This document shows, piece by piece, positions 1 through 64,000 of a stretch of DNA of 64,000 bases. The notes under the pieces were generated by a model that made no database searches, had not been told where the DNA came from, and saw only the letters and a program-made list of their open reading frames with translations. The DNA lies in assembly GCA_002104905.1 (NCBI GenBank), contig MCFE01000226.1, forward strand, positions 1 through 64,000. The letters are read 5' to 3'. Both the position numbers and the translations under genes were made by a program. The stretch is from Basidiobolus meristosporus CBS 931.73. Taxonomy: Eukaryota > Fungi > Basidiobolomycota. Positions within the stretch are counted from its first letter, which is position 1. Each line of letters begins with the position of its first letter.

Positions 1-180
1 GGGTACTAGATTTTCAAACGGAGTAAAATTGGCTAAGTTTTAAATGTTGATGCACAACACCTGGCTTACCAGGAAGATATCTTTCAGACCTAGCTTTCTA
101 GGAATAACTTCAGATTACCTTAGCTTCTTTGGATACTTGTCATAAGTAAATAAAGATTTCACCACTTGGTGACTTTCCAC

Positions 181-200
181 CCCTAACCCTAACCCTAACC
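181..200 (+). repeat. Interstitial telomere-like repeat (CCCTAA)x3.3
   Basis: CCCTAACCCTAACCCTAACC read directly; flanked by non-telomeric sequence on both sides. Confidence 0.9.
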
Positions 201-209
201 TTGCAACCC

Positions 210-937
210 CTCAATTAGCTCCTCATCCAGTCAATCTGAAAATTCTCAGCAACCAGGAACTTCTACTAATTGTACTTAGACCTACTTCCAAGCACTTCAA
301 GCTCATCCAAAACCAGCTGCCCTTCCATCAAGACAGTCTCCTAAGCCAGTGCACTCTAAAGCCAGAAGAAGAATCCCTGTCAGCCCTGATACTCCTCCTA
401 CTGCCAACTGGGCTGTTTGCTATTTCAGATATGCAGGAAATCTCCCAATATCAGAACAAAGAAACTACCTCAAGGACCTAGGTATACATATGCCTAAGAT
501 TATTAACATTCAGTACATTGCCAGGGATCTCTTGGAAGTTATTCTTGACAAAGATATTGTTGAAGATTTTACAGAAGAAGTCAAAAATATGCTGGATTGG
601 GAGCCCTGAGAGCATATATTCAGACATCACTTGGACATTCCACTCTTTGTGCCATTCTCTCTGGAAAAAGAACTCCTCAAAAGATTTACCAGCTTGTTGA
701 AAAACTCTCCTTCCCTTCAAGTCACAAACTTCCTCAAGAAATACTACAGTGAACAAGCATCTTGCTACACTCTCCTCTAGACTTTGATATTGAGGATATT
801 TGGGATACAGCAAAGTCCAAGTTTATCTTGTAGGCTTCCTGCATCTCAGATATTCATATTCAAACTTGGCTTCTTTATTTATTATTTAAATAAAGATTTC
901 ACCCTTTGGTGATGATCATCCCCCTAACCCTAACCCT
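210..937 (+). mobile_element. Degenerate repeat, possibly the 3' part of a retroelement
   Basis: CpG-poor. Broken protein-like frames (349..609 WAVCYFRYAGNLP..., then EHIFRHHLDIPLF... in another frame). Ends in AATAAA-GAT-TTCACC-cttt-GGTGA followed by CCCTAA repeats; the same terminal motif is at 149-200. Family not recognised. Confidence 0.3.
922..937 (+). repeat. Telomere-like repeat (CCCTAA)x2.7 at the outer left edge of the palindrome
   Basis: CCCTAACCCTAACCCT read directly; palindrome homology starts at about 944. Confidence 0.8.
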
Positions 938-1359
938 TACTCACTTGTAATTTATTGACTCATATCCAAGTGGCCTTCCTTCTCAGTCGATGGCTGGTTT
1001 TCCTTGCTGAAATCCAAGGTCACCTGATAACGAGCTCCCGACTTCTCAGCACATAGCTTGTTGATATAAAATATCCAAGATTTGAAATGATGCGGTTGCT
1101 GAAACAAGCAAGAGGAAGGAAATCTTCGTGACAGCACGGCGGATTCCCTCATAAAATTGACAACCTTCTATACCTTACTCTATGCAACTCAAGCTACCAT
1201 TTGACTATTTATGACACCAACTTCGTGTCAGTTGAACAAGAGACATCATGCATAGCAGAAAAAAAATTGCTGCCATCCACTGGTCGATTATATATAGTCA
1301 TTTCTTGTGTAACAGAACCTGCTTAAAAATGCGGAAAAGCAAACAGAGCCGACGATAAC

Positions 1360-1625
1360 AGAAACAGAGGAAAAGGTGCTGGTAACTATAATTCTGGATG
1401 TGGCGGTACTGGCGATGAATATAGCGGTAACAGCGGTAATAGTGGTGCTGGGAACGGACGGGGTAGCAATGGTGGTCACAACGGGAATGCAGGAAACGGA
1501 GCTAGAGGCTGTAACTCTAGAAGCGGCGGTGCGGAGGATGGAGGTGCTGGCATGGAAATGGAAGTAATGGCAATGGCAGTGTCAGCGAAAGCGGGAGCTA
1601 GTTGTTCGTTTATTGGTTGAAACTA
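1360..1625 (+). other. Gly/Asn/Ser-rich low-complexity frame without a clear start (degenerate coding repeat)
   Basis: Open frame GKGAGNYNSGCGGTGDEYSGNSGNSGAGNG...MEMEVMAMAVSAKAGAS; related copies at ~3480-3695, ~18120-18215 (-) and 20385-20699 (-). Confidence 0.35.
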
Positions 1626-1764
1626 GCAAAGGCATATTTTTTTGCGTTATCCAGGCATAGGCTATTAACATGTACTTGGGCATTATGCATAGCCATCTTT
1701 GCTTCACATACCCAGTCTGGACCAAAGCCAAGTACCGGACATTCCATCAGCAGCGTTTACATGA

Positions 1765-2433
1765 CTAATAGTAACAATTCTCGTAAGGATTTATGGTAAA
1801 CGGAGCTTTGTAGCCATTTTTTGGCATCATGGGTAGCACCACACTACTGCGAAGTCCATTCCTGATCATATTTTCGGTGGCAGGGATGATTGTGTTATAT
1901 TGAGATCCAGGACCATGCGGGATCATACATACTCGCTCCCCAACACAGTTGGGCTCGCTATAGAAGCAATAAATAGCTTCAGTAGGCCAGTAAAGGACAA
2001 AGCCTCCGTTATTTTCAACGGGGTCAATGTTTGCACACTGCCTAAACTCAGGATACGTGATAGGGAAGCCACCCACGCTGCTGGCATCACTGGCTAAAGA
2101 AATTGTTGCAGTTGCGGCAACATTTCCGTTCGCATCATCGTCCTCAATAGCTGCTTGGTTGGAGGGGCTACTCCAGATCAGAAACCTTGCATCCAGCTCT
2201 GATGCCACCACGCCAGAGAACCATGCAGGGTTGCAAACAGGAAAGCCACCATATAGATTCTGCGCCTCTGCGGAGTCGTTACAAGGAGCATCAACAGGGT
2301 ACTCTTGCACAATTGGTGTGGAATTAAGTGCAGGGATCTTCCCCGTGAGGTCAAGAGTGATCCCAGTAGGCTTAGCTAAGGCAGAAGTAGCAAGCACGGT
2401 CCAAACAGCTAGGTCGACCAAACGAAGTTGCAT
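1765..2433 (-). CDS. Secreted Cys-containing protein of unknown function, 222 aa (copy 1)
   Basis: ATG at 2433 opens a signal-peptide-like MQLRLVDLAVWTVLATSALA; TATA-like element upstream; four paralogues in the window, three with intact frames; six conserved Cys. Confidence 0.8.
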   Translation of the reverse strand: MQLRLVDLAVWTVLATSALAKPTGITLDLTGKIPALNSTPIVQEYPVDAPCNDSAEAQNLYGGFPVCNPAWFSGVVASELDARFLIWSSPSNQAAIEDDDANGNVAATATISLASDASSVGGFPITYPEFRQCANIDPVENNGGFVLYWPTEAIYCFYSEPNCVGERVCMIPHGPGSQYNTIIPATENMIRNGLRSSVVLPMMPKNGYKAPFTINPYENCYY

Positions 2434-3837
2434 TTTAATCTTTGGGGTTGGGATGCTCCACAAATACACGCATATCATCTATTATATACCGATAATGCCC
2501 CACTTTCCCTTCGATTTCTGACTGATGCCATATCGCAGTGGAAAATTCCATCCTTCTGATTTTTGTCTGCTATCATTTTTCCACCTCATTCAACCAAACA
2601 CTATGTGGCAACAACATCCGGACGACACCCAGGAGCCACAATTATTCATGACAGTAGAACATTCTATTATGTTACTTAATTTAGTAATACAAGCGGGTTT
2701 TTGTCAGTGTAGCATTCTAGCTGCGTCCTATCGACCAACTTGGTGGAGATGTGTTCAACACTGCAGCACATGTAACATAAGATAGATTTACAAAAAAAAA
2801 GAAACTGACATCAAATACAAGTCATGTATCAACCTGTTCTTACAAAATGATATTTTAGCCTAGTGTGCAAGATACAAATACAGCGGATAGTCTGTATCTT
2901 TCCAAGTTTGTGAAGGATAAGCGATAATACAGTCAGTATCGGTGATGTCAATGTATAATCGTTTAGTAATTAATGGCATCAAACAATGTTGATTTTACCG
3001 TACTATCGTTACGCTGCAAGTAAGGAGTGTGAGTGGCCTCCAAGACTAAAAGCTTACCATATTTGATCTATCACTCCATACTGGGTAATCTTTTTTATGC
3101 ATCATGACCTAGAATTAATACATCCTACGCCTAGCCAGTGGTCTATTGTAATTTGGCCTCTATTTTCTTTGCCCGTAGCATTTATGTACTTCCATTTTTG
3201 CCTAAATTCGCCGATAAGGGATAAATACGGTTAGAGAATGTAGTTATCATGGGCCTTGTTTATTACTAATCCCAAGCAGCGCGATCGATTTGCGTGAACT
3301 TGTACGGGCAAATGGGGTTAGGGAAATCAGCAGATGCCAAGACCATTACTTATTTTAGGCCTTCAGGCAGGTTTCCAATCTATATCGTCATTGAGGTGTA
3401 TAGATGCTACGTGATAGCCGAGTACGCTGGTTGAACAGACACGGCGAGAAGACGATCAAACATGTGAGATCTTTGTATGGTAAAGTGGGAATGGCTATAG
3501 TATTAGTGGTAATGCGGGTGCTGGGAACGGAGTGGGTAGCAATGGTGGTCACAACGGGAATGCAGGAAACGGAGCTAGAGGCTGTAACTCTAGAAGCGGC
3601 GGTACGGAGGATGGAGGTGCTGGCATGGAAATGGAAGTAATGGCAATGGCAGTGTCAGCGAAAGCGGGAGCTAGTTGTTCGTTTATTGGTTGAAACTAGC
3701 AAAGGCATATTTTTTTGCGTTATCCAGGCATAGGCTATTAACATGTACTTGGGCATTATGCATAGCCATCTTTGCTTCACATACCCAGTCTGGACCAAAG
3801 CCAAGTACCGGACATTCCATCAGCAGCGTTTACATGA

Positions 3838-4461
3838 CTAATAGTAACAATTCTCGTAAGGATTTATGGTAAACGGAGCTTTGTAGCCATTTTTTGGCAT
3901 CATGGGTAGCACCACACTACTGCGAAGTCCATTCCTGATCATATTTTCGTGGCAGGGATGATTGTGTTATATTGAGATCTAGGACCATGAGGGATCATAC
4001 ACACTCGTTATCCAACACAGTTGGGCTCGCTATAGAAGCAATAAATAGCTTCAGTAGGCCAGTAAAGGACAAAGCCTCCGTTATTTTCAACGGGGTCAAT
4101 GTTTGCGCACTGCCTAAACTCAGGATATGTGATGGGGAAGCCATCCACACCGCTGACATCACCGGTCAAAGAAATTGGCGCAGTTGCGGCAACAGTTTCG
4201 TTGACGTCGTTGTCTTCAATGGCTGCTTGGTTGGCGGGGCTACTCCAGATCAGAAACTTTGCATCCAGCTCTGATGCCACCACCCCGGAGAACCACGCAG
4301 GATTACAAACAGGAAAGCCACCATATAGATTCTGCGCCTCTGCGGAGTCGTTACAAGGAGCATCAATAGGGTACTCTTGCACAATCGGTGTGGAAGTAAG
4401 TGCAGGAATCAGAAGTAGCAAGTACGGTCCAAACAGCTAGGTCGGTCAAGCGAAGTTGCAT
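3838..4461 (-). pseudogene. Pseudogene of the 222-aa secreted protein (copy 2)
   Basis: Versus copy 1: ~44-bp frameshifting deletion near 4410, GAG>TAA at 4008-4010 and a 1-bp deletion near 3949. Confidence 0.85.
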
Positions 4462-7400
4462 ATTAGTCTTTGGGGTTGGGATGCTCCATAAATACGCGCG
4501 TATCATCAATTATATACCAATGATGCTCCTGTTTCGCTCCGTTGTCTGACTGATGCCTTATCGCAGTGGAAAATTCCATCCGTCTGATTTTTGCTTGCTA
4601 TCATTTTTCCACCTCATTCCACCAAACACTAGGTGGCAACGGCATCTTGACGACACCCAGGATCCACAGAATTATTCATGACAATAGAATATTCTATTAC
4701 GTTACTCAATTTAGTAATACAAGCGGGTTTTTGTCAGTATGGCATTCTAGCTGCTATCTACCGACCAACTTGGTGGAGGGATGTTCAATACTGCAGCACA
4801 TGTCACATACGAGAGATTTACCACAGGGGCGAGAGAAAAAGTTGATATCACTTGAGAGGCCGAGTGAGGTATATCCTTGTCATGTATCCACTCGATCCTA
4901 CAAAACTGACCCGGTGTGCAAAATGCAAATTTTTTTGTGATAGGCCCAAGGATGAGCGATAATGCGGCCAGTGTAGAATTATTTGGTATGTGAGGAGATC
5001 ACACAATATGGATATTGATGCACCATTCGAGTTGTGCATTATTAGCCTTGAATGCTGCCTTCTGAGCCTCATGTTATGGATAGCCGCAGTAAGGAGTATG
5101 GATGGCCTCTTTTTATTCATAGAATCATTTTATCCTGCGCCTAGCCAGTCGTCTATTTTAATTTGGCTTCTATTTTCATTGCCGGTAATGCTTGTAGGTA
5201 CCTCCGTTTTTGACGAAATCCGTATGTCAGCCAGATTTTGATGCTCATATTGCCACTGCAGTGAGGCATAAAAAACGCCTTGTCTTAAGTCGAAGTATTT
5301 TGCTAGAATATGGGAGAAAACTAAACACACCAAGAGCTGCTGTTAAGTATGGCTTCTCAGGGAGATATGGGGTAATACAACAGAATCAGTAAAAGGTAAA
5401 CTTGCCCAGTCTAGTATAATACTCTTTTGTTAGTTTGGGAGGAGGCAAAGCCTCAATGCTGTACAGAAAAATTGTTTAAGAAACTCTATTCTGGATGGTA
5501 ATTTAGATACAGTAATCACTCCCATAAGCATGTGAGGTGCTCAGATGAAAAGTACTATTCTGTTCCGTAAATGCGTCATTGTGATGAAGTCTTCAGTGAG
5601 GGTAGGAGGGTAATAATCACCAACAGGTGAAATCTTTATTTCAATGACTCATAATAGAGAAGCAAAATGCTACACGGGTAGCTTTATAACAAGTGAACAA
5701 AGAGAAGGATCATTTGCGATAGCTTATATAAGTGGCCACTAAGCTGAGCAGGAGTCGTGAAAGGGTTAAGTGGCCGTGGAGGTATAATTGAAGGAAGTAG
5801 TGGCTTATTGAGAAGTACTAATGATATTCCATCCAACAGTGTCATTATCCGCTACATCGGTGATGGCCTGTCAAGGTTGACTGCCGCGTGATAAACAGAA
5901 TCTGTTGACCAACATCGAGTTGAATAGCCTCTCAATTGCAGTTGTAAATACCGACACCTTCTTCCGAATCGTTTTCTGGATCGAATTCTATGAATGAAAT
6001 ACTGTCTTGTGGACTACGTTGCCGGATGTGGAATCATGCCTCGGATGGTACTGAATTCATTTCGACCACATCAATTCAGCTTTTTATTGTGCAGATAGCA
6101 ACAGGAAGGTATCGTACACACATAGCAAAGTACTGATGCTGCTAAGTGTACATTTCATTCGATAGCAACGGTGTGGATACTAACTTGGACATGGCTTAGT
6201 GCTCCATGCGATCGGTTATAGCTTAAGCCATACACATTAAGCGGTTCTAAATCGGTAATGCTGTGAAGATTTTTCTTTCGATTCCTTTTGACGCGACTCA
6301 GTAACACGGTGTAAATAAGTGTATATTAAAAGAAATAAGTACCTGACCCAGTACCTATTTGAGCTATATATATACATATCAACATTCAGTGATGCACTCG
6401 AAAGGGCTCTACAAGTGGCGTTAGATGAATTTTTTTCCAAATTTTCTTACTGTATATTCGTCCATGTATCAACAAATCGATCGACGTATACTTGTCATCT
6501 ACGAATAGAAGTAGCCGTAGCAGGTAACGAAACCTCCAGGATTCGATTGAACGGCTCGTAAAGGATTATCATTAGCGGCAATTCTATACAGCCATTCACC
6601 CACACTGACTTTCGTTTAGAAGACGAAATGGACCTTAGACTCGGCTCTCAGGTATATGAAGCCTATATTAGCTCTCATGAAGTCCAAGAATCTATTGTGC
6701 GCCACGGTTACCAAGAATATACATTCTTTCCAATAGATTTACGATTAAACCTCTGTACAATGAAGGTTTTTATTGCTGGAAAGGCTTACAATTGGCCTAT
6801 TACAACCTTTTGAGCACCAATAAAGATCCCTGTTGGATGACTTAGTACAGGCAAAATTTCGTGGTAGCTTTGTTACTTACTTCGGACAGTAATCATGATG
6901 AAATACGGGTGATAATCCATCTCAAGCAACGAACGCACATCCTGTAAGCTGCCATGATAATTGTTTTACTGACGTAAAGACTGTCCAAACCAATTTTCAA
7001 GAGCGATTCTGGAAGCCCAGACCAAAATGCATGCTCAAGGTGGGTAAAGATATTGTCTACACTACCTCAATTTTCAAGGAGAGGCATGATGCCGAGTCTG
7101 AGTCAGCGGGCATCGAAGCCACCAGCCATATCATTTCCATCAATCGGCAATCGAGATATCCGACGCGGAACATGTGGTAACCAGTTACCGAATTGAGTGG
7201 TGATACATGGAAACTTGTGATAATATTCAAGTCAAACTACAAATAGAAGCGTTTCAATGGGCACGTTTTATCATCCGAAGGATATACTAACCACATATGC
7301 ATGCCATATTTTTCATAAAATCGACTACAATGCACCCTGAGACCAATCAACTTAAATCCAGCTAGTCGGGAGTGATACACGATATAATCTCAAATACCAT

Positions 7401-7759
7401 CTTAGGGCCAAGTAGTTGATCAAAAACCCGATCCGGAAATAGTACAGAGATCTACACAAACTTTGGTGGTCATTGGCTGGTTCCAAATTTATTTGGCGCA
7501 CTATGGAACCCAGAAAGTCAACTAAAACACCCATATTTGGCAATGATGGAAATAACGACCAGGCCTTCAATTGCCAATATCAGACAGAAAATGTGATCTA
7601 ACCAGCACAGGCTAAAACGCCGCTCATAAAAAGTTTGATCGTAATTGTCGGTGCAACACGTGATACCTGAATTTATTGATGGTAGTTCGCAAAAACGGTG
7701 TAAACGCATTACACCTGGTGACGAGCAACACGAGAGTGCTGAACATGTAAAGGGCACAA

Positions 7760-8752
7760 TTACTGTGCCTTTGCGGTCTTCTTGACTTCGAACCGGCGGT
7801 TGGTTGCAGGGGCATCATATTCCAGTTTAGTGGAGCCTTTACAGTAAGCATCAGTGGTGCCACAGTAGCCATAGCTGGAGCAGCAGTAGCCAGGTTGGCA
7901 CTGACGCATCACATCTCCAAACCAGCCACAACGTCTATCAGTTTGATTTGCAACAACAATGTCTATTCCCAAATTATTGGGATCGTATGGATACCACTGC
8001 CATTGTATGGGTTTGTTGTTATATCCATCGTAGCCAGCCGGGCCGTTGATAGACATCCAGATAGCCGTTTTATTATCTGCGAAGCCTGCACCCCATGTGC
8101 CGTCGGGACCAGGATATGTATAAGATATTGAGCCACCTAGCGAGGGGTACCAATACTTGCTGCCATTATGTTTGTAGGCTTGTTTACTCCAAACGCCCAC
8201 GCGCATTCCATTGTCGAGTCCCTGGGGATTTTCGAGAAATTGGTCGAAGCGGCCAAGACCATTGCTTAGGTTGTCGTTGATAACCCGCAGTTTACCAAAT
8301 AGCATCCATTCGTCATCAATACGTAGTTGGGCTGTGTAGATCAAATAATCACCATCCTCCTCGTAATCAATCTGGAAGCCGTAATCCACTCCATCAAGCC
8401 ATGGATAGAAGTACTGCATGTGGGACCCAGTGCCCTCGTGACCAAAGCGACTAGTCACACACTCCTTGCATGTCTCCACTACGGTTGCTCGTCCTTTGGA
8501 GTTGTCCCAGAGAGAGAAGAGGAATACACGTTTTTCGGCCCATGTCTGCATTCCCATATATCCGTTGTTCCAGCCGATGGCCTCCCAGTAAGTTTGGTTG
8601 GGACTAAATTCAGGAACAGACCTAACGTCAGTCTGAAAGGAGATAAACTTCTTCCCATCATCGGGGAGACTGGCATGGTTGTGCATTGCCTGCGAGAGCA
8701 CCTTTGCTGCGAACAGCCAGGTAAGCGAGAGGAAAAGGGTTGGAAGCTGCAT
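7760..8752 (-). CDS. Secreted DUF3472-like domain + C-terminal hevein/CBM18 chitin-binding domain, 330 aa (copy 1)
   Basis: Signal peptide MQLPTLFLSLTWLFAAKVLS. GYMGMQ...VFLFSLW...FGHEGTG...YPW...QFLEN motifs recalled as DUF3472. CGxxxxxxxCxxGYCCSSYGYCGTTDAYC is a hevein-like CBM18 signature. Single ORF. Confidence 0.8.
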   Translation of the reverse strand: MQLPTLFLSLTWLFAAKVLSQAMHNHASLPDDGKKFISFQTDVRSVPEFSPNQTYWEAIGWNNGYMGMQTWAEKRVFLFSLWDNSKGRATVVETCKECVTSRFGHEGTGSHMQYFYPWLDGVDYGFQIDYEEDGDYLIYTAQLRIDDEWMLFGKLRVINDNLSNGLGRFDQFLENPQGLDNGMRVGVWSKQAYKHNGSKYWYPSLGGSISYTYPGPDGTWGAGFADNKTAIWMSINGPAGYDGYNNKPIQWQWYPYDPNNLGIDIVVANQTDRRCGWFGDVMRQCQPGYCCSSYGYCGTTDAYCKGSTKLEYDAPATNRRFEVKKTAKAQ

Positions 8753-11700
8753 GATATTCCACCGAAACATGGAACTCGACCATGCTTATAAAGCAGTTCC
8801 ATTTTGCCAACACAAAGATCACTTTTCATTACAAATTATGAAAACAAGCAGAGATTTCACCCTGATTTAGTAGTGGATGATTGTGCTCTACTATTGTGGC
8901 AACTCGGGTAGTTGAGTACCACTTAGTATGAAATGAACGGATCCTCAATGGTGATCCACGGATAAATAACATCGTTGATGATGGTTTCATGCGGCTTATA
9001 GAAGATTCCAAAACTAAGGATATCTTACATACTGGTCTTGATAAATGGCGGTCCAAGGAAGGATTATCTGAATACGGATGTAGCGGCTCCTACAGTGCAC
9101 ACATGACGCATTAGTATACAGTCAGTGAACCTAGAGTGTTCTATCATAGCGCGAGGAATTCGGAACTACAATAATGGCATAGGCTATAAGCAGTAACTTG
9201 TGCACAACCCTCTTTCTTCTCAGCAATTGTGAAGCTCGGAAGAGGCTATGCCAACACCACAGCCATCGAGGGTCAAATCCAACGCTTCAGTTAGGAAATA
9301 TAGACATTCTTCACCATGCGCCAAGGAGCACGAGCATGGCGAGACAGTTTGCCAAAAATAAGTTGCAATGTACGCGCTGCTCCAGAACGTCAACGCAATC
9401 TAGCATACCCACTAATAATGATCAGTGTCTAAAATGCAGTGGCGATAGCTTGTCCACTGCTCATTTCACAAATTACTCACACATTTGGAATATAGCTTAA
9501 CCATACCTCAGGTGATATTTCAGCGTTCCTCGTGTATCATACCTTCATAGACACTCTCATAGAACTTCATAGTATCCGGGTGTATAAGGTTAAGGTTCCG
9601 ATTGCTTGACTTAATAAATGTTCCGATTAAGGTTAGTTCAATGTGGCCAATAGATTACCTAAAATAATCTTTGTCGAGATTCCGATTTAGAGTTAGCATT
9701 ATGTTTCAGTAAGGAGCTGAGCATCATGGAAAATCACACTAAACTCCATTTTTGACCAAGCCGATAAACACATAGATTTCCCTTTTCTGAAAGTATCATT
9801 CGATTTGGTTGATGCAACCAGGGTCTGATTGATGGACAACAAATATGTGATGGGGGATCAATGGGTCATGCAAGATGGTGGTATCAGCGGGCTGGCCAAG
9901 CCTATTGGTTGTGCCAAAATTTTACTTATATGGAAAACCCCACTTAAAAATATGGCTTAGGGGCTAGTCGGAATACTTAGAAAGATAAACATTTGCGCAG
10001 GCCCAACATACTCCCCATTTCCAGGGCTTTGTGTCAGACCTTGTATCAGCTTCTTATCCCGTCCGAAGTAAGTCTGGAAAATACCAAAATTTACCGGATT
10101 GATTGAACTGGAACGACATGACTTATTATCAACAATCGACACACAATCACTCATTGGGCAACTGGAATACCGAGGTCATTGTTCCGTGCTTCAGGTGCAC
10201 GTACGCGGCCAATCATTATTAGCATCAATAGAGGGGAAAGTTAAGATGCAGGCATTCTGGTAACAGTCAGGGGAGGGAAAGCCACCAGTATGGTGAGATC
10301 CTTATCTTACTAAGTAGGTACAAAGTTACCAAGGCTAAAGTAAAGAAGGCCGCAAAGATTAATTGAATATCATTAGTAAATAGTCTAACTTGAGCTTTGT
10401 TTCTTGGGTGATATTGCACTGAATTATATGAGGTTACTCTCAGGAGAAGAGAAAATCAAAGTGCGTTGGGAAATTACATATTATAAATGCATTTTTCTAT
10501 AGAATAAATAATACAGTTTGGGCTTTTCTGCTCTCAGTAACTTTACAGCTAGAACAGTAACTGGCACAAAGTCGGCAAAGATATGCCAGCATGAAATCTT
10601 GTGGGAGCGCTACTTAGCGCTAGGAAGGAGGAAAAGTCAATAAGAGTTGGTGAGATCTATATTTGCAGTCAAAAATATGGCAAAAAATTAAGCCGGTAGG
10701 GATGTACATCTTATGGTGAGAATTTTAGTGCTTTTACAGGATGACAACAGTACATAGTTTAACACAGAAGCTCTAGAAATAGATACTGGTTGTAACACAG
10801 CTGGAGCAAGTAAGAATAATAGCTGCAAGCCATTTGAGTAAGTGGCTTCATTCAATTCAGGGCAACGTAACCAAGAAACAAAGTTCTAGATTGCTTACTT
10901 GGGATGGTGAGTAACACTTTCCTGGCTTCCTTACCTTAGCTTTAGTAGTTTTGTACATACTGAGTGAGATAAAGATCTCACTATACTGGTGGCTTTCCCT
11001 CACCTGGCCATTACCACAATGCCCGCATCCTAACTTTTCTCTTTATTAATATTGATAATGATTGGCCACATACTTACGCCCCGAAGCACTAAACAGTGGC
11101 TTCAGTATCCCAATTGCCCAATGAGTTTGCTGAATGTTGGTCATAAGTCATGTTGTTCCAGTTCAATCAATCCGGGAAATTTTGGTATTTTCCAGATTTA
11201 CTTCTGACGGAACAGGAAGCTGATGCAAGATCTGTCACGAAGCCCTGGAAATGGGGAGTATGTCGGGTCTGCGCAAATGTTTATCTTTCAAAGTGTTCCG
11301 ACGAGCCCCTAAGCCATATTTTTAAGTGGGGTTTTCCATATAAGCAAACCTTTGGCAAGATCAAAAGGCTTGGCCAGCCCGCAGATACCTCTATCTCGCA
11401 TCACCTATCAATCCTCCATCCCACATTTGTCGACCACCAATCGGACCCTGGTTGCATCAACCAAATCAAATGATACTTTCAGAAAAGGGAAATCTATGTG
11501 TTTATCGGCTTGGTCAAAAATGGAGTTTAGTGTGATTTTCCATGATGCTCAGCTCCTTACTGAAACATAATGCTAACTCTAAATCGGAATCTCGACAAAG
11601 ATTATTTTAGGTAATCTATTGGCCACATTGAACTAACCTTAATCGGAACATTTATTAAGTCAAGCAATCGGAACCTTAACCTTATACACCCGGATACTAT

Positions 11701-12533
11701 GAAGTTCTATGAGAGTGTCTATGAAGGTATGATACGCGAGGAACGCTGAAATATCACGTGCGGTATGGCTAAACTATATTCCAAATGTGTGAGTAATTTG
11801 TGAAATGAGCAGTGGACAGGCTATCGCCACCGCATTTTAGACACTGATCATTATTAGTAGATATGCTAGAATGTGTTGACGTTCTGGAGCAGTGCGCACA
11901 TTACAACTCATCTTTGGCAAACTGTCTCACCAGGATATTGCATCCGCCATGCTCGTGCTCCTTGGCGCATGGTGAAGAATGTCTATATTTCCTAAATGAA
12001 GCGTTGGATTTGACCCTCGATGGCTGTGGTGTTGGTATAGCCTCTTCCGAGCTTCACAATTGCTGAGAAGAAAGAGGGTTGTGCACAAGTTACTGCTTAT
12101 AGCCTATGCCATTATTGTAGTTCCAAATTCCTCGCGCTATGATAGAACACTCTAGGTTCACTGACTGTATACTAATGCGTCATGTGTGCACTGTAGGAGC
12201 AGCTACATCCGAATTCAGATAATCCTTCCTTGGACCGTCATTTATCAAGACCAGTATGTAAGATACCCTTAGTTTTGGAATCTTCTATAAGCCGCATGAA
12301 ACCATCATCAACGATGTTATTTATCCGTGGATCACCATTGAGGATCCGTTCATTTCATACTAAGTGGTACTCAACTACCCGAGTTGCCACAATAGTAGAG
12401 CACAATCATCCACTACTAAATCAGGGTGAAATCTCTGCTTGTTCTCATAATTTGTAACGAAACGTGATCGTTGTGTTGGCAAAATGGAACTGCTTTATAA
12501 GCATGGTCGAGTTCCATGTTTCGGTAGAATATC

Positions 12534-13526
12534 ATGCAGCTTCCAACCCTTTTCCTCTCGCTTACCTCGCTGTTCGCAGCAAAGGTGCTCTCGCAGGCAA
12601 TGCACAACCATGCCAGTCTCCCCGATGATGGGAAGAAGTTTATCTCCTTTCAGACTGACGTTAGGTCTGTTCCTGAATTTAGTCCCAACCAAACTTACTG
12701 GGAGGCCATCGGCTGGAACAACGGATATATGGGAATGCAGACATGGGCCGAAAAACGTGTATTCCTCTTCTCTCTCTGGGACAACTCCAAAGGACGAGCA
12801 ACCGTAGTGGAGACATGCAAGGAGTGTGTGACTAGTCGCTTTGGCCACGAGGGCACTGGGTCCCACATGCAGTACTTCTATCCATGGCTTGATGGAGTGG
12901 ATTACGGCTTCCAGATTGATTACGAGGAGGATGGTGATTATTTGATCTACACAGCCCAACTACGTATTGATGACGAATGGATGCTATTTGGTAAACTGCG
13001 GGTTATCAACGACAACCTAAGCAATGGTCTTGGCCGCTTCGACCAATTTCTCGAAAATCCCCAGGGACTCGACAATGGAATGCGCGTGGGCGTTTGGAGT
13101 AAACAAGCCTACAAACATAATGGCGCCAAGTATTGGTACCCCTCGCTCGGTGGCTCAATATCTTATACATATCCTGGTCCCGACGGCACATGGGGTGCAG
13201 GCTTCGCAGATAATAAAACGGCTATCTGGATGTCTATCAACGGCCCGGCTGGCTACGATGGATATAACAACAAACCCATACAATGGCAGTGGTATCCATA
13301 CGATCCCAATAATTTGGGAATAGACATTGTTGTTGCAAATCAAACTGATAGACGTTGTGGCTGGTTTGGAGATGTGATGCGTCAGTGCCAACCTGGCTAC
13401 TGCTGCTCCAGCTATGGCTACTGTGGCACCACTGATGCTTACTGTAAAGGCTCCACTAAACTGGAATATGATGCCCCTGCGACCAACCGCCGGTTCGAAG
13501 TCAAGAAGACCGCAAAGGCACAGTAA
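12534..13526 (+). CDS. Secreted DUF3472-like + CBM18 protein, 330 aa (copy 2)
   Basis: Differs from copy 1 at two residues in the given translations (W>S in the signal peptide; NGS>NGA). TATAAG at ~12496. Confidence 0.8.
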   Translation: MQLPTLFLSLTSLFAAKVLSQAMHNHASLPDDGKKFISFQTDVRSVPEFSPNQTYWEAIGWNNGYMGMQTWAEKRVFLFSLWDNSKGRATVVETCKECVTSRFGHEGTGSHMQYFYPWLDGVDYGFQIDYEEDGDYLIYTAQLRIDDEWMLFGKLRVINDNLSNGLGRFDQFLENPQGLDNGMRVGVWSKQAYKHNGAKYWYPSLGGSISYTYPGPDGTWGAGFADNKTAIWMSINGPAGYDGYNNKPIQWQWYPYDPNNLGIDIVVANQTDRRCGWFGDVMRQCQPGYCCSSYGYCGTTDAYCKGSTKLEYDAPATNRRFEVKKTAKAQ

Positions 13527-16500
13527 TTGTGCCCTTTACATGTTCAGCACTCTCGTATTGCTCGTCACCAAGTGTAATGCGTTTACACCGTTTTTGCGAA
13601 CTACCATCAATAAATTCAGGTATCACGTGTTGCACCGACAATTACGATCAAACTTTTTATGAGCGGCGTTTTAGCCTGTGCTGGTTAGATCACATTTTCT
13701 GTCTGATATTGGCAATTGAAGGCCTGGTCGTTATTTCCATCATTACCAAATATGGGTATTTCAGTTGACTTTCTGGGTTCCGCAGTGTGCCAAATAAATT
13801 TGGAGCCAGCCAATGACCACCGAATATCTGTGTAGATCTGTGTACGATTTCCGGATCGGGTTTTTGATCAACTACTTGGCCCTAAGATGGTATTTGAGAT
13901 TATATCGTGTAGCACTCCCGACTAGCTGGATTTCAGTAGATTGGTCTCAGGGTGCATTGTAGGCAATTTTATGAAAAATATGGCATGCATATGTGGTTAG
14001 TATCTCCTTCGGATGATAAAACGTGCCCATTGAAACGCTTCTCTTTGTAGTTTGACTTGAATATTATCATAAGTTTCCATATATCACCACTCAATTCGGT
14101 AACTGGTTACCATATGTTGCGCGTCGGATATCTCGATTACCGATTGATGGAAATGATAGGCTGGTGGCTTCGATGCCCGCTGACTCAGACTCGGCATCAT
14201 GCCTCTCCTTGAAAATTGAGGTAGTGTAGACAATATCTTTACCCACCTTGAGCATGCATTTTGGTCTGGGCTTCCAGAATCGCCCTTGAAAATTGATTTG
14301 GACAATCTTTACGACAGTAAAACAATATCATGGCAGCTTACAGGATGTGCGTTCGTTGCTTGAGATGGATTATCACCCATATTTCATCATGATTACTGTC
14401 CGAAATAAGTAACAGAGCCACCCCGAACTTTGGCCTGTACTAAGTCATCCAACAGAGATCTTTATTGGTGCTCAAAAGGTTGTAATAGGCCAATTGTAAG
14501 TCTTTCTGGTAATCAAAACGTTCATGGTACAGTGGTTCAATCGTGAATCTATTGAAGAAAATGTATATTCTAGGTAATTGTGGCTGACAATAGATTCTTG
14601 GATTTCATGACAGCTAATATAGGCTTCATATACCTCTGAGCTGAGTCTAAGGTCCATTTCGTCTTCTAAACGAAAGTCAGTGTGGGTGAATGGCTGTATA
14701 GAATTGCCGCTAATGATGATGCTTTACAAGCCATCCAATCAAATCCTGGAGGTTTCGTTTCTTGCTACGGCTACTTCTGCTTGCGGATGACAAGTATATG
14801 TGATCGATTTGTTAATCCATGGACGAATATACAGTAAGAAAATTGGGAAGAGATTTTATTTAACGCCACTTCTAGAGCCCTTTCAATTGCATTACTGAAT
14901 GTTGATTTGTACATATATAGCTCAAATAGGTACTGGTTCAGGTACTTATTTCTTTTAATATATACTTATTAATAGCGCCTGACCGAGTCGCGTCAAAAGG
15001 AATCGAAAGAAATGGAGCACTAAGCCAGGTCCAAGTTAGTAAGCACACCATCGCTATCAAATGAAACATACACTTAGCAGCGTCAGTACTTTGCCGTGTG
15101 CGTACGACAGCTTCCTGTTACTAACTGCTCAATAAAAAACTGAATTAATATGGTAGAAATAAATTCAGTACCGTTTGAGGCATGACTCAAAATCCGGCAA
15201 TGTAGTCGACAAAACAGTAAATCCTTCATAAAATTCAATCCAGAAAACGATTTGGAAGATGAAAGTATCGGTATTTACAACTGCAAATGAGAGGCTATTC
15301 ATCTAAATGTTGATCAACAGATTCTGTTTATCACGCGGCGATCCACCTTGGTAGGTCACCGCCGATGTAGCCAAAAATGACTTTGTTATATGAAATATCA
15401 TTAGCTCCTCTCAATAACCCATTACCTCCTTCAGTTATACCCCCACAGCCACTTAACCCTGTCTTGACTCCTTTTCAGCTTAGTAGTCATTTATATAAGC
15501 TGTCGCAAAAAGATACCTCTCTTTGTTCACTTGTTAAAAAGCTACACATATCGCACTTTGCTTCGTTATTATGAGTTATTGAAATAAAGATTTCACTTTA
15601 TGGTGACTGTCACCCTCCTACCCTCACTAAAGACTTCATCACAATGATGCATTTACGGAGCAGCATAGTACTTGTCATCTGAGCACTTCACATGCTTGTG
15701 GGAGTGATTACTGTATCTAAATAACCGTCTAGAATAGAGTTTCCTCTTAAACAACTTGTCTATGCAGCATTTGAGCTGTGTCTTCCCCCAGTCCAACTAA
15801 CAATGAGAGATAATAAAAAAGCGGTTTTGCTGATTATATTGCAATATCCCATATCTCCCTGAGAAACCACACTTATCAGCAGCACTTGGTGTGTTTAGTT
15901 TTCTCACATATTGTAGCAAAATACTTCGACTTGGGGCAAAGCGTTTTTTATGATTCACTGCAATGGCAGTATGATCATCAAATTCTGGTTGAAATGCTAC
16001 CGCTCCCATCCATTCATGTTGAGCTACTGTTGTTTTATCAAAAGTCACTGACATCTCTGAGCTCGGTATTAGCTACAATCGAGCTGATTTACTTCTAAAA
16101 GCCATCTGAAATTGACTCATACCTTTATGCATTGTTTGAAGAGCTCAGCACCGCAATGATGATGTAAATGCCAATTTCTTGAACCCCATTTGCCCATACA
16201 AGTTCATACAGATTGATCGAGCACTTGGATTAGTAATAAAGATTGTTCGTGATAACTACATTCGCAAACCATATTTATTCTCTATCGGCGAATTTCGTCA
16301 AAAATGGAAGTACATACAAGTATTACGAGCAATGAAAATAGAAGCCAAATTACAATAGACCATTGGCTAGGCGCAGAATATGATGATTCTATGAATAAAA
16401 AAAGACCATCAATTCTCCTCACTGAGGCTATCCATAACATGAAGCTTAGAAGGCAGCGTTCAAGGCTAATGTACAACTCAGATGGTGCATCAATATTCAT

Positions 16501-17073
16501 ATTGTGCGATCTTGTGACACACCAAATAATTTCACACTGGCTGTATTATCCCTCATCCTTGGGCCAATAACAACAGACCTGGTAAGACCAATAAATTTGC
16601 ATCTTACACATCGGGTCAGTTTTGTAGGAGCAAGTAGATACATGACATATATACAAGGATATACCTCACTCGTGCTCTCATTTGATATCTACTTCTTTGA
16701 CTAGCCCCTTTTGGCAAATCTATCTTTTTTCACATGTGTTGCAGTGTTGACCACCACTCCACCAAGTTGGTCGGTAGGAAGCAGCTAGAATGTTGTACTG
16801 ACAAACAACCACTTGCATTACTATATTGAGTAGCGTAATAGAATATTCCACTTTCATGAATACCTCTGCGGCTGCTTGGCGTGGTCAAGATGCTGTTGCC
16901 ACCTAGTGTCTGGTAGGATGAGGTGGAAAAATGATAGCAGGCAAAAATCAGACGGATGGAATTTTCCACTGCGATAAGGCATCAGTCAGACAACGGAGGG
17001 AAGCAGGGGCATCATCGGTATATAATAGATGCTATGCATGTATTTGTGGAGCATCCCAACCCCAAAGATTAAT

Positions 17074-17742
17074 ATGCAACTTCGCTTGACTGCCCTAGCT
17101 GTTTGGACCGTGCTTGCTGCTTCTGCCTTAGCTAAGCCTACCGGGATCACTCTTGACCTCACGGGGAAGATTCCTGCGCTTACTTCCACACCGATTGAGC
17201 AAGAGTACCCTGTTGATGCTCCTTGTAACAACTCCGATGAGGCGCAGAATCTATATGGAGGCTTTCCTGTTTGCAACCCTGCATGGTTCTCCGGGGTGGT
17301 GGCATCAGAGCTGGATGCAAGGTTTTTGATCTGGAGTAGCCCCGCCAACCAAGCAGCCATTGAGGACAACGATGTCAACGAAACTGTTGCCGCAACTGCG
17401 ACAATTTCTTTAGCCAGTGATGCCAGCGGCGTGGATGGCTTCCCCATCACGTATCCTGAGTTTAGGCAGTGCGCAAACATTGACCCCGTTGAGAATAACG
17501 GAGGATTTGTCCTTTACTGGCCTACCGAAGCCATTTATTGCTTTTATAGCGAACCCAACTGTGTCGGAGAACGTGTTTGTATGATCCCACATGGTCCTGG
17601 ATCTCAGTATAACACAATCATCCCTGCCACCGAAAATATGATCAAGAATGGACTTCGCAGTAGTGTGGTGTTACCCATGATGCCAAAAAATGGCTACAAA
17701 GCTCCGTTTACCATGAATCCTTTCGAGAATTATGACTATTAG
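17074..17742 (+). CDS. Secreted Cys-containing protein of unknown function, 222 aa (copy 3)
   Basis: ATG 17074, TATATAA at 17019-17025; about 19 aa differences from copy 1; same protein as copy 4. Confidence 0.8.
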   Translation: MQLRLTALAVWTVLAASALAKPTGITLDLTGKIPALTSTPIEQEYPVDAPCNNSDEAQNLYGGFPVCNPAWFSGVVASELDARFLIWSSPANQAAIEDNDVNETVAATATISLASDASGVDGFPITYPEFRQCANIDPVENNGGFVLYWPTEAIYCFYSEPNCVGERVCMIPHGPGSQYNTIIPATENMIKNGLRSSVVLPMMPKNGYKAPFTMNPFENYDY

Positions 17743-19279
17743 TCATGTAAACACTGCCAATGGATTTCTGGTGCCTGGCTTCTGTCCAGATTGATTGTAT
17801 GAAACGAAGACCACTACGCACAGTGCCTAAGTACATTTTAGTAACTTATGCAAGGATAACCCAAAGAAATATGGCTTTACTTGTTTTGACTAATAAACGA
17901 ACAAAAGTTGCATGGTTATTGTTATATGTACTTCTGACTGCAAAACCCGATACCAGGAATACCAGGCATTTCCGAGGCTACATATGCTGTTGTTTCAAGT
18001 GCAGCCTGTTACAGAGTGTCGTAAGCAGCAGTTTATCCATGCTGATATTTTGGATAATCTGGGAGAGCCAAATGGAATCATGAAAAGCAGTATATACTGA
18101 GTACACCGGAATCACAAATTCCCGCCCCGTTACCTGCATTCTCGTCATTATCACCATTGCCATCCTCTCCGCTTCCAGCACCATCATTACCACTAATACT
18201 ACTGCCATTCCCACTGAACCCTATAAAGACCTCATACGTGGGTAAACGTCTTCTCCCCGTTTTTGTTTATCTGGCGTACTCGGCTGTTACGTAGCATCCA
18301 CACACCTCAATGACGATGCAGATTGGAAGCCTCCCTTAATACCTAAAAAAAGGAATGATCTTGGCATCAATCGATTTTCCTAACCCCATTGCCCATACAA
18401 GTTCATGCAAATCGATCGAGCCACTTGGGATTAGTGATAAAGAATGCTCATGATAACTACATTCTCTAACCGTATTTATTCCTTACCGGGGAATTTCATC
18501 AAAAATGGAAGTACATACAAGTATTAAGGGCGACGAAAATAGAGGCCAAATTACAATAGACCATCGGCTAGGCGCAGGAAATGTTGATTCTAGGTCATGA
18601 TGCATAAAAAAGATTACCCAGTATGGAGTGATAGACCAAATATGGTTAACTTTTAATCTTGGAGGCCACTCACACTCCTTACTGACTGTGTCCAGGGCTA
18701 ATGCGCAAGGATGATACAGTAAAATTCACACCTTCAATTGCCGGATGTTTCGACACTGGCATCACTGGCCGTATTATCGCTCATCCGTAACAAACTTGGA
18801 AAGAACCAGACCATCCACTAAATTTGTAACATGCACTTCGGGCTAAACTATCCGTTTGGTAGGAACAAGTTGATACATGGCTTGTGTTTGATATTGGTTT
18901 CTTTTTCTCGCCCTTTTTGGTAAATCTATCTTTTGTCACATGTGTTGCAGTGTTGACCACCACTCCACCAAGTTGGTCGGTAGGAAGCAGCTAGAATGTT
19001 GTACTGACAAACAACCACTTGCATTACTATATTGAGTAGCGTAATAGAATATTCCACTTTCATGAATACCTCTGCGGCTGCTTGGCGTGGTCAGGATGCT
19101 GTTGCCACCTAGTGTCTGGTAGGATGAGGTGGAAAAATGATAGCAAGCAAAAATCAGACGGATGGAATTTTCCACTGCGATAAGGCATCAGTCGGACAAC
19201 GGAGGGAAGCAGGGGCATCATCGGTATATAATAGATGCTATGCGTGTATTTGTGGAGCATCCCAACCCCAAAGATTAAT

Positions 19280-19948
19280 ATGCAACTTCGCTTGACTGCC
19301 CTAGCTGTTTGGACCGTGCTTGCTGCTTCTGCCTTAGCTAAGCCTACCGGGATCACTCTTGACCTCACGGGGAAGATTCCTGCGCTTACTTCCACACCGA
19401 TTGAGCAAGAGTACCCTGTTGATGCTCCTTGTAACAACTCCGATGAGGCGCAGAATCTATATGGAGGCTTTCCTGTTTGCAACCCTGCATGGTTCTCCGG
19501 GGTGGTGGCATCAGAGCTGGATGCAAGGTTTTTGATCTGGAGTAGCCCCGCCAACCAAGCAGCCATTGAGGACAACGATGTCAACGAAACTGTTGCCGCA
19601 ACTGCGACAATTTCTTTAGCCAGTGATGCCAGCGGCGTGGATGGCTTCCCCATCACGTATCCTGAGTTTAGGCAGTGCGCAAACATTGACCCCGTTGAGA
19701 ATAACGGAGGATTTGTCCTTTACTGGCCTACCGAAGCCATCTATTGCTTTTATAGCGAACCCAACTGTGTCGGAGAACGTGTTTGTATGATCCCACATGG
19801 TCCTGGATCTCAGTATAACACAATCATCCCTGCCACCGAAAATATGATCAAGAATGGACTTCGCAGTAGTGTGGTGTTACCCATGATGCCAAAAAATGGC
19901 TACAAAGCTCCGTTTACCATGAATCCTTTCGAGAATTATGACTATTAG
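19280..19948 (+). CDS. Secreted Cys-containing protein of unknown function, 222 aa (copy 4)
   Basis: ATG 19280, TATATAA at 19225-19231; translation identical to copy 3. Confidence 0.8.
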   Translation: MQLRLTALAVWTVLAASALAKPTGITLDLTGKIPALTSTPIEQEYPVDAPCNNSDEAQNLYGGFPVCNPAWFSGVVASELDARFLIWSSPANQAAIEDNDVNETVAATATISLASDASGVDGFPITYPEFRQCANIDPVENNGGFVLYWPTEAIYCFYSEPNCVGERVCMIPHGPGSQYNTIIPATENMIKNGLRSSVVLPMMPKNGYKAPFTMNPFENYDY

Positions 19949-22841
19949 TCATGTAAACAATGCCGATGGACTTCTGGTGCTTGGCTTCGGTCCACATTGG
20001 TTATATGAAATGAAGACCACTATGCACAGTGCCTAAGTACATTTTAACACCTTATGCAAAGATAACCCAAACAAATATGCCTTTACTTGTTTTGACCAAT
20101 AAACGAACAAAAGTTGCATGGTTATTGTTATATGTACTTCTGACTGCAAAACCCGATACCAGGAATATCAGGCATTTCCGAGGTAACATATGCTGTTGTT
20201 TCAAGTACAGCTTGTTACAGAGTGTTGTAAGCAGTAGTTCATCCATGTGGGCATTTTGAATAATCTGGGAGAGCAAAACTGAACCATGAAAAGCAGTATA
20301 TACTGAGTACACCAGCGCGCGTTGACCTGAAACCTGGAGCCATTATAATGGTAGTTACTTCGCTAGGTTACAAATAATTACATGTTACATTTTAGTTGTA
20401 CTGGCCTCCGCCTTCGTTGACACCACCATTGCCATTACTTCCGTTTCCGTGCCACTACCTCCAGCCCCGTTTCCTGCATCCCTGTCACTACCTTCATTGC
20501 TAGCCCCTCGGTTCCCAGCATCACTATAACCGCTGCTACCGCTGCCGGTATCATAAGCACTAGTACTGTTTCCATCATTATCACTACCGCTATTACCATT
20601 CCCATTATCACCACTGTTGCCGCTATTTCCATTGCCAGCACCGCCGCTTCCAGAATTATGGCCATAAGCATTTCCCCCCGTTTCTGTTACCATCGGCACA
20701 GTTTGCTGCTCCGGATTTTTAAGCAGGTTCTGTTACATGAGAAATGACTATGTATAACCGACTGATAAATGGCTTCAACTATTTTTCCATTATGTATGAT
20801 ACCTGTTGTTTAACTGGTACTAAGTTGGTGTCATAAATAATTAGATGGTAGCTAGAGTGGCATAGAGAAAGCGGTAGAGGGTTGTCAATTTCATAAGGGA
20901 ATTCACCATGTAGTCACCCAGCTTCCCTTCCTCTTGCTTGTTGCAGCAATCTCATATTTGCAAATTCCAGGTATTTCATACTAATGAGCTACATTCTCAG
21001 TAGTTGGGAGCTTGTTATTAGGAGACATTGGCTTTCAGCAAAGAAAACTAGCCATTGACTGAGAAGTAAAGTTACTCAGACTTGAGTGAATGAATTCTGA
21101 CAAGTACACATGCTTCCAACAGTAAAATATTTCAAAGAGCATCATCAATGGCCATTTGTTCAGCAAGGCCAATGCACTATCAAAATTTTATTAACTTGAT
21201 CAAGCACAAGCCATTGGTCAGACCCTTTGTCTATCCAAACAGCAACAGCCCAAATTTATCATCCTGCAGCTGGCAGCTTGTTTACATGCTTCAAGAATAG
21301 GTATTTTAGTAGCAACAGGCTTTAGACAATAAAGTGAGGAGGGGAGTGACACAATATGCTTGTTAGGACAAAGACAAGCTGATAGATAAATATAATGAGA
21401 AATAATTATAAGTTAAGTACTATCAGGGTGCTACACTAAAACAAATACCAATACATTAAGCCACCTTGCTAGCTGACAACCACAATATTGCTATTTGAAA
21501 TTGTGCTTAGGTTAAGCAGATCACTAAATTAGGATCAATGTATTTACCAAGTGACAACCAAGCTATAACAAATTAAATCAAATAGCAGCAACCATTAAAA
21601 AACAAACTGTTTGCCCAGTATTCTCAGCCAGCATAATATATATTCATTGCAAAAGATGTGAGCCAACAGGTTTTATTTTCAAATAATTTAGTGGTTGTCA
21701 GGATATGTCCCAGCTACCACCTGTAGGCATAAATTCAGGCTTGCCTGCCTCTCATGTTTCCAATGCATTGGTAACTGTGGCACCCATCATTGAGCACCTC
21801 AGACATGGGCCTTAGGAATATTTTCAAGCCTGGAGCTCATCAGATTAATTGCTGGTAATCTGCGGGAATTCAATTGGTATTTTGCAAGCATTTGGCAAAT
21901 TTTTTTCCTTCATATTTTAGTTAAAAATCCCAATGGAAGTAGTTGGTGGCTGATTACCACACTTGGTGTGAAAGCTGACTCAACTATGCTACTGCTAGAG
22001 AGCAGGGTGGTACATCTGACAAATACTTAATACCTGGAGTGTTGAGAGCTGAATGCTAGGTGAGAGTTGGTGGTCTCCTCATAGTTGAAAAATACATTGC
22101 CAGTCTTTTCAGTATTTTTTTCTTGCCAAGCTTCACTCACAGAAGAGCGCTTTGGTTAACTCTACATTCCCTGTGCTAAACAGCTATTATGTCAGTTTTT
22201 GCTGATACTTTCAAAATAAGTAACAAATATTCTTACAAAAGGTAACTGGAAAGTTTTCATAAAAAGGTCATCACTAAATCAAAATCCTGGGACTATGAGG
22301 TATTGGCACTAGTAGGACACCATGCCAAAATTGTTGAACAAAAAGTGCACTTCAGATTTTAGAAACAACTTGTTCAAAATTTCTTTTTACAACATTATGT
22401 AGGTGGTATTACACTGGTTCTCATCCCTTTTCTCACTTTCTTATTCCAGATACTGAATCACCTTCTATATCTGTGTACATTAATAAGTTATTACCACTTT
22501 CTTGTTGTATTTATCAAGTTGTTACCTAAATATTCATGCTAACTTTGTCACATGTATCTTATTCCTTGATGGACTTTCTGTCCTGATCAAATTGCATGTT
22601 GGGACTTGGAATATTTTTACCAAATTATCAGGTACTACAATTATGACATTACACAAAGCTGTCCAAAAGACACCAATCTTTGAGCACATATTCCTAGGAC
22701 CATCTTCAGCAAACTTTACACATTTGTTTGCCTTACTTTATTAAAAGTATAAATAACATTCTTTTGATCAATAAATCAACAGTGAATAAAATGTTAAATT
22801 GCTAGCTCTTGACATCACCTCAAACACCCCCCAGAACATGG

Positions 22842-22858
22842 CAACAGGTTATGAGCCC
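22842..22858 (+). mobile_element. LTR 3' end (CAACA) + copia-type primer-binding site GGTTATGAGCCC
   Basis: CAACA immediately followed by GGTTATGAGCCC, which resembles the half-tRNAiMet PBS of copia-type elements; a mutated version is at 26734-26750. Confidence 0.6.
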
Positions 22859-24481
22859 CAAGCTAGCTGCTCTTTTGGTGTCTGTTTTACTTTGGAAATG
22901 CTTCTGCTAGTCCAGAGAAAAATTTCCTGCACTATTGTACTGCCTAAGTCAAAGATGACTACCACAGCAAAAGGGCTATGTTTATAAGGATATTGCTATA
23001 GAGCAGAAGGCCTTGCCTTGATGATACACTCTGGGTAACTACTCCAGTTATTTATGAAGAGGAGTCTATTAAATGGCTTGTAAATGTGACAAGAAATATG
23101 ACATGTTGGTTCTCAGCTACTTCTCTGGAAGATTGTGTAATTTCAGCAATTGAGGAACCCAATCTACAAAGAAAAACATTGATATATATATTCATATGAC
23201 CCCAATTGACTGTTAGACCAGCTCTTTGATAGGGTATTAACCTTAATTGCAAAAAAATATAGAATACTACTGACTGATGGTTGGAGGAAGACTCTACCAA
23301 TATCTGTGGCCACTTTACATCAGGATAAGCATGCACATATTGGAGCTGTTAGCCACTGCTCTGGACTAACCATTAATAGAATAATATTGTGTAAACAACT
23401 AAGGATCCTGCTGACATATAATACACTTATATCTACCCAGAGTATAGACATGTTCTGCACAATTCATTGGATGATTACTATAACTGAATCCAGTGTTTTG
23501 ATACCAAAACCAATGTACCAGGAGCCAAAATATGAGCTGTTTGACATGTTGATACCCTTCTTAAGTATTGAAGCAGTGTGAGAAAGCTTTCACCAATTTA
23601 GCAAAGCCAACTCAATAAAATTCTGTAGCCAGCCAATAAGAGCAAGCAAATGAATGATGATGATAATCTGGATTAGGTGTAAATGACAAATCATTAACTT
23701 GGCCAAATATGGGTCATTATTTTTACCACAAGTAGCATTGGAATGGCAGAAGTAACTGTTCCTGATCCTAATATGGGCACACAGTGAAGTTGTCAAAAGT
23801 TACTAGACTGCTGTATGGAAATAAGAAAACTCCAGATTTGCCATAAATCACAAAACCTTGACCTTACCCAAAGTGGGCCAATTTGCTCAAATAAGATGCA
23901 TTAGATAGTGCAGAGTCTATATATCACTATTGCAATCTGACAAGTAGACTCAGCTCAGTAGTCAAGCTTGTGTACATGCTCAAAGATGATGATCAGTATT
24001 ATTATAAGATTATTCTGGTTTATAGGAATACTATAAAGTGTTGTAAAAGCTTGTAATTAAACTTAAATATTGACTCAACTTAGTCACTTAAGTCATTAAC
24101 TATAAGTGTTAGAGAACACTGGCCAGATTACTTGTTGTGGCTTACTGGAATATTACCACCAACATATAAGGTACCTAGAACATGAGAATTCTCAAAGTTG
24201 TCCCATTAACCCCTAACCTTGCAATCATGTTCTTACAACCTTTCTAAACCTATACTGTGTTACAAAAAGTCTGTAGTTCCACCTAAATACTCACCAAACT
24301 TAATCACATAGACCATTACATTCAAATCCTAGAGAATACAGACCAAAATCCTTGACAGGATTTACTTAGAGTATATTCATTAAAATATCAGATACCCAGA
24401 ACATGAAAATTAGATGAATCTCCCAAGACAGTGAGATATGCTTACTTCAGAGGACTCTGAAACATGGTACAGTCTTAATTA

Positions 24482-25518
24482 GTGCCTAGGAATATCCCAG
24501 AAGTGATCATTCCAGTATCAAATGCTAGAAGATCCAACCAGACAAGAAATAGCCCAGATTTCTACATTAATGAGGGTACAAACTTAGCCTATGCCTATTT
24601 AGTCCATATTGATGAGCTGCAGGCTGTAAAAGAGGCCCCAAATAGCCCTCAGACAAAGTTTTGGAGATCTGCAATGACTGAGGAATATCAGGCCCTTGTG
24701 GAAAATCAAACTTGGGACTTAGACAAGTTATCAATCAACCAAAAGTCAATTGGCTGCAGATGGGTCTTTAAGACAAAATACAATCCATAAGATACAATAG
24801 AAAGATACAAATCAAGACTTGTGGCCAAGAGATATTCTCAAACAAAAGGACTTGACTGTACTAAGACCTTTGCATGGGTAGACAAGTATAAATCTGTCAA
24901 ATGAATATTAGCTATTGCAGCCAAATATAAGATATTTATATATTAAATGGTTGTAAAAGCTGCACCTTTGACTGCAGACCTTGATGAGGATGTGCATATG
25001 AGCCAGCTTGAAGGGTTGGCTGGCCAAAATGACTCCAACTTGGTGTGCAAGCTTAATATATCACTGTATGGATTCAAGAAATCACCAAGAGCCTGGAATT
25101 GCAAGATAGATTCTTATGTGGAATCATTGAGTTTCAAAGGAATAATGCTAACTATTGCATATACTACAAGCTAAATAGAGCAAGTCCAGCTCTATTAATT
25201 CTGTATGTGGATGAGCTTGTTATATCACTAATAACCTTGAAACATTTGAAATGACTAAGTCCAGCATATCAAAGGAGTTCAAGATGTCCAATCTATACAA
25301 TCAGGTAGAAATCCAACTTTTGATGCTAGAACCAAGCACATAGATATTGAGCATCATTTCATATCTAATGCTACAGATAATAGCTTAGTTTGCTTAGTCT
25401 ACTATCCTTTGGAGGAAATCATTTTAGTCATATTTACTAAACCATTACCTAGAGACAAGTTTAAGTTTCTTAAGTCAAAACTAAGACTAGTCAACATGAG
25501 TATTTAGTTGAGTAGGAG
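24482..25518 (+). mobile_element. Ty1/copia RT and RNase H remnant ending in a polypurine tract
   Basis: WRSAMTEEYQALVENQTWDL...IGCRWVFKTKYN, LDEDVHMSQLEG...VCKLNISLYGFKKSPRAWN and a KHIDIEHHFI-like segment; many stops; TTGAGTAGGAG directly precedes LTR start TGTTG at 25519. Confidence 0.85.
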
Positions 25519-26606
25519 TGTTGTCAAAAGTTTGTAATTCCACCTAAATATTCCCCTAACTTAGTCACTTGGATCAGTACCATTGAATCCTAGAAAATAC
25601 TGACCAAATTCCTTGTTGGGATTTACTTAGAATATATTCATCAAAATATCAGGTACCCAGAACATGGAAATTCTCAGAGTTGCCTAAACAGCCCCAAAAT
25701 TTGCACACATGCTCTTGGGACTTTCCTAGGCCTGTTATATATGTGTAAGTTATGCCAAGACCATGTAAAGGTATAAATACTATATTTAAACTCAATAGAC
25801 TTGTTTTGTTGGGTGGTGCCACATTGTGCCATGAGTGCCAAATGATGCCATAGTGTGCCAGAGAGGCCATGTGAGCCTATAATTGGCCACAGAGTGTGAA
25901 ACATAGCTCTGCATCTTCATGCAAAGCAGCCCCTGTGTTTCACCTGGGATGCAGGAGAAAATCCATTTTTTGACCTTTTTTTTTGGGTCAATGTTGTGCA
26001 GAATGTGTAGGAGCACAAAAGGATTGAAGACATGCATCAGGCACTCAATACCCGTGGCACTCTGAATCTAACTCCTGTGGCTTGTAACATGTCAGAAAAA
26101 TGCATGGCACTATCTAGGTCCACTGGTACTATCTGGCACTATAAGTGCTTTGTGTAGATCTTACTTTGAGGCTAATGATTAAATATAGTGCCAGATAGTA
26201 CCAGTGGACCTAGATAGTGCCATGCATTTTTCTGACATGTTACAAGCCACAGGAGTTAGATTCAGAGTGCCACGGGTATTGAGTGCCTGATGCATGTCTT
26301 CAATCCTTTTGTGCTCCTACACATTCTGCACAACATTGACCCAAAAAAAAAGGTCAAAAAATGGATTTTCTCCAACACAATAAATGAAACACAGGGGTGG
26401 CTTTGTATAAAGATGCAGAGCTATGTTTCACACTCTGTGGCCAAGTATAGGTTCACTTGGCCTCCCTGGCACACTATGGCATCATTTAGCACTCATGGCT
26501 CAATGTGGCACTATCCAATGGAACAAGTCTAATGAACTGATAAGTGAAATCACATAATCTATTTGCCATCCCTATCACTTTTAGCATCTTCAAGACTCCT
26601 GCAACA
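25519..26606 (+). mobile_element. Copia 3' LTR interrupted by a foldback insertion
   Basis: Starts TGTTG at 25519, breaks at ~25792, resumes at ~26535 and ends CAACA at 26606; homologous to solo LTRs at 29902 and 61536. Confidence 0.65.
25793..26534. repeat. Foldback (hairpin) element with ~350-bp arms and a 40-nt loop
   Basis: 25954-26143 is the exact reverse complement of 26184-26373 (checked base by base); outer ~160 bp match at roughly 85%; rich in GTGCCA/TGGCAC motifs. Confidence 0.9.
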
Positions 26607-28200
26607 TACTCTGTATTTATTGTGCCAAGATCATGTAAAAGTATAAACACTACTTCTACACTCAAAAATCATTGAGTGAAACCACATAATCTACTTATTC
26701 TTGCAATTGCTTTCAATGTCTTCAAGACTATTACAACAGATTATGAGCCACATGCTGTCACTCCCTGCAATGTCTACTACTGCTATTACTGGAATTTTCC
26801 CCTCTGCTGAAAATTTGGATGGATCTCACTACCAAGTGTAGAAGGAGAAGATGACAGTGCTGCTATAAGAAAGAAGCCTATGGGATATTGTAATGGGAGA
26901 CAAATGCCCTCCTAAAGGCATGGGAGGAAGCCTTGACGTTCCAGAAGAAAGAACAAAGTGCCCTTAGCTGCATTTGCCTCAAGGTTAAAGCCAAATTGCT
27001 AACTCAATGCTCAAGAGTAAAAACAGCAAAAAATGCCAGGGAGGCATTAGAAGACACATGCCAGTCATGTGCAGCTGCTCAGAAAACATAGCTTGGCTAA
27101 AAATTCTTTACCACAAAGATGCTGCTAGGAGAAGAAATGAAAAATCTAATTAGCAGAATTAACCTGCTGGCAGATGAGATGGAATCTGTGGGTGTACCAA
27201 CCACTGATGAAGATGCAACAGTTATAATCCTGAATAGCCTGACGGACACATTGCAGTGTCTTGCCTCAGCCCTAGAGTCCAGAAGTGAAGATTGGACCTT
27301 AAACTATGTATATAGAAGGCTCCTGGATGAAGAATTGAAAATATTAGGTGCCAATAAGTAGGAAAAAGAAAATGCATTCTTAAGGAATGACAACCAGCAA
27401 AGGAGGTACCCAGGATCTTTAAAAGGTTATAGCAACCTGCTTTGCAACTACTGCAAAAGGAAAGGACACACATCAGATTGTTCTTAGTAAGGAGAGATCA
27501 TCTGTGGACAAAGCCTAAAATACATGGCTGATGGTACAGTTGAAAGTTACAAAGCAAGACTTGTGGACAAGGGATACTCTCAAACAAAAGGACTTGACTA
27601 TTCTGAGACTCTTCCACTGGTAGCCAAGTTTAATTCCATCAGATCAATGTTGGCTATTGCAGCCAAGTATAAGTTTCTTATGCATTAAATGGTTATAACA
27701 ACTGCATTTTAAATGGAGAGCTTGATGAGGATATGTATATAAGCCAGCCTGATGGGCTTATTAACCTTGATAGCCCCCATTTGGTCTGCAAGCTTAATAA
27801 ATCTCTATATGGACTCAAAAAATTGCCAAGAGCCTGAAATTGCAAGAAAGATTTTTATTTGGAATTATTGAGTTTCAATGTAGCAATATTGACAATAGTA
27901 TATACTAGAAGCCTGATAGAGCAAATCTAGCTCTATTGACTCTATATGTGGATGATCTTATTATTACCACCAATAACCTTGAAACATTGGAAGCAAATAA
28001 GACCAGCATATCAAAGGAGTTCAAGATGTCCAATCCAGGAGAACTCAGTTACTACTTAGGGATAAGGTTCTCAAATGACAGATGTACCCAGACTATCACC
28101 CTAAGCAAATCCAAGTATATTCAAGATAAACTAAAGAAGTGTCAAACAGAAGACTGTAAACTGGATATTAGCTATTGTTTACTTTGTGCAGCTGTAGAGA
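26607..28200 (+). mobile_element. Internally deleted Ty1/copia element: partial LTR, PBS, gag, then RT
   Basis: CAACA-GATTATGAGCC at 26734-26750. ATG 26770 reads ...ENLDGSHYQV*KEKM; gag-like MLLGEEMKNLISRINLLADEMESVG...IILNSL; then RT motifs (KARLVDKGYSQ, LYVDDLII). No protease or integrase seen between gag and RT. Confidence 0.8.
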
Positions 28201-29901
28201 ATAACTTGGTTAACAGTTGCTCATCTTTGCACTGGAAACTGCAACCAAGAACTTGGAAGAAAAGCACCAGCTGAAGATCAGCAAAATACCATTAGAGCAC
28301 CAGCTCAAAATCAGGTACACTCCAACATTGGAACTTCTTGAGCAGTCTTTGCCAAAATTTACATGAAGCTTTTTGACCAAAATATCAAGTACCCAGAACC
28401 AGAGATGTATTAAAGTTGTCCAAATCACCCTGAACTTTGCATATGTGCTCTAATGATATTCTGTCACCCACTCTGGGCACATATTATAGCAAGACCCACT
28501 TATGGAAGATTGCATGGTTGTTGCACCTTGGACCTTTTGCATATGTTTCATTAGTATTCAGCTGGTGTATTTGCCTCATATTTCTGTTTTAATATTAAGT
28601 AGATGTAGTATAATATATCCCAAGTAAGGCCTCATAAGGAATTTAACAAGAATTCTCTAGATGGCTTTACCAAGGACCACTCAAAGGGAAATATATAGTA
28701 AACTGTTTTAGAAAATATTTTGTGAAAGCCATTGAATCCATTTGTTGTGCCAATTACTTTTGCTGTCTGTTATACTGTAACAGTTACTTAGTTATACCTG
28801 TATTGAAAAGGTAGCTTACCTGACTATTATAGCTCACAGAGCCTGAACTTAGTACAAAAGGAACCTGGAAAATAGACCTGTTTCATCATATTGTGCCACA
28901 TAGAGCCATGAGTGCCAAATAGTGCCATTATTTGTCAAAAGGCCACAGCAGACTTGTCTAGCATGCCAGCATCTTAAGGCTGTCATATCATGGGATTAGC
29001 AGGAACTGAAGGCCAAGCCAAATGCACTTGATCTGCTCCATGAGCATTATCATGGAGTCCAACAAGCAACCAGACTTTTAGCAAGCACTGTCATGCCAGA
29101 GAGCATCATAGGAGTAGTAGAAACTTTCAGAGGCAGAAATACAAGGGTCTCATGGCTACAAACAGGTGGTTTTCTTAGACAGTAATAAAGGCAAGGGGAA
29201 AAGATAAAGGAAAATAAGTCTGCCCAAGCAAGAGTCAGAGACAGGAGGGAATAGAAATGCAGCTCTGAACAATTAATACCAACAACCTAGAGCAGCCTGA
29301 ATCTTATTATAGCCAGGAAGAAATACCCACAAGACAACTTTTGTTTTTACAAGAGTTGAAAGTGTAGCCTGCTAAGCTATACTCCAGCAAGATAGATGAG
29401 TTTTCAGGGAAGAGTAATATGTCTACAACAGCCAACAGTGGGATTTTGGGGTAGTAACAGGCTCATCAAGAGGGTGCAGCACTTCCTCAAGAGCAGTGAT
29501 CAAGAAAATGCACTTGACTAGTGCTGCATTGCTACTTGACTGAGTGCTTCTTGTATAGTTCTACATTTTTTTCCAGTAAATGCTACACTGGGATATCTGT
29601 TTCCACCAGCTTGTTCTTTAAAGGCACTATTCCAGCTACATAAAGTTTCTTTGCCACTGGTTTTATCACTCAGCCCTGCTTGTGATGGGCTCTTGAGAAA
29701 GCCTCTAGTTTTTAGCTGTTGCACCCTTGCTCATCTGCCTATGTTTGTTTCTGCTACTATTGGCAACACATTTCCAGGTTTTCTGCTATACTATTAATTA
29801 CAAAAACAAGTGTTACAGACTATCTTTGATTCTCCCAATACCCCTCAAATTTTGCTTTGCACAAGAAGAACTTGAATGCAGTACAATATTACCCAAGAAA
29901 C

Positions 29902-30213
29902 TGTTGTGAGAGCTTTAAAGATGTTGGAAGTGATTGGGAGAACAAGTAGATTATGTGGTTTTCACTCAATGATTTATTGAATGTAAAAGCAGTATCTATA
30001 CTTTTACATGATCTTGGCATAAAAAACACTTAGATTATGTTTGGGAAGGTCCCACAAGCATGCGTGCAGAGTTTGGGGGGCTTTAACAGGTTCGAGAATA
30101 TTTATGTTTCAAGTACCAATATTCCAAGTAAATTCCAACAAGGAATTTAGTCGGTCTTCTCTAAGTGACTAGGTTAGGTGATTAGTTAGGTGGAATTCCG
30201 AATTTTTACAACA
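29902..30213 (-). mobile_element. Solo LTR with perfect 5-bp target-site duplication
   Basis: TGTTG...CAACA termini; GAAAC on both sides (29897-29901 and 30214-30218); reverse complement matches the LTR at 25519. Confidence 0.85.
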
Positions 30214-30551
30214 GAAACAAAGCTTAAGTTATATTTTTTACTCGAGAGATTCAAAAGCTCTTAGCTGGCTACTATACTTCTGTACCTTCTTGGTAAATTA
30301 AAGATTTCACCACTATACTCCCCGATGTTGGGGTTAATCAGCAGAACCTAGTAAAGGTAAGAATATAGATTTGTTCGGGAATATTAAGAGCAAAGTGGAT
30401 GGCAAAGTAAAGAGTTTATTACCGTTAATAGTAAACTTTTTATTTTCACTCAAGAATTGGAAAATCTTAGCATGAGACCTAGATATGACAGCAGTTGCAT
30501 TCGGATTTATTTATTTGCACATTGGATGGGAAATACTATATTGAAATAACC

Positions 30552-31731
30552 TTAATGGTCAAACACAATAACAGCCCGGAATCTTGGTTTACCGCTCATC
30601 ATATCATCAAAAGCCTGCTTCGCTTGGTCAATGGTATACGTCTGTATCAATGGCTTGGTGTTTGTCAATAAAGAGAAGTTCAACGCCTCTTCCGTATCCT
30701 ACAGTAACAGTTAGTATTTGAACGATGGTGGGCTCAGCATTCATTCCTGCTTACAGTTTGAGTCCCGCATGGCCATCCCCGAATCTGCGCTCTTTTGCCA
30801 ATCAACTTCAATGTGTCTACCTTTAAGGGCTCAGGCAGCATGGACACTATCAGCATGGTTCCATCGAATGCTAGTCCATCGATGAGCTTGGAAATATCTC
30901 CTCCAGGGGCAGTGACGATAATCAACTTCGCTCCTCCCAGCTTTGTAAGCTCTTGCACTGCATCGTGCTTAGATTGGTCGATGTACGAATGAGCACCCAA
31001 CTCAAAAGCCAGTTCTTGCTTGCTTGCTGAACTAGAGAGCGCTACCGTACGGTATCCAAATTTTTTGGCGTATTGAATGGCAAGGTGACCCAAGCCACCA
31101 ACCCCAACGACAGCACAAACATCGCCAGGCCGGAGATTGTTCATGTTTCTCATGGAGTTGTAGACGGTAACCCCAGCACATAGCAGAGGTGCTGCTTCAG
31201 CGGAGCAAAGATCTTCCGGAACTCTGCAAAGAGCACTTTGCTTAGCGATCATATATTGTGCGTAACCTCCATTAAATGTAATCCCTGTGGTCCAATGCTT
31301 CTCGCAATCAATGAAGGAGCCACGACGACACGCTTCACAAGTACTGCAATAGCCACCATTCCATCCGACACCAATTCTCATTCCCTCCGTATACATGGAG
31401 GAAACCTAAAATGGCAATTAGCAATGGTTGCGGTCAGCAAGTCAAAACCACTAACATTCTCTCCCAGTTTATGGATTTTGCCGACAACTTCATGTCCTGG
31501 CGTTGCTGGATATTTGATGCCAGGTAAGGAGTTATGTTGAGGAACGCAGTCACTTTCGCAAGTTTAGTATCTATGGATTGGATAGAGCTGATTTGGAAAC
31601 ACTTACCCATGGCATACGCCGCAGGCCTCAACTTTAATTAAGACTTCACCAGGACCCGGTGTTGGGATCGGCTTTTCCACGATTTCCAGGTCGCCTCCTG
31701 GCTTGCTAAAGACGGCACACTTCATAGACAT
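30552..31731 (-). CDS. Zinc-dependent medium-chain alcohol dehydrogenase (AdhP/CAD-like), 339 aa, 4 exons
   Basis: Exons 31607-31731, 31456-31552, 30755-31405, 30552-30698 sum to 1020 nt. GT-AG introns of 54, 50 and 56 nt with branch-like motifs. Motifs CGVCHGD, GHEVVG, CxxCxxCx7C, GVGGLG. Confidence 0.92.
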
Positions 31732-34314
31732 TTTCGAATGAGTGCTGAGCTCAAGCACGGAGGCATCCTATAAATATGTTACGGTTCGTGGTTCCTGGAC
31801 TCTGGGATGTACCAATGAGCATGAGTTTGATGATAATAAAAATCCACGGGCCATTACAATGTATGCTCAACACTAAAAGGATTCTTATGGGAGAACTGCA
31901 CCAAATCAGAGTCTGTTACAGGTCATTTAGGCCCGGACTCGGCCAGGTTCGGAGCTTTGAGATTACATGCACCGAGGTTTTTGATCTACCCTCCGAGGTG
32001 ACCCCCGCCATGGACCATTTCGAGATGACTGGTGCATGACGGATCCCATTCACAAATGATCGCTTACAAATTTGGGAGGATCTCCCGGACGCTGAGATAA
32101 GCATCCAATTTAGGGAAGTTTATGCGCCGGTCAGATTCTATATCGTACCAACATTATTTTTAGCTTCAGAATGGCTGCATGTTCTTACGTACGATTACTA
32201 GCTGAATATGGAATCGCACACAAGATAGGCTGACTTTACTTTTGGAATCCATGAGGATGGTAATATATACTTGGGCTCAACATAGGTGGATCGGTTGTCA
32301 ATTTCCTCCTGAACAATCACCTATATCGCCAAAAGAGAAGTCCATGTAGTGGCCAAAGGCATCGTCCACCCCTTCTAGCCCTTCAATGCTGGGAACAAAA
32401 ATCCCATCCTTTTGTATGGTTTGCCCGAGTACTTCATGAATTTAGTCAAGTATTCGACGAGATAGCAAAATAAGGAACTCACCATGATGGCTGAACATTT
32501 TATACAGTAGTACACTGAGAAGAGCAGCAACCAAGAATATTATAGGCAGAAGTAAGATGAGTAGACTTACCATGGTCTGAACCAACAACATGCGTAGCCT
32601 ATATCCACAACGTTAAATAACTCTTGTTGACCTCAGATGATATCGCCAAGATGTAACACAGGCGGCTGTGGAACCTTACTGCTAATTGGAAAGAATGGGT
32701 CTCCACGACAATAGAAAACCAATTCCTGGGGTTTGGCAAACATCTGACATGGTCTCGCTTACCACCAGGGTGATCACATGGGGTTTGGGTATTGTTGAGT
32801 ACAATGACTTTATCGGCATTTAGCTCATTAGTATACGAGGCAAGTGATGCTTCAGCCGGATTTTCTTGATACAAACCCCTGAGGTACGTTCAACTTTGAA
32901 TTTATGGATAGCGCTACCCTCTTTGATGGATATGTATCAGCACCAGGTAGTTGGATCACAGTGAAGGCGTCGTCAAGCCGTTTTTTATTTTTCGCCTTTC
33001 CCATTGCGGTCGTGATCTTGGCGGCACACATTGAGCGATACTCTATTCGAAACCAACCAGCTACCGATCTCTCGAAATCCTCCATCAGCTATGACATGAT
33101 CGATATCGCCGGCGTAAGAGTACAATACAATGGCTGCGAGCATCCTTGCATTCCAACTATCAAGTCAGCCTTCGCACAGACTTTTAAGACACCAGTATCA
33201 TCTCTTTTCCATCTCACCAGGCCTGGTCGACTGTCATTACATGGTGGTCATTTTGTACATGGCAAGCCTCGTAGTCTGGACATCATGATTGTTGAGCAGT
33301 GAGGTTGCATGATGTGGATAGCCCCTCGATATTTACGTTTGACTGGTCAAGTAAAGCCAGTCATTGCGCTCTGAATCCTCTCCCGCTCGCAATTGGTCGT
33401 ACCCCTGGCCATCACCACGAGTCAAAACCACGCGACAATGATCATGCCATCACACGCTACATTGATACCAATCAGTAGTTTGCGGAGCTGAATTCGTTGG
33501 ATCGCAAATAGAACGCCTTGTTTACAATGTTCGTGACATATTATATATATGTATTATATCCCCAAGCAATCTATCCATATTCCTCTTTTAATGGGCAATG
33601 GTTCTATAACGGAAGACATAGTTTCCCAGCTCCAAGTGGCCGCAGGTTCGAGTGTCTAAATGTTGGTACTCGATGACCTGAGCTTTCAGTGAATTTAGAG
33701 GTGTGCTTTCATATTCTCAAATTGTACAAGTGTATCGGCCAAACTGTCGAATCCTGATACTTCGGCACTGCTCTGGATGGGTGCAAAAAGACATCATTAG
33801 TGGTGGTTTTAAGAGTTTCGACGACTGCCTAGGAGCTACCTAGTTGGGCATTGATTACTTCTAGTAGCTAAAAGGGCTCACATGGCCATTTTCCCTCCCG
33901 CAACTCCCGCGAGTGTGGTTTATTGACCTAATATGGTAAAACATTTGGTTTTGCCGGGGTGTATCCAAGTCTTCTCATGAGTGAACAATTTAATGCGTAC
34001 ACGACAACATGCAATGCTGAGGTTCTGAATACAACTACTGGGATGGCGCTGATGTGTTGGATCTGTTCGTGATTGCGCAAATTAAAGCCAGGTTTAGGAT
34101 ATTCGTCCATCTCTATGTTATGGGTGGTGTTGAGTAACCAATCAGAGTCCAGAATGGTTGACAGTTTTCCTTGTTATTTTTGGCAAAAGCTTCAGTTGCG
34201 CGTCAGAATGCCGTCCAATTTGTCGAAGATTTGCCTTGTTGATTAATCTAGATTCAACGTGCTATCGGCCGCTGATATATAGTCCTAAGGGCGAGTACAC
34301 ACGATCATCAAACG

Positions 34315-35304
34315 ATGTTAGCGGTTGGAAACTTATCTGAATCATACGGACATAGAGGATTCTATCCGACACCGGGAAACCCCCCAACGACGTTTCACGC
34401 GTGGATGTTCTATGGTGCGCCTGCTCAAAACGCGGCACAAACGTACAAGAGATATACAATTGACGTGTTACGGACTCAATATTTCAACCTACTGGACGAT
34501 GGCAACTTACAGTTGGTGTACGAAGACTCAAGCGACCTGTACAATACGCAGAATGCCTACTCCGAAAGAAATATTGCTGAATTGAAGAGATTCTCAAAGG
34601 AGCAGCTTGTTACCATCTCTGGGCATATTTCCGGAATGCGACAGGCATTTTCGAAGCTATCAACCAACTCCACCCACATTATCCAAACCCTGGTGGATTT
34701 TGTTAACGATCACCGGCTAACCGGCATTGATATTGACTTCGAGAACTACAACCAATGGACGAGCAAAGATTACAGCGATTACAAAAGCTTCGTTACGTCT
34801 CTTGGTAAGAGGTTGCACGAGTCCAACAAGAAACTGGCCATTTGTGGCCCAATGTGGACATCAGAGGAGCCACCGTTCCAGTGGAAGTATGAAGATTTCG
34901 TGAACCTTCCCATCGACTATGTCACTCCAATGATCTACGATTATCAGTGGGATTACGGAGGCGGTGCGCCGATATGCCCTCTCGAATGGCTGAGAAAGTG
35001 GACGCTCAAGATGAAGAGGATATTCCATAGCGATCAGTTGGTAATTGGGCTACCCTCTTACGGGTACACCGCGAAACGAGGTAAATACAACATCAGAAAC
35101 CTAACTCTGCAGCAAATCAAAAGACTGGATGGATATCACGGCGGACGACGCGATAATTCTTCGGCAGAGGTCTTCAAATTCGTGGGAGATACAGTGTATG
35201 TTAGCATAGACCGGAAAGCGATCAACGCAAAACGGAGGGTAGTGGAGAGTTTAGGCGTACGACAAATCTCTGTTTGGCATTTGGGCGGAAATGATTGGTT
35301 CTGA
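34315..35304 (+). CDS. Glycoside hydrolase family 18 (chitinase-like TIM barrel), single domain
   Basis: Catalytic LTGIDIDFE (DxDxE), plus PMIYDY, VIGLPSYGY and terminal SVWHLGG motifs. Start uncertain: in-frame stop at 34273 and no obvious signal peptide. Confidence 0.85.
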   Translation: MLAVGNLSESYGHRGFYPTPGNPPTTFHAWMFYGAPAQNAAQTYKRYTIDVLRTQYFNLLDDGNLQLVYEDSSDLYNTQNAYSERNIAELKRFSKEQLVTISGHISGMRQAFSKLSTNSTHIIQTLVDFVNDHRLTGIDIDFENYNQWTSKDYSDYKSFVTSLGKRLHESNKKLAICGPMWTSEEPPFQWKYEDFVNLPIDYVTPMIYDYQWDYGGGAPICPLEWLRKWTLKMKRIFHSDQLVIGLPSYGYTAKRGKYNIRNLTLQQIKRLDGYHGGRRDNSSAEVFKFVGDTVYVSIDRKAINAKRRVVESLGVRQISVWHLGGNDWF

Positions 35305-35535
35305 ACCAAAGCTTAATACCGATTGACTACACGAGCCACTCTTAGTATGTTTGTTGACGTTAACACCATGACCATCGATCCTGAGGTGCTATTCCAGATG
35401 GAAAACCATTGTTATCAACATCACCAACGTTCACTTTGACTATAAGATTTACTCTTTATTACGATGATTAATACAGGGGAACATGCTCCCAAGATATGCT
35501 GATAATGATTAAAAGGATGGATGGACATACAGGAT

Positions 35536-37017
35536 CTACTCGAATTCACCAGAGATTTCTTCCAAGGACTTTCCTTTGGTTTCTGGCACCCAGAACGTGG
35601 AGAGGAATCCAAGGAACATGATAGCAGAGAAAATTCCAAGAGTTTGAGGAAGGAAGGCGTGGTCGCCATCCTTACCTCCGATTTCCACCAGCTGATTGAA
35701 TCCAAAGGTGGCGATGATGGCACCAAGCTTGCCCGAAGCAGCGGAAATCCCGTGGGCGGTGGAGCGGAACCTGGTGGGGAATACTTCGGATGGAAGCACA
35801 AAGGTAGTGGCATTAGGGCCAAAGTTAAAGAAGAATTGGGCCAGGGTGAACAGAGCAATAAACAGCGCCACTGCGGTATCCCGGATCTTGTAGAAGCCTG
35901 CGGACAGCACAATGAAGATGACGGTGAGGAAAGCGAAGCCCATCAACTGAATCTTGATTCTGCCCATGCGCTCAATGAGAAAAACGGTAAACCAGTATCC
36001 TGGGACGGTGCCCATCAGAGAGATGATCAGGTTACCAACGGCCTCAGTCCACATGGCGTCGTAGGGTGACAGTCCCTTGGATGAGTAGCCGATTGCTTGC
36101 AAAATGTAGGACTGGTTAAGAGAAAGCCCATAGAAGGCAATATCGAGGAAGAACCAGGAAAGGGATGTGCCAAGCAAAACCTTTAGATTTTTCCATTGGC
36201 CAAAATGCTCGGTGAATGTGGTGGTTGGTCTATTAAGTTTGCCAACGTTATGTTGAGCCTCCAGACGCTCCTTCTCTTCCTGGCCCAAGATGCCCTTCAT
36301 ATCCTCAGCTGCCTTCTCCGCATCGCCGTTGACCTCCAAAGTATATCTGGGGGACTCGGGCATAGTCAATCGGAAGTAAACGGTGAAGATTGCTGGGACG
36401 CATCCAAACGCAAGCATCAACCTCCATACATAGTCAAAGTTATTCTGATCAGCCCGGATAGCTCCTTGGAAGATAGCGAGCATTATCACAGTGAACAAAG
36501 CTCCCACCAGGATACCGGTACCCTGGGAGGCGAACACCGCAGCAATCATCATACCACGTCGGCTAGTGGAGGCAAACTCTGAAGTGATTACTGCAGAGAC
36601 CGGGTAGTCCCCACCAATTCCTACTCCAAGGATGAAGCGCCAGAACCCAAGGATAGCCACCACATTCAAGCCTTTAGTCCAAGATCCAGCCAGAGCACAA
36701 CAGATGGTAGCAAAAATGATGATCACAAGTTCCGAGCCGTACATCTTCTTTCTGCCAAGACGATCACCCAGGTAGCCAAAGAGCAACTGACCAATAAGTG
36801 TTCCAAAGGCGGTGGCGCCCTTGAGAGGGCCTTCGTACTGCTTCGGGATTTTGTTGTTGTTATCGTGGTAGTAGACATAGCCCATCATAGGGACCGCCAA
36901 GTTGATGATGAAGATATCATATGCGTCAGTAAAGAACCCGATACCGGCGATGATGATGGCACGCAAATGCCAGCCTGTAAGCTTTGGCTCGCTGAGGGAG
37001 GGAAGTTGGTTAGACAT
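35536..37017 (-). CDS. PHO84: MFS inorganic phosphate:H+ symporter (PHO84-like), 493 aa
   Basis: AGIGFFTDAYDIF, LGDRLGRKKMYG, GIGGDYPVSAVITSEF, FFNFGPNATTF, EVFPTRFRSTAHGISAASGK; multiple hydrophobic segments. Confidence 0.92.
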   Translation of the reverse strand: MSNQLPSLSEPKLTGWHLRAIIIAGIGFFTDAYDIFIINLAVPMMGYVYYHDNNNKIPKQYEGPLKGATAFGTLIGQLLFGYLGDRLGRKKMYGSELVIIIFATICCALAGSWTKGLNVVAILGFWRFILGVGIGGDYPVSAVITSEFASTSRRGMMIAAVFASQGTGILVGALFTVIMLAIFQGAIRADQNNFDYVWRLMLAFGCVPAIFTVYFRLTMPESPRYTLEVNGDAEKAAEDMKGILGQEEKERLEAQHNVGKLNRPTTTFTEHFGQWKNLKVLLGTSLSWFFLDIAFYGLSLNQSYILQAIGYSSKGLSPYDAMWTEAVGNLIISLMGTVPGYWFTVFLIERMGRIKIQLMGFAFLTVIFIVLSAGFYKIRDTAVALFIALFTLAQFFFNFGPNATTFVLPSEVFPTRFRSTAHGISAASGKLGAIIATFGFNQLVEIGGKDGDHAFLPQTLGIFSAIMFLGFLSTFWVPETKGKSLEEISGEFE

Positions 37018-38128
37018 TGTCAGGGTCGAGTCACTTCGGAAGAGCCATTTGGTGCTTATAAGCGTCTCAGGGCTAGTGATACATGCGAAACCGGCCTCTA
37101 CCTCTGGTATTGATTGAAAGAATTTTCAGCCAATCTCATACGGAGGCCATCCAACGTTTCCTAGTACTTGGTATTCTCCCAGATTCAGGGCATTTTGCGA
37201 GTACAATCGCGAAATTTTGAGGAATCTTTGGGCCAATCATCCAAGGTAACTTGACCATGCTCATCTTGTGAAAACTGCGTCCATTTGATATGGGATTTTG
37301 TCCATTACCAGCCTCTACATTAGTGTATATCTAACCCATGTGATGAAATCACAGTGTGTAACCAAAGATAACGACTGTATAGGAAGTAATATCGTGTGAT
37401 TTACTACCCATTGGTGGTTAGATGGTAGCTATTATCTCTACCAAACGAGATCCAAGCCTGAATAGAGATGGTACTTTGCTCCGGTTTTTGCCAATTCACT
37501 TTGTGGATGATTTATCTGAAGACAGCATGGTTGGCGCTCATGAGTCAATTTTCCTACCAATATGTAGACTTCGAATTGAGCCGAAACACCCGGCTGAGTC
37601 AAATATACTTAAAGCCACATACATGACGTCCAGAGAAACTCGTTCATTCGATCCTCAGCATTAGACTTGGTGCCTCTTTTGCTTTAATCAATTGGCTCCT
37701 GTTTAAGCTTAAATCAATTAGCATATGGCTGGCTCCTCTTTCTGGAATCAGTCATTCCATTCTCGAAGTTCTGAAGTATTTCACCATGAACACGAGTTCC
37801 AGAATATTTTGGTTCTAGATGCCGAAGATTATTTTCAAATCCACTTTTCTCTTTCGCTGGGAGCCTGGATCATCAAGAGCCATGTCCATTTATGGTCCAC
37901 AAGGATTGAATCGAATCTCCCTTGGAAGTAAGATTCAACATCCAGTATTATTGATGAAACGCCTGAATCATAAAGGGAAAAGGCTGACTGGGACCTGAAT
38001 GGAAGTACACCATTGGATTGAAAGTCAAAATAAGGCCTCGCTCGTGGGCATATAAGAAGCAGAGCAGAGCAGGACAAAAGTAATCAAGTCCCGACAGCAT
38101 AAGCATTCGACAATAACGAACACTCAAC

Positions 38129-38659
38129 ATGGTCAAGATTACCTCAATTCTATCCTGTGCTATCTTCGGAGCCGTCTCTTTTATTTCAACATCGGAAGCC
38201 CTTCCAGCACCGGCTAGCGAGGCTGTCCAAGAAGTTCACCTCTCCCAGCTAAGTGATGTGAAGAGTAAATTGGAAGGAATCACCAATTTGGCTTCATGCT
38301 CACTAGATCATCGTTACAAAAATGGTGAATGCACCGATTGGGCAGATGCCCGCTACTATCAACTCACCTGCAAACATACCACTTGGATGAGCGATGCTAG
38401 CTCCTGGACCAGCAATGCTCGTAGTACCGGTAGCTGGACAGTGTCTAGTCAGCCACGAGTTCCCTCCATCATTGTAATCCAACCCGGACATCAAGGTTGT
38501 GGAGCCGCTGGACACGTAGGTATTGTTGAGCGAATCAACAGTGATGGAAGTGTGTACACAAGCAACTGGAACTTCGAGTTTGATGGTAAAGGTGGCCTCT
38601 ACACCATGTCATATGGCAATTTCAATACTGGCAACGGAGTGACATTCCTCTGGCATTAA
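38129..38659 (+). CDS. Secreted CHAP-domain protein 1 (intact, type A)
   Basis: Signal peptide; GECTDW (catalytic Cys), GHVGIVERINSDG (catalytic His), YTSNWN match the CHAP layout. Confidence 0.88.
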   Translation: MVKITSILSCAIFGAVSFISTSEALPAPASEAVQEVHLSQLSDVKSKLEGITNLASCSLDHRYKNGECTDWADARYYQLTCKHTTWMSDASSWTSNARSTGSWTVSSQPRVPSIIVIQPGHQGCGAAGHVGIVERINSDGSVYTSNWNFEFDGKGGLYTMSYGNFNTGNGVTFLWH

Positions 38660-39140
38660 TCGGCTCTTAATCATCATATTGACTGTACCATAAGATTCAG
38701 GAAATCAGCTAACCATATTCACCACATATCATTGCAAGATTAACATACAATAATAAGCCACTGATTATTTGAGGAAACTGATTTATTTGCATTCCAAAAG
38801 ACCGAATCTTCCTAATAGGATGAAATATAAAAAGTAAGAAGAGAACCCTACGATGTCAGATTAGGAAATATTGTGATTGACATCGTGGTGAATGTAGTAT
38901 TGAGCCAGCAAATGAGGGATTAGACTGGATTGTTATCGGAGCAGTGCGATTGGATTCAAGTTCAATATTAATTGACACCTGTACCCGTTCAATCAAGACG
39001 CAGTGATGTCTTGGCTACTTGTGCACTAGATTATCATAGAATGATGAATACACCCACCGGTTTGTATGTTCCTAGCTGAGCCATACTTAATTGCCGCGTA
39101 ATACTCATATATCTAACCCTCTATAATTAGATTTCTTAAT

Positions 39141-39295
39141 GGATTGTGGGGCAATTAGGTATGTTGGGGTGATCAGGCGAATTAACAACGATGGTAGTGT
39201 TTACGTTAGCAACTGATATTGTAAGCTTAGTGGAGGAGAGCTGTTCCCTACATCCTATGGAAACTTCAATCGGAGTGGAGTATCACAAGTCTGAT
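39141..39295 (+). pseudogene. Relic CHAP C-terminal fragment
   Basis: GGATTGTGGGGC...GCGAATTAACAACGATGGTAGTGTTTAC...TCCTATGGAAACTTCAAT aligns to the 3' half of the CHAP genes, with stops. Confidence 0.7.
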
Positions 39296-39695
39296 CTATC
39301 TGTTTAACTAAGAAACTAATATGAAACAACTCGTCATAAGCAAAAACTTAATGTAGATTTAACAATAACCTAAAAATGCTAAGCAGTCATATGTTCTGAT
39401 GGAATATGATATCTAATGTCAAGGTCTGGTCTAGAGCTAGCCCAAAAATCCCTATTTTCCAACGGAATAGCAGAAGACATAGAATTCCCATAGAGCGTTG
39501 CCAACAACGAATGAATTTCACGATGATTCCCAATCAAATGCTCTGGCCACGTTTTAAGATCAGGGGGATCCGATTGAGCCAATCTCAATGTTGACTGGAT
39601 TGAATTTAATTCCTGATTTGTATATAATGCAGGCGAAATAATTCAAATACTACACCAGCGAAGTTGACTATCACAGCAAGCAATTCAACACAGAC

Positions 39696-40218
39696 ATGGT
39701 TCGGATTTCAGAGCTAGTTCGTGTACTTGTATGCACCACCAGTATTGCCGTAGCTCTCCCAGCACCAGTCATGAATACCCCATCACAAGTATCCAGCCAA
39801 CAGAACACCACGGAAGTTAGAAGTAAGCTTGACAGCATCACCAACCTTGCCTCGTGCTCACTGGATCACCGCTACAACAATGGTGAATGCACCGACTGAG
39901 TCCGATGCTCGCTACTACCAACTCACCTGCCAACACACTACCTGGATGGGGGATGCTCGGACCTGGCCCAGCAGTGCTCGTAGTGCTGGTGGCTGGACAG
40001 TGTCCAGTCAGCCACGAGTCCCCTCCATCATTGTGATACAGCCCGGGTATCAAGGCTGCGGGGCCACCGGACATGTAGCTGTTGTTGAGCGGATCAACGG
40101 TGATGGTAGTGTGTACACAAGCAACTGGAACTACGAGTTCAATGGCGAAGGCGGACTATACACCACGTCTTACGGAAACTTCAATACCGGAAACGGTGTA
40201 TCCTTCATCTGGCATTAG
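39696..40218 (+). pseudogene. CHAP gene 2, disrupted (chimeric A/B)
   Basis: GACTGAGTCCGAT versus GACTGGGCCGAT in paralogues gives TGA at 39897 plus a +1 shift; the rest aligns to CHAP3-6. A sequencing error cannot be excluded. Confidence 0.8.
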
Positions 40219-40790
40219 TAAAGAATTTACAAACATATAGGCATACAGATATCATCTTTGGATTTTGGAGCTCAATTGATAGACCACATAATCTGATATT
40301 ACCAATCTTAACCTAACACATACCTTATAATGTAAATAAAAATAGAGCAAGCCAAACTCACATCACCTCTACCTTATTTTAGCAGCTTGAATATTAGAAC
40401 TATTCATTGCTAAAATTTGGACAAAAATTAGCTAGTGAGCAGGCTTAATTCGGTGATATATTATCGGAAAATTTATGGACCATGTTCACCTATTCAAAGT
40501 TCAGATTGGATTTATGGTATGGAGCTTTCGGTGAACTAAGCTTGATCGGTATCAATGGAGTTTGTGTAGAATCAAATTGTCAACCTAAAATTATATCAAC
40601 AGCTGAACCAAGTAATGGTACACAGCCCAACAGATTCGATTCGGTTCCATTCATATATTTTCCTGATGGCAGCTCCTGAAATATTGGATTATGTCCCATT
40701 TCCAAATTGGATTTACTACGTATCCGTAGAGTTCGGGGCAGCGGGGAGATTACCAAATAGCGTAACACGATAAATGATTCCAATCCAGCG

Positions 40791-40942
40791 TGGAATCCAC
40801 CCAAGCTGCCACAAAAAGAAATCCATAAAAATCGTAAAATACACGCTATCAGATTGGTTGGATTCAGTTGAACCTTCGTATGCTTCGGTGGGAGGTGATT
40901 GGATCCGGAATCTAGCTAAGAACGTGCCCAATTGTATATAAA
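40791..40942 (+). promoter_or_regulatory. Conserved CHAP upstream block with TATA box
   Basis: TGGAATCCAC-x-C-x-A-x-CTGCCA-(A)n at 40791, 42997, 45425, 47280 (degenerate at 52892). TATATAA at 40935, 43134, 45562, 47417, 53025, about 40-47 nt before each ATG. Confidence 0.6.
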
Positions 40943-40981
40943 TCGGTAGCGACAGATGTGTAAAGCTCATCCAATACAGAA

Positions 40982-41515
40982 ATGGTCAGAATCACAGCGT
41001 TGTCTTTTGCTCTTCTCGGTGCCGTCAGCCTAACCGAGTTCACCGCACTGGCTCTACCAGCTCCAGTTGCCAATGCCCCGTCGAACCTGTCCACTCAGCA
41101 GAACACCACCGAAGTCAGGAGCAAACTCGACAGCATCACCAACCTTGCCTCGTGCTCACTGGATCACCGCTACAACAATGGTGAATGCACCGACTGGGCC
41201 GATGCTCGCTACTACCAGCTCACCTGCCAACACACTACCTGGATGGGGGATGCTCGGACCTGGCCCAACAGTGCTCGTAGTGCCGGTGGCTGGACAGTGT
41301 CCAGTCAGCCACGAGTCCCCTCCATCATTGTGATCCAGCCCGGGTATCAAGGCTGTGGGGCCACCGGACATGTAGCTGTTGTTGAGAGGATCAACGGCGA
41401 TGGCAGTGTGTACACTAGCAACTGGAACTACGAGTTCAATGGCAAAGGCGGACTGTACACCACATCCTACGGCAATTTTAATACAGGAAGCGGGGTGTCT
41501 TTCATCTGGAATTAG
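40982..41515 (+). CDS. Secreted CHAP-domain protein 3 (intact, type B)
   Basis: 177 aa; signal peptide; GECTDW and GHVAVVERINGDG motifs; TATA at 40935. Confidence 0.9.
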   Translation: MVRITALSFALLGAVSLTEFTALALPAPVANAPSNLSTQQNTTEVRSKLDSITNLASCSLDHRYNNGECTDWADARYYQLTCQHTTWMGDARTWPNSARSAGGWTVSSQPRVPSIIVIQPGYQGCGATGHVAVVERINGDGSVYTSNWNYEFNGKGGLYTTSYGNFNTGSGVSFIWN

Positions 41516-43180
41516 TAGAAAACTAATGAATATAACGACTCATGAATGAGACCTTATGATTCAGGAAATCAAGCAGCAGGTCATGAATATACCAACTGAT
41601 GTAACACCATACCATTTATCTTTAACACCTCCATACCTCGTGATAGGAACAAAATAAAACCTTTCAAACTATATCCCTGTATCGTATTTACCTTTCAATT
41701 CTCCGTGTAATAATGAGGGGGTTTCTATATCAACATAATGAGTAAAGAGCAGAGTGGATCGAAGTCATTCGATAACGAGAGGTAATAGTGCGGAAAAGCA
41801 AAAACTCATCCCAAAATTTCTAGTGGGGATTATGATGGATTCTGGATCGATCTAGCTAATCAGAGATTAGCGGCGAACATTATCGGATTTCGTTGATTGG
41901 ATCGATATTCAATCCAGGATTCAAATGTTGGGAATAATTATGGGTGACTGCGGTCTCCAGTAGTAACTCCGGACTGGGTGGTTCAATCACTGAAATTTGC
42001 TATCTACTACTCATGAACATTTGTTCAGAGAATCGAGTATGGGGTGGCTTTATTTGATGGGGAATTGAGCGGAGGAAGAAATGTACACACAAGCATATCG
42101 TACTTCATACTTCGTTAAGAGGGGTTCTGCATCACACGATATCGCAACTTCAGTGAGGATAAAGTGGTACAAATCTGATGGAAAAATCGACAGCATACTC
42201 TTTTGAACACATAATATTTGTCGTTAGAGGCTAATGATTACCAAATCCAGGTATGAACTTGTGGACAAGATATTCCATTTCACAGAAATAGTTTCTAAGC
42301 GAGCACCATGCCCATCATAAGCCATTCGCCACAATCAAACCTGATGTGAGTAGCTGAGACAAGGTAGAAAAATCTAAAGACGATGAGGGCCTGAATCAAC
42401 CAAGAATATATACCGCTGTAGAAAGAAATCCGAGAAAACACGTCTAGGCCTGGAGATCGTTGGTATGAAATTTGAGAACGGCTCGCCACTAATTCCATAA
42501 AGATTGTCAAAGGGCAAATGATACCAAGGAAGAAATTCACCAGCTTTGGCGAATAGATTCCATGAAGCTTTCAACTCAAAAGCCATGACCACGCTTTAGG
42601 ATCAGGTGGATCCAGCTGGACCAATCACAAGGTCGATTGGATCGGGCCAAATGCTATTTATCACCAATAAATGTGAAGTGTTTGTAGTGCTAATGGCTGA
42701 ACGTACCCATTATATTGATCCAACCCGGATGCTACGGCGGCGGTGGCCAAGGAAATATTAGTGCTGTTAATGGAAATAAACAGTATTCACATAAGTGAAG
42801 CGTGTAGTTCAATGGATAAGGAGCATAGTGATGTATAGTCCAATTACCGTGATTCATTTACATACCATTCGTTCTTTTATGGACAGGTCTTCAGATGAAG
42901 AATTAAGATCCATTTCCAGAATGAATCCGTAGAGCCCAATGGGGGCAGGGTCATTTCCAAAAAAACGAAGTGGAAATCAATGATTTCAATCCAACATGGA
43001 ATCCACGCGAACTGCCAAAAAAAGCAGTCCTTGAAATTCATACCAAACACATCTAATTTATGGAATTCAGATGAGGTTGGGTGAACGCGGGAGGTGATTG
43101 GAGGAAGAGTAAATTTAGAGACATGCTCGCTTATATATAAATCAGTAGCTTCAGAGGTGGAAAGCTCATCCAATACAGAA

Positions 43181-43714
43181 ATGGTCAGAATCACAGCGTT
43201 GTCTTTTGCTCTTCTCGGTGCCGTCAGCCTAATCGAGTTCACCGCATTGGCTCTACCAGCTCCAGTTGCCAATGCTCCGTCGAACCTGTCCACTCAGCAG
43301 AACACCACAGAAGTCAGGAGCAAACTCGACAGCATCACCAACCTTGCCTCGTGCTCACTGGATCACCGCTACAACAATGGTGAATGCACCGACTGGGCCG
43401 ATGCTCGCTACTACCAGCTCACCTGCCAACACACTACCTGGATGGGGGATGCTCGGACCTGGCCCAGCAGTGCTCGTAGTGCTGGTGGCTGGACAGTGTC
43501 CAGTCAGCCACGAGTCCCCTCCATCATTGTGATCCAGCCCGGATATCAAGGCTGTGGGGCCACCGGACATGTAGCTGTTGTTGAGCGGATCAACAGTGAT
43601 GGCAGTGTGTACACAAGCAACTGGAACTACGAGTTTAATGGAAAGGGCGGCCTATACACCACATCCTACGGCAACTTCAATACCGGAAGTGGAGTATCTT
43701 TCATCTGGAAATAG
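43181..43714 (+). CDS. Secreted CHAP-domain protein 4 (intact, type B)
   Basis: ATG 43181 chosen by homology; 177 aa; four aa differences from CHAP3. Confidence 0.9.
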   Translation: MVRITALSFALLGAVSLIEFTALALPAPVANAPSNLSTQQNTTEVRSKLDSITNLASCSLDHRYNNGECTDWADARYYQLTCQHTTWMGDARTWPSSARSAGGWTVSSQPRVPSIIVIQPGYQGCGATGHVAVVERINSDGSVYTSNWNYEFNGKGGLYTTSYGNFNTGSGVSFIWK

Positions 43715-44290
43715 AAGAAAAATAATGAACATATAGACATATAGATGATACCTCACGATTCAGGAAATCAATCCATTGCCCCAAGAATCCACCATCTACA
43801 ACATCATTGATTGATAGCTATGAGAGTACCGAATAAACTACAGTGTTCAGTTACAGCCAGCGCTATATTTGCTTTGTAGTATTTCAACTCCTCGCTGGGC
43901 CGAATATCAGACTCGATTGGAAAAATGGGAAAATCTTTTCTCAATGTTTTGTTGAGGCGATGAATTCAGTATTGGCTATTCGAAATCGAGTTGGATAAGT
44001 ACCGTCCTAGGTTGACTGGATTTCAAATGATCTGGCGATTCATCAGCGATTACAGAATACGGTGGAAGCTACACACAGAATCAAGTCGAAACATAAATAG
44101 GCAACATTATTAAAACTAAACATTAATCTTGCTCAGTATACCTCTCCTATTCGTTGAGCACTCGGGGATATTGCTAGCATTGCTCGTTACTTATTGGATC
44201 ATAAAATGGTGGGCAATGCACTGATGATTCATCTTATGTGGATTAATTTATCATTAATTGTGCAATGTTGAAATGGATAGCTTCTCCCCC

Positions 44291-44370
44291 CATCATGGTT
44301 GTGTAAGTACTGAATGTGTTGGGGTCGAGGAGCGAATCAACAATGCTAGTGATGTATACACCCGCAAATG
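44291..44370 (+). pseudogene. Relic CHAP fragment
   Basis: CATCATGGTTGT...GAGCGAATCAACAATGCTAGTGATGTATACAC matches the QGC...ERIN...VYT region. Confidence 0.55.
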
Positions 44371-45608
44371 ATGTCCAGTGTCTGACCCCTTTGACGGCAA
44401 TAGAGTGCTACAAGTGTTCCCTCAACAACAAATGCATCCAATCTCGCATCAACCTACTCTAATTATTTACCGCGACCTCATTTCCACTTGAAGTGGTTAT
44501 ACCATTTACGGATAGTCGTATCTTGCATATCGTTGCTACCCACCCTTGCGTGAAATCTTGGTTACATACACGATGTAAATAGCCGTAGTTCAAACGAAGA
44601 AAGTGGCCAGTAAAATGAGAGGATGCCTGGGCCTAGAGTCAGCACCAGTAAATCACTGAATATCAAATTCGAGAATGCCTCCTTGCTATTATATAATATG
44701 AAGTCCAGGATAAAGGCCAGCAGCAGAAACAGTGCTTAAGGTTAGTTGAGAAATGATGAATCCTTGAGCAAAACAATTTCCACGATATTTAGTAGAGAAT
44801 TGGATGAATTCATTATTTGTCTACCAGCAAATATTATCGGGCCTAGGTGAAAGGATGTATGCCCAATTCTGGGTTCAAACGATTGATAATGTTAATAATG
44901 GACTACGAAATATAGCTGTGGTTCTGGCCAGGGATATTACAGTGATGGAACTTTTAACCTACGAATCATTTGTTCAAAAATACATGTTTATGAAGATACT
45001 TGATATGCATGGGGTTGCGCAATATATCAGTGGAAGAAGTGTATGCTCTAGTAACTAGCACCTCATGGTCAGTTGAAGGGGATTAAATAACACATCTAAT
45101 GGCAACATGAACGAGAACAGAGTATTACAACTGTAATAAATATAACGATAGCATACACTTTTGAGTGCACATCTATTGTTTTTCATACGTATTGATGCCA
45201 CCAAATCCAGATAGTATTTTAGATGAAGTTTTGCTTTTTGCGGACATCATCTCACTGAGAAAAAATAAAATAATCAATAATAAAGAGTAGCTTGATTGAG
45301 CTGCTCCCCCATATAGAACTCAGATTCATATACAGAATGAATCCGTAAAGAGCCCAATGGGCGGATGGTGGTGGCGGGACTATTTCCAAAAAGCGGAATT
45401 GAATTCAATGATTTCAATCCAACATGGAATCCACGCGAACTGCCAAAAAAAGCAGTCCTCGAAATTCACCCCAAGCACATCTAATTAATCGAATCTAGGT
45501 GAGCTTGGGTGGAAGTTGGAGGTGATTGGAGGAGGAGTAAATTTAGAGACATGCTCGCTTGTATATAAGTCAATAGCATCCGACCTGTACAGCCCATCCA
45601 ACATAGAA

Positions 45609-46143
45609 ATGGTCAGAATCGCAGTGTTGTCTTTTGCTCTTCTCGGTGCCATCTGTCTCACCGATTTCACTACTATGGCTCTACCGGCGTCGGTTGCCAA
45701 AGCTCCGTCGGACCTGCCCACTCAGCAGAACACCACAGAGGTCAGGAGCAAACTCGACAGCATCACCAACCTTGCCTCATGCTCACTGGATCACCGCTAC
45801 AACAATGGTGAATGCACCGACTGGGCCGATGCTCGCTACTACCAGACTCACCTGCCAACACACTACCTGGATGGGGGATGCTCGGACCTGGCCCAGCAGT
45901 GCTCGTAGTGCCGGTGGCTGGACAGTGTCCAGTCAGCCACGAGTCCCCTCTATCATTGTGATCCAGCCCGGATATCAAGGCTGTGGGGCCACCGGACATG
46001 TAGCTGTTGTTGAGCGGATCAACGGTGATGGCAGTGTGTACACAAGCAACTGGAACTACGAGTTTAATGGAAAGGGCGGACTATACACCACATCCTACGG
46101 CAACTTCAATACCGGAAGTGGGGTGTCTTTCATCTGGAAATAG
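45609..46143 (+). pseudogene. CHAP gene 5 with a single +1 frameshift (type B)
   Basis: TACCAGACTCACC versus TACCAGCTCACC: extra A at ~45846, giving 535 nt. Otherwise intact, so a sequencing error is possible. Confidence 0.7.
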
Positions 46144-46669
46144 AAGAAAACTAGTGAACATATAGACATATAGATGATACCTTGTGATTCAGGAAATCAA
46201 GTAACAGGCCACGAATTTGCCAACTAATGTAATCCCATACCACGTATCCTTAACACCCCCTTACCTCGTGATAAAAGCAAAATAAACCCTTTCCAACTGT
46301 ATACACAATACCTCGCGATTCAGGAAACCAGCATATTGTATTCATTACCTCTGGAGCCCACAACCCATACCATCATTGAATGAGCACCTTAACAAAACAC
46401 AATAGATCACTATATTCAGTTATAGTAAAGGCTTTGCTTGCATATCAACGTATCAAATATTTCTTGAATTTTGATATGGATTTTCAAATGGAGTCTTTGC
46501 TCATATATGCCAATCTTTCCGATCTCTTTATTATGACGGATACTTCGATATCGATCAAGCCAATCAGAAATTTGGCTAGATAGTTACCCTTCCGAGTTGA
46601 TTGGGTCAAGTGCAACGCTAAATTCAAACCAATTAATCAGTGGTTTCGGCCCTGACCCAACAGTGGCCG

Positions 46670-46820
46670 TAACAAAACCGGGGATCAAGGTTGTGGGGCG
46701 ATTGGAAAAGTTGGTATTGTTGAGCGAATCAACAGTAATAGAAGTAATTGTACAAGTAACTGTGATTACGATTCCAATGGTTAAGAGGAGCTTTTGACCA
46801 CATCACTTAGAGACTTTGTT
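46670..46820 (+). pseudogene. Relic CHAP C-terminal fragment
   Basis: GATCAAGGTTGTGGGGCG...GGTATTGTTGAGCGAATCAACAGT aligns to the CHAP 3' half. Confidence 0.7.
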
Positions 46821-47463
46821 CATTTGGCGACTTCGATATGATTATCTATCCTTCACTTGGCTGCCGGTTCAAAAGCAATGAATTAAAATAGGCACAAATA
46901 CAGTTGGGCTTTGCTGTCTGATTCGTGAATGCATAATTCGCAAGTTAAATGGTGTTATAGCACACCGGTCTAAATCTAGTTCTAATAGATATATTTCGAG
47001 AAACCACTGGAAACCAAGTTCAATTCAGATCAATAGAGTCGATAGAGATTCGAACTGCCTACGTACCATTATCATCTCAGCATCATAGCCAATCAGTGGT
47101 ACATTGTCTGACTAAAGGGATTCAATACTATTCCATTCGCTTCGTTGCGGACATGTCTTCAGGGAAAGAATTCAGATCCATTTACAGATTGAATCCGTAA
47201 AGAGCCCAATGGGCGGGTGATGGTGGTGGCGGGGTCATTTCCAAAAAGCGATACGGAAATCAACGATTTCAATCCAACATGGAATCCACGCGAACTGCCA
47301 AAAAAAGCAGTCCTCGAAATTCACCCCAAGCACATCTAATTAATCGAATCTAGGTAAGCTTGGGTGGAAGTTGGAGGTGATTGGAGGAGGAGTAAATCTA
47401 GAAACATGCTCGCTTGTATATAAGTCAATAGCATCTGACCTGTACAGCCCATCCAACATAGAA

Positions 47464-47997
47464 ATGGTCAGAATCGCAGTGTTGTCTTTTGCTCTTCTCG
47501 GTGCCATCTGTCTCACCGATTTCACTACTATGGCTCTACCAGCACCGGTTGCCAAAGCTTCGTCGAACCTGCCCACTCAGCAGAACACCACAGAAGTTAG
47601 GAGCAAACTCGACAGCATCACCAACCTTGCCTCGTGCTCACTGGATCACCGCTACAACAATGGTGAATGCACCGACTGGGCCGATGCTCGCTACTACCAG
47701 CTCACCTGCCAACACACTACCTGGATGGGGGATGCTCGGACCTGGCCCAGCAGTGCTCGTAGTGCCGGTGGCTGGACAGTGTCCAGTCAGCCACGAGTCC
47801 CCTCCATCATTGTGATCCAGCCCGGATATCAAGGCTGTGGGGCCACCGGACATGTAGCTGTTGTTGAGAGGATCAACGGCGATGGCAGTGTGTACACAAG
47901 CAACTGGAACTACGAGTTCAACGGCAAAGGTGGACTGTACACCACGTCCTACGGCAATTTCAATACTGGCAGTGGAGTATCATTCATCTGGCATTAG
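47464..47997 (+). CDS. Secreted CHAP-domain protein 6 (intact, type B)
   Basis: ATG 47464 by homology; 177 aa; catalytic Cys and His motifs intact. Confidence 0.9.
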   Translation: MVRIAVLSFALLGAICLTDFTTMALPAPVAKASSNLPTQQNTTEVRSKLDSITNLASCSLDHRYNNGECTDWADARYYQLTCQHTTWMGDARTWPSSARSAGGWTVSSQPRVPSIIVIQPGYQGCGATGHVAVVERINGDGSVYTSNWNYEFNGKGGLYTTSYGNFNTGSGVSFIWH

Positions 47998-49009
47998 TAG
48001 AGAACTTATGATCACATAGACTTATAGATGATACTCTGTGATTCAGGAAATCAAGTAACAGGCCATGAATTTGCCAACTAATGTAATACCACACCGCTTA
48101 TCCTCAACACCCCCCTACCTCGTTATAGAAGTAAAATAAACCCTTTCCAACTGTATGCATAATACCTCACTATTCAGGAAACCAACATATTGTATTCATT
48201 ACCTCTAGAGTCCACAGCTTACGCTATCCTTGAATGGTAACCTTACCGACGCACAATAAGTCACTATTCTTGGTAATAGCCAATTCTTTGTTTGCTTTTC
48301 AGTATATCAAATCTTTGCTTCAAACGTGGCATGGATTTTCAATCCAATGGACCTCGCCGGAGCAAACACCATTATTTGTGATATTTTGGTTAATTTGATT
48401 TCGATCAAGCCAATCAGAGGTATCATTCCGAGTTGATTGGGTCCAAAGGCAAAGCTGAATTCAAAATAATTGATCATGCACTTCAGTACAGTATGGAACG
48501 CCTTACAGAAACAATACGGATTAGAAGCAGTTCAAATGTGTCACCCTTTAGGCATCAAATCAAACGTCAATCTTGCTCAGAGTAATGCACCCATTCATTG
48601 AATACACGGAAATATTGCTAATATTGCCTGTTGCTTGTTGGATTGCCAAATGATGGGCAATGCACTGATGATCCATCATGGTTGTTAAAGTACTGAATGT
48701 GTCAGGGCCAATAATAATAGTGATGGTTTAGGGTTAGGTGAAAGAAAACCTAGGCCTATAACAGGCACCACTTGAGTATGAATATCAAATTCGAGATAGC
48801 TTCCTTGCTATTTTCAGAAGAAATCACCGATAGCCAATACCACTACTTTCAAATCATTGATCACGACCACGTTTTATGATCAAGAGGATCCGACTGAATC
48901 AATCCTGAACTCAGGCGATTGAATTAAGGTTAGTGCCGATTTGTATATGAGTGGAAGACGCAGATGCTTTAGTAGTGCATCATTGTAGGATACCACAGCA
49001 AGTAATTCA

Positions 49010-49150
49010 ATATTGATTGTCGAACGGAACAACAGTGATGGCAGTGCGTACACAAGCAACTGAAACTTCGAATTCAGTGGGAAAGGTGGCTTTATACTAT
49101 ATCTTATGGAAATTTCGACACTGGCGGTGGTGTAGCGTTCATCTAGCACT
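49010..49150 (+). pseudogene. Relic CHAP C-terminal fragment (type A)
   Basis: AACAGTGATGGCAGTGCGTACACAAGCAACTGAAACTTCGAATTCAGTGGGAAAGG; W codon mutated to TGA; frameshifts. Confidence 0.8.
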
Positions 49151-49756
49151 AACCACAAACCAATCATACTTTTGATGTAAAAGGCATCATTTTGTGCTTG
49201 ATTCTGGGAATTAAATGACATTAGACTGCTCCCCTCTAATACTAGAATCAGGCACCTAATTGCCTACTATAGGACCCGTACCTTATAAGACTCATAAAAC
49301 TTTAATAGCCTAGATTTATGAATCATCCCTTGTTGCCTTTTCCACAACCTCTTACGTATCAATGGCGTGCGAGAATATACCAAGTGGGGATGATTCAATA
49401 TGTGCACATTGTTGGTATGAACTGGGGGACCCAGCTAGGAAGAAAAGGAATGTAACGCCAAGTTACATCAACGTCATTGTTATTTTGGAAAGTGTCGCTA
49501 ATATAACTACAAACAACTTGGTTCGTAATGAGGATGAGTAAAATAGGTTTCTGGAAGCTGCGGGCACTTCTAATTTAATGAATGACAGGCTAGCTTCGAT
49601 CACTTTTTTTGGAATTTTCATCTATGTCAACGAATCTAATGTTGAAGGTTCTTTGGTTCAGGAATCTTTAGTCTGGAACTTGTACAATGTATCAACTTTC
49701 GGATGTTATCCAATCAGCATCAAGACTCCTTCATGGTTGCCACCCGACTAGAAAAC

Positions 49757-49825
49757 AAAGTTGTGGGGCAACCGGAAACGTAGCCATACTATGATGGAGG
49801 ACATTCTAGCAGCTGGAACTTTCAT
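49757..49825 (+). pseudogene. Highly decayed CHAP fragment
   Basis: AAGTTGTGGGGCAACCGGAAACGTAGC...GCAGCTGGAACTT resembles GCGATGHVA...SNWNF with an internal deletion. Confidence 0.45.
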
Positions 49826-50205
49826 AGCCATACAAAAGCAAGATTCACCAACTACTTTTGTAGTGATATTTACCGCAAAGTCGTGGTCCCATCATTATGA
49901 CTGCTCACTGAATGTCGATTAGGCCTTAGTTGAATCTATACTATTATCGACAGTTTCTCCCACTCGATCCAGATCCAGATTGGAGCAGGTCCCATGAAAT
50001 TTGCGGGACCTCAGTTACCAAACCTAGTCAGTAAATAGCTCAAATATTCCAATCCATCGAACGGGTACAATGCCTACGGCTGATCTGATCTTCAATGGAT
50101 CCTAATGGGCATCTGTTGGTGATTAGACACAAATTCGATCCGTAAGCCCTAAAATTGATATAAAATCCAGCCTCCTCAATATCATCAAATTAAATCAACA
50201 TAACA

Positions 50206-50739
50206 ATGGTCAAAGTCGCAGCATTGTCTTGTGCTCTTCTGAGCACCATCAGTCTAACAGAGTTCAGCGCGTCAGCTCTACCCGCACCATCAGTGGACAT
50301 TCCGTCTCAAGAATCAAACCAAAAGAACACCACAGAAGTTAGAACTAAGCCAGAAGGACTTATCAACCTCGCATCGTGCTCACTGGACCATCGTTACAAC
50401 AACGGTAAATGCACCGATTGGGCGGATGCCCGTTACTATCAACTCACCTGCCAGCAAACTACTTGGATGAGTGATGCCAGCTCCTGGACCAGCAATGCTC
50501 GTAGTGCTGGTGGTTGGACAGTTTCCAGTCAGCCACGAGTTCCCTCCATTATTGTGATCCAGCCCGGGTATCAGGGTTGTGGGGCCACTGGGCATGTTGG
50601 TGTTGTGGAGAGAATCAACAGTGATGGCAGTGTGTACACAAGCAACTGGAACTTCGAATTCAGTGGGAAAGGCGGGTTGTACACTACATCCTATGGCAAC
50701 TTCGACACCGGCAGTGGTGTATCATTTATCTGGCATTAA
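50206..50739 (+). CDS. Secreted CHAP-domain protein 7 (intact, type A)
   Basis: 177 aa; signal peptide; GKCTDW and GHVGVVERINSDG. Confidence 0.88.
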   Translation: MVKVAALSCALLSTISLTEFSASALPAPSVDIPSQESNQKNTTEVRTKPEGLINLASCSLDHRYNNGKCTDWADARYYQLTCQQTTWMSDASSWTSNARSAGGWTVSSQPRVPSIIVIQPGYQGCGATGHVGVVERINSDGSVYTSNWNFEFSGKGGLYTTSYGNFDTGSGVSFIWH

Positions 50740-51801
50740 TATATATCAGATGCTTGCATGACCAAGATTCAAAGATTCTGGAAATCAACCAATAGATCAG
50801 ACTAGACCGTTCCATATTGGAAATACCTCTTAACCTTAATAAATCATAAATGCGTATTGGCATATTAACTGGATTATTCTGACTCTCGGAAATGTATTTT
50901 GTCAAGTTTCGAACGGACTGACGTCGAAGACCAGATAGGCTTGCGAAAAATCTACCAATAAGCCCTGCAATACTGGTGTAAGAATTGTCTACTTCTTTAT
51001 ATCTCAACAGCTCAGGTCATTGGGAATCATTACGGTGTAAGTACCAGTAGAAATCTTTCATTCCAATCCGGATTTGCTAGTCTAAAGCGCTAGTGCGAGA
51101 AATATGGGTTCATTTGTTAATAATAAGCATGCCTCGGCCGTGGTTGGTGTGAACTCCCATAACTGTAAAATAGAGGATCAATAGGGGTTGGCAAGCCGGG
51201 AAATTTCTATAAATGATATGTAGAATGGTTAGACAAGTCACAACAGGCGTATATATTGTTCAAATGCTTATCGATATTCATCGCTACGTGGTATATTTGT
51301 TGAGTCAAACATTAATAAAAGTTATTATTGCCCGGGAAACACCACGGTGCAAACGGAATGCTTGGAAAAATGAAATACAAATATTCCTTATCCCCCCCCT
51401 CCGCCTGATTATCCCAAGGCCGTGCAGCTGACTGATATGTATTGCCAAGTTAGTCGATTGAAGTCCCCTTAACCATCCCCAATTTTTGAGTTAAACGGCG
51501 AATACAACGAACAGTGAGAAGCTGAGTCACTTTGAAAATATTTGGCAAGCACCAGGGTTGCACTCTGACAAGCCATATTCATGATAGCCCAGACGCTGAT
51601 GTTTGTCCCTAGCTTTTGATTGATAATGGCCAATGAGCCTTTTGGTATAATTTGGCTAGAACCAACTTTGTAGCCCAGGTGGTATTGCTCAAGTTGATTG
51701 GGTTGAGGTATATTCGAGGAATCAGTGGAGCAGGATATGAATTGTAGCATGCATAACCAAGCTACGTAAACCAAAGATCCCGAATCTTCTTCGACACAGA
51801 A

Positions 51802-52319
51802 ATGTTCAAAATCTCCGCGTTTTCTTTGGCTGTACTCGGTGTCATCGGTCTTACCGAGTTCACCACCATGGCTCTACCAGCACCAGTCGTCAATACTCCG
51901 TCACAAGTATCCAACCAGTAGAACACTACAGAAGTTAGAAGCAAGCTCTATAGAACTACTATCCTCGCCTCATGCTCATTGGTCCATCGTTATAATAACG
52001 GTGAATGCACCGATACTATCAACTCACCTGCCGGCACACTACTTGGGTGAGTGATGCCAGCTCCTGTACCAGTAATGCTCGTAGTGCTGGTGGCTCGACA
52101 GTGTCCAGTCAGCCACGAGTTCCCTCCATTATTGTGATCCAGCCCGAGTATCAGGGTTGTGGGGCCACTGGGCAGGTTGGTGTTGTGGAGAGAATCAACA
52201 GTGATGGCAGTGTGTACACAAGCAACTGGAACTTCGAATTCAGTGGAAAAGGCGGGTTGTACACTGAATCCTATGGTAACTTCGACACCAGCAGTGGTGT
52301 ATCATTCATTTGGCATTAG
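51802..52319 (+). pseudogene. CHAP gene 8 pseudogene (type A)
   Basis: In-frame TAG at 51919-51921; 16-bp deletion at ~52014 removing WADAR; catalytic His changed to Gln (GQVGVVE). Confidence 0.88.
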
Positions 52320-53063
52320 GAAATGCTAGATAGAGCCATAAATAACATCAGGCGATTCTGGAAATTGGATGAGACATGAGATGATATTCGTAAATTTCAT
52401 TTCCTGGTATGTTGTATGACAATAAACTGCACCTTGTCACATTAATGAGCACTGGTTAGTAGCTTTGACCGAGAGGCCCTCATCTTGAGAGTAATATAAA
52501 CATCCAATTGGTTACAATCCGTATTTTGATGAGCAGTTTTGAGATCAGGGTCAAAATATGTATTCCACGTCCTTGTATTACTTTATCAGTGGCACATAGT
52601 TCATCGGAAATTGGTACGCATTCAAATGATTTTGGCGGTCCAAAGCTTTACTTGACCTATCAGGTATAGAATCTAATCGAAGGATTCGACAAAGTAAAGT
52701 TATGCTATCCTTGAATTCCGGTCCGCACTGAGTAGGGCAACTAGAGGACTTCAACACGATTCGTTCATGTGTGAGCGATTCACGCATGGAGTAGCGATGA
52801 TGTTTTGAAAACCTGGATGGTGTCAATATGAATTGAGGTGATGGGATTATCTCCACAATGGGACACAAAACTATGAAATTTCAATCCATCTTGGATTCTA
52901 TGCCAACTACCAAAAAAGCGGTGGATGAAATTGGCGAAGAGCACGCTATCGGATCAGTTGGATCTAGCTGAGCCTTGAAATAAGTGGATTGGATTGGAAT
53001 GATGCTGATGATCTTGGGAATTCGTATATAAGCCGGTATCAACAGGATCTTGGAGCACAATCA

Positions 53064-53589
53064 ATGATCAAAATCGCAGTATTATCCTGTGCTCTTCTTG
53101 GTACTATCAGCATAACTGGGTCCACCGTCGTAGCTTTACCTGCACCAGTCGCGAATGCTCCGTCCCACGAATCGAGTCAACAGAACACCATGGAAGTTAA
53201 CCTGATGGCATTGCCAGACTCACATCGTGCTCACTGGACCATCGTTACAACAACGGTAAATGCACCGATTGGGCGGATGCCCGCTACTATCAACTCACCT
53301 GCCAGTACACTACTTGGGTGAGTGATGCCAGCTCCTGTACCAGCAATGCTCGTAGTGCTGGTGGCTGGACAAAGTCCAGTCAGCCACGAGTTCCCTCCAT
53401 TATTGTGATCCAGCCCGGGTATCAGGGTTGTGGGGCCACTGGGCATGTTGGTGTTGTGGAGAGAATCAACAGTGATGGCACTGTGCAACAAGCAACTGGA
53501 ACTTCGAATTCAACTGCAAAGGTGGGCTTTATAATACAATTTACGGAAACTTCGACACCGCCAGTAGTGTATCATTTATCTGGCATTGA
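53064..53589 (+). pseudogene. CHAP gene 9 pseudogene (type A)
   Basis: Signal peptide intact from ATG 53064; frameshifting indels near 53200 and 53490; 526 nt versus 534. Confidence 0.85.
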
Positions 53590-54496
53590 TAGATTTGTAC
53601 CCTGATTATAGGACAGAGTAAAAGATTTATACCCACGAACATAGAAATAAATCCCTTCTGGTTCAAAATGCCAACTTATCAACATGGAATATTCAAAATG
53701 TACTGATAATGTAGTCTAGGTGAATAGCGTAGGGACACGCAATATACACCTAAGTTTAAAGCGATGTTGGCGCACAGTGTTCATTGTATATTTTCTGATG
53801 AGCAATGATTCGATAGTAATGAGGGATCAGATAACAGAATAGAACAAGAACACCCATATATAGCTATGAAATTATAACGATTCAGCTTGTTGATTGGATC
53901 GATGCTTGAAATAATCCGTGACTATAACTGAAGTGACTAATATTCTACCAGAACAATCGGAGAATATCTTAAAAAAACCCAAGCAAATAGTCAACCTATT
54001 AGTATTACGGACTGCCCTTTTTGCCCACCCGGTATGTTGTCGATATACAAACTTGAACGCTACTTACCATATTCAGTCCAGTAGTCAGCAATTGACCATC
54101 AGCTTTATCCACGAGCAACATTCAGCCCAATGGTGTAAATGTGATAAGTACTTAGACTACATTGGAAAGGGGAAACAGTGACCTAACTGGCCATCTGGTG
54201 ATTATGATTTGATTGATCTAAAACGTCTGCCAGCAATCTTTTCCGCTCATCCCGATACATCATGTCACCCAAGAGTTGCCACATTCGGTTAATATATGTT
54301 CCCTGGAATTCGCCGGCAATCTCCCCAAGATCTCGGATCAGGCTAGAGTTGATGATGTATAGATCTACATCTACCAGAGGCCATGGGATATTCAAGAATA
54401 TAATGGATTATATGTTTAATGTTAATCGAAGGGCAAAGAGGGATGCATCGAAGGGGATTATAGAGAGGGATCTGGGTTGGAGGGCGCTGGGGAAAT

Positions 54497-56269
54497 TCAC
54501 TTGAGAATTATCCCTGGCGTGTACTCTTTGAGCCAAAAGATGTCTTCTGAAATATCGGAGCCAACTTCGCACTCCTTCGTGCTTATCCTCACCCCCAGTA
54601 CTGGATGTAAAGGGAAATCTATCTTGACCGGGAACCCAGCTGGGGTCTCTCCATCTTTATGTGCGATGTTACATAATCTGACAAATCCTGACCAATCCAA
54701 GATCCCGCCACCAAGTAGCTGCTCCAGTACTGGGGAGATCTGGCTCAGAGAGATGGGGAACCCGTCGGATTTGTCGAGGCCGCGAGGCTGGGCCCAGCAT
54801 ACTTTGATCGATTGCTTGCACTCGAATTTGAACAGCTGCGTGCTGACCTTCGCCTTGGAAAAGGTGATGGCCCCGGTGTTATTCTCGTTGAAGTAATGGT
54901 CGAGGTCCTCCGCCACCACCACGGGAATGGCATCCTGCTCACTGCGATACACGTTCCCAAACTGCTCTATGCTCACTTCGTCCCACGCTAAGGACTGTCG
55001 CTTGCTTGCAGTATCCGATCTATCCTGACGTTTCAAAAACTTGGGCCCGGTCCCCGAGGATTTCCCATTCGAGTCCAGGTCGTCCTCCGAGTCCGAATCA
55101 ACCTCTGAGTCCGAGTCCATGGATCCTTGCGTCCCATTTTTGGGCCCATCAGCAACATCGGTTTTTTCTTGGGAGAGCAAGGTGTCCAACCCGTTGAATC
55201 CCAGTGAGCGAAGCTTATTGATCAGCACACTTGAGGAAACACTAACGGTACGGCCGTTGGGACTGGTCCACATGTTATCGACCAACTCGCGGGCTAGAAT
55301 GGAGATGGAGACGTTCTTGATCTTGTATATCTTATGACCGGTCTTCTTTTTCAGCAGCGAAAGCTTCTTCCTGGGCTCACAAGGCTTGATGGTGACGTTT
55401 TGTAAGGGCAACCACCATTTCACCATCGGCGAACGCATCGTATTGCCGACAAAGTTATCGATCAATGGGCCGGTTAGAGAGGGGTAAACCTCTTGGGTGA
55501 GCTCGCGCTCATGATCCACTATGATGACGGTGGGGGGTAGAGGGAATGCCTGCGCGCTATTCGGATCGTCGGCTCGAACAATCAAACTGAACCGACTCTG
55601 GTTGGATTTCTTCAACGCTTGTCTACGCTTCTGAATGACGTCGGCCGCTGTTTGGTCTGGCGATTGGACTCTTCCGCCCAGGAGCAATGTGGGCTCCCCG
55701 AAATCCACCCTGAAGTAGCAGCCTTTTTTCCGGACTCTTATCGCATCTCTGGGTAACGTATGTCTCGCCAACAGGTTCGATAGCCGACTGGTGAACTTCC
55801 AATGCAACGTGATGTCCAGCGTCTCCCCCAACCTTTGATTCAATTTCGCCAGTGGCCCTCCCTCAGGAGGGGAGTTCGTGCTCACTGGATTCTCATTGGC
55901 CGAGGGCTGATGGGCTTTCGCTGTGAGTAGACTGATGGGTGATGCACACCAATCTCGAGCCTGCTGTTCCACCGATTTGAGCAGGATCTTTCGGATCAGG
56001 TCCCGGTTCTGGAGTGCGGTGGCATCCTCGAGAGGGCTCCACGTAGGGACTCCATTGTGGTCCCTCTTACGGCCTATACAGTCTGCTCCACGGTCAAGCA
56101 ACAGATGGGCAACCTCAAGATGCTCCAGCAAAAGGGATAGTTGGAGCGGGGTGTTCCCATGATGGTCTCTCTCATTGATTTGGTTGTACAAAGAGCCGCC
56201 CAAGGCGGTTTCCAGCCCGGCGAAGTCGTTTTGAAAAACAAGTCGATGTAGAGGGTAGTTCAAGTGCAT
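54497..56269 (-). CDS. Ankyrin-repeat protein, ANKRD13/GPCR-chaperone-like, 590 aa
   Basis: N-terminal ankyrin repeats (YPLHRLV, GNTPLQLS, WSPLEDA), LHWKFTS...RDAIRVRKKG..FRVD and C-terminal GFPVKIDFPL match the ANKRD13 layout; acidic low-complexity insert. Confidence 0.8.
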   Translation of the reverse strand: MHLNYPLHRLVFQNDFAGLETALGGSLYNQINERDHHGNTPLQLSLLLEHLEVAHLLLDRGADCIGRKRDHNGVPTWSPLEDATALQNRDLIRKILLKSVEQQARDWCASPISLLTAKAHQPSANENPVSTNSPPEGGPLAKLNQRLGETLDITLHWKFTSRLSNLLARHTLPRDAIRVRKKGCYFRVDFGEPTLLLGGRVQSPDQTAADVIQKRRQALKKSNQSRFSLIVRADDPNSAQAFPLPPTVIIVDHERELTQEVYPSLTGPLIDNFVGNTMRSPMVKWWLPLQNVTIKPCEPRKKLSLLKKKTGHKIYKIKNVSISILARELVDNMWTSPNGRTVSVSSSVLINKLRSLGFNGLDTLLSQEKTDVADGPKNGTQGSMDSDSEVDSDSEDDLDSNGKSSGTGPKFLKRQDRSDTASKRQSLAWDEVSIEQFGNVYRSEQDAIPVVVAEDLDHYFNENNTGAITFSKAKVSTQLFKFECKQSIKVCWAQPRGLDKSDGFPISLSQISPVLEQLLGGGILDWSGFVRLCNIAHKDGETPAGFPVKIDFPLHPVLGVRISTKECEVGSDISEDIFWLKEYTPGIILK

Positions 56270-57542
56270 AACAAACGAATACTCAACCTGGATGGGGCTC
56301 GGGTGGAGATATCTCTATTTAGCGACCAGCAAGATATCGGTTAGTTGGGCAGTGGTGCGTGGGCCGGGTTACCTTTGGTAAACAGGGTAAAGGGTAGGTG
56401 GGAGGGGAAAGCAAAGGCAAGCTGAGGGGATCAAGGGAAGGAAGAACTAGAATGCAAGCCACCCAGGTGTCCGACACCAATGCCGGTTATATACGCCGGT
56501 AGGAATGGATCCGAACTGCACGCAACACCAAGATCTATAATATTGCAGTTTGGGGAAGGGATTCGGTGTTTCGCTATAATAGCCAAGGTGCGACCACAAT
56601 GCTACGACAATGCAACCATCATGTCTGATATTTGACAAATCCGAGGGCTCTTCGATAATTATAAATTGGTGATAAAGATGTTAGAACTGGTTCCCATACT
56701 CACCATCAACGACCTTCTTAGTGCTCCCCGATATGGAAATCATGATCCATCTTTGTCGAGCCACCCTTCCCAGACGAATCCAGTTGCCTCCACACTGAAC
56801 GGGGAAGGGTCAGCAGCAATGGTCCGTGGCATGCTCTCTAGACTCGTGGATATTCATCCCACTTGACTCATGCAGTGGGCAGCCAGATTGGCCGCTCTAA
56901 TTGGAATGGACGGATTACGCATGTCTGTTCAGCTGCCAAGAATTCTCCCACTCTGCCCACAGCGTGAGAAGCGGTGTGCGCGTCGGGTCGCATGTGAGTA
57001 GATTGATATATTCGGTATGGGCGACCGAAAACCGCTACTGATGTGTACTCCCTCTGATTTGAAATTCCACTGTAGCAAGAAGGATGCTTCCAACCTGTTC
57101 ACCATCTAGACACCACCGGGTGAGAATGCCCTCCATCACCCACTTATCTCCCCCGCGTCACTGATAGCCTATTCGACCGCATGCCGGTTCAAAGCCAGTC
57201 GTTTACCAAAAATGGAATTGATTGGTACAGAAGTCACACTGGATAAATTTTTCGAATGCAGCCAATGAGTGGCCCCACGGATCATGAGGAAATATCCTTA
57301 AGTGAGATTTGGTTTAATTTACGTTGGCAAACAGGGTCATTTCGGGCCAGTCTCCCAAATTGGCCTGGAATGGGGAATGCCTATACCTTAACCGATCCGC
57401 AAACTCTTCCCTCATGCCAGATGGGAATAAGGTTTATTTTGGGAAGACGCACTGATCTGGCGGCGATGAAAAAAAAACCCTGAACCCGGCTGCCACGCCT
57501 GGATAAATACGTCCCCGCCAGCTGCCCGCGACACCAACCAGC

Positions 57543-59128
57543 ATGTCCACCCTACAGACCGCCTCCTACGCGGCGAGCATCGCCGTCTGCGTAGGCTTCG
57601 GGCTATTTGCCCTCGTATGGAGTCGGAAAATGCAGGAACGCAACAAGGACGCCGAGTTCTTCTTGACCGCGAGGAATTCTCAAGGCACCGGGAAGATCAT
57701 TTGGAGTTTCTATGCGGCCGCAGTGGGAGCCTGGTAAGTGAACCGCGTGAGCGTAGTATTCTCCTCGAAACCAACCATACCAAACCATACGCGACCTGAC
57801 CTGACCTAACCTGGTCCCACCCCCTCTCTAGGACTCTCTTCGGCCCTCCCAGCTACGCTTTGTCCGCTGGAATCTTGGGGGTGATATTCTACGCCGTAGC
57901 TTGCGGTATCCCGATTTTCATTGTCGCCTTCTTCGGGGAGAAGATCCAGTCGCGCTTTCCCAAGGTCCTCTCCTTGGCCGATTTCGTGTCCCAGCGGTTC
58001 GGACGTACCTTGGAGGTGTTGGTGTCCATCATCATGATCTTCAATATGGGGATCGCGTTGACCGCGGAGTACACCTCCATCGGGGATTTGTTCGAGACTG
58101 TGGTGGGCACCAACCGTATCCCCATCGTCATTGTGATCGGGTGCACCACGATGATTTATACCGCCACCGGAGGCTTGTCCGTGTCCATCATCACCGACCA
58201 AATACAGGGCCTGTTTAGTATCATCTTTGTCACCGTGATGGCCATCTACATTGCCGCCACCTTCCGTATGCCACTCAGCGCTGAGCTGCCGGCCGAACTG
58301 GCCCCCAACTACCTGGGGTACTCGGCCATCGCAGTGATGCCCATCTCTTTGACCTGCTCCACCATCTACAACGAGGCGATGTGGCAGCGAGTGTGGGCCT
58401 CCGCGGATGATAAAACGTTGCGGACCGGGGCCCTGGTCTCCATGACCGTGGTCACCATCATCATCTTCTTCTACGGGTTCTGCGGATTCCTCGCCGCGTG
58501 GGCTGGCCTCACCATCGATAACCCGAACACCGTCTTGTTTACGCTGTTGGGGGCCGGTGGCGAGGCACCGGTATGGATCATCGTGATCGTGACCGTGCTA
58601 GCCGCCACAATGAACCAGTCCGCCGTGGATAGCTTGCAGAACGCGTTGGTGGACAACATCTCCTCCTTGTTATTGAGGGGAAGGTCCGTTTGGTGGTCCC
58701 GTCTGGTCGTGGTCATTGTCAACGTCCCGCTCGTCGTGGTCTCCCTCCGCGGATACCAGGTGATGAACCTATTCTTGGTCGCCAATCTGGTTGCCACCTG
58801 CTGCGCGGCTCCTATCCTGTTGGGACTTTCCCGCAGACTGGAGGCGTACGTGACCACCGCCTCGGTGATCGTTGGCTGGATCACTGGATTCGTCGCCGTG
58901 ATGGTCTTCGGGTATCTAAAGGTGGGGGATGTGGCCGGCGGACTTCACTACACCTTCTTCGAGGTCTACGATTATCCCTCGTTCCTGCTCGCATTGGGAT
59001 TCTCCGTGGTTGGGGTGTTCCTGTGGGGAGTGCCCGCCCAACTGCTCACCCACGGCTTCTCCTCGAAGGCCCCGTCTTCCATCACCAAATCCACCACGTT
59101 ACGTGCCTCCCTGGATGAGAAGCATTGA
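57543..59128 (+). CDS. Sodium:solute symporter family transporter (DUR3-like urea/polyamine type), 495 aa, 2 exons
   Basis: Exon 57543-57733, intron 57734-57831 (GTAAGT, CTAAC branch, TAG), exon 57832-59128; join reads GAW-TLFGPPSY. Motifs YTATGGLSVSIITDQIQ and WQRVWA; many hydrophobic segments. Substrate uncertain. Confidence 0.85.
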
Positions 59129-60667
59129 CCACGGGGCGTCACCGTGCTTAGAGAATAGATATGACCGATGGGCTGGTATTTTAGCTTAGAGATAGATCAT
59201 TAATAAACCCCTCTTTGATTTCTGTACCCTTTAACCTCGCAGATGTGGCGGTTCCCTGATTCAGCAGGACCCCATGGAGATGGTGGGCATGCCAATCCTT
59301 CCACATTCGGACTCACCGAGGGCCAATGCTGGTCGGCTGCCCTTTCCGCGAGCCGAATAGATCTCGCTCAGTGGCCTCGGTGTCCCTGAGACCTGTTTGT
59401 TGGGTGAGATATCCCGACAACGAATGTTTTCTGGGGATGATCAATGGTAGATCATCACATGTCCACCGCCGAGCCACCCATGGTGTAGATGGAGTTGGGG
59501 AAATGGTTGGGATCGGTGGGGGTCCTTGGAGACTCGACAGCGTCAGTCGGACGATCTACGTCCCGAAATTGCCGGCTCGGGCTGTGGAATGGAGCAACCT
59601 GGCTGAGGTTCCGGTCTGCTCAAGCCCAGATGCAGTTGTTCAGTGTACCTGGACCCCTCTTGACATCAAGGTTCCTGTACGGTCCGGGTAGACTGGATAC
59701 TGGATTTTGGGGGCATCCATAGGGTCGAGTTCGGCGATCCAAGGAGCATCAATGTGCTTGGAATGACTGTCAGTTGACAACTGTAGCAGTAAAGTCTAGG
59801 ATATTGGATCCGGCAAACCGGACGTGATGTCACTCGACATGACTCACTTGGCCCATTAATTTGCGATACTTCCGTTCAGACAATCGTCTAGTTGGCCAGT
59901 CATAGATCGCAATCCGGCCATTCTACGGAGTCCCACCAAGGATATCACGGTGGTGACCGATGCACAGCCTACTGGTGGTGGAGAGGTGCAGCGCACCTTT
60001 TTGGCCCTTTCTGTGGCCACAACCACTGATCCTGGGGCCATTCACAGTTCCCCCGAATCAAAATGTACTCATGGCCCAATACCCGTCAGCAGGGTTCAGG
60101 TCGTACGCTTGATATTGAGAGAGCACACTGGATGTCACCATCTAGTATGAATGATCCTACCCGAGATTGATGCGGATGATTGATTTTATGGTTCTTCTTT
60201 CTCCGGGCCACATCAGGTATCCTTGTGTGCGCTTCGTCGAAACGAATCATTTCCACCCTTGGCGGCTGAAAAATCCATGGTAACTAGCTAGCCACGGGAC
60301 ACGAGTACACCAAGCATCAGCGGCAAGGCTGTTCGTCACAGGCGGAGCGAAAAACGGCCAATCGATGGCTTAGCTTTGAATGGCGGCTTTTTGCCGGTGC
60401 AATTGTTTGGAAAAGGCCGGTTGCTCCCAACCAGTTGTCAAACAAGTGATGGGTGCCCAAAAATATTGTTGATCCATAGATCCGGCCCTGGGGCCATTCA
60501 GCCACGGTGGTGCCATGCATGATGTACGGTTAGGATAAAATGGCCGCCAACCGGATTTTCCATGGCAATTGGTGGCGCACCAAAGGGAATTGGCCCGGAA
60601 CTGGTGCATGAAAAAATCTGTCATGTTCAAACCTTGGTCCCGAAATGCTGCCTGGATTTGGATTGCC

Positions 60668-60683
60668 TATATATATATATATA
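60668..60683. repeat. (TA)8 microsatellite
   Basis: TATATATATATATATA read directly. Confidence 0.85.
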
Positions 60684-60899
60684 ACCCTCGACCGTAAGAA
60701 ACTGGTTGCTGAGCTCATCAAATCCGAGTATGCAGCTCTGACTACTGATCGATTCGTCACATCAAGGTCACCTCTAGACCAATCGTATTTCTACTTGATG
60801 ACAAAACTTACCCTGTTTTCTTGTTCTGTACCAAGTGCAACAAGTCTATGTATCTCTTGTGCATGACTGGTACAAATCCATACAGCGTAAATATTCCCT

Positions 60900-63800
60900 G
60901 TATCATCTTCTCATGCTATCATACCTCCATTAATATATACCATGCATTTTATGCTCCTTGACATCCGGCCTCAAGAGCTTTGATGGTGACCCTGATGTAC
61001 ACCAGTTTTACCAATATTCAGTAAGACGTGGCAGTATCTGACTACCAACTAATGGGCACTGCTTCTGAAGTGCATAAGTATATTGCAATTACTCTGTTGT
61101 ATCATGTATATGGTAATTATATATAATAAGGATCTTGGTCACTAATAGTTATGTTTCACAAGCTCTGTTACTGTCACTGAAGACATGACACTTCTCTTCC
61201 AAGGACTCATATCACTGACTGCTAAGTTTATTGATACCCTATTCCAGTCTTTCACCTGAGCTCAAATACCATCCTATTTGCATTCTGTTAGCATTTAGTT
61301 GCTGTTAGACTTGTTCTGTTGGGCAGTGCCATATTATACATGCAATTCTTGAATTTCCCATATATTAGACTTGTTCCATTGGATGGTGGCACATTGAGCC
61401 ATGAGGCATGCCATTGAATACCAAATGTCACTCTAATATCTTGCTGCATGGGTTCTGTAGCATGTTGCAAAAATGCACAGTACTGTCCTGGTCCCCTGGT
61501 ACAACCTGGCACTTCAAGTGCCTTCATGTAGGATTTGTTGTAGAAATTTGTAATTTCACCTGAATATTCACCTAACTTAGTCACTTGGATCATTACCTAC
61601 ATAATCTTAGAGAATACTGACCAAATTCCTTGTTGGGATTTTCTTGAATTATATGCACCAAAACATTGGGTACCCCAAACATGAGAATTCCCAGAGCTAC
61701 CCAAACAGCCCAAACATTGCACACATGTTTTAGGGACCTTCCCAAATACAACTCACATGTTTGTTATGCTAAGATCACATAAAAGTATAAATAATACTCT
61801 TACATTTAATAAATCATTGAGTGAAACCACTTAGTATACTTGTTGTCCCAATGTCATCCATTATCTCCAAGAGACTTACAACAGGCTTTGCTTTAAGGTT
61901 AACACTCAAGCAAGGTGCCACATAGTACTAGTAGACAAAGAAAGTTTTGATGCATTTTTGTGACATTCTATAGATCTTGTTGATAGATTTAGAGTGTCAT
62001 GGGTATTGGCATGCCTTCAGCTTCACTGTGCAGCTATGCATAATGCAGACAATCAACCCCGCAAAAAGGCTAAAAAACTGACTTTCTCCAGCCCATTGAT
62101 TGAATACAGGAGTTATTTTGCACAAAGGTTAGAACTGTGTTTCACAATATATGACCAAACACAGATCTGCTGTGCCCCTCCTGGCATACTATGCACTATT
62201 TGTCACTCATGGCTCTATATTTCATTATCCAACTAAGCAATTCTGTTCAGCTGTCATTTTCAGAGCTGCCAAAAACTACCCATTTACTCACACATCTCAC
62301 AGAAAGAAAGCAGAAGTCCTCCACAACAAAGTCCATTTGATTGTAGTCTAGACTATAAAAATAAATGGTTTCATCATTTGATCCCAAATGCTTCCTCTCC
62401 CAATCAAAGTGGGCAAACCTTGTTACCAAACTCAATGAAACCTCTAGAGAGGTTTCATCAGTCACTTCAAGTCAACTGCTGGAGTTGCAATGTCTTTTTC
62501 AGAAAGAAGTATGGTACACCAATAGTGTGTGCAGCTTACTATACTCAAAATATACTCACAATCAAGAGCCACAACCCCATGTTGCCAGCCCAATACCTTC
62601 GATTAGATTGGCCATCTATGGTTCATGTTTTTATCAAGACAGACTAAGGAGGATCCTGCAGCTTTGTCAGAGATCAGACTGGTGATATATCTCTATGAAA
62701 AATAACTTGGTCCTGCAGGTCAACCCTACCCAGCTCAGCCATCAGGATCCTGCAATGAGGCCATCATAATGCCAGCAGGTTGGAATATTGTGTTTTGCTG
62801 ATTTTAATGCCAAACAAACTTGACAGTGTTTTGATGGCCTTGAGGTGCACATACTGTTGGCATCATCATGGCAGTATGGCAGCCTTCAACTATTCTCATA
62901 CAGTACTACCATACAGGTTTACCAAATGTTTCTGAACATCTGCAAAGACCTTTTTGGTACTTAGCCAATATCTATCTACTCCCTGCTGGACTCTAGTCCC
63001 CCTTGTAGGTGTGCTTTGGCTCTTGTTTATGAGAATTCTGTATTGAATGGTGTAGAAAGTGGCTTGTGGCCAAGAGAAATCCAGCGTACTTTGGTAGAGT
63101 TTTCCTAATACAAATTGGTTGCTTGCGGCACCCAACCCAACTTTTCATTACATAACTAATCACTCATACATTGGTACTGCTTAACCATGCCCAGTGTTTT
63201 CCATCTCTTCCTGACTGTCCTCCATGTGCCACCTCATCACATCTGTGACAGACTTGAAAGTTATATTCATGATGAGATTGGGATACAGTAGTACTTGCAG
63301 CTTGACTTGACTTCCTATCTCCCCACACATCTGCCTCATTGGAAACTCTCAAAAGATAAAGCAAGGCCCAGTATTCTCAACACACCAAGTAAGATAGAAT
63401 AGAGAATGAATACAATAGCAGCAGAGATCTTAGGATTCAGCTATATGTTTGTGGTATAGTTGCTCAAATCTTGTCACAAACTCCTTGCACAAATGCTGTT
63501 GCATCAAGTTGGCATTGGTGATCTGCTTCTGGATAAATATCCCTATGATTTCCACATATGACTCCCAATGCTTCCAATATACACTTGATAGAAATGGCTT
63601 CTGAAGGCCACTTGATTAAATACATATCCAGTTCATCCAGTCCTTGCACTTATATTGTTGCATATGCCTATGTATGTTGATTGGAGCCCATGAGCAGTAC
63701 TTAGAGTAGGTGATACCCTGTAAAATCTTGCCAATTCTTTCAAATTCCTCCGATATCTCAAAGGGCTCATTTTGTTGAAATGCCCCATATACAACCTGGT

Positions 63801-64000
63801 CATCATTATAGAGATATTGCTGCAAAGCAAATGAATTGCTCCCAGTGGAAAGCTTCTGCTCCAGCAGATACCTTCTAACTTGAGTACCTCTGGTTTCCAA
63901 TTAATTCCATATTCCAGCCAATAACTTTTAGCTTGCCAACTTTGCTGCAATTGCATGGTGACTTCTGTACATCCTCTCTGCAGGAAGCTGATGTTCTTAG
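60900..64000. mobile_element. Second CpG-depleted block of degenerate repeats
   Basis: Abrupt loss of CpG after ~60900; contains a solo LTR and sequences related to the foldback arms; remaining ORFs not recognisable. Confidence 0.7.
61536..61883 (+). mobile_element. Solo LTR of the same copia family
   Basis: TGTTG...CAACA termini; flanks GGATT and GGCTT (4 of 5 match, probable TSD); aligns to LTRs at 25519 and 29902. Confidence 0.8.

What the first reader, a model, noticed from the sequence alone, without database searches (positions are those of the whole stretch)
944..21104. A 20-kb gene-bearing palindrome holding only secreted-protein genes
Seen: two ~10-kb inverted arms around a ~0.4-kb spacer. 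The only credible genes in it are two DUF3472-CBM18 copies and four copies of a 222-aa secreted protein. The arms differ by substitutions and indels, so this is not a simple fold-back read artefact. Inference: an amplification structure that raises dosage and allows arm-to-arm repair of effector-like genes, analogous to sex-chromosome palindromes. I do not know of a description in early-diverging fungi.
Basis: partly seen in the sequence, partly recalled or inferred. Interest (0 to 1): 0.75.

Follow-up and report, generated by a model that had tools for sequence, protein, structure and literature searches.

The report
Old gene palindrome with local copy-correction
A 20-kb mirror-image duplication in the fungus Basidiobolus meristosporus is real but old and mostly decayed. 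Copy-correction keeps only about 3 kb around one secreted chitin-binding gene pair nearly identical, so it is an ordinary inverted duplication and not a sex-chromosome-style repair device.

Summary
The palindrome is real. The arms are 943-10438 and 10841-21105, collinear and inverted, around a 402-bp spacer. They differ by 1033 substitutions and 43 indels, so this is not a fold-back read artefact. Homology stops at both outer edges, which argues against two haplotypes or homeologs joined by misassembly.

The window is a 122.5-kb PacBio contig of Basidiobolus meristosporus CBS 931.73.

Gene content:
- Two head-to-head DUF3472-hevein (CBM18) genes.
- Four units of a 222-aa signal-peptide protein. 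Only three are intact. The left inner copy is a pseudogene.

Arm identity is about 76-88% in non-coding DNA, against 95% or more over 6900-9800 and about 99% over 7484-9233. dS is 0.015 for the DUF3472 pair and 0.24 for the 222-aa genes between arms. Arm-to-arm gene conversion is therefore real but confined to about 30% of the arm. Conversion also acts between tandem copies within each arm. The tandem duplication came before the inversion.

The 222-aa family is Basidiobolus-only, under purifying selection (dN/dS 0.17), and probably carries a beta-gamma-crystallin-like C-terminal domain.

This scan already met the same kind of DUF3472 palindrome on another contig, and many conversion-homogenised inverted pairs in this genome.

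The parts
943..10438 (.). Left arm of the palindrome (9.5 kb)
   Evidence: Collinear inverted match to the right arm. Outer edge, inner edge.
10439..10840 (.). Unique spacer (402 bp), no arm homology, no ORF
   Evidence: Identity falls to random level at 10466-10640. The innermost blastn match is 10150-10438 with 11125-10841. The spacer holds only a 13-nt mini-palindrome.
10841..21105 (.). Right arm of the palindrome (10.3 kb). It is longer mainly through two ~290-bp segments absent from the left arm (15998-16289 and 20111-20400).
7760..8752 (-). Left DUF3472 + hevein/CBM18 gene (330 aa, signal-peptide-like N-terminus), transcribed away from the centre
   Evidence: Pfam PF11958 E 8e-39 and PF00187 E 2e-8. 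The exact protein is in public annotation as a 330-aa single-exon model.
12534..13526 (+). Right DUF3472 + hevein/CBM18 gene (330 aa). It differs from the left copy by 6 nt and 2 aa.
   Evidence: dN 0.004, dS 0.015
6900..9800 (.). Left side of the high-identity island (>=95%; ~99% at 7484-9233), read as conversion tract(s). It has a sharp inner edge at ~9800 and a graded outer edge.
   Evidence: 100-bp identity profile and perfect runs of up to 332 bp, including 267 bp of non-coding DNA. Fisher tests against non-coding arm DNA give p 2e-55 and 2e-23.
11469..14385 (.). Right side of the same high-identity island
1765..2433 (-). 222-aa gene, left outer copy, intact
   Evidence: ORF. 91% aa identity to the right copies. 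In the public annotation it is merged with the pseudogene into a chimeric 391-aa model, ORX93699.1.
3841..4461 (-). 222-aa gene, left inner copy: pseudogene (44-bp deletion, in-frame stop, 1-bp deletion). Its 3' end and 3' flank are identical to the left outer copy.
   Evidence: Four-way alignment, tblastn fragments, segment identities
17074..17742 (+). 222-aa gene, right inner copy, intact
   Evidence: the exact protein is annotated
19280..19948 (+). 222-aa gene, right outer copy, intact. Same protein as the right inner copy, 1 synonymous difference.
   Evidence: dS 0.007
853..940 (+). Copy of a dispersed ~90-nt motif ending in (CCCTAA)2.5, directly abutting the left outer edge of the palindrome. 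Other copies lie at 109-199, 5596-5666/15540-15627, 10291-10404/~10880-10982 (innermost arms, inverted) and 30213-30312.

Best explanation
This is an old, bounded inverted segmental duplication (a palindrome) in a secreted-protein-rich region of the B. meristosporus genome. It has been only partly homogenised by gene conversion since it formed.

Inferred order of events:
1. A ~2.1-kb unit carrying the 222-aa gene was duplicated in tandem.
2. A ~10-kb segment holding both units and one DUF3472-hevein gene was duplicated in inverted orientation around a ~0.4-kb spacer. The likely route was a fold-back or template-switch event. This is an inference.
3. The arms then diverged by about 14-24% in non-coding DNA, and one 222-aa unit decayed.
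4. Intrachromosomal gene conversion repeatedly overwrote a ~2.9-kb tract centred on the DUF3472-hevein gene between the arms. Conversion between direct tandem copies homogenised the 222-aa genes within each arm.

I infer that the identity island sustains itself. Purifying selection on the DUF3472 gene slows divergence there. Recombination needs near-identical substrate, so conversion keeps happening in the island and stops elsewhere.

The functional outcome is two near-identical, divergently transcribed copies of a secreted chitin-binding protein and three working copies of a Basidiobolus-specific secreted protein. The dosage benefit is plausible but not shown.
For: Structure.

Bounded duplication: homology ends at 943 and 21105. 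Nothing in 1-942 matches anything in the 43 kb to the right.

Conversion between the arms:
- dS is 0.015 for the DUF pair against 0.23-0.24 for the 222-aa genes in the same collinear arms.
- Non-coding flanks of the DUF gene are 97-98% identical, against 86% for non-coding 4500-6900 (p 2e-23).
- There is a 267-bp perfect non-coding run with a sharp edge at ~9800.

Order of events: in far-upstream unit DNA the positional partners across arms are 78-87% identical, while within-arm pairs are 41-69%.

Within-arm conversion: the right copies are 99-100% identical across the CDS, and the left copies are 99-100% identical in the 3' flank.

Ordinary divergence, not RIP or read error: the substitution spectrum is symmetric, Ts/Tv is 1.83 and differences concentrate at third codon positions.

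Second assembled copy: each of the two exact DUF protein variants is recorded on two contigs. I did not verify that note.
Against: - The inverted junction rests on one PacBio assembly plus indirect counts.
- The mechanism of origin cannot be read from the sequence after this much divergence.
- The graded fall of identity toward the centre (98, 90, 86, 76%) may reflect nested conversion tracts. It may instead reflect a pre-existing inverted pair of a dispersed element at the centre. I could not decide between these.
- Expression, and therefore any dosage effect, is untested.
Confidence: 0.75

Rival explanations
1. Assembly artefact: two diverged paralogous, homeologous or allelic loci were joined head-to-head by the assembler, so no palindrome exists in the genome.
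For: The genome is a single PacBio assembly (PMC7466969). It holds many near-identical copies of both gene families on at least 7 contigs. An earlier scan note suspects a fold-back artefact at the end of a sister contig. The junction could not be checked with reads.
Against: Homeologs or alleles should stay collinear outward, but homology stops at matching points on both arms (943 and 21105) with unrelated flanks. The arms are too diverged for alleles (dS 0.24, non-coding 76-88%). The 99% island lies inside the arms and not at the junction, which needs real physical interaction or an extra coincidence. Both DUF variants appear together on a second contig by count.
Confidence: 0.1
2. An actively maintained, adaptive palindrome in the sex-chromosome sense, selected because arm-to-arm conversion repairs and amplifies effector-like genes.
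For: Arm-to-arm conversion is demonstrable at the DUF3472-hevein pair, including its promoter side. All genes in the arms encode signal-peptide proteins. The same layout may recur on another contig.
Against: About 70% of the arm is not homogenised. One 222-aa unit is a pseudogene although its partner on the other arm is intact, and they are 93% identical. The 222-aa genes are homogenised within arms, not between them. dN/dS of 0.17 shows no diversifying, effector-like pattern. Local conversion is expected for any close inverted duplicate and needs no selection for the structure.
Confidence: 0.1
3. A giant foldback-type mobile element whose long inverted arms captured host genes.
For: Small foldback elements exist in this window (25792-26535) and in this genome. 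A dispersed short motif sits at the left outer edge and at the innermost arms.
Against: No arm sequence recurs elsewhere in the 64-kb window apart from the ~90-nt motif. No target-site duplication or matching terminal motif appears at the right edge. No transposase or other mobility gene was found in the arms.
Confidence: 0.03
4. The 99% island reflects purifying selection on the DUF3472-hevein gene alone, without gene conversion.
For: The island is centred on the only long conserved gene.
Against: Synonymous divergence is 16-fold lower than in the neighbouring genes of the same arms. About 1.9 kb of flanking non-coding DNA is also 96-100% identical.
Confidence: 0.02

Closest known systems
Primate Y-chromosome palindromes P1-P8 (Rozen et al. 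2003, as cited in PMC5490193 and PMC3681731; PMC6790999)
   Same: Gene-bearing inverted arms around a short unique spacer, with arm-to-arm gene conversion demonstrable.
   Different: By established knowledge, Y palindrome arms are tens of kb to Mb long and above 99.9% identical along their whole length. Here the arms are ~10 kb and 86% identical overall, conversion covers only ~2.9 kb, and one arm gene has decayed. There is no link to a non-recombining chromosome.
Autosomal gene palindromes of Folsomia candida (11) and Adineta vaga (17) (PMC5490193)
   Same: Inverted collinear gene blocks containing tandemly amplified genes. Ks between arms is about 0.2, very close to the 0.24 found here for the 222-aa genes.
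   Different: Those were defined at the gene-order level in asexual animals and discussed as a substitute for meiotic recombination. Here a single locus in a fungus shows a sharply localised conversion island.
Long inverted repeats with ORFs in Candida albicans (PMC6591007) and the large palindrome on Zymoseptoria tritici chromosome 14 (PMC3681731)
   Same: Fungal precedents for long inverted duplications that take part in recombination. The Z. tritici palindrome is flanked by transposon remnants, and here a dispersed short repeat abuts the left edge.
   Different: Those are in Dikarya, and the Z. tritici one lies in gene-poor inserted DNA. This one is in a zoopagomycete and consists of secretome genes.
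Fold-back or short-inverted-repeat-primed inverted duplications in yeast (PMC10622511; Butler et al. 1996 as cited in PMC3681731)
   Same: The product architecture is the same: an inverted duplication with a short unique spacer. Possibly short inverted copies of a dispersed element sit at the inner ends of the arms.
   Different: The mechanism is only inferred here. Divergence has erased the junction details, and no triplication or chromosome-end structure is seen.

Membership tests
Palindrome maintained by arm-to-arm gene conversion (sex-chromosome type) | Two inverted arms around a short unique spacer | tested here: met
   Arms 943-10438 and 10841-21105 with a 402-bp spacer
Palindrome maintained by arm-to-arm gene conversion (sex-chromosome type) | Near-identity (>99%) along the whole arms | tested here: not met
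   Identity is 76-88% in most non-coding DNA and 92-93% in the 222-aa CDS. Only 6900-9800 reaches >=95%.
Palindrome maintained by arm-to-arm gene conversion (sex-chromosome type) | Evidence of conversion between arms | tested here: met
   Met locally: dS 0.015 against 0.24, non-coding flanks 97-98%, perfect runs up to 332 bp
Palindrome maintained by arm-to-arm gene conversion (sex-chromosome type) | Structure conserved across related species while paralogs cluster by species | not testable with these tools
Metagenome scans found nothing.
Bounded inverted segmental duplication | Collinear inverted homology that ends at matching points, with unrelated flanks | tested here: met
DUF3472 (PF11958) + chitin-binding type 1 / CBM18 hevein (PF00187) | Both Pfam models matched above their gathering scores | tested here: met
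   134 bits (cut-off 24.8) and 34.5 bits (cut-off 27.8) for both copies. There are also PDB sequence hits to pokeweed lectins for the hevein part.
Beta-gamma-crystallin superfamily (Crystall / Inhibitor_I36 / killer-toxin-like), for the 222-aa protein | Match to a family profile | tested here: not met
   No Pfam hit for any of 15 family members at E<=1. No PDB sequence hit.
Beta-gamma-crystallin superfamily (Crystall / Inhibitor_I36 / killer-toxin-like), for the 222-aa protein | Double Greek-key fold and Y/F-x4-Y/F-x-G signature | tested here: inconclusive
   The AF2 model is weak (pLDDT 43 overall, 56-72 for residues 123-203). The top 18 VIA-align rows are all this fold, at Z 4.8-6.5. Foldseek lists the same fold but with E >= 0.14. 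A 27-aa motif matches a multi-repeat Crystall/I36 protein: phmmer E 6e-6, hhalign E 5.5e-4 with probability 30%. Atlas rows name Crystall, I36 and Syncollin at 0.77-0.84. In the motif the second aromatic residue is replaced by Cys.
Foldback transposon | Terminal inverted repeats with target-site duplication and multiple genomic copies | tested here: not met
   No TSD at 943 or 21105. The arms are unique within the window.
Repeat-induced point mutation (RIP) on duplicated DNA | Excess of C-to-T / G-to-A changes between copies | tested here: not met
   The four transition classes are nearly equal (155-175 each) and Ts/Tv is 1.83.

The most novel reading that the evidence does not exclude
The locus may be one instance of a genome-wide habit of Basidiobolus. 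Many old inverted gene pairs, including a second DUF3472-hevein palindrome, may each keep a gene-centred island of identity through recurrent conversion. If so, concerted evolution of inverted duplicates would be a systematic feature of this large, highly duplicated, possibly polyploid genome, and the DUF3472-hevein pair would be selectively kept as two identical head-to-head copies.
Probability: 0.2. Interest if true: 0.55.

Novelty: new member of a known kind. Interest (0 to 1): 0.3.

Why it matters
This locus shows clearly how a palindrome ages. Conversion survives only in a self-sustaining island around the most constrained gene, while the rest of the arms drift and one gene dies.

For Basidiobolus biology it documents three things:
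- Local duplication and concerted evolution of secretome genes: a chitin-binding DUF3472-hevein protein and a genus-specific, probably beta-gamma-crystallin-like protein.
- Their position next to a GH18 chitinase gene, a sugar-transporter gene and an array of CHAP-domain genes.
- Public annotation errors at the locus: a chimeric gene model, and a likely mirrored contig end elsewhere in the assembly.

It does not open a new class of system.

Tried and rejected
No cross-contig or cross-species comparison of the junction was possible.
- Metagenome scans with the DUF3472-hevein and 222-aa proteins: no relatives.
- Rfam scan of the window: nothing.
- Tandem Repeats Finder on 1-24000: nothing. The G/N/S-rich ORF near the right edge is therefore not a simple repeat array.
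- Structure prediction of the 222-aa protein with 6 close sequences: useless (pLDDT 28.5). With 15 sequences only the C-terminal domain is usable.
- Pfam and PDB sequence searches for the 222-aa family: no hits.
- RIP as the source of arm divergence: rejected.
- The two ~290-bp right-arm-only segments as one inserted element: rejected. They are unrelated to each other and belong to the tandem-unit sequence.
- A third C-terminal module, present in the 463/467-aa paralogs, downstream of the window's DUF genes: not detected.
- Scan-notes look-ups by sequence and by relatives: blank.

The left inner pseudogene was only aligned and described. It was not mended.


Full report
OBSERVATION. The repeat finder reports more than 25 collinear inverted blocks between 949 and 21096. 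blastn of the left half against the right half gives one collinear minus-strand chain. A global alignment of the arms is collinear throughout. A local alignment places the outer edges at 943 and 21105. Sensitive blastn places the inner edges at 10438 and 10841. The arms are therefore 9.5 and 10.3 kb, with a 402-bp spacer that has no arm homology. The arms differ by 1033 substitutions and 43 indels of up to 292 bp. No arm sequence recurs elsewhere in the 64-kb window, apart from a ~90-nt motif described below.

ORGANISM AND ASSEMBLY. The exact proteins of the window are in public annotation. A 391-aa model, ORX93699.1 of Basidiobolus meristosporus CBS 931.73, lies on a 122,520-bp contig. It is a chimeric fusion of the two left-arm 222-aa units. 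The window therefore comes from that contig. The genome was sequenced with PacBio (PMC7466969).

GENES. Both arms carry a 330-aa gene with DUF3472 (PF11958, E 8e-39) and a hevein/CBM18 module (PF00187, E 2e-8). The genes lie at 7760-8752 (minus) and 12534-13526 (plus), head-to-head and 3.8 kb apart. Longer paralogs elsewhere in the genome (463 and 467 aa) have a third module that I could not detect here.

Each arm also carries two tandem ~2.1-2.2-kb units with a 222-aa gene. Three of these genes are intact: 1765-2433 (minus), 17074-17742 (plus) and 19280-19948 (plus). The left inner copy (~3841-4461, minus) is a pseudogene with a 44-bp deletion, an in-frame stop and a 1-bp deletion.

No other ORF in the arms matched Pfam. 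ORFs shared by the arms lose their frame or differ heavily at the protein level. Both protein families start with a short, hydrophobic, signal-peptide-like N-terminus. 'Secreted' is an inference from that.

IDENTITY LANDSCAPE. Arm-to-arm identity, from the outer edge to the centre:
- 78% at the outer edge.
- 80-88% in most non-coding DNA (86% for 4500-6900).
- 92-93% in the 222-aa coding regions.
- 95% or more from ~6900 to ~9800, and ~99% over 7484-9233.
- Inward of 9800 it falls through 89% and 80% to 76%, and then to noise.

The island has a sharp inner edge at ~9800 (100% dropping to 85% within 100 bp) and a graded outer edge. It contains perfect runs of up to 332 bp, including 267 bp of non-coding DNA.

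The two DUF3472 genes differ at 6 of 990 nt (dN 0.004, dS 0.015). The 222-aa genes of the two arms have dS 0.23-0.24 and dN/dS 0.17. All these genes sit in the same collinear arms, so a single duplication date would predict equal dS. The 16-fold deficit at the DUF pair, together with its 97-98% identical non-coding flanks, shows recent arm-to-arm gene conversion and not selection alone. Fisher tests against other non-coding arm DNA give p 2e-23 for the non-coding flanks and p 2e-55 for the whole core. The substitution spectrum is symmetric, with Ts/Tv 1.83. RIP-like mutation and read error are therefore not the source of the divergence.

ORDER OF EVENTS. I aligned the four tandem units. In DNA far upstream of the genes, positional partners across arms are the closest pairs:
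- left outer with right outer: 80-87%;
- left inner with right inner: 78-86%;
- pairs within one arm: 41-69%.

The tandem duplication therefore predates the inverted duplication. Closer to the genes the pattern reverses. The two right copies are 99-100% identical across promoter and CDS (dS 0.007). The two left copies are 99-100% identical over the last part of the CDS and about 300 bp of 3' flank. Conversion thus also acts between direct tandem copies within each arm, including between the intact left gene and its dead neighbour.

IS IT AN ARTEFACT? A fold-back read artefact is excluded by structured divergence: the third-codon-position bias, the indels and the pseudogene. A chimeric join of two homeologs or alleles is unlikely, for three reasons.
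- Homology stops at matching points on both arms, and nothing in 1-942 matches the 43 kb on the right.
- dS of 0.24 is far beyond allelic divergence.
- The identity island lies inside the arms and not at the join.

Indirect support comes from contig counts. Each of the two exact DUF protein variants is recorded on two contigs. A 67.7-kb contig carries two identical 222-aa genes (ORX88974 and ORX88977) separated by two genes, and these proteins differ by one residue from the window's right-arm copies. That note describes a DUF3472-hevein palindrome on another contig whose perfect outer arms look like an assembly fold-back. Reads and depth remain the decisive missing evidence.

WHAT THE CARGO IS. 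DUF3472 is a mostly bacterial domain of unknown function that has moved repeatedly into eukaryotes (PMC7864903). Its only solved relative is an uncharacterised protein (4qhw). Here it is fused to a chitin-binding hevein module.

The 222-aa family is restricted to Basidiobolus in a search of 1.84 billion cluster representatives. That search gave 9 hits, all from B. meristosporus or B. ranarum, except one metagenomic multi-repeat beta-gamma-crystallin/I36 protein that matched on a 27-aa Greek-key motif. In the same genome the family has at least 17 genes above 85% identity, in small arrays on at least 7 contigs, plus divergent members at 21-35% identity.

A weak AlphaFold model (pLDDT 43 overall, 56-72 for residues 123-203) gives beta-gamma-crystallin domains as the top 18 VIA-align rows. 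These have Z 4.8-6.5, below the level that excludes a common arrangement, and they include the Williopsis killer toxin. Foldseek lists the same fold without significance. The protein atlas names Crystall, Inhibitor_I36 and Syncollin clusters at 0.77-0.84, and a LysM14_C-containing ascomycete cluster at 0.93. I rate a beta-gamma-crystallin-like C-terminal domain at about 0.6. Any antimicrobial or inhibitor role is speculation.

The neighbourhood holds a GH18 chitinase gene, a sugar-transporter gene and an array of CHAP-domain genes. The region is therefore rich in secreted proteins that act on cell walls.

MECHANISM. Shown:
- a bounded inverted duplication;
- local arm-to-arm conversion;
- within-arm conversion;
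- the decay of one unit.

Inferred:
- Origin by a fold-back or template-switch event.
- A self-sustaining identity island. Purifying selection on the DUF3472 gene slows divergence there. Homologous recombination needs near-identical substrate, so conversion continues in the island and stops elsewhere.
- Greater stability of inverted copies than of tandem copies, because crossovers between inverted copies invert the DNA between them and do not delete it.

One unexplained detail may bear on the origin. A dispersed ~90-nt motif ending in (CCCTAA)2.5-3 abuts the left outer edge (853-940). It occurs once per arm at homologous positions. It also forms the innermost, least similar (76%) part of the arms in inverted orientation. 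It could have been a pre-existing short inverted repeat that seeded the fold-back. I could not test this.

COMPARISON AND NOVELTY. The architecture matches gene-bearing palindromes known from primate Y chromosomes, Folsomia candida and Adineta vaga (PMC5490193). Ks in the Folsomia palindromes is about 0.2, like here. Fungal precedents are the Zymoseptoria tritici chromosome 14 palindrome (PMC3681731) and the long inverted repeats of Candida albicans (PMC6591007). This locus fails the defining feature of sex-chromosome-type palindromes, which is whole-arm near-identity, and one arm gene has died unrepaired. Earlier notes of this scan report the same kind of DUF3472 palindrome on another contig, and at least eight other conversion-homogenised inverted pairs in this genome. 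I did not check those notes.

VERDICT. This is a real, old inverted duplication with mosaic gene conversion. It is a new member of a known kind and of modest interest.

Noticed in passing
window 853-940 and 109-199; also 5596-5666, 15540-15627, 10291-10404, ~10880-10982, 30213-30312: A dispersed ~90-nt motif with the core AAATAAAGATTTCACC..GGTGA. In the two left-flank copies it ends in 2.5-3 telomere-like CCCTAA units. One copy abuts the left edge of the palindrome, and an inverted pair forms the innermost arms. The telomere-like 12-mer is strongly over-represented: 5 hits against 0.18 expected.
   Followed up: partly
window 25792-26535: A ~745-bp foldback element with ~350-bp arms (93% complementary, 40-nt loop) in the AT-rich stretch to the right of the palindrome. 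It resembles the foldback family noted elsewhere in this genome by the scan.
   Followed up: no
window 27936-28274: An ORF fragment with a Copia-type reverse transcriptase match (RVT_2, E 1.5e-12). The 22-30 kb stretch has low GC (36-39%) and repeat remnants.
   Followed up: no
window 1765-4461 (public model ORX93699.1): The public 391-aa gene model fuses the left inner pseudogene and the left outer intact 222-aa gene through out-of-frame stretches. It is a chimeric annotation, and the intact left outer gene is not annotated on its own.
   Followed up: yes
window 30734-37017: Neighbouring genes: a zinc-type alcohol dehydrogenase fragment (30734-31396, minus), a GH18 chitinase-like gene (34315-35304, plus) and a sugar transporter (35536-37017, minus). 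They are followed by the array of CHAP-domain genes at 38-53.6 kb. The region is rich in proteins acting on cell walls.
   Followed up: partly
222-aa protein, residues ~105-205 (e.g. window 17074-17742): This Basidiobolus-only family has six conserved cysteines. Its C-terminal domain gives consistent but weak beta-gamma-crystallin signals, related to Inhibitor_I36 and killer-toxin folds. These signals come from fold search, a shared Greek-key motif and the protein atlas.
   Followed up: partly
other contigs of the same genome (67.7-kb contig, ORX88974-ORX88977): Two identical 222-aa genes separated by two genes, differing by one residue from the window's right-arm copies. Both exact DUF variants of the window are recorded on a second contig. 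This fits a redundant or allelic contig of this locus with a mirrored (fold-back) end.
   Followed up: partly

Follow-up and report, generated by a model that had tools for sequence, protein, structure and literature searches.

In the window, a stretch of 64,000 nucleotides covering positions 1 to 64,000 of contig MCFE01000226.1 of Basidiobolus meristosporus CBS 931.73 (assembly GCA_002104905.1), we found nine intronless genes of the CHAP family (PF05257), five of them intact and four disrupted, that lie in the same orientation at 38129-53589 (Table 1). When the whole window was searched by tblastn with copy 3, near full-length copies were confined to this interval and to the + strand, with E-values of 1e-65 to 1e-120 that exclude chance matches. 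This bears out the earlier note on this DNA, which had counted nine co-oriented copies, five intact and four disrupted. The intact copies encode proteins of 176-177 aa, and copies 3-6 are 93-96% identical to one another in the alignment, by which the lesions in copies 2, 5, 8 and 9 were also placed. The same note had reported at least five fragments; fragments are present, and a DNA profile search raises their number to eight decayed relics between the copies, each of them on the + strand and representing the gene's 3' half. The spacers of 0.5-2.2 kb that separate the copies are unique in sequence and filled with these relics.

Table 1. Features of the CHAP array and its flanks (positions in the window).
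Feature	Position	Strand	Remarks
Left flank, MFS sugar/other transporter gene	35536..37017	-	context, outside CHAP family
CHAP copy 1, intact	38129..38659	+	176 aa; most divergent; 71% aa identity to copy 3
CHAP 3'-half relic	39142..39292	+	tblastn and DNA profile, E 2e-16
CHAP copy 2, pseudogene	39696..40218	+	12-nt signal-peptide deletion; 1-nt insertion near 39901; stop
CHAP copy 3, intact	40982..41515	+	177 aa; query for model and searches
CHAP 3'-half relic, weak	42078..42152	+	DNA profile, E 1e-3, marginal
CHAP 3'-half relic	42677..42822	+	DNA profile, E 6e-6
CHAP copy 4, intact	43181..43714	+	177 aa
CHAP 3'-half relic	44291..44370	+	tblastn and DNA profile, E 1e-6
CHAP 3'-half relic, weak	45027..45111	+	DNA profile, E 6.5e-4, marginal
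CHAP copy 5, pseudogene	45609..46143	+	1-nt insertion near 45846
CHAP 3'-half relic	46676..46860	+	tblastn and DNA profile, E 1e-21
CHAP copy 6, intact	47464..47997	+	177 aa
CHAP 3'-half relic	49017..49151	+	tblastn and DNA profile, E 8e-34
CHAP 3'-half relic	49706..49821	+	DNA profile, E 8.5e-7
CHAP copy 7, intact	50206..50739	+	177 aa
CHAP copy 8, pseudogene	51802..52319	+	stop at codon 40; 5-nt and 11-nt deletions near 52013; catalytic His to Gln
CHAP copy 9, pseudogene	53064..53589	+	7-nt deletion near 53198; 1-nt deletion near 53487
Right flank, ankyrin / ANKRD13_C-type gene	54497..56269	-	context, outside CHAP family

Three intact copies score 55-58 bits against the Pfam CHAP profile (cut-off 26, E 1e-15), so the CHAP identity first proposed from the letters holds. 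The PDB entries that copy 3 matches in sequence are the CHAP enzymes 2k3a and 5t1q. In its AlphaFold model the catalytic core reaches pLDDT values above 90, and each of the top 20 Foldseek matches in the PDB is a wall hydrolase of CHAP or CHAP-like type with a probability of 1.0; the array proteins are thus predicted to adopt the papain-like alpha+beta fold. A search of AlphaFold DB clusters returned CHAP clusters and contributed little more. Cys69 and His130 are kept in every intact copy and in nearly all relatives, and few of the fungal or bacterial relatives depart from the wider set formed with Glu135, Asn147 (or Asp) and Asn149. Asn147 and Asn149, conserved as Asn or Asp, align with a Glu and an Asn of 2k3a that we take to be part of its published Cys-His-Glu-Asn relay. 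The Cys and His motifs noticed in the copies at the outset were confirmed, the exception being pseudogene copy 8, which carries Gln at the His site.

The proteins consist of a signal-peptide-like N-terminus, then some 30 linker residues that include an N-glycosylation sequon, and a catalytic domain of 120 residues. In all nine copies a single positive charge precedes a hydrophobic core of 12 residues (Kyte-Doolittle mean 2.1-2.6) at the N-terminus, where an A-L-P-A-P stretch is also conserved in 9/9; this heuristic reading of charge and hydrophobicity fits signal peptides throughout the array. No wall-binding module accompanies the single domain of these enzymes, and their pI is near neutral (5.9-7.1); both properties are atypical for strong exolysins. 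Additional Cys residues are found at positions 58, 82 and 125, three being an odd number. Judged by co-occurrence across relatives, Cys58, Cys82 and Cys125 are confined to one Basidiobolus subfamily, of which they are a derived trait. The suggestion that they are a general adaptation to secretion must be dropped, since other secreted fungal members do without them.

Between intact copies, dN/dS of the catalytic domain is 0.04-0.12 at dS of 0.17-1.0, and the domain is under strong purifying selection. Intact genes under such selection, standing beside four pseudogenes and eight relics, agree with the birth-and-death evolution that had been proposed for the array. A recent burst of duplication was ruled out by inter-copy dS values of up to about 1 and by one B. 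ranarum protein that nests among the copies of the window in the tree.

The nearest relatives of the array proteins are all from Basidiobolus, and the next named ones are all from Ktedonobacteria/Chloroflexota. The closest named non-fungal relatives, all of them Ktedonobacteria (Chloroflexota), are 50-58% identical over the domain. When 185,579 prokaryotic species genomes were scanned with one peptide pattern, which favours this CHAP subfamily, the 41 loci recovered were all from Ktedonobacteria or Chloroflexota. In the tree, the fungal sequences form one clade (support 100/98) with two branches, Basidiobolus and Entomophthorales (Conidiobolus, Entomophthora, Massospora). This fungal clade sits within a clade (100/100) otherwise made up entirely of Ktedonobacteria; the surrounding radiation is Chloroflexota-only. 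The ancestry of the fungal CHAP family is therefore bacterial, from Chloroflexota, and the phylogeny against bacterial CHAP proteins upholds the origin that the earlier note had suspected. Additionally, that note had spoken of a horizontally acquired family. Acquisition from bacteria stands, but it is neither recent nor private to this array, as B. meristosporus, B. ranarum and Entomophthorales share the family. A single fungal clade, split between Basidiobolus and Entomophthorales and placed inside Chloroflexota, points to one old transfer followed by vertical descent and a later tandem expansion in Basidiobolus. Each Basidiobolus species holds at least 17-19 sequence clusters. B. meristosporus carries a five-gene CHAP array, and in E. 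muscae three CHAP genes share a contig and have consecutive locus tags. A Conidiobolus protein used as query matched only itself and two metagenomic near-copies.

Could the array be bacterial DNA misassembled into a fungal contig, or plain contamination? The genes do lack introns and belong to a bacterial type, and copies as similar as 3-6 could confuse an assembler. Nevertheless, eukaryotic genes lie on both sides, the right one, of ANKRD13_C type, being presumably a member of a eukaryotic family, and a nearby ADH gene has an intron. In 7/9 copies TATAWA precedes the ATG by 39-75 bp, in line with the initial impression that most have a TATA box; such elements and the signal-peptide-like N-termini stand where bacterial relatives have a membrane anchor. 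The GC3 of the array genes resembles that of their fungal neighbours, the spacers are unique and relic-filled with a pseudogene density unlike that of bacterial genomes, and the highest identity to a bacterial protein is only about 57%. Furthermore, B. meristosporus, B. ranarum and E. muscae, each assembled independently, show the same family and array layout. We reject contamination and misassembly as hardly credible: the genome is fungal, as had been supposed, and the array is stably integrated in it. The direction and number of transfers need more care. A tree in which the Ktedonobacteria clade excludes the fungi is not rejected by the AU test (p 0.46), so the fungal clade and the sampled Ktedonobacteria may be sister groups, with no nesting of the former in the latter, which leaves some room for a transfer from fungus to Ktedonobacteria. 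Entomophthorales branches are long, and their union with Basidiobolus could partly reflect long-branch effects, as would suit separate acquisitions by the two groups. Against both variants, the successive outgroups of the joint fungal and Ktedonobacteria clade are Chloroflexota CHAP proteins too, fungal monophyly is well supported and mirrors the species split, and all fungal members share the signal-peptide-plus-linker layout without the bacterial membrane anchor. CHAP is a large family of bacteria and phages, whereas the searches run here found fungal members in one subphylum only. We consider reverse or separate transfers very improbable.

The enzymes probably have an antibacterial or bacteriolytic function. 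Alternatively, though still secreted, they might have ceased to be a weapon directed at peptidoglycan. They could instead act on other amides, such as those of the fungal wall, of host or insect peptides or of glutathionyl-spermidine-like conjugates, or trim peptidoglycan fragments to blunt host immune sensing and not to kill bacteria. CHAP domains do include non-wall amidases, and Gsp amidase and trypanothione synthetase-amidase are among the weaker fold matches; members also occur in insect-pathogenic Entomophthorales, which face host immunity, and the missing wall-binding module and near-neutral pI would suit such a role. However, the best relatives in both sequence and fold are all peptidoglycan hydrolases, and the 20 columns invariant between the fungal and Ktedonobacteria enzymes suggest that the substrate pocket is unchanged. 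No such substrate is known from fungal walls themselves. We regard these alternatives as unlikely.

We favor, with a probability of about 0.7, the reading that the array encodes secreted CHAP peptidoglycan hydrolases, derived from one old transfer of a Ktedonobacteria-like gene, expanded in Basidiobolus and serving a bacteriolytic or feeding role; its secretion, substrate and ecological parts we infer. A gene of a Ktedonobacteria-like (Chloroflexota) soil bacterium would have entered the common ancestor of Basidiobolus and Entomophthorales once, exchanged its N-terminal membrane anchor for a eukaryotic signal peptide, come under a eukaryotic promoter, and been inherited vertically since. In Basidiobolus, tandem duplication would have given rise to many arrays in which copies are continually born and lost, and the array of this window shows five intact genes next to four pseudogenes and eight relics. 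The enzymes would most likely be secreted into habitats rich in bacteria (amphibian and reptile gut, dung, litter), where they may hydrolyse bacterial peptidoglycan in its peptide part, at the amidase bond or at a stem or cross-bridge peptide bond. The outcome may be lysis of competitors, feeding on bacterial wall material, or both. Basidiobolus and gut bacterial communities are known to be co-structured (PMC10964425), and candidates for horizontal transfer make up 2-5% of Basidiobolus genes (PMC7466969). A bolder proposal, which we regard as tentative and on balance doubtful, is that Basidiobolus keeps dozens of diversified secreted CHAP lysins with differing bacterial targets that act as a main enzymatic shaper of the bacteria of amphibian and reptile guts. 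If true, such an arsenal would be the first described in a fungus, and would come from a single ancient Ktedonobacteria gene. It would comprise several subfamilies, with catalytic-domain pI from 4.3 to 9.7, the derived three-Cys signature and varied linkers.

A full-text search in which few subscription journals were covered found no paper linking the CHAP domain with Basidiobolus, Conidiobolus, Entomophthora or Zoopagomycota. To call the array an undescribed system, as the earlier note did, is nonetheless too strong, because public Basidiobolus records annotate these genes automatically as Peptidase C51 proteins and the concept of domesticated hydrolases is established. Studies of the interplay between Basidiobolus and bacteria have so far centred on transferred secondary-metabolite genes, and a large family of secreted lysins would provide a second mechanism that is directly testable. 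Indeed, as small single-domain enzymes naturally suited to eukaryotic secretion, these proteins may be convenient candidates for lysin discovery.

The Pfam family and fold are common to the fungal proteins, the staphylococcal CHAP enzymes (S. saprophyticus SSP0609, 2k3a; S. aureus SAOUHSC_02979, 5t1q) and phage lysins (CHAPK of LysK, the phi812 hub). They have in common the Cys at a helix start, the His on a strand and a polar relay 17 and 19 residues past the His. In contrast, the fungal proteins are about 30% identical to these enzymes, their third relay residue is Asn (sometimes Asp) and not Glu, and they carry a predicted eukaryotic signal peptide but neither a wall-binding domain nor a second catalytic one. 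The CHAP proteins of Ktedonobacteria (Thermogemmatispora, Dictyobacter, Tengunoibacter, Ktedonobacter) are closer, with the 50-58% identity across the catalytic domain given above, the same Cys and His motifs and frequent tandem paralogues as well. They nevertheless measure 250-350 aa, and their domain follows a long N-terminal region and a membrane-spanning segment; the fungal proteins have instead a predicted signal peptide, taken to be cleaved, and a linker that is short or of low complexity.

Bacterial wall hydrolases domesticated by eukaryotes include the dae genes of ticks and others, GH25 lysozymes (PMC4241558), the NlpC/P60 proteins of Trichomonas (PMC6299479, PMC10461829), LytFM of mites (PMC4600878) and those of ladybirds (PMC7807722). 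The logic is the same: horizontal gain, eukaryotic signals for expression and secretion, duplication and retention under selection. Membership of the dae/Tae type VI effector lineage itself was rejected, as the closest relatives are Ktedonobacteria CHAP proteins and Tae3 is a weak fold match (E 0.04); the array family is an analogue of that lineage. It differs from the dae, GH25 and NlpC/P60 cases in the enzyme (CHAP), the donor (Ktedonobacteria) and the recipient (Entomophthoromycotina), and the expansion in Basidiobolus, at the cluster numbers per species reported here, is far larger. It would add a fungal, CHAP-type case to a short list, and an unusually clear one: a single donor lineage and a single recipient clade are involved, and the replacement of the membrane anchor by a signal peptide is plain to see.

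We found nine near full-length, co-oriented CHAP copies of 176-177 aa within a single array by tblastn with copy 3 and inspection of the ORF list, and no further near full-length copy in the rest of the window (see table). A DNA profile built from these nine copies detected eight additional relics, all on the + strand and all remnants of the gene's 3' half, bringing the CHAP-derived segments within 15.5 kb to 17; relics occur at similar offsets downstream of copies 3 and 4. The earlier note had described the five intact and four disrupted copies correctly but slightly undercounted the fragments (at least five), and its observation that most copies carry a TATA box also holds, as seven of the nine have TATAWA 39-75 bp ahead of the ATG. 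Each of the nine N-termini combines a single basic residue with a hydrophobic core and the conserved stretch A-L-P-A-P. In copy 8, Gln replaces the catalytic His.

Features of the array and its surroundings in MCFE01000226.1, with one locus of MCFE01000126.1
Feature	Position	Strand	Remarks
CHAP array	38129-53589		copies 1-9, numbered by start
Intact CHAP copies (1, 3, 4, 6, 7)	starts 38129, 40982, 43181, 47464, 50206		tblastn, ORF list
Disrupted CHAP copies (2, 5, 8, 9)	starts 39696, 45609, 51802, 53064		small indels and stops, lesions placed by alignment
Spacers, copies 3 to 7	41516-50205		mid-spacers far less alike than genes and proximal flanks
237-aa ORF, copy 1	1765-2478	-	
237-aa ORF, copy 2	17029-17742	+	
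237-aa ORF, copy 3	19235-19948	+	
DUF3472-CBM18 gene	7760-8770	-	near-identical inverted pair with next (328 identical residues)
DUF3472-CBM18 gene	12534-13526	+	
Zinc ADH gene	first exon ends near 31603, next starts near 31396		intron-bearing
GH18 chitinase-type gene	34315-35304	+	near array
MFS transporter gene			in window
Ankyrin/ANKRD13_C-type gene			in window
Thiol_cytolysin gene (locus L042, MCFE01000126.1)	6251-8283		510 aa

The HMM check proposed earlier bears out the domain assignment: three intact copies matched Pfam CHAP at 55-58 bits (cut-off 26), and the same three matched solved CHAP enzymes by sequence. An AlphaFold model built from a 22-row alignment showed a catalytic core with pLDDT >90, a disordered signal peptide and linker, and best PDB fold matches that were all CHAP peptidoglycan hydrolases (probability 1.0). 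Cys69, His130, Glu135, Asn147 (or Asp) and Asn149 are kept across nearly all fungal and bacterial relatives, Asn147 and Asn149 aligning with Glu and Asn of the staphylococcal CHAP enzyme 2k3a.

Contamination or misassembly of the array is very unlikely, given that the remaining genes in the window are of fungal type, that the neighbouring ADH gene bears an intron, that the CHAP genes match the flanking genes in GC3 (0.46-0.64 against 0.61-0.64), and that the array spacers are long, unique and filled with relics. CBM18 is a chitin-binding module, and with the GH18 gene the region around the array is rich in wall-active secreted proteins. The three copies of a 237-aa ORF (mutual identity 91-99.6%) have a hydrophobic N-terminus, several Cys and no Pfam match, and may constitute a small secreted protein family. 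A five-gene CHAP array of the same layout is found in B. meristosporus MCFE01000126.1, and in Entomophthora muscae three CHAP genes of a single contig bear consecutive locus tags. Thiol_cytolysin proteins are a cholesterol-dependent cytolysin family typical of bacteria; one such gene lies 1.7 kb upstream of the five-gene array (locus L042) and is possibly another transferred gene.

The closest named proteins belong to Basidiobolus ranarum (up to 84% identity) and B. meristosporus CBS 931.73. All matches better than 1e-30 in a word-indexed search were from Basidiobolus, the next named ones being Thermogemmatispora, Dictyobacter and Tengunoibacter (53-57% identity over the domain). Among the 1123 matches of an exhaustive representative search, Basidiobolus took all of the top 12 places, with Dictyobacter and Ktedonobacteraceae next. 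Scanning 185,579 prokaryotic species, one genome apiece, with a single peptide pattern, hence biased to this CHAP subfamily, returned 41 loci, all in Ktedonobacteria or Chloroflexota. In Dictyobacter and related MAGs (loci L013, L015 and L023), CHAP paralogues likewise stand in tandem, with as many as four in a 6 kb locus.

The maximum-likelihood tree (130 rows, 118 columns) agrees with the bacterial ancestry suggested in the earlier note. Fungal sequences form one clade (45 rows, support 100/98), with a Basidiobolus group (37 rows, 97/74) and a second group (100/98) whose named members are Conidiobolus coronatus, Entomophthora muscae and Massospora cicadina; this clade joins inner Ktedonobacteria sequences at 100/100, and the outgroups of the joint clade are also Chloroflexota. 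The closest individual sequences were a metagenomic one and a protein from a Ktedonobacteraceae MAG, placed with weak support. A tree with inner Ktedonobacteria as a clade excluding the fungi was not rejected (AU test, p 0.46), so the fungal clade is either nested within them or their sister. The simplest reading is that an ancestor of Basidiobolus and Entomophthorales received the gene once from a Ktedonobacteria-like donor and that it then passed down vertically. The earlier note had named broad vertical inheritance of the homologues in fungi as a refutation; vertical descent was indeed found, but only within one subphylum, which leaves the transfer standing and makes it old.

In the catalytic domain, dN/dS between intact copies is 0.04-0.12, and dS ranges from 0.17 among copies 3, 4 and 6 to about 1 when copies 1 and 7 are compared with the others. 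This indicates old copies maintained by selection; evolution is faster in the signal peptide and linker. In the tree, one B. ranarum protein falls among the copies of the window, thus some of the array is older than that species split. Copies 3-6 share 93-96% coding identity, their flanks (300 bp upstream, 160 bp downstream) are 78-93% identical, and their mid-spacers are 61-76% identical or unalignable. This pattern hints at gene conversion confined to the genes; constraint acting on codons and promoters is another possible cause.

In the bacterial relatives, of 250-350 aa, the domain is preceded by an extended N-terminal region and a hydrophobic membrane-spanning segment; all fungal members have a signal-peptide-like start and then a linker, either short or long and low-complexity. 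The linker retains an N-x-T sequon in four of five intact copies and also in related short-form paralogues. Cys58, Cys82 and Cys125 co-occur in 18/18 short-form Basidiobolus sequences and are missing from long-form paralogues, Entomophthorales and bacteria, except that one long-form paralogue has Cys at position 125. This distribution marks a derived signature of one subfamily, and its all-or-none pattern suggests a structural link, though three is an odd number.

Fungi have no peptidoglycan. Since the catalytic apparatus is complete and conserved and the proteins look secreted, their most likely predicted role is bacterial wall hydrolysis outside the hypha, for antagonism, feeding or both. 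CHAP paralogues across the genus range in pI from 4.3 to 9.7, which, speculatively, may reflect differing targets. Herptile guts and dung are habitats of Basidiobolus, whose presence is correlated with the structure of the bacterial community (PMC10964425). Candidate bacterial-derived genes make up 2-5% of its genes, in a report whose main text does not mention the CHAP family (PMC7466969).

Our literature search found no published description of CHAP genes in these fungi, and public records label the Basidiobolus ones merely as hypothetical Peptidase C51 proteins. The present analysis contributes the Entomophthorales homologues, with the older transfer date that they imply, as well as estimates of selection, a map of the relics and the Cys signature. 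In its predicted function the array resembles the dae genes, transferred GH25 lysozymes, Trichomonas NlpC/P60 enzymes, mite LytFM and ladybird hydrolases, but the Basidiobolus CHAP genes belong to a family distinct from each of these.
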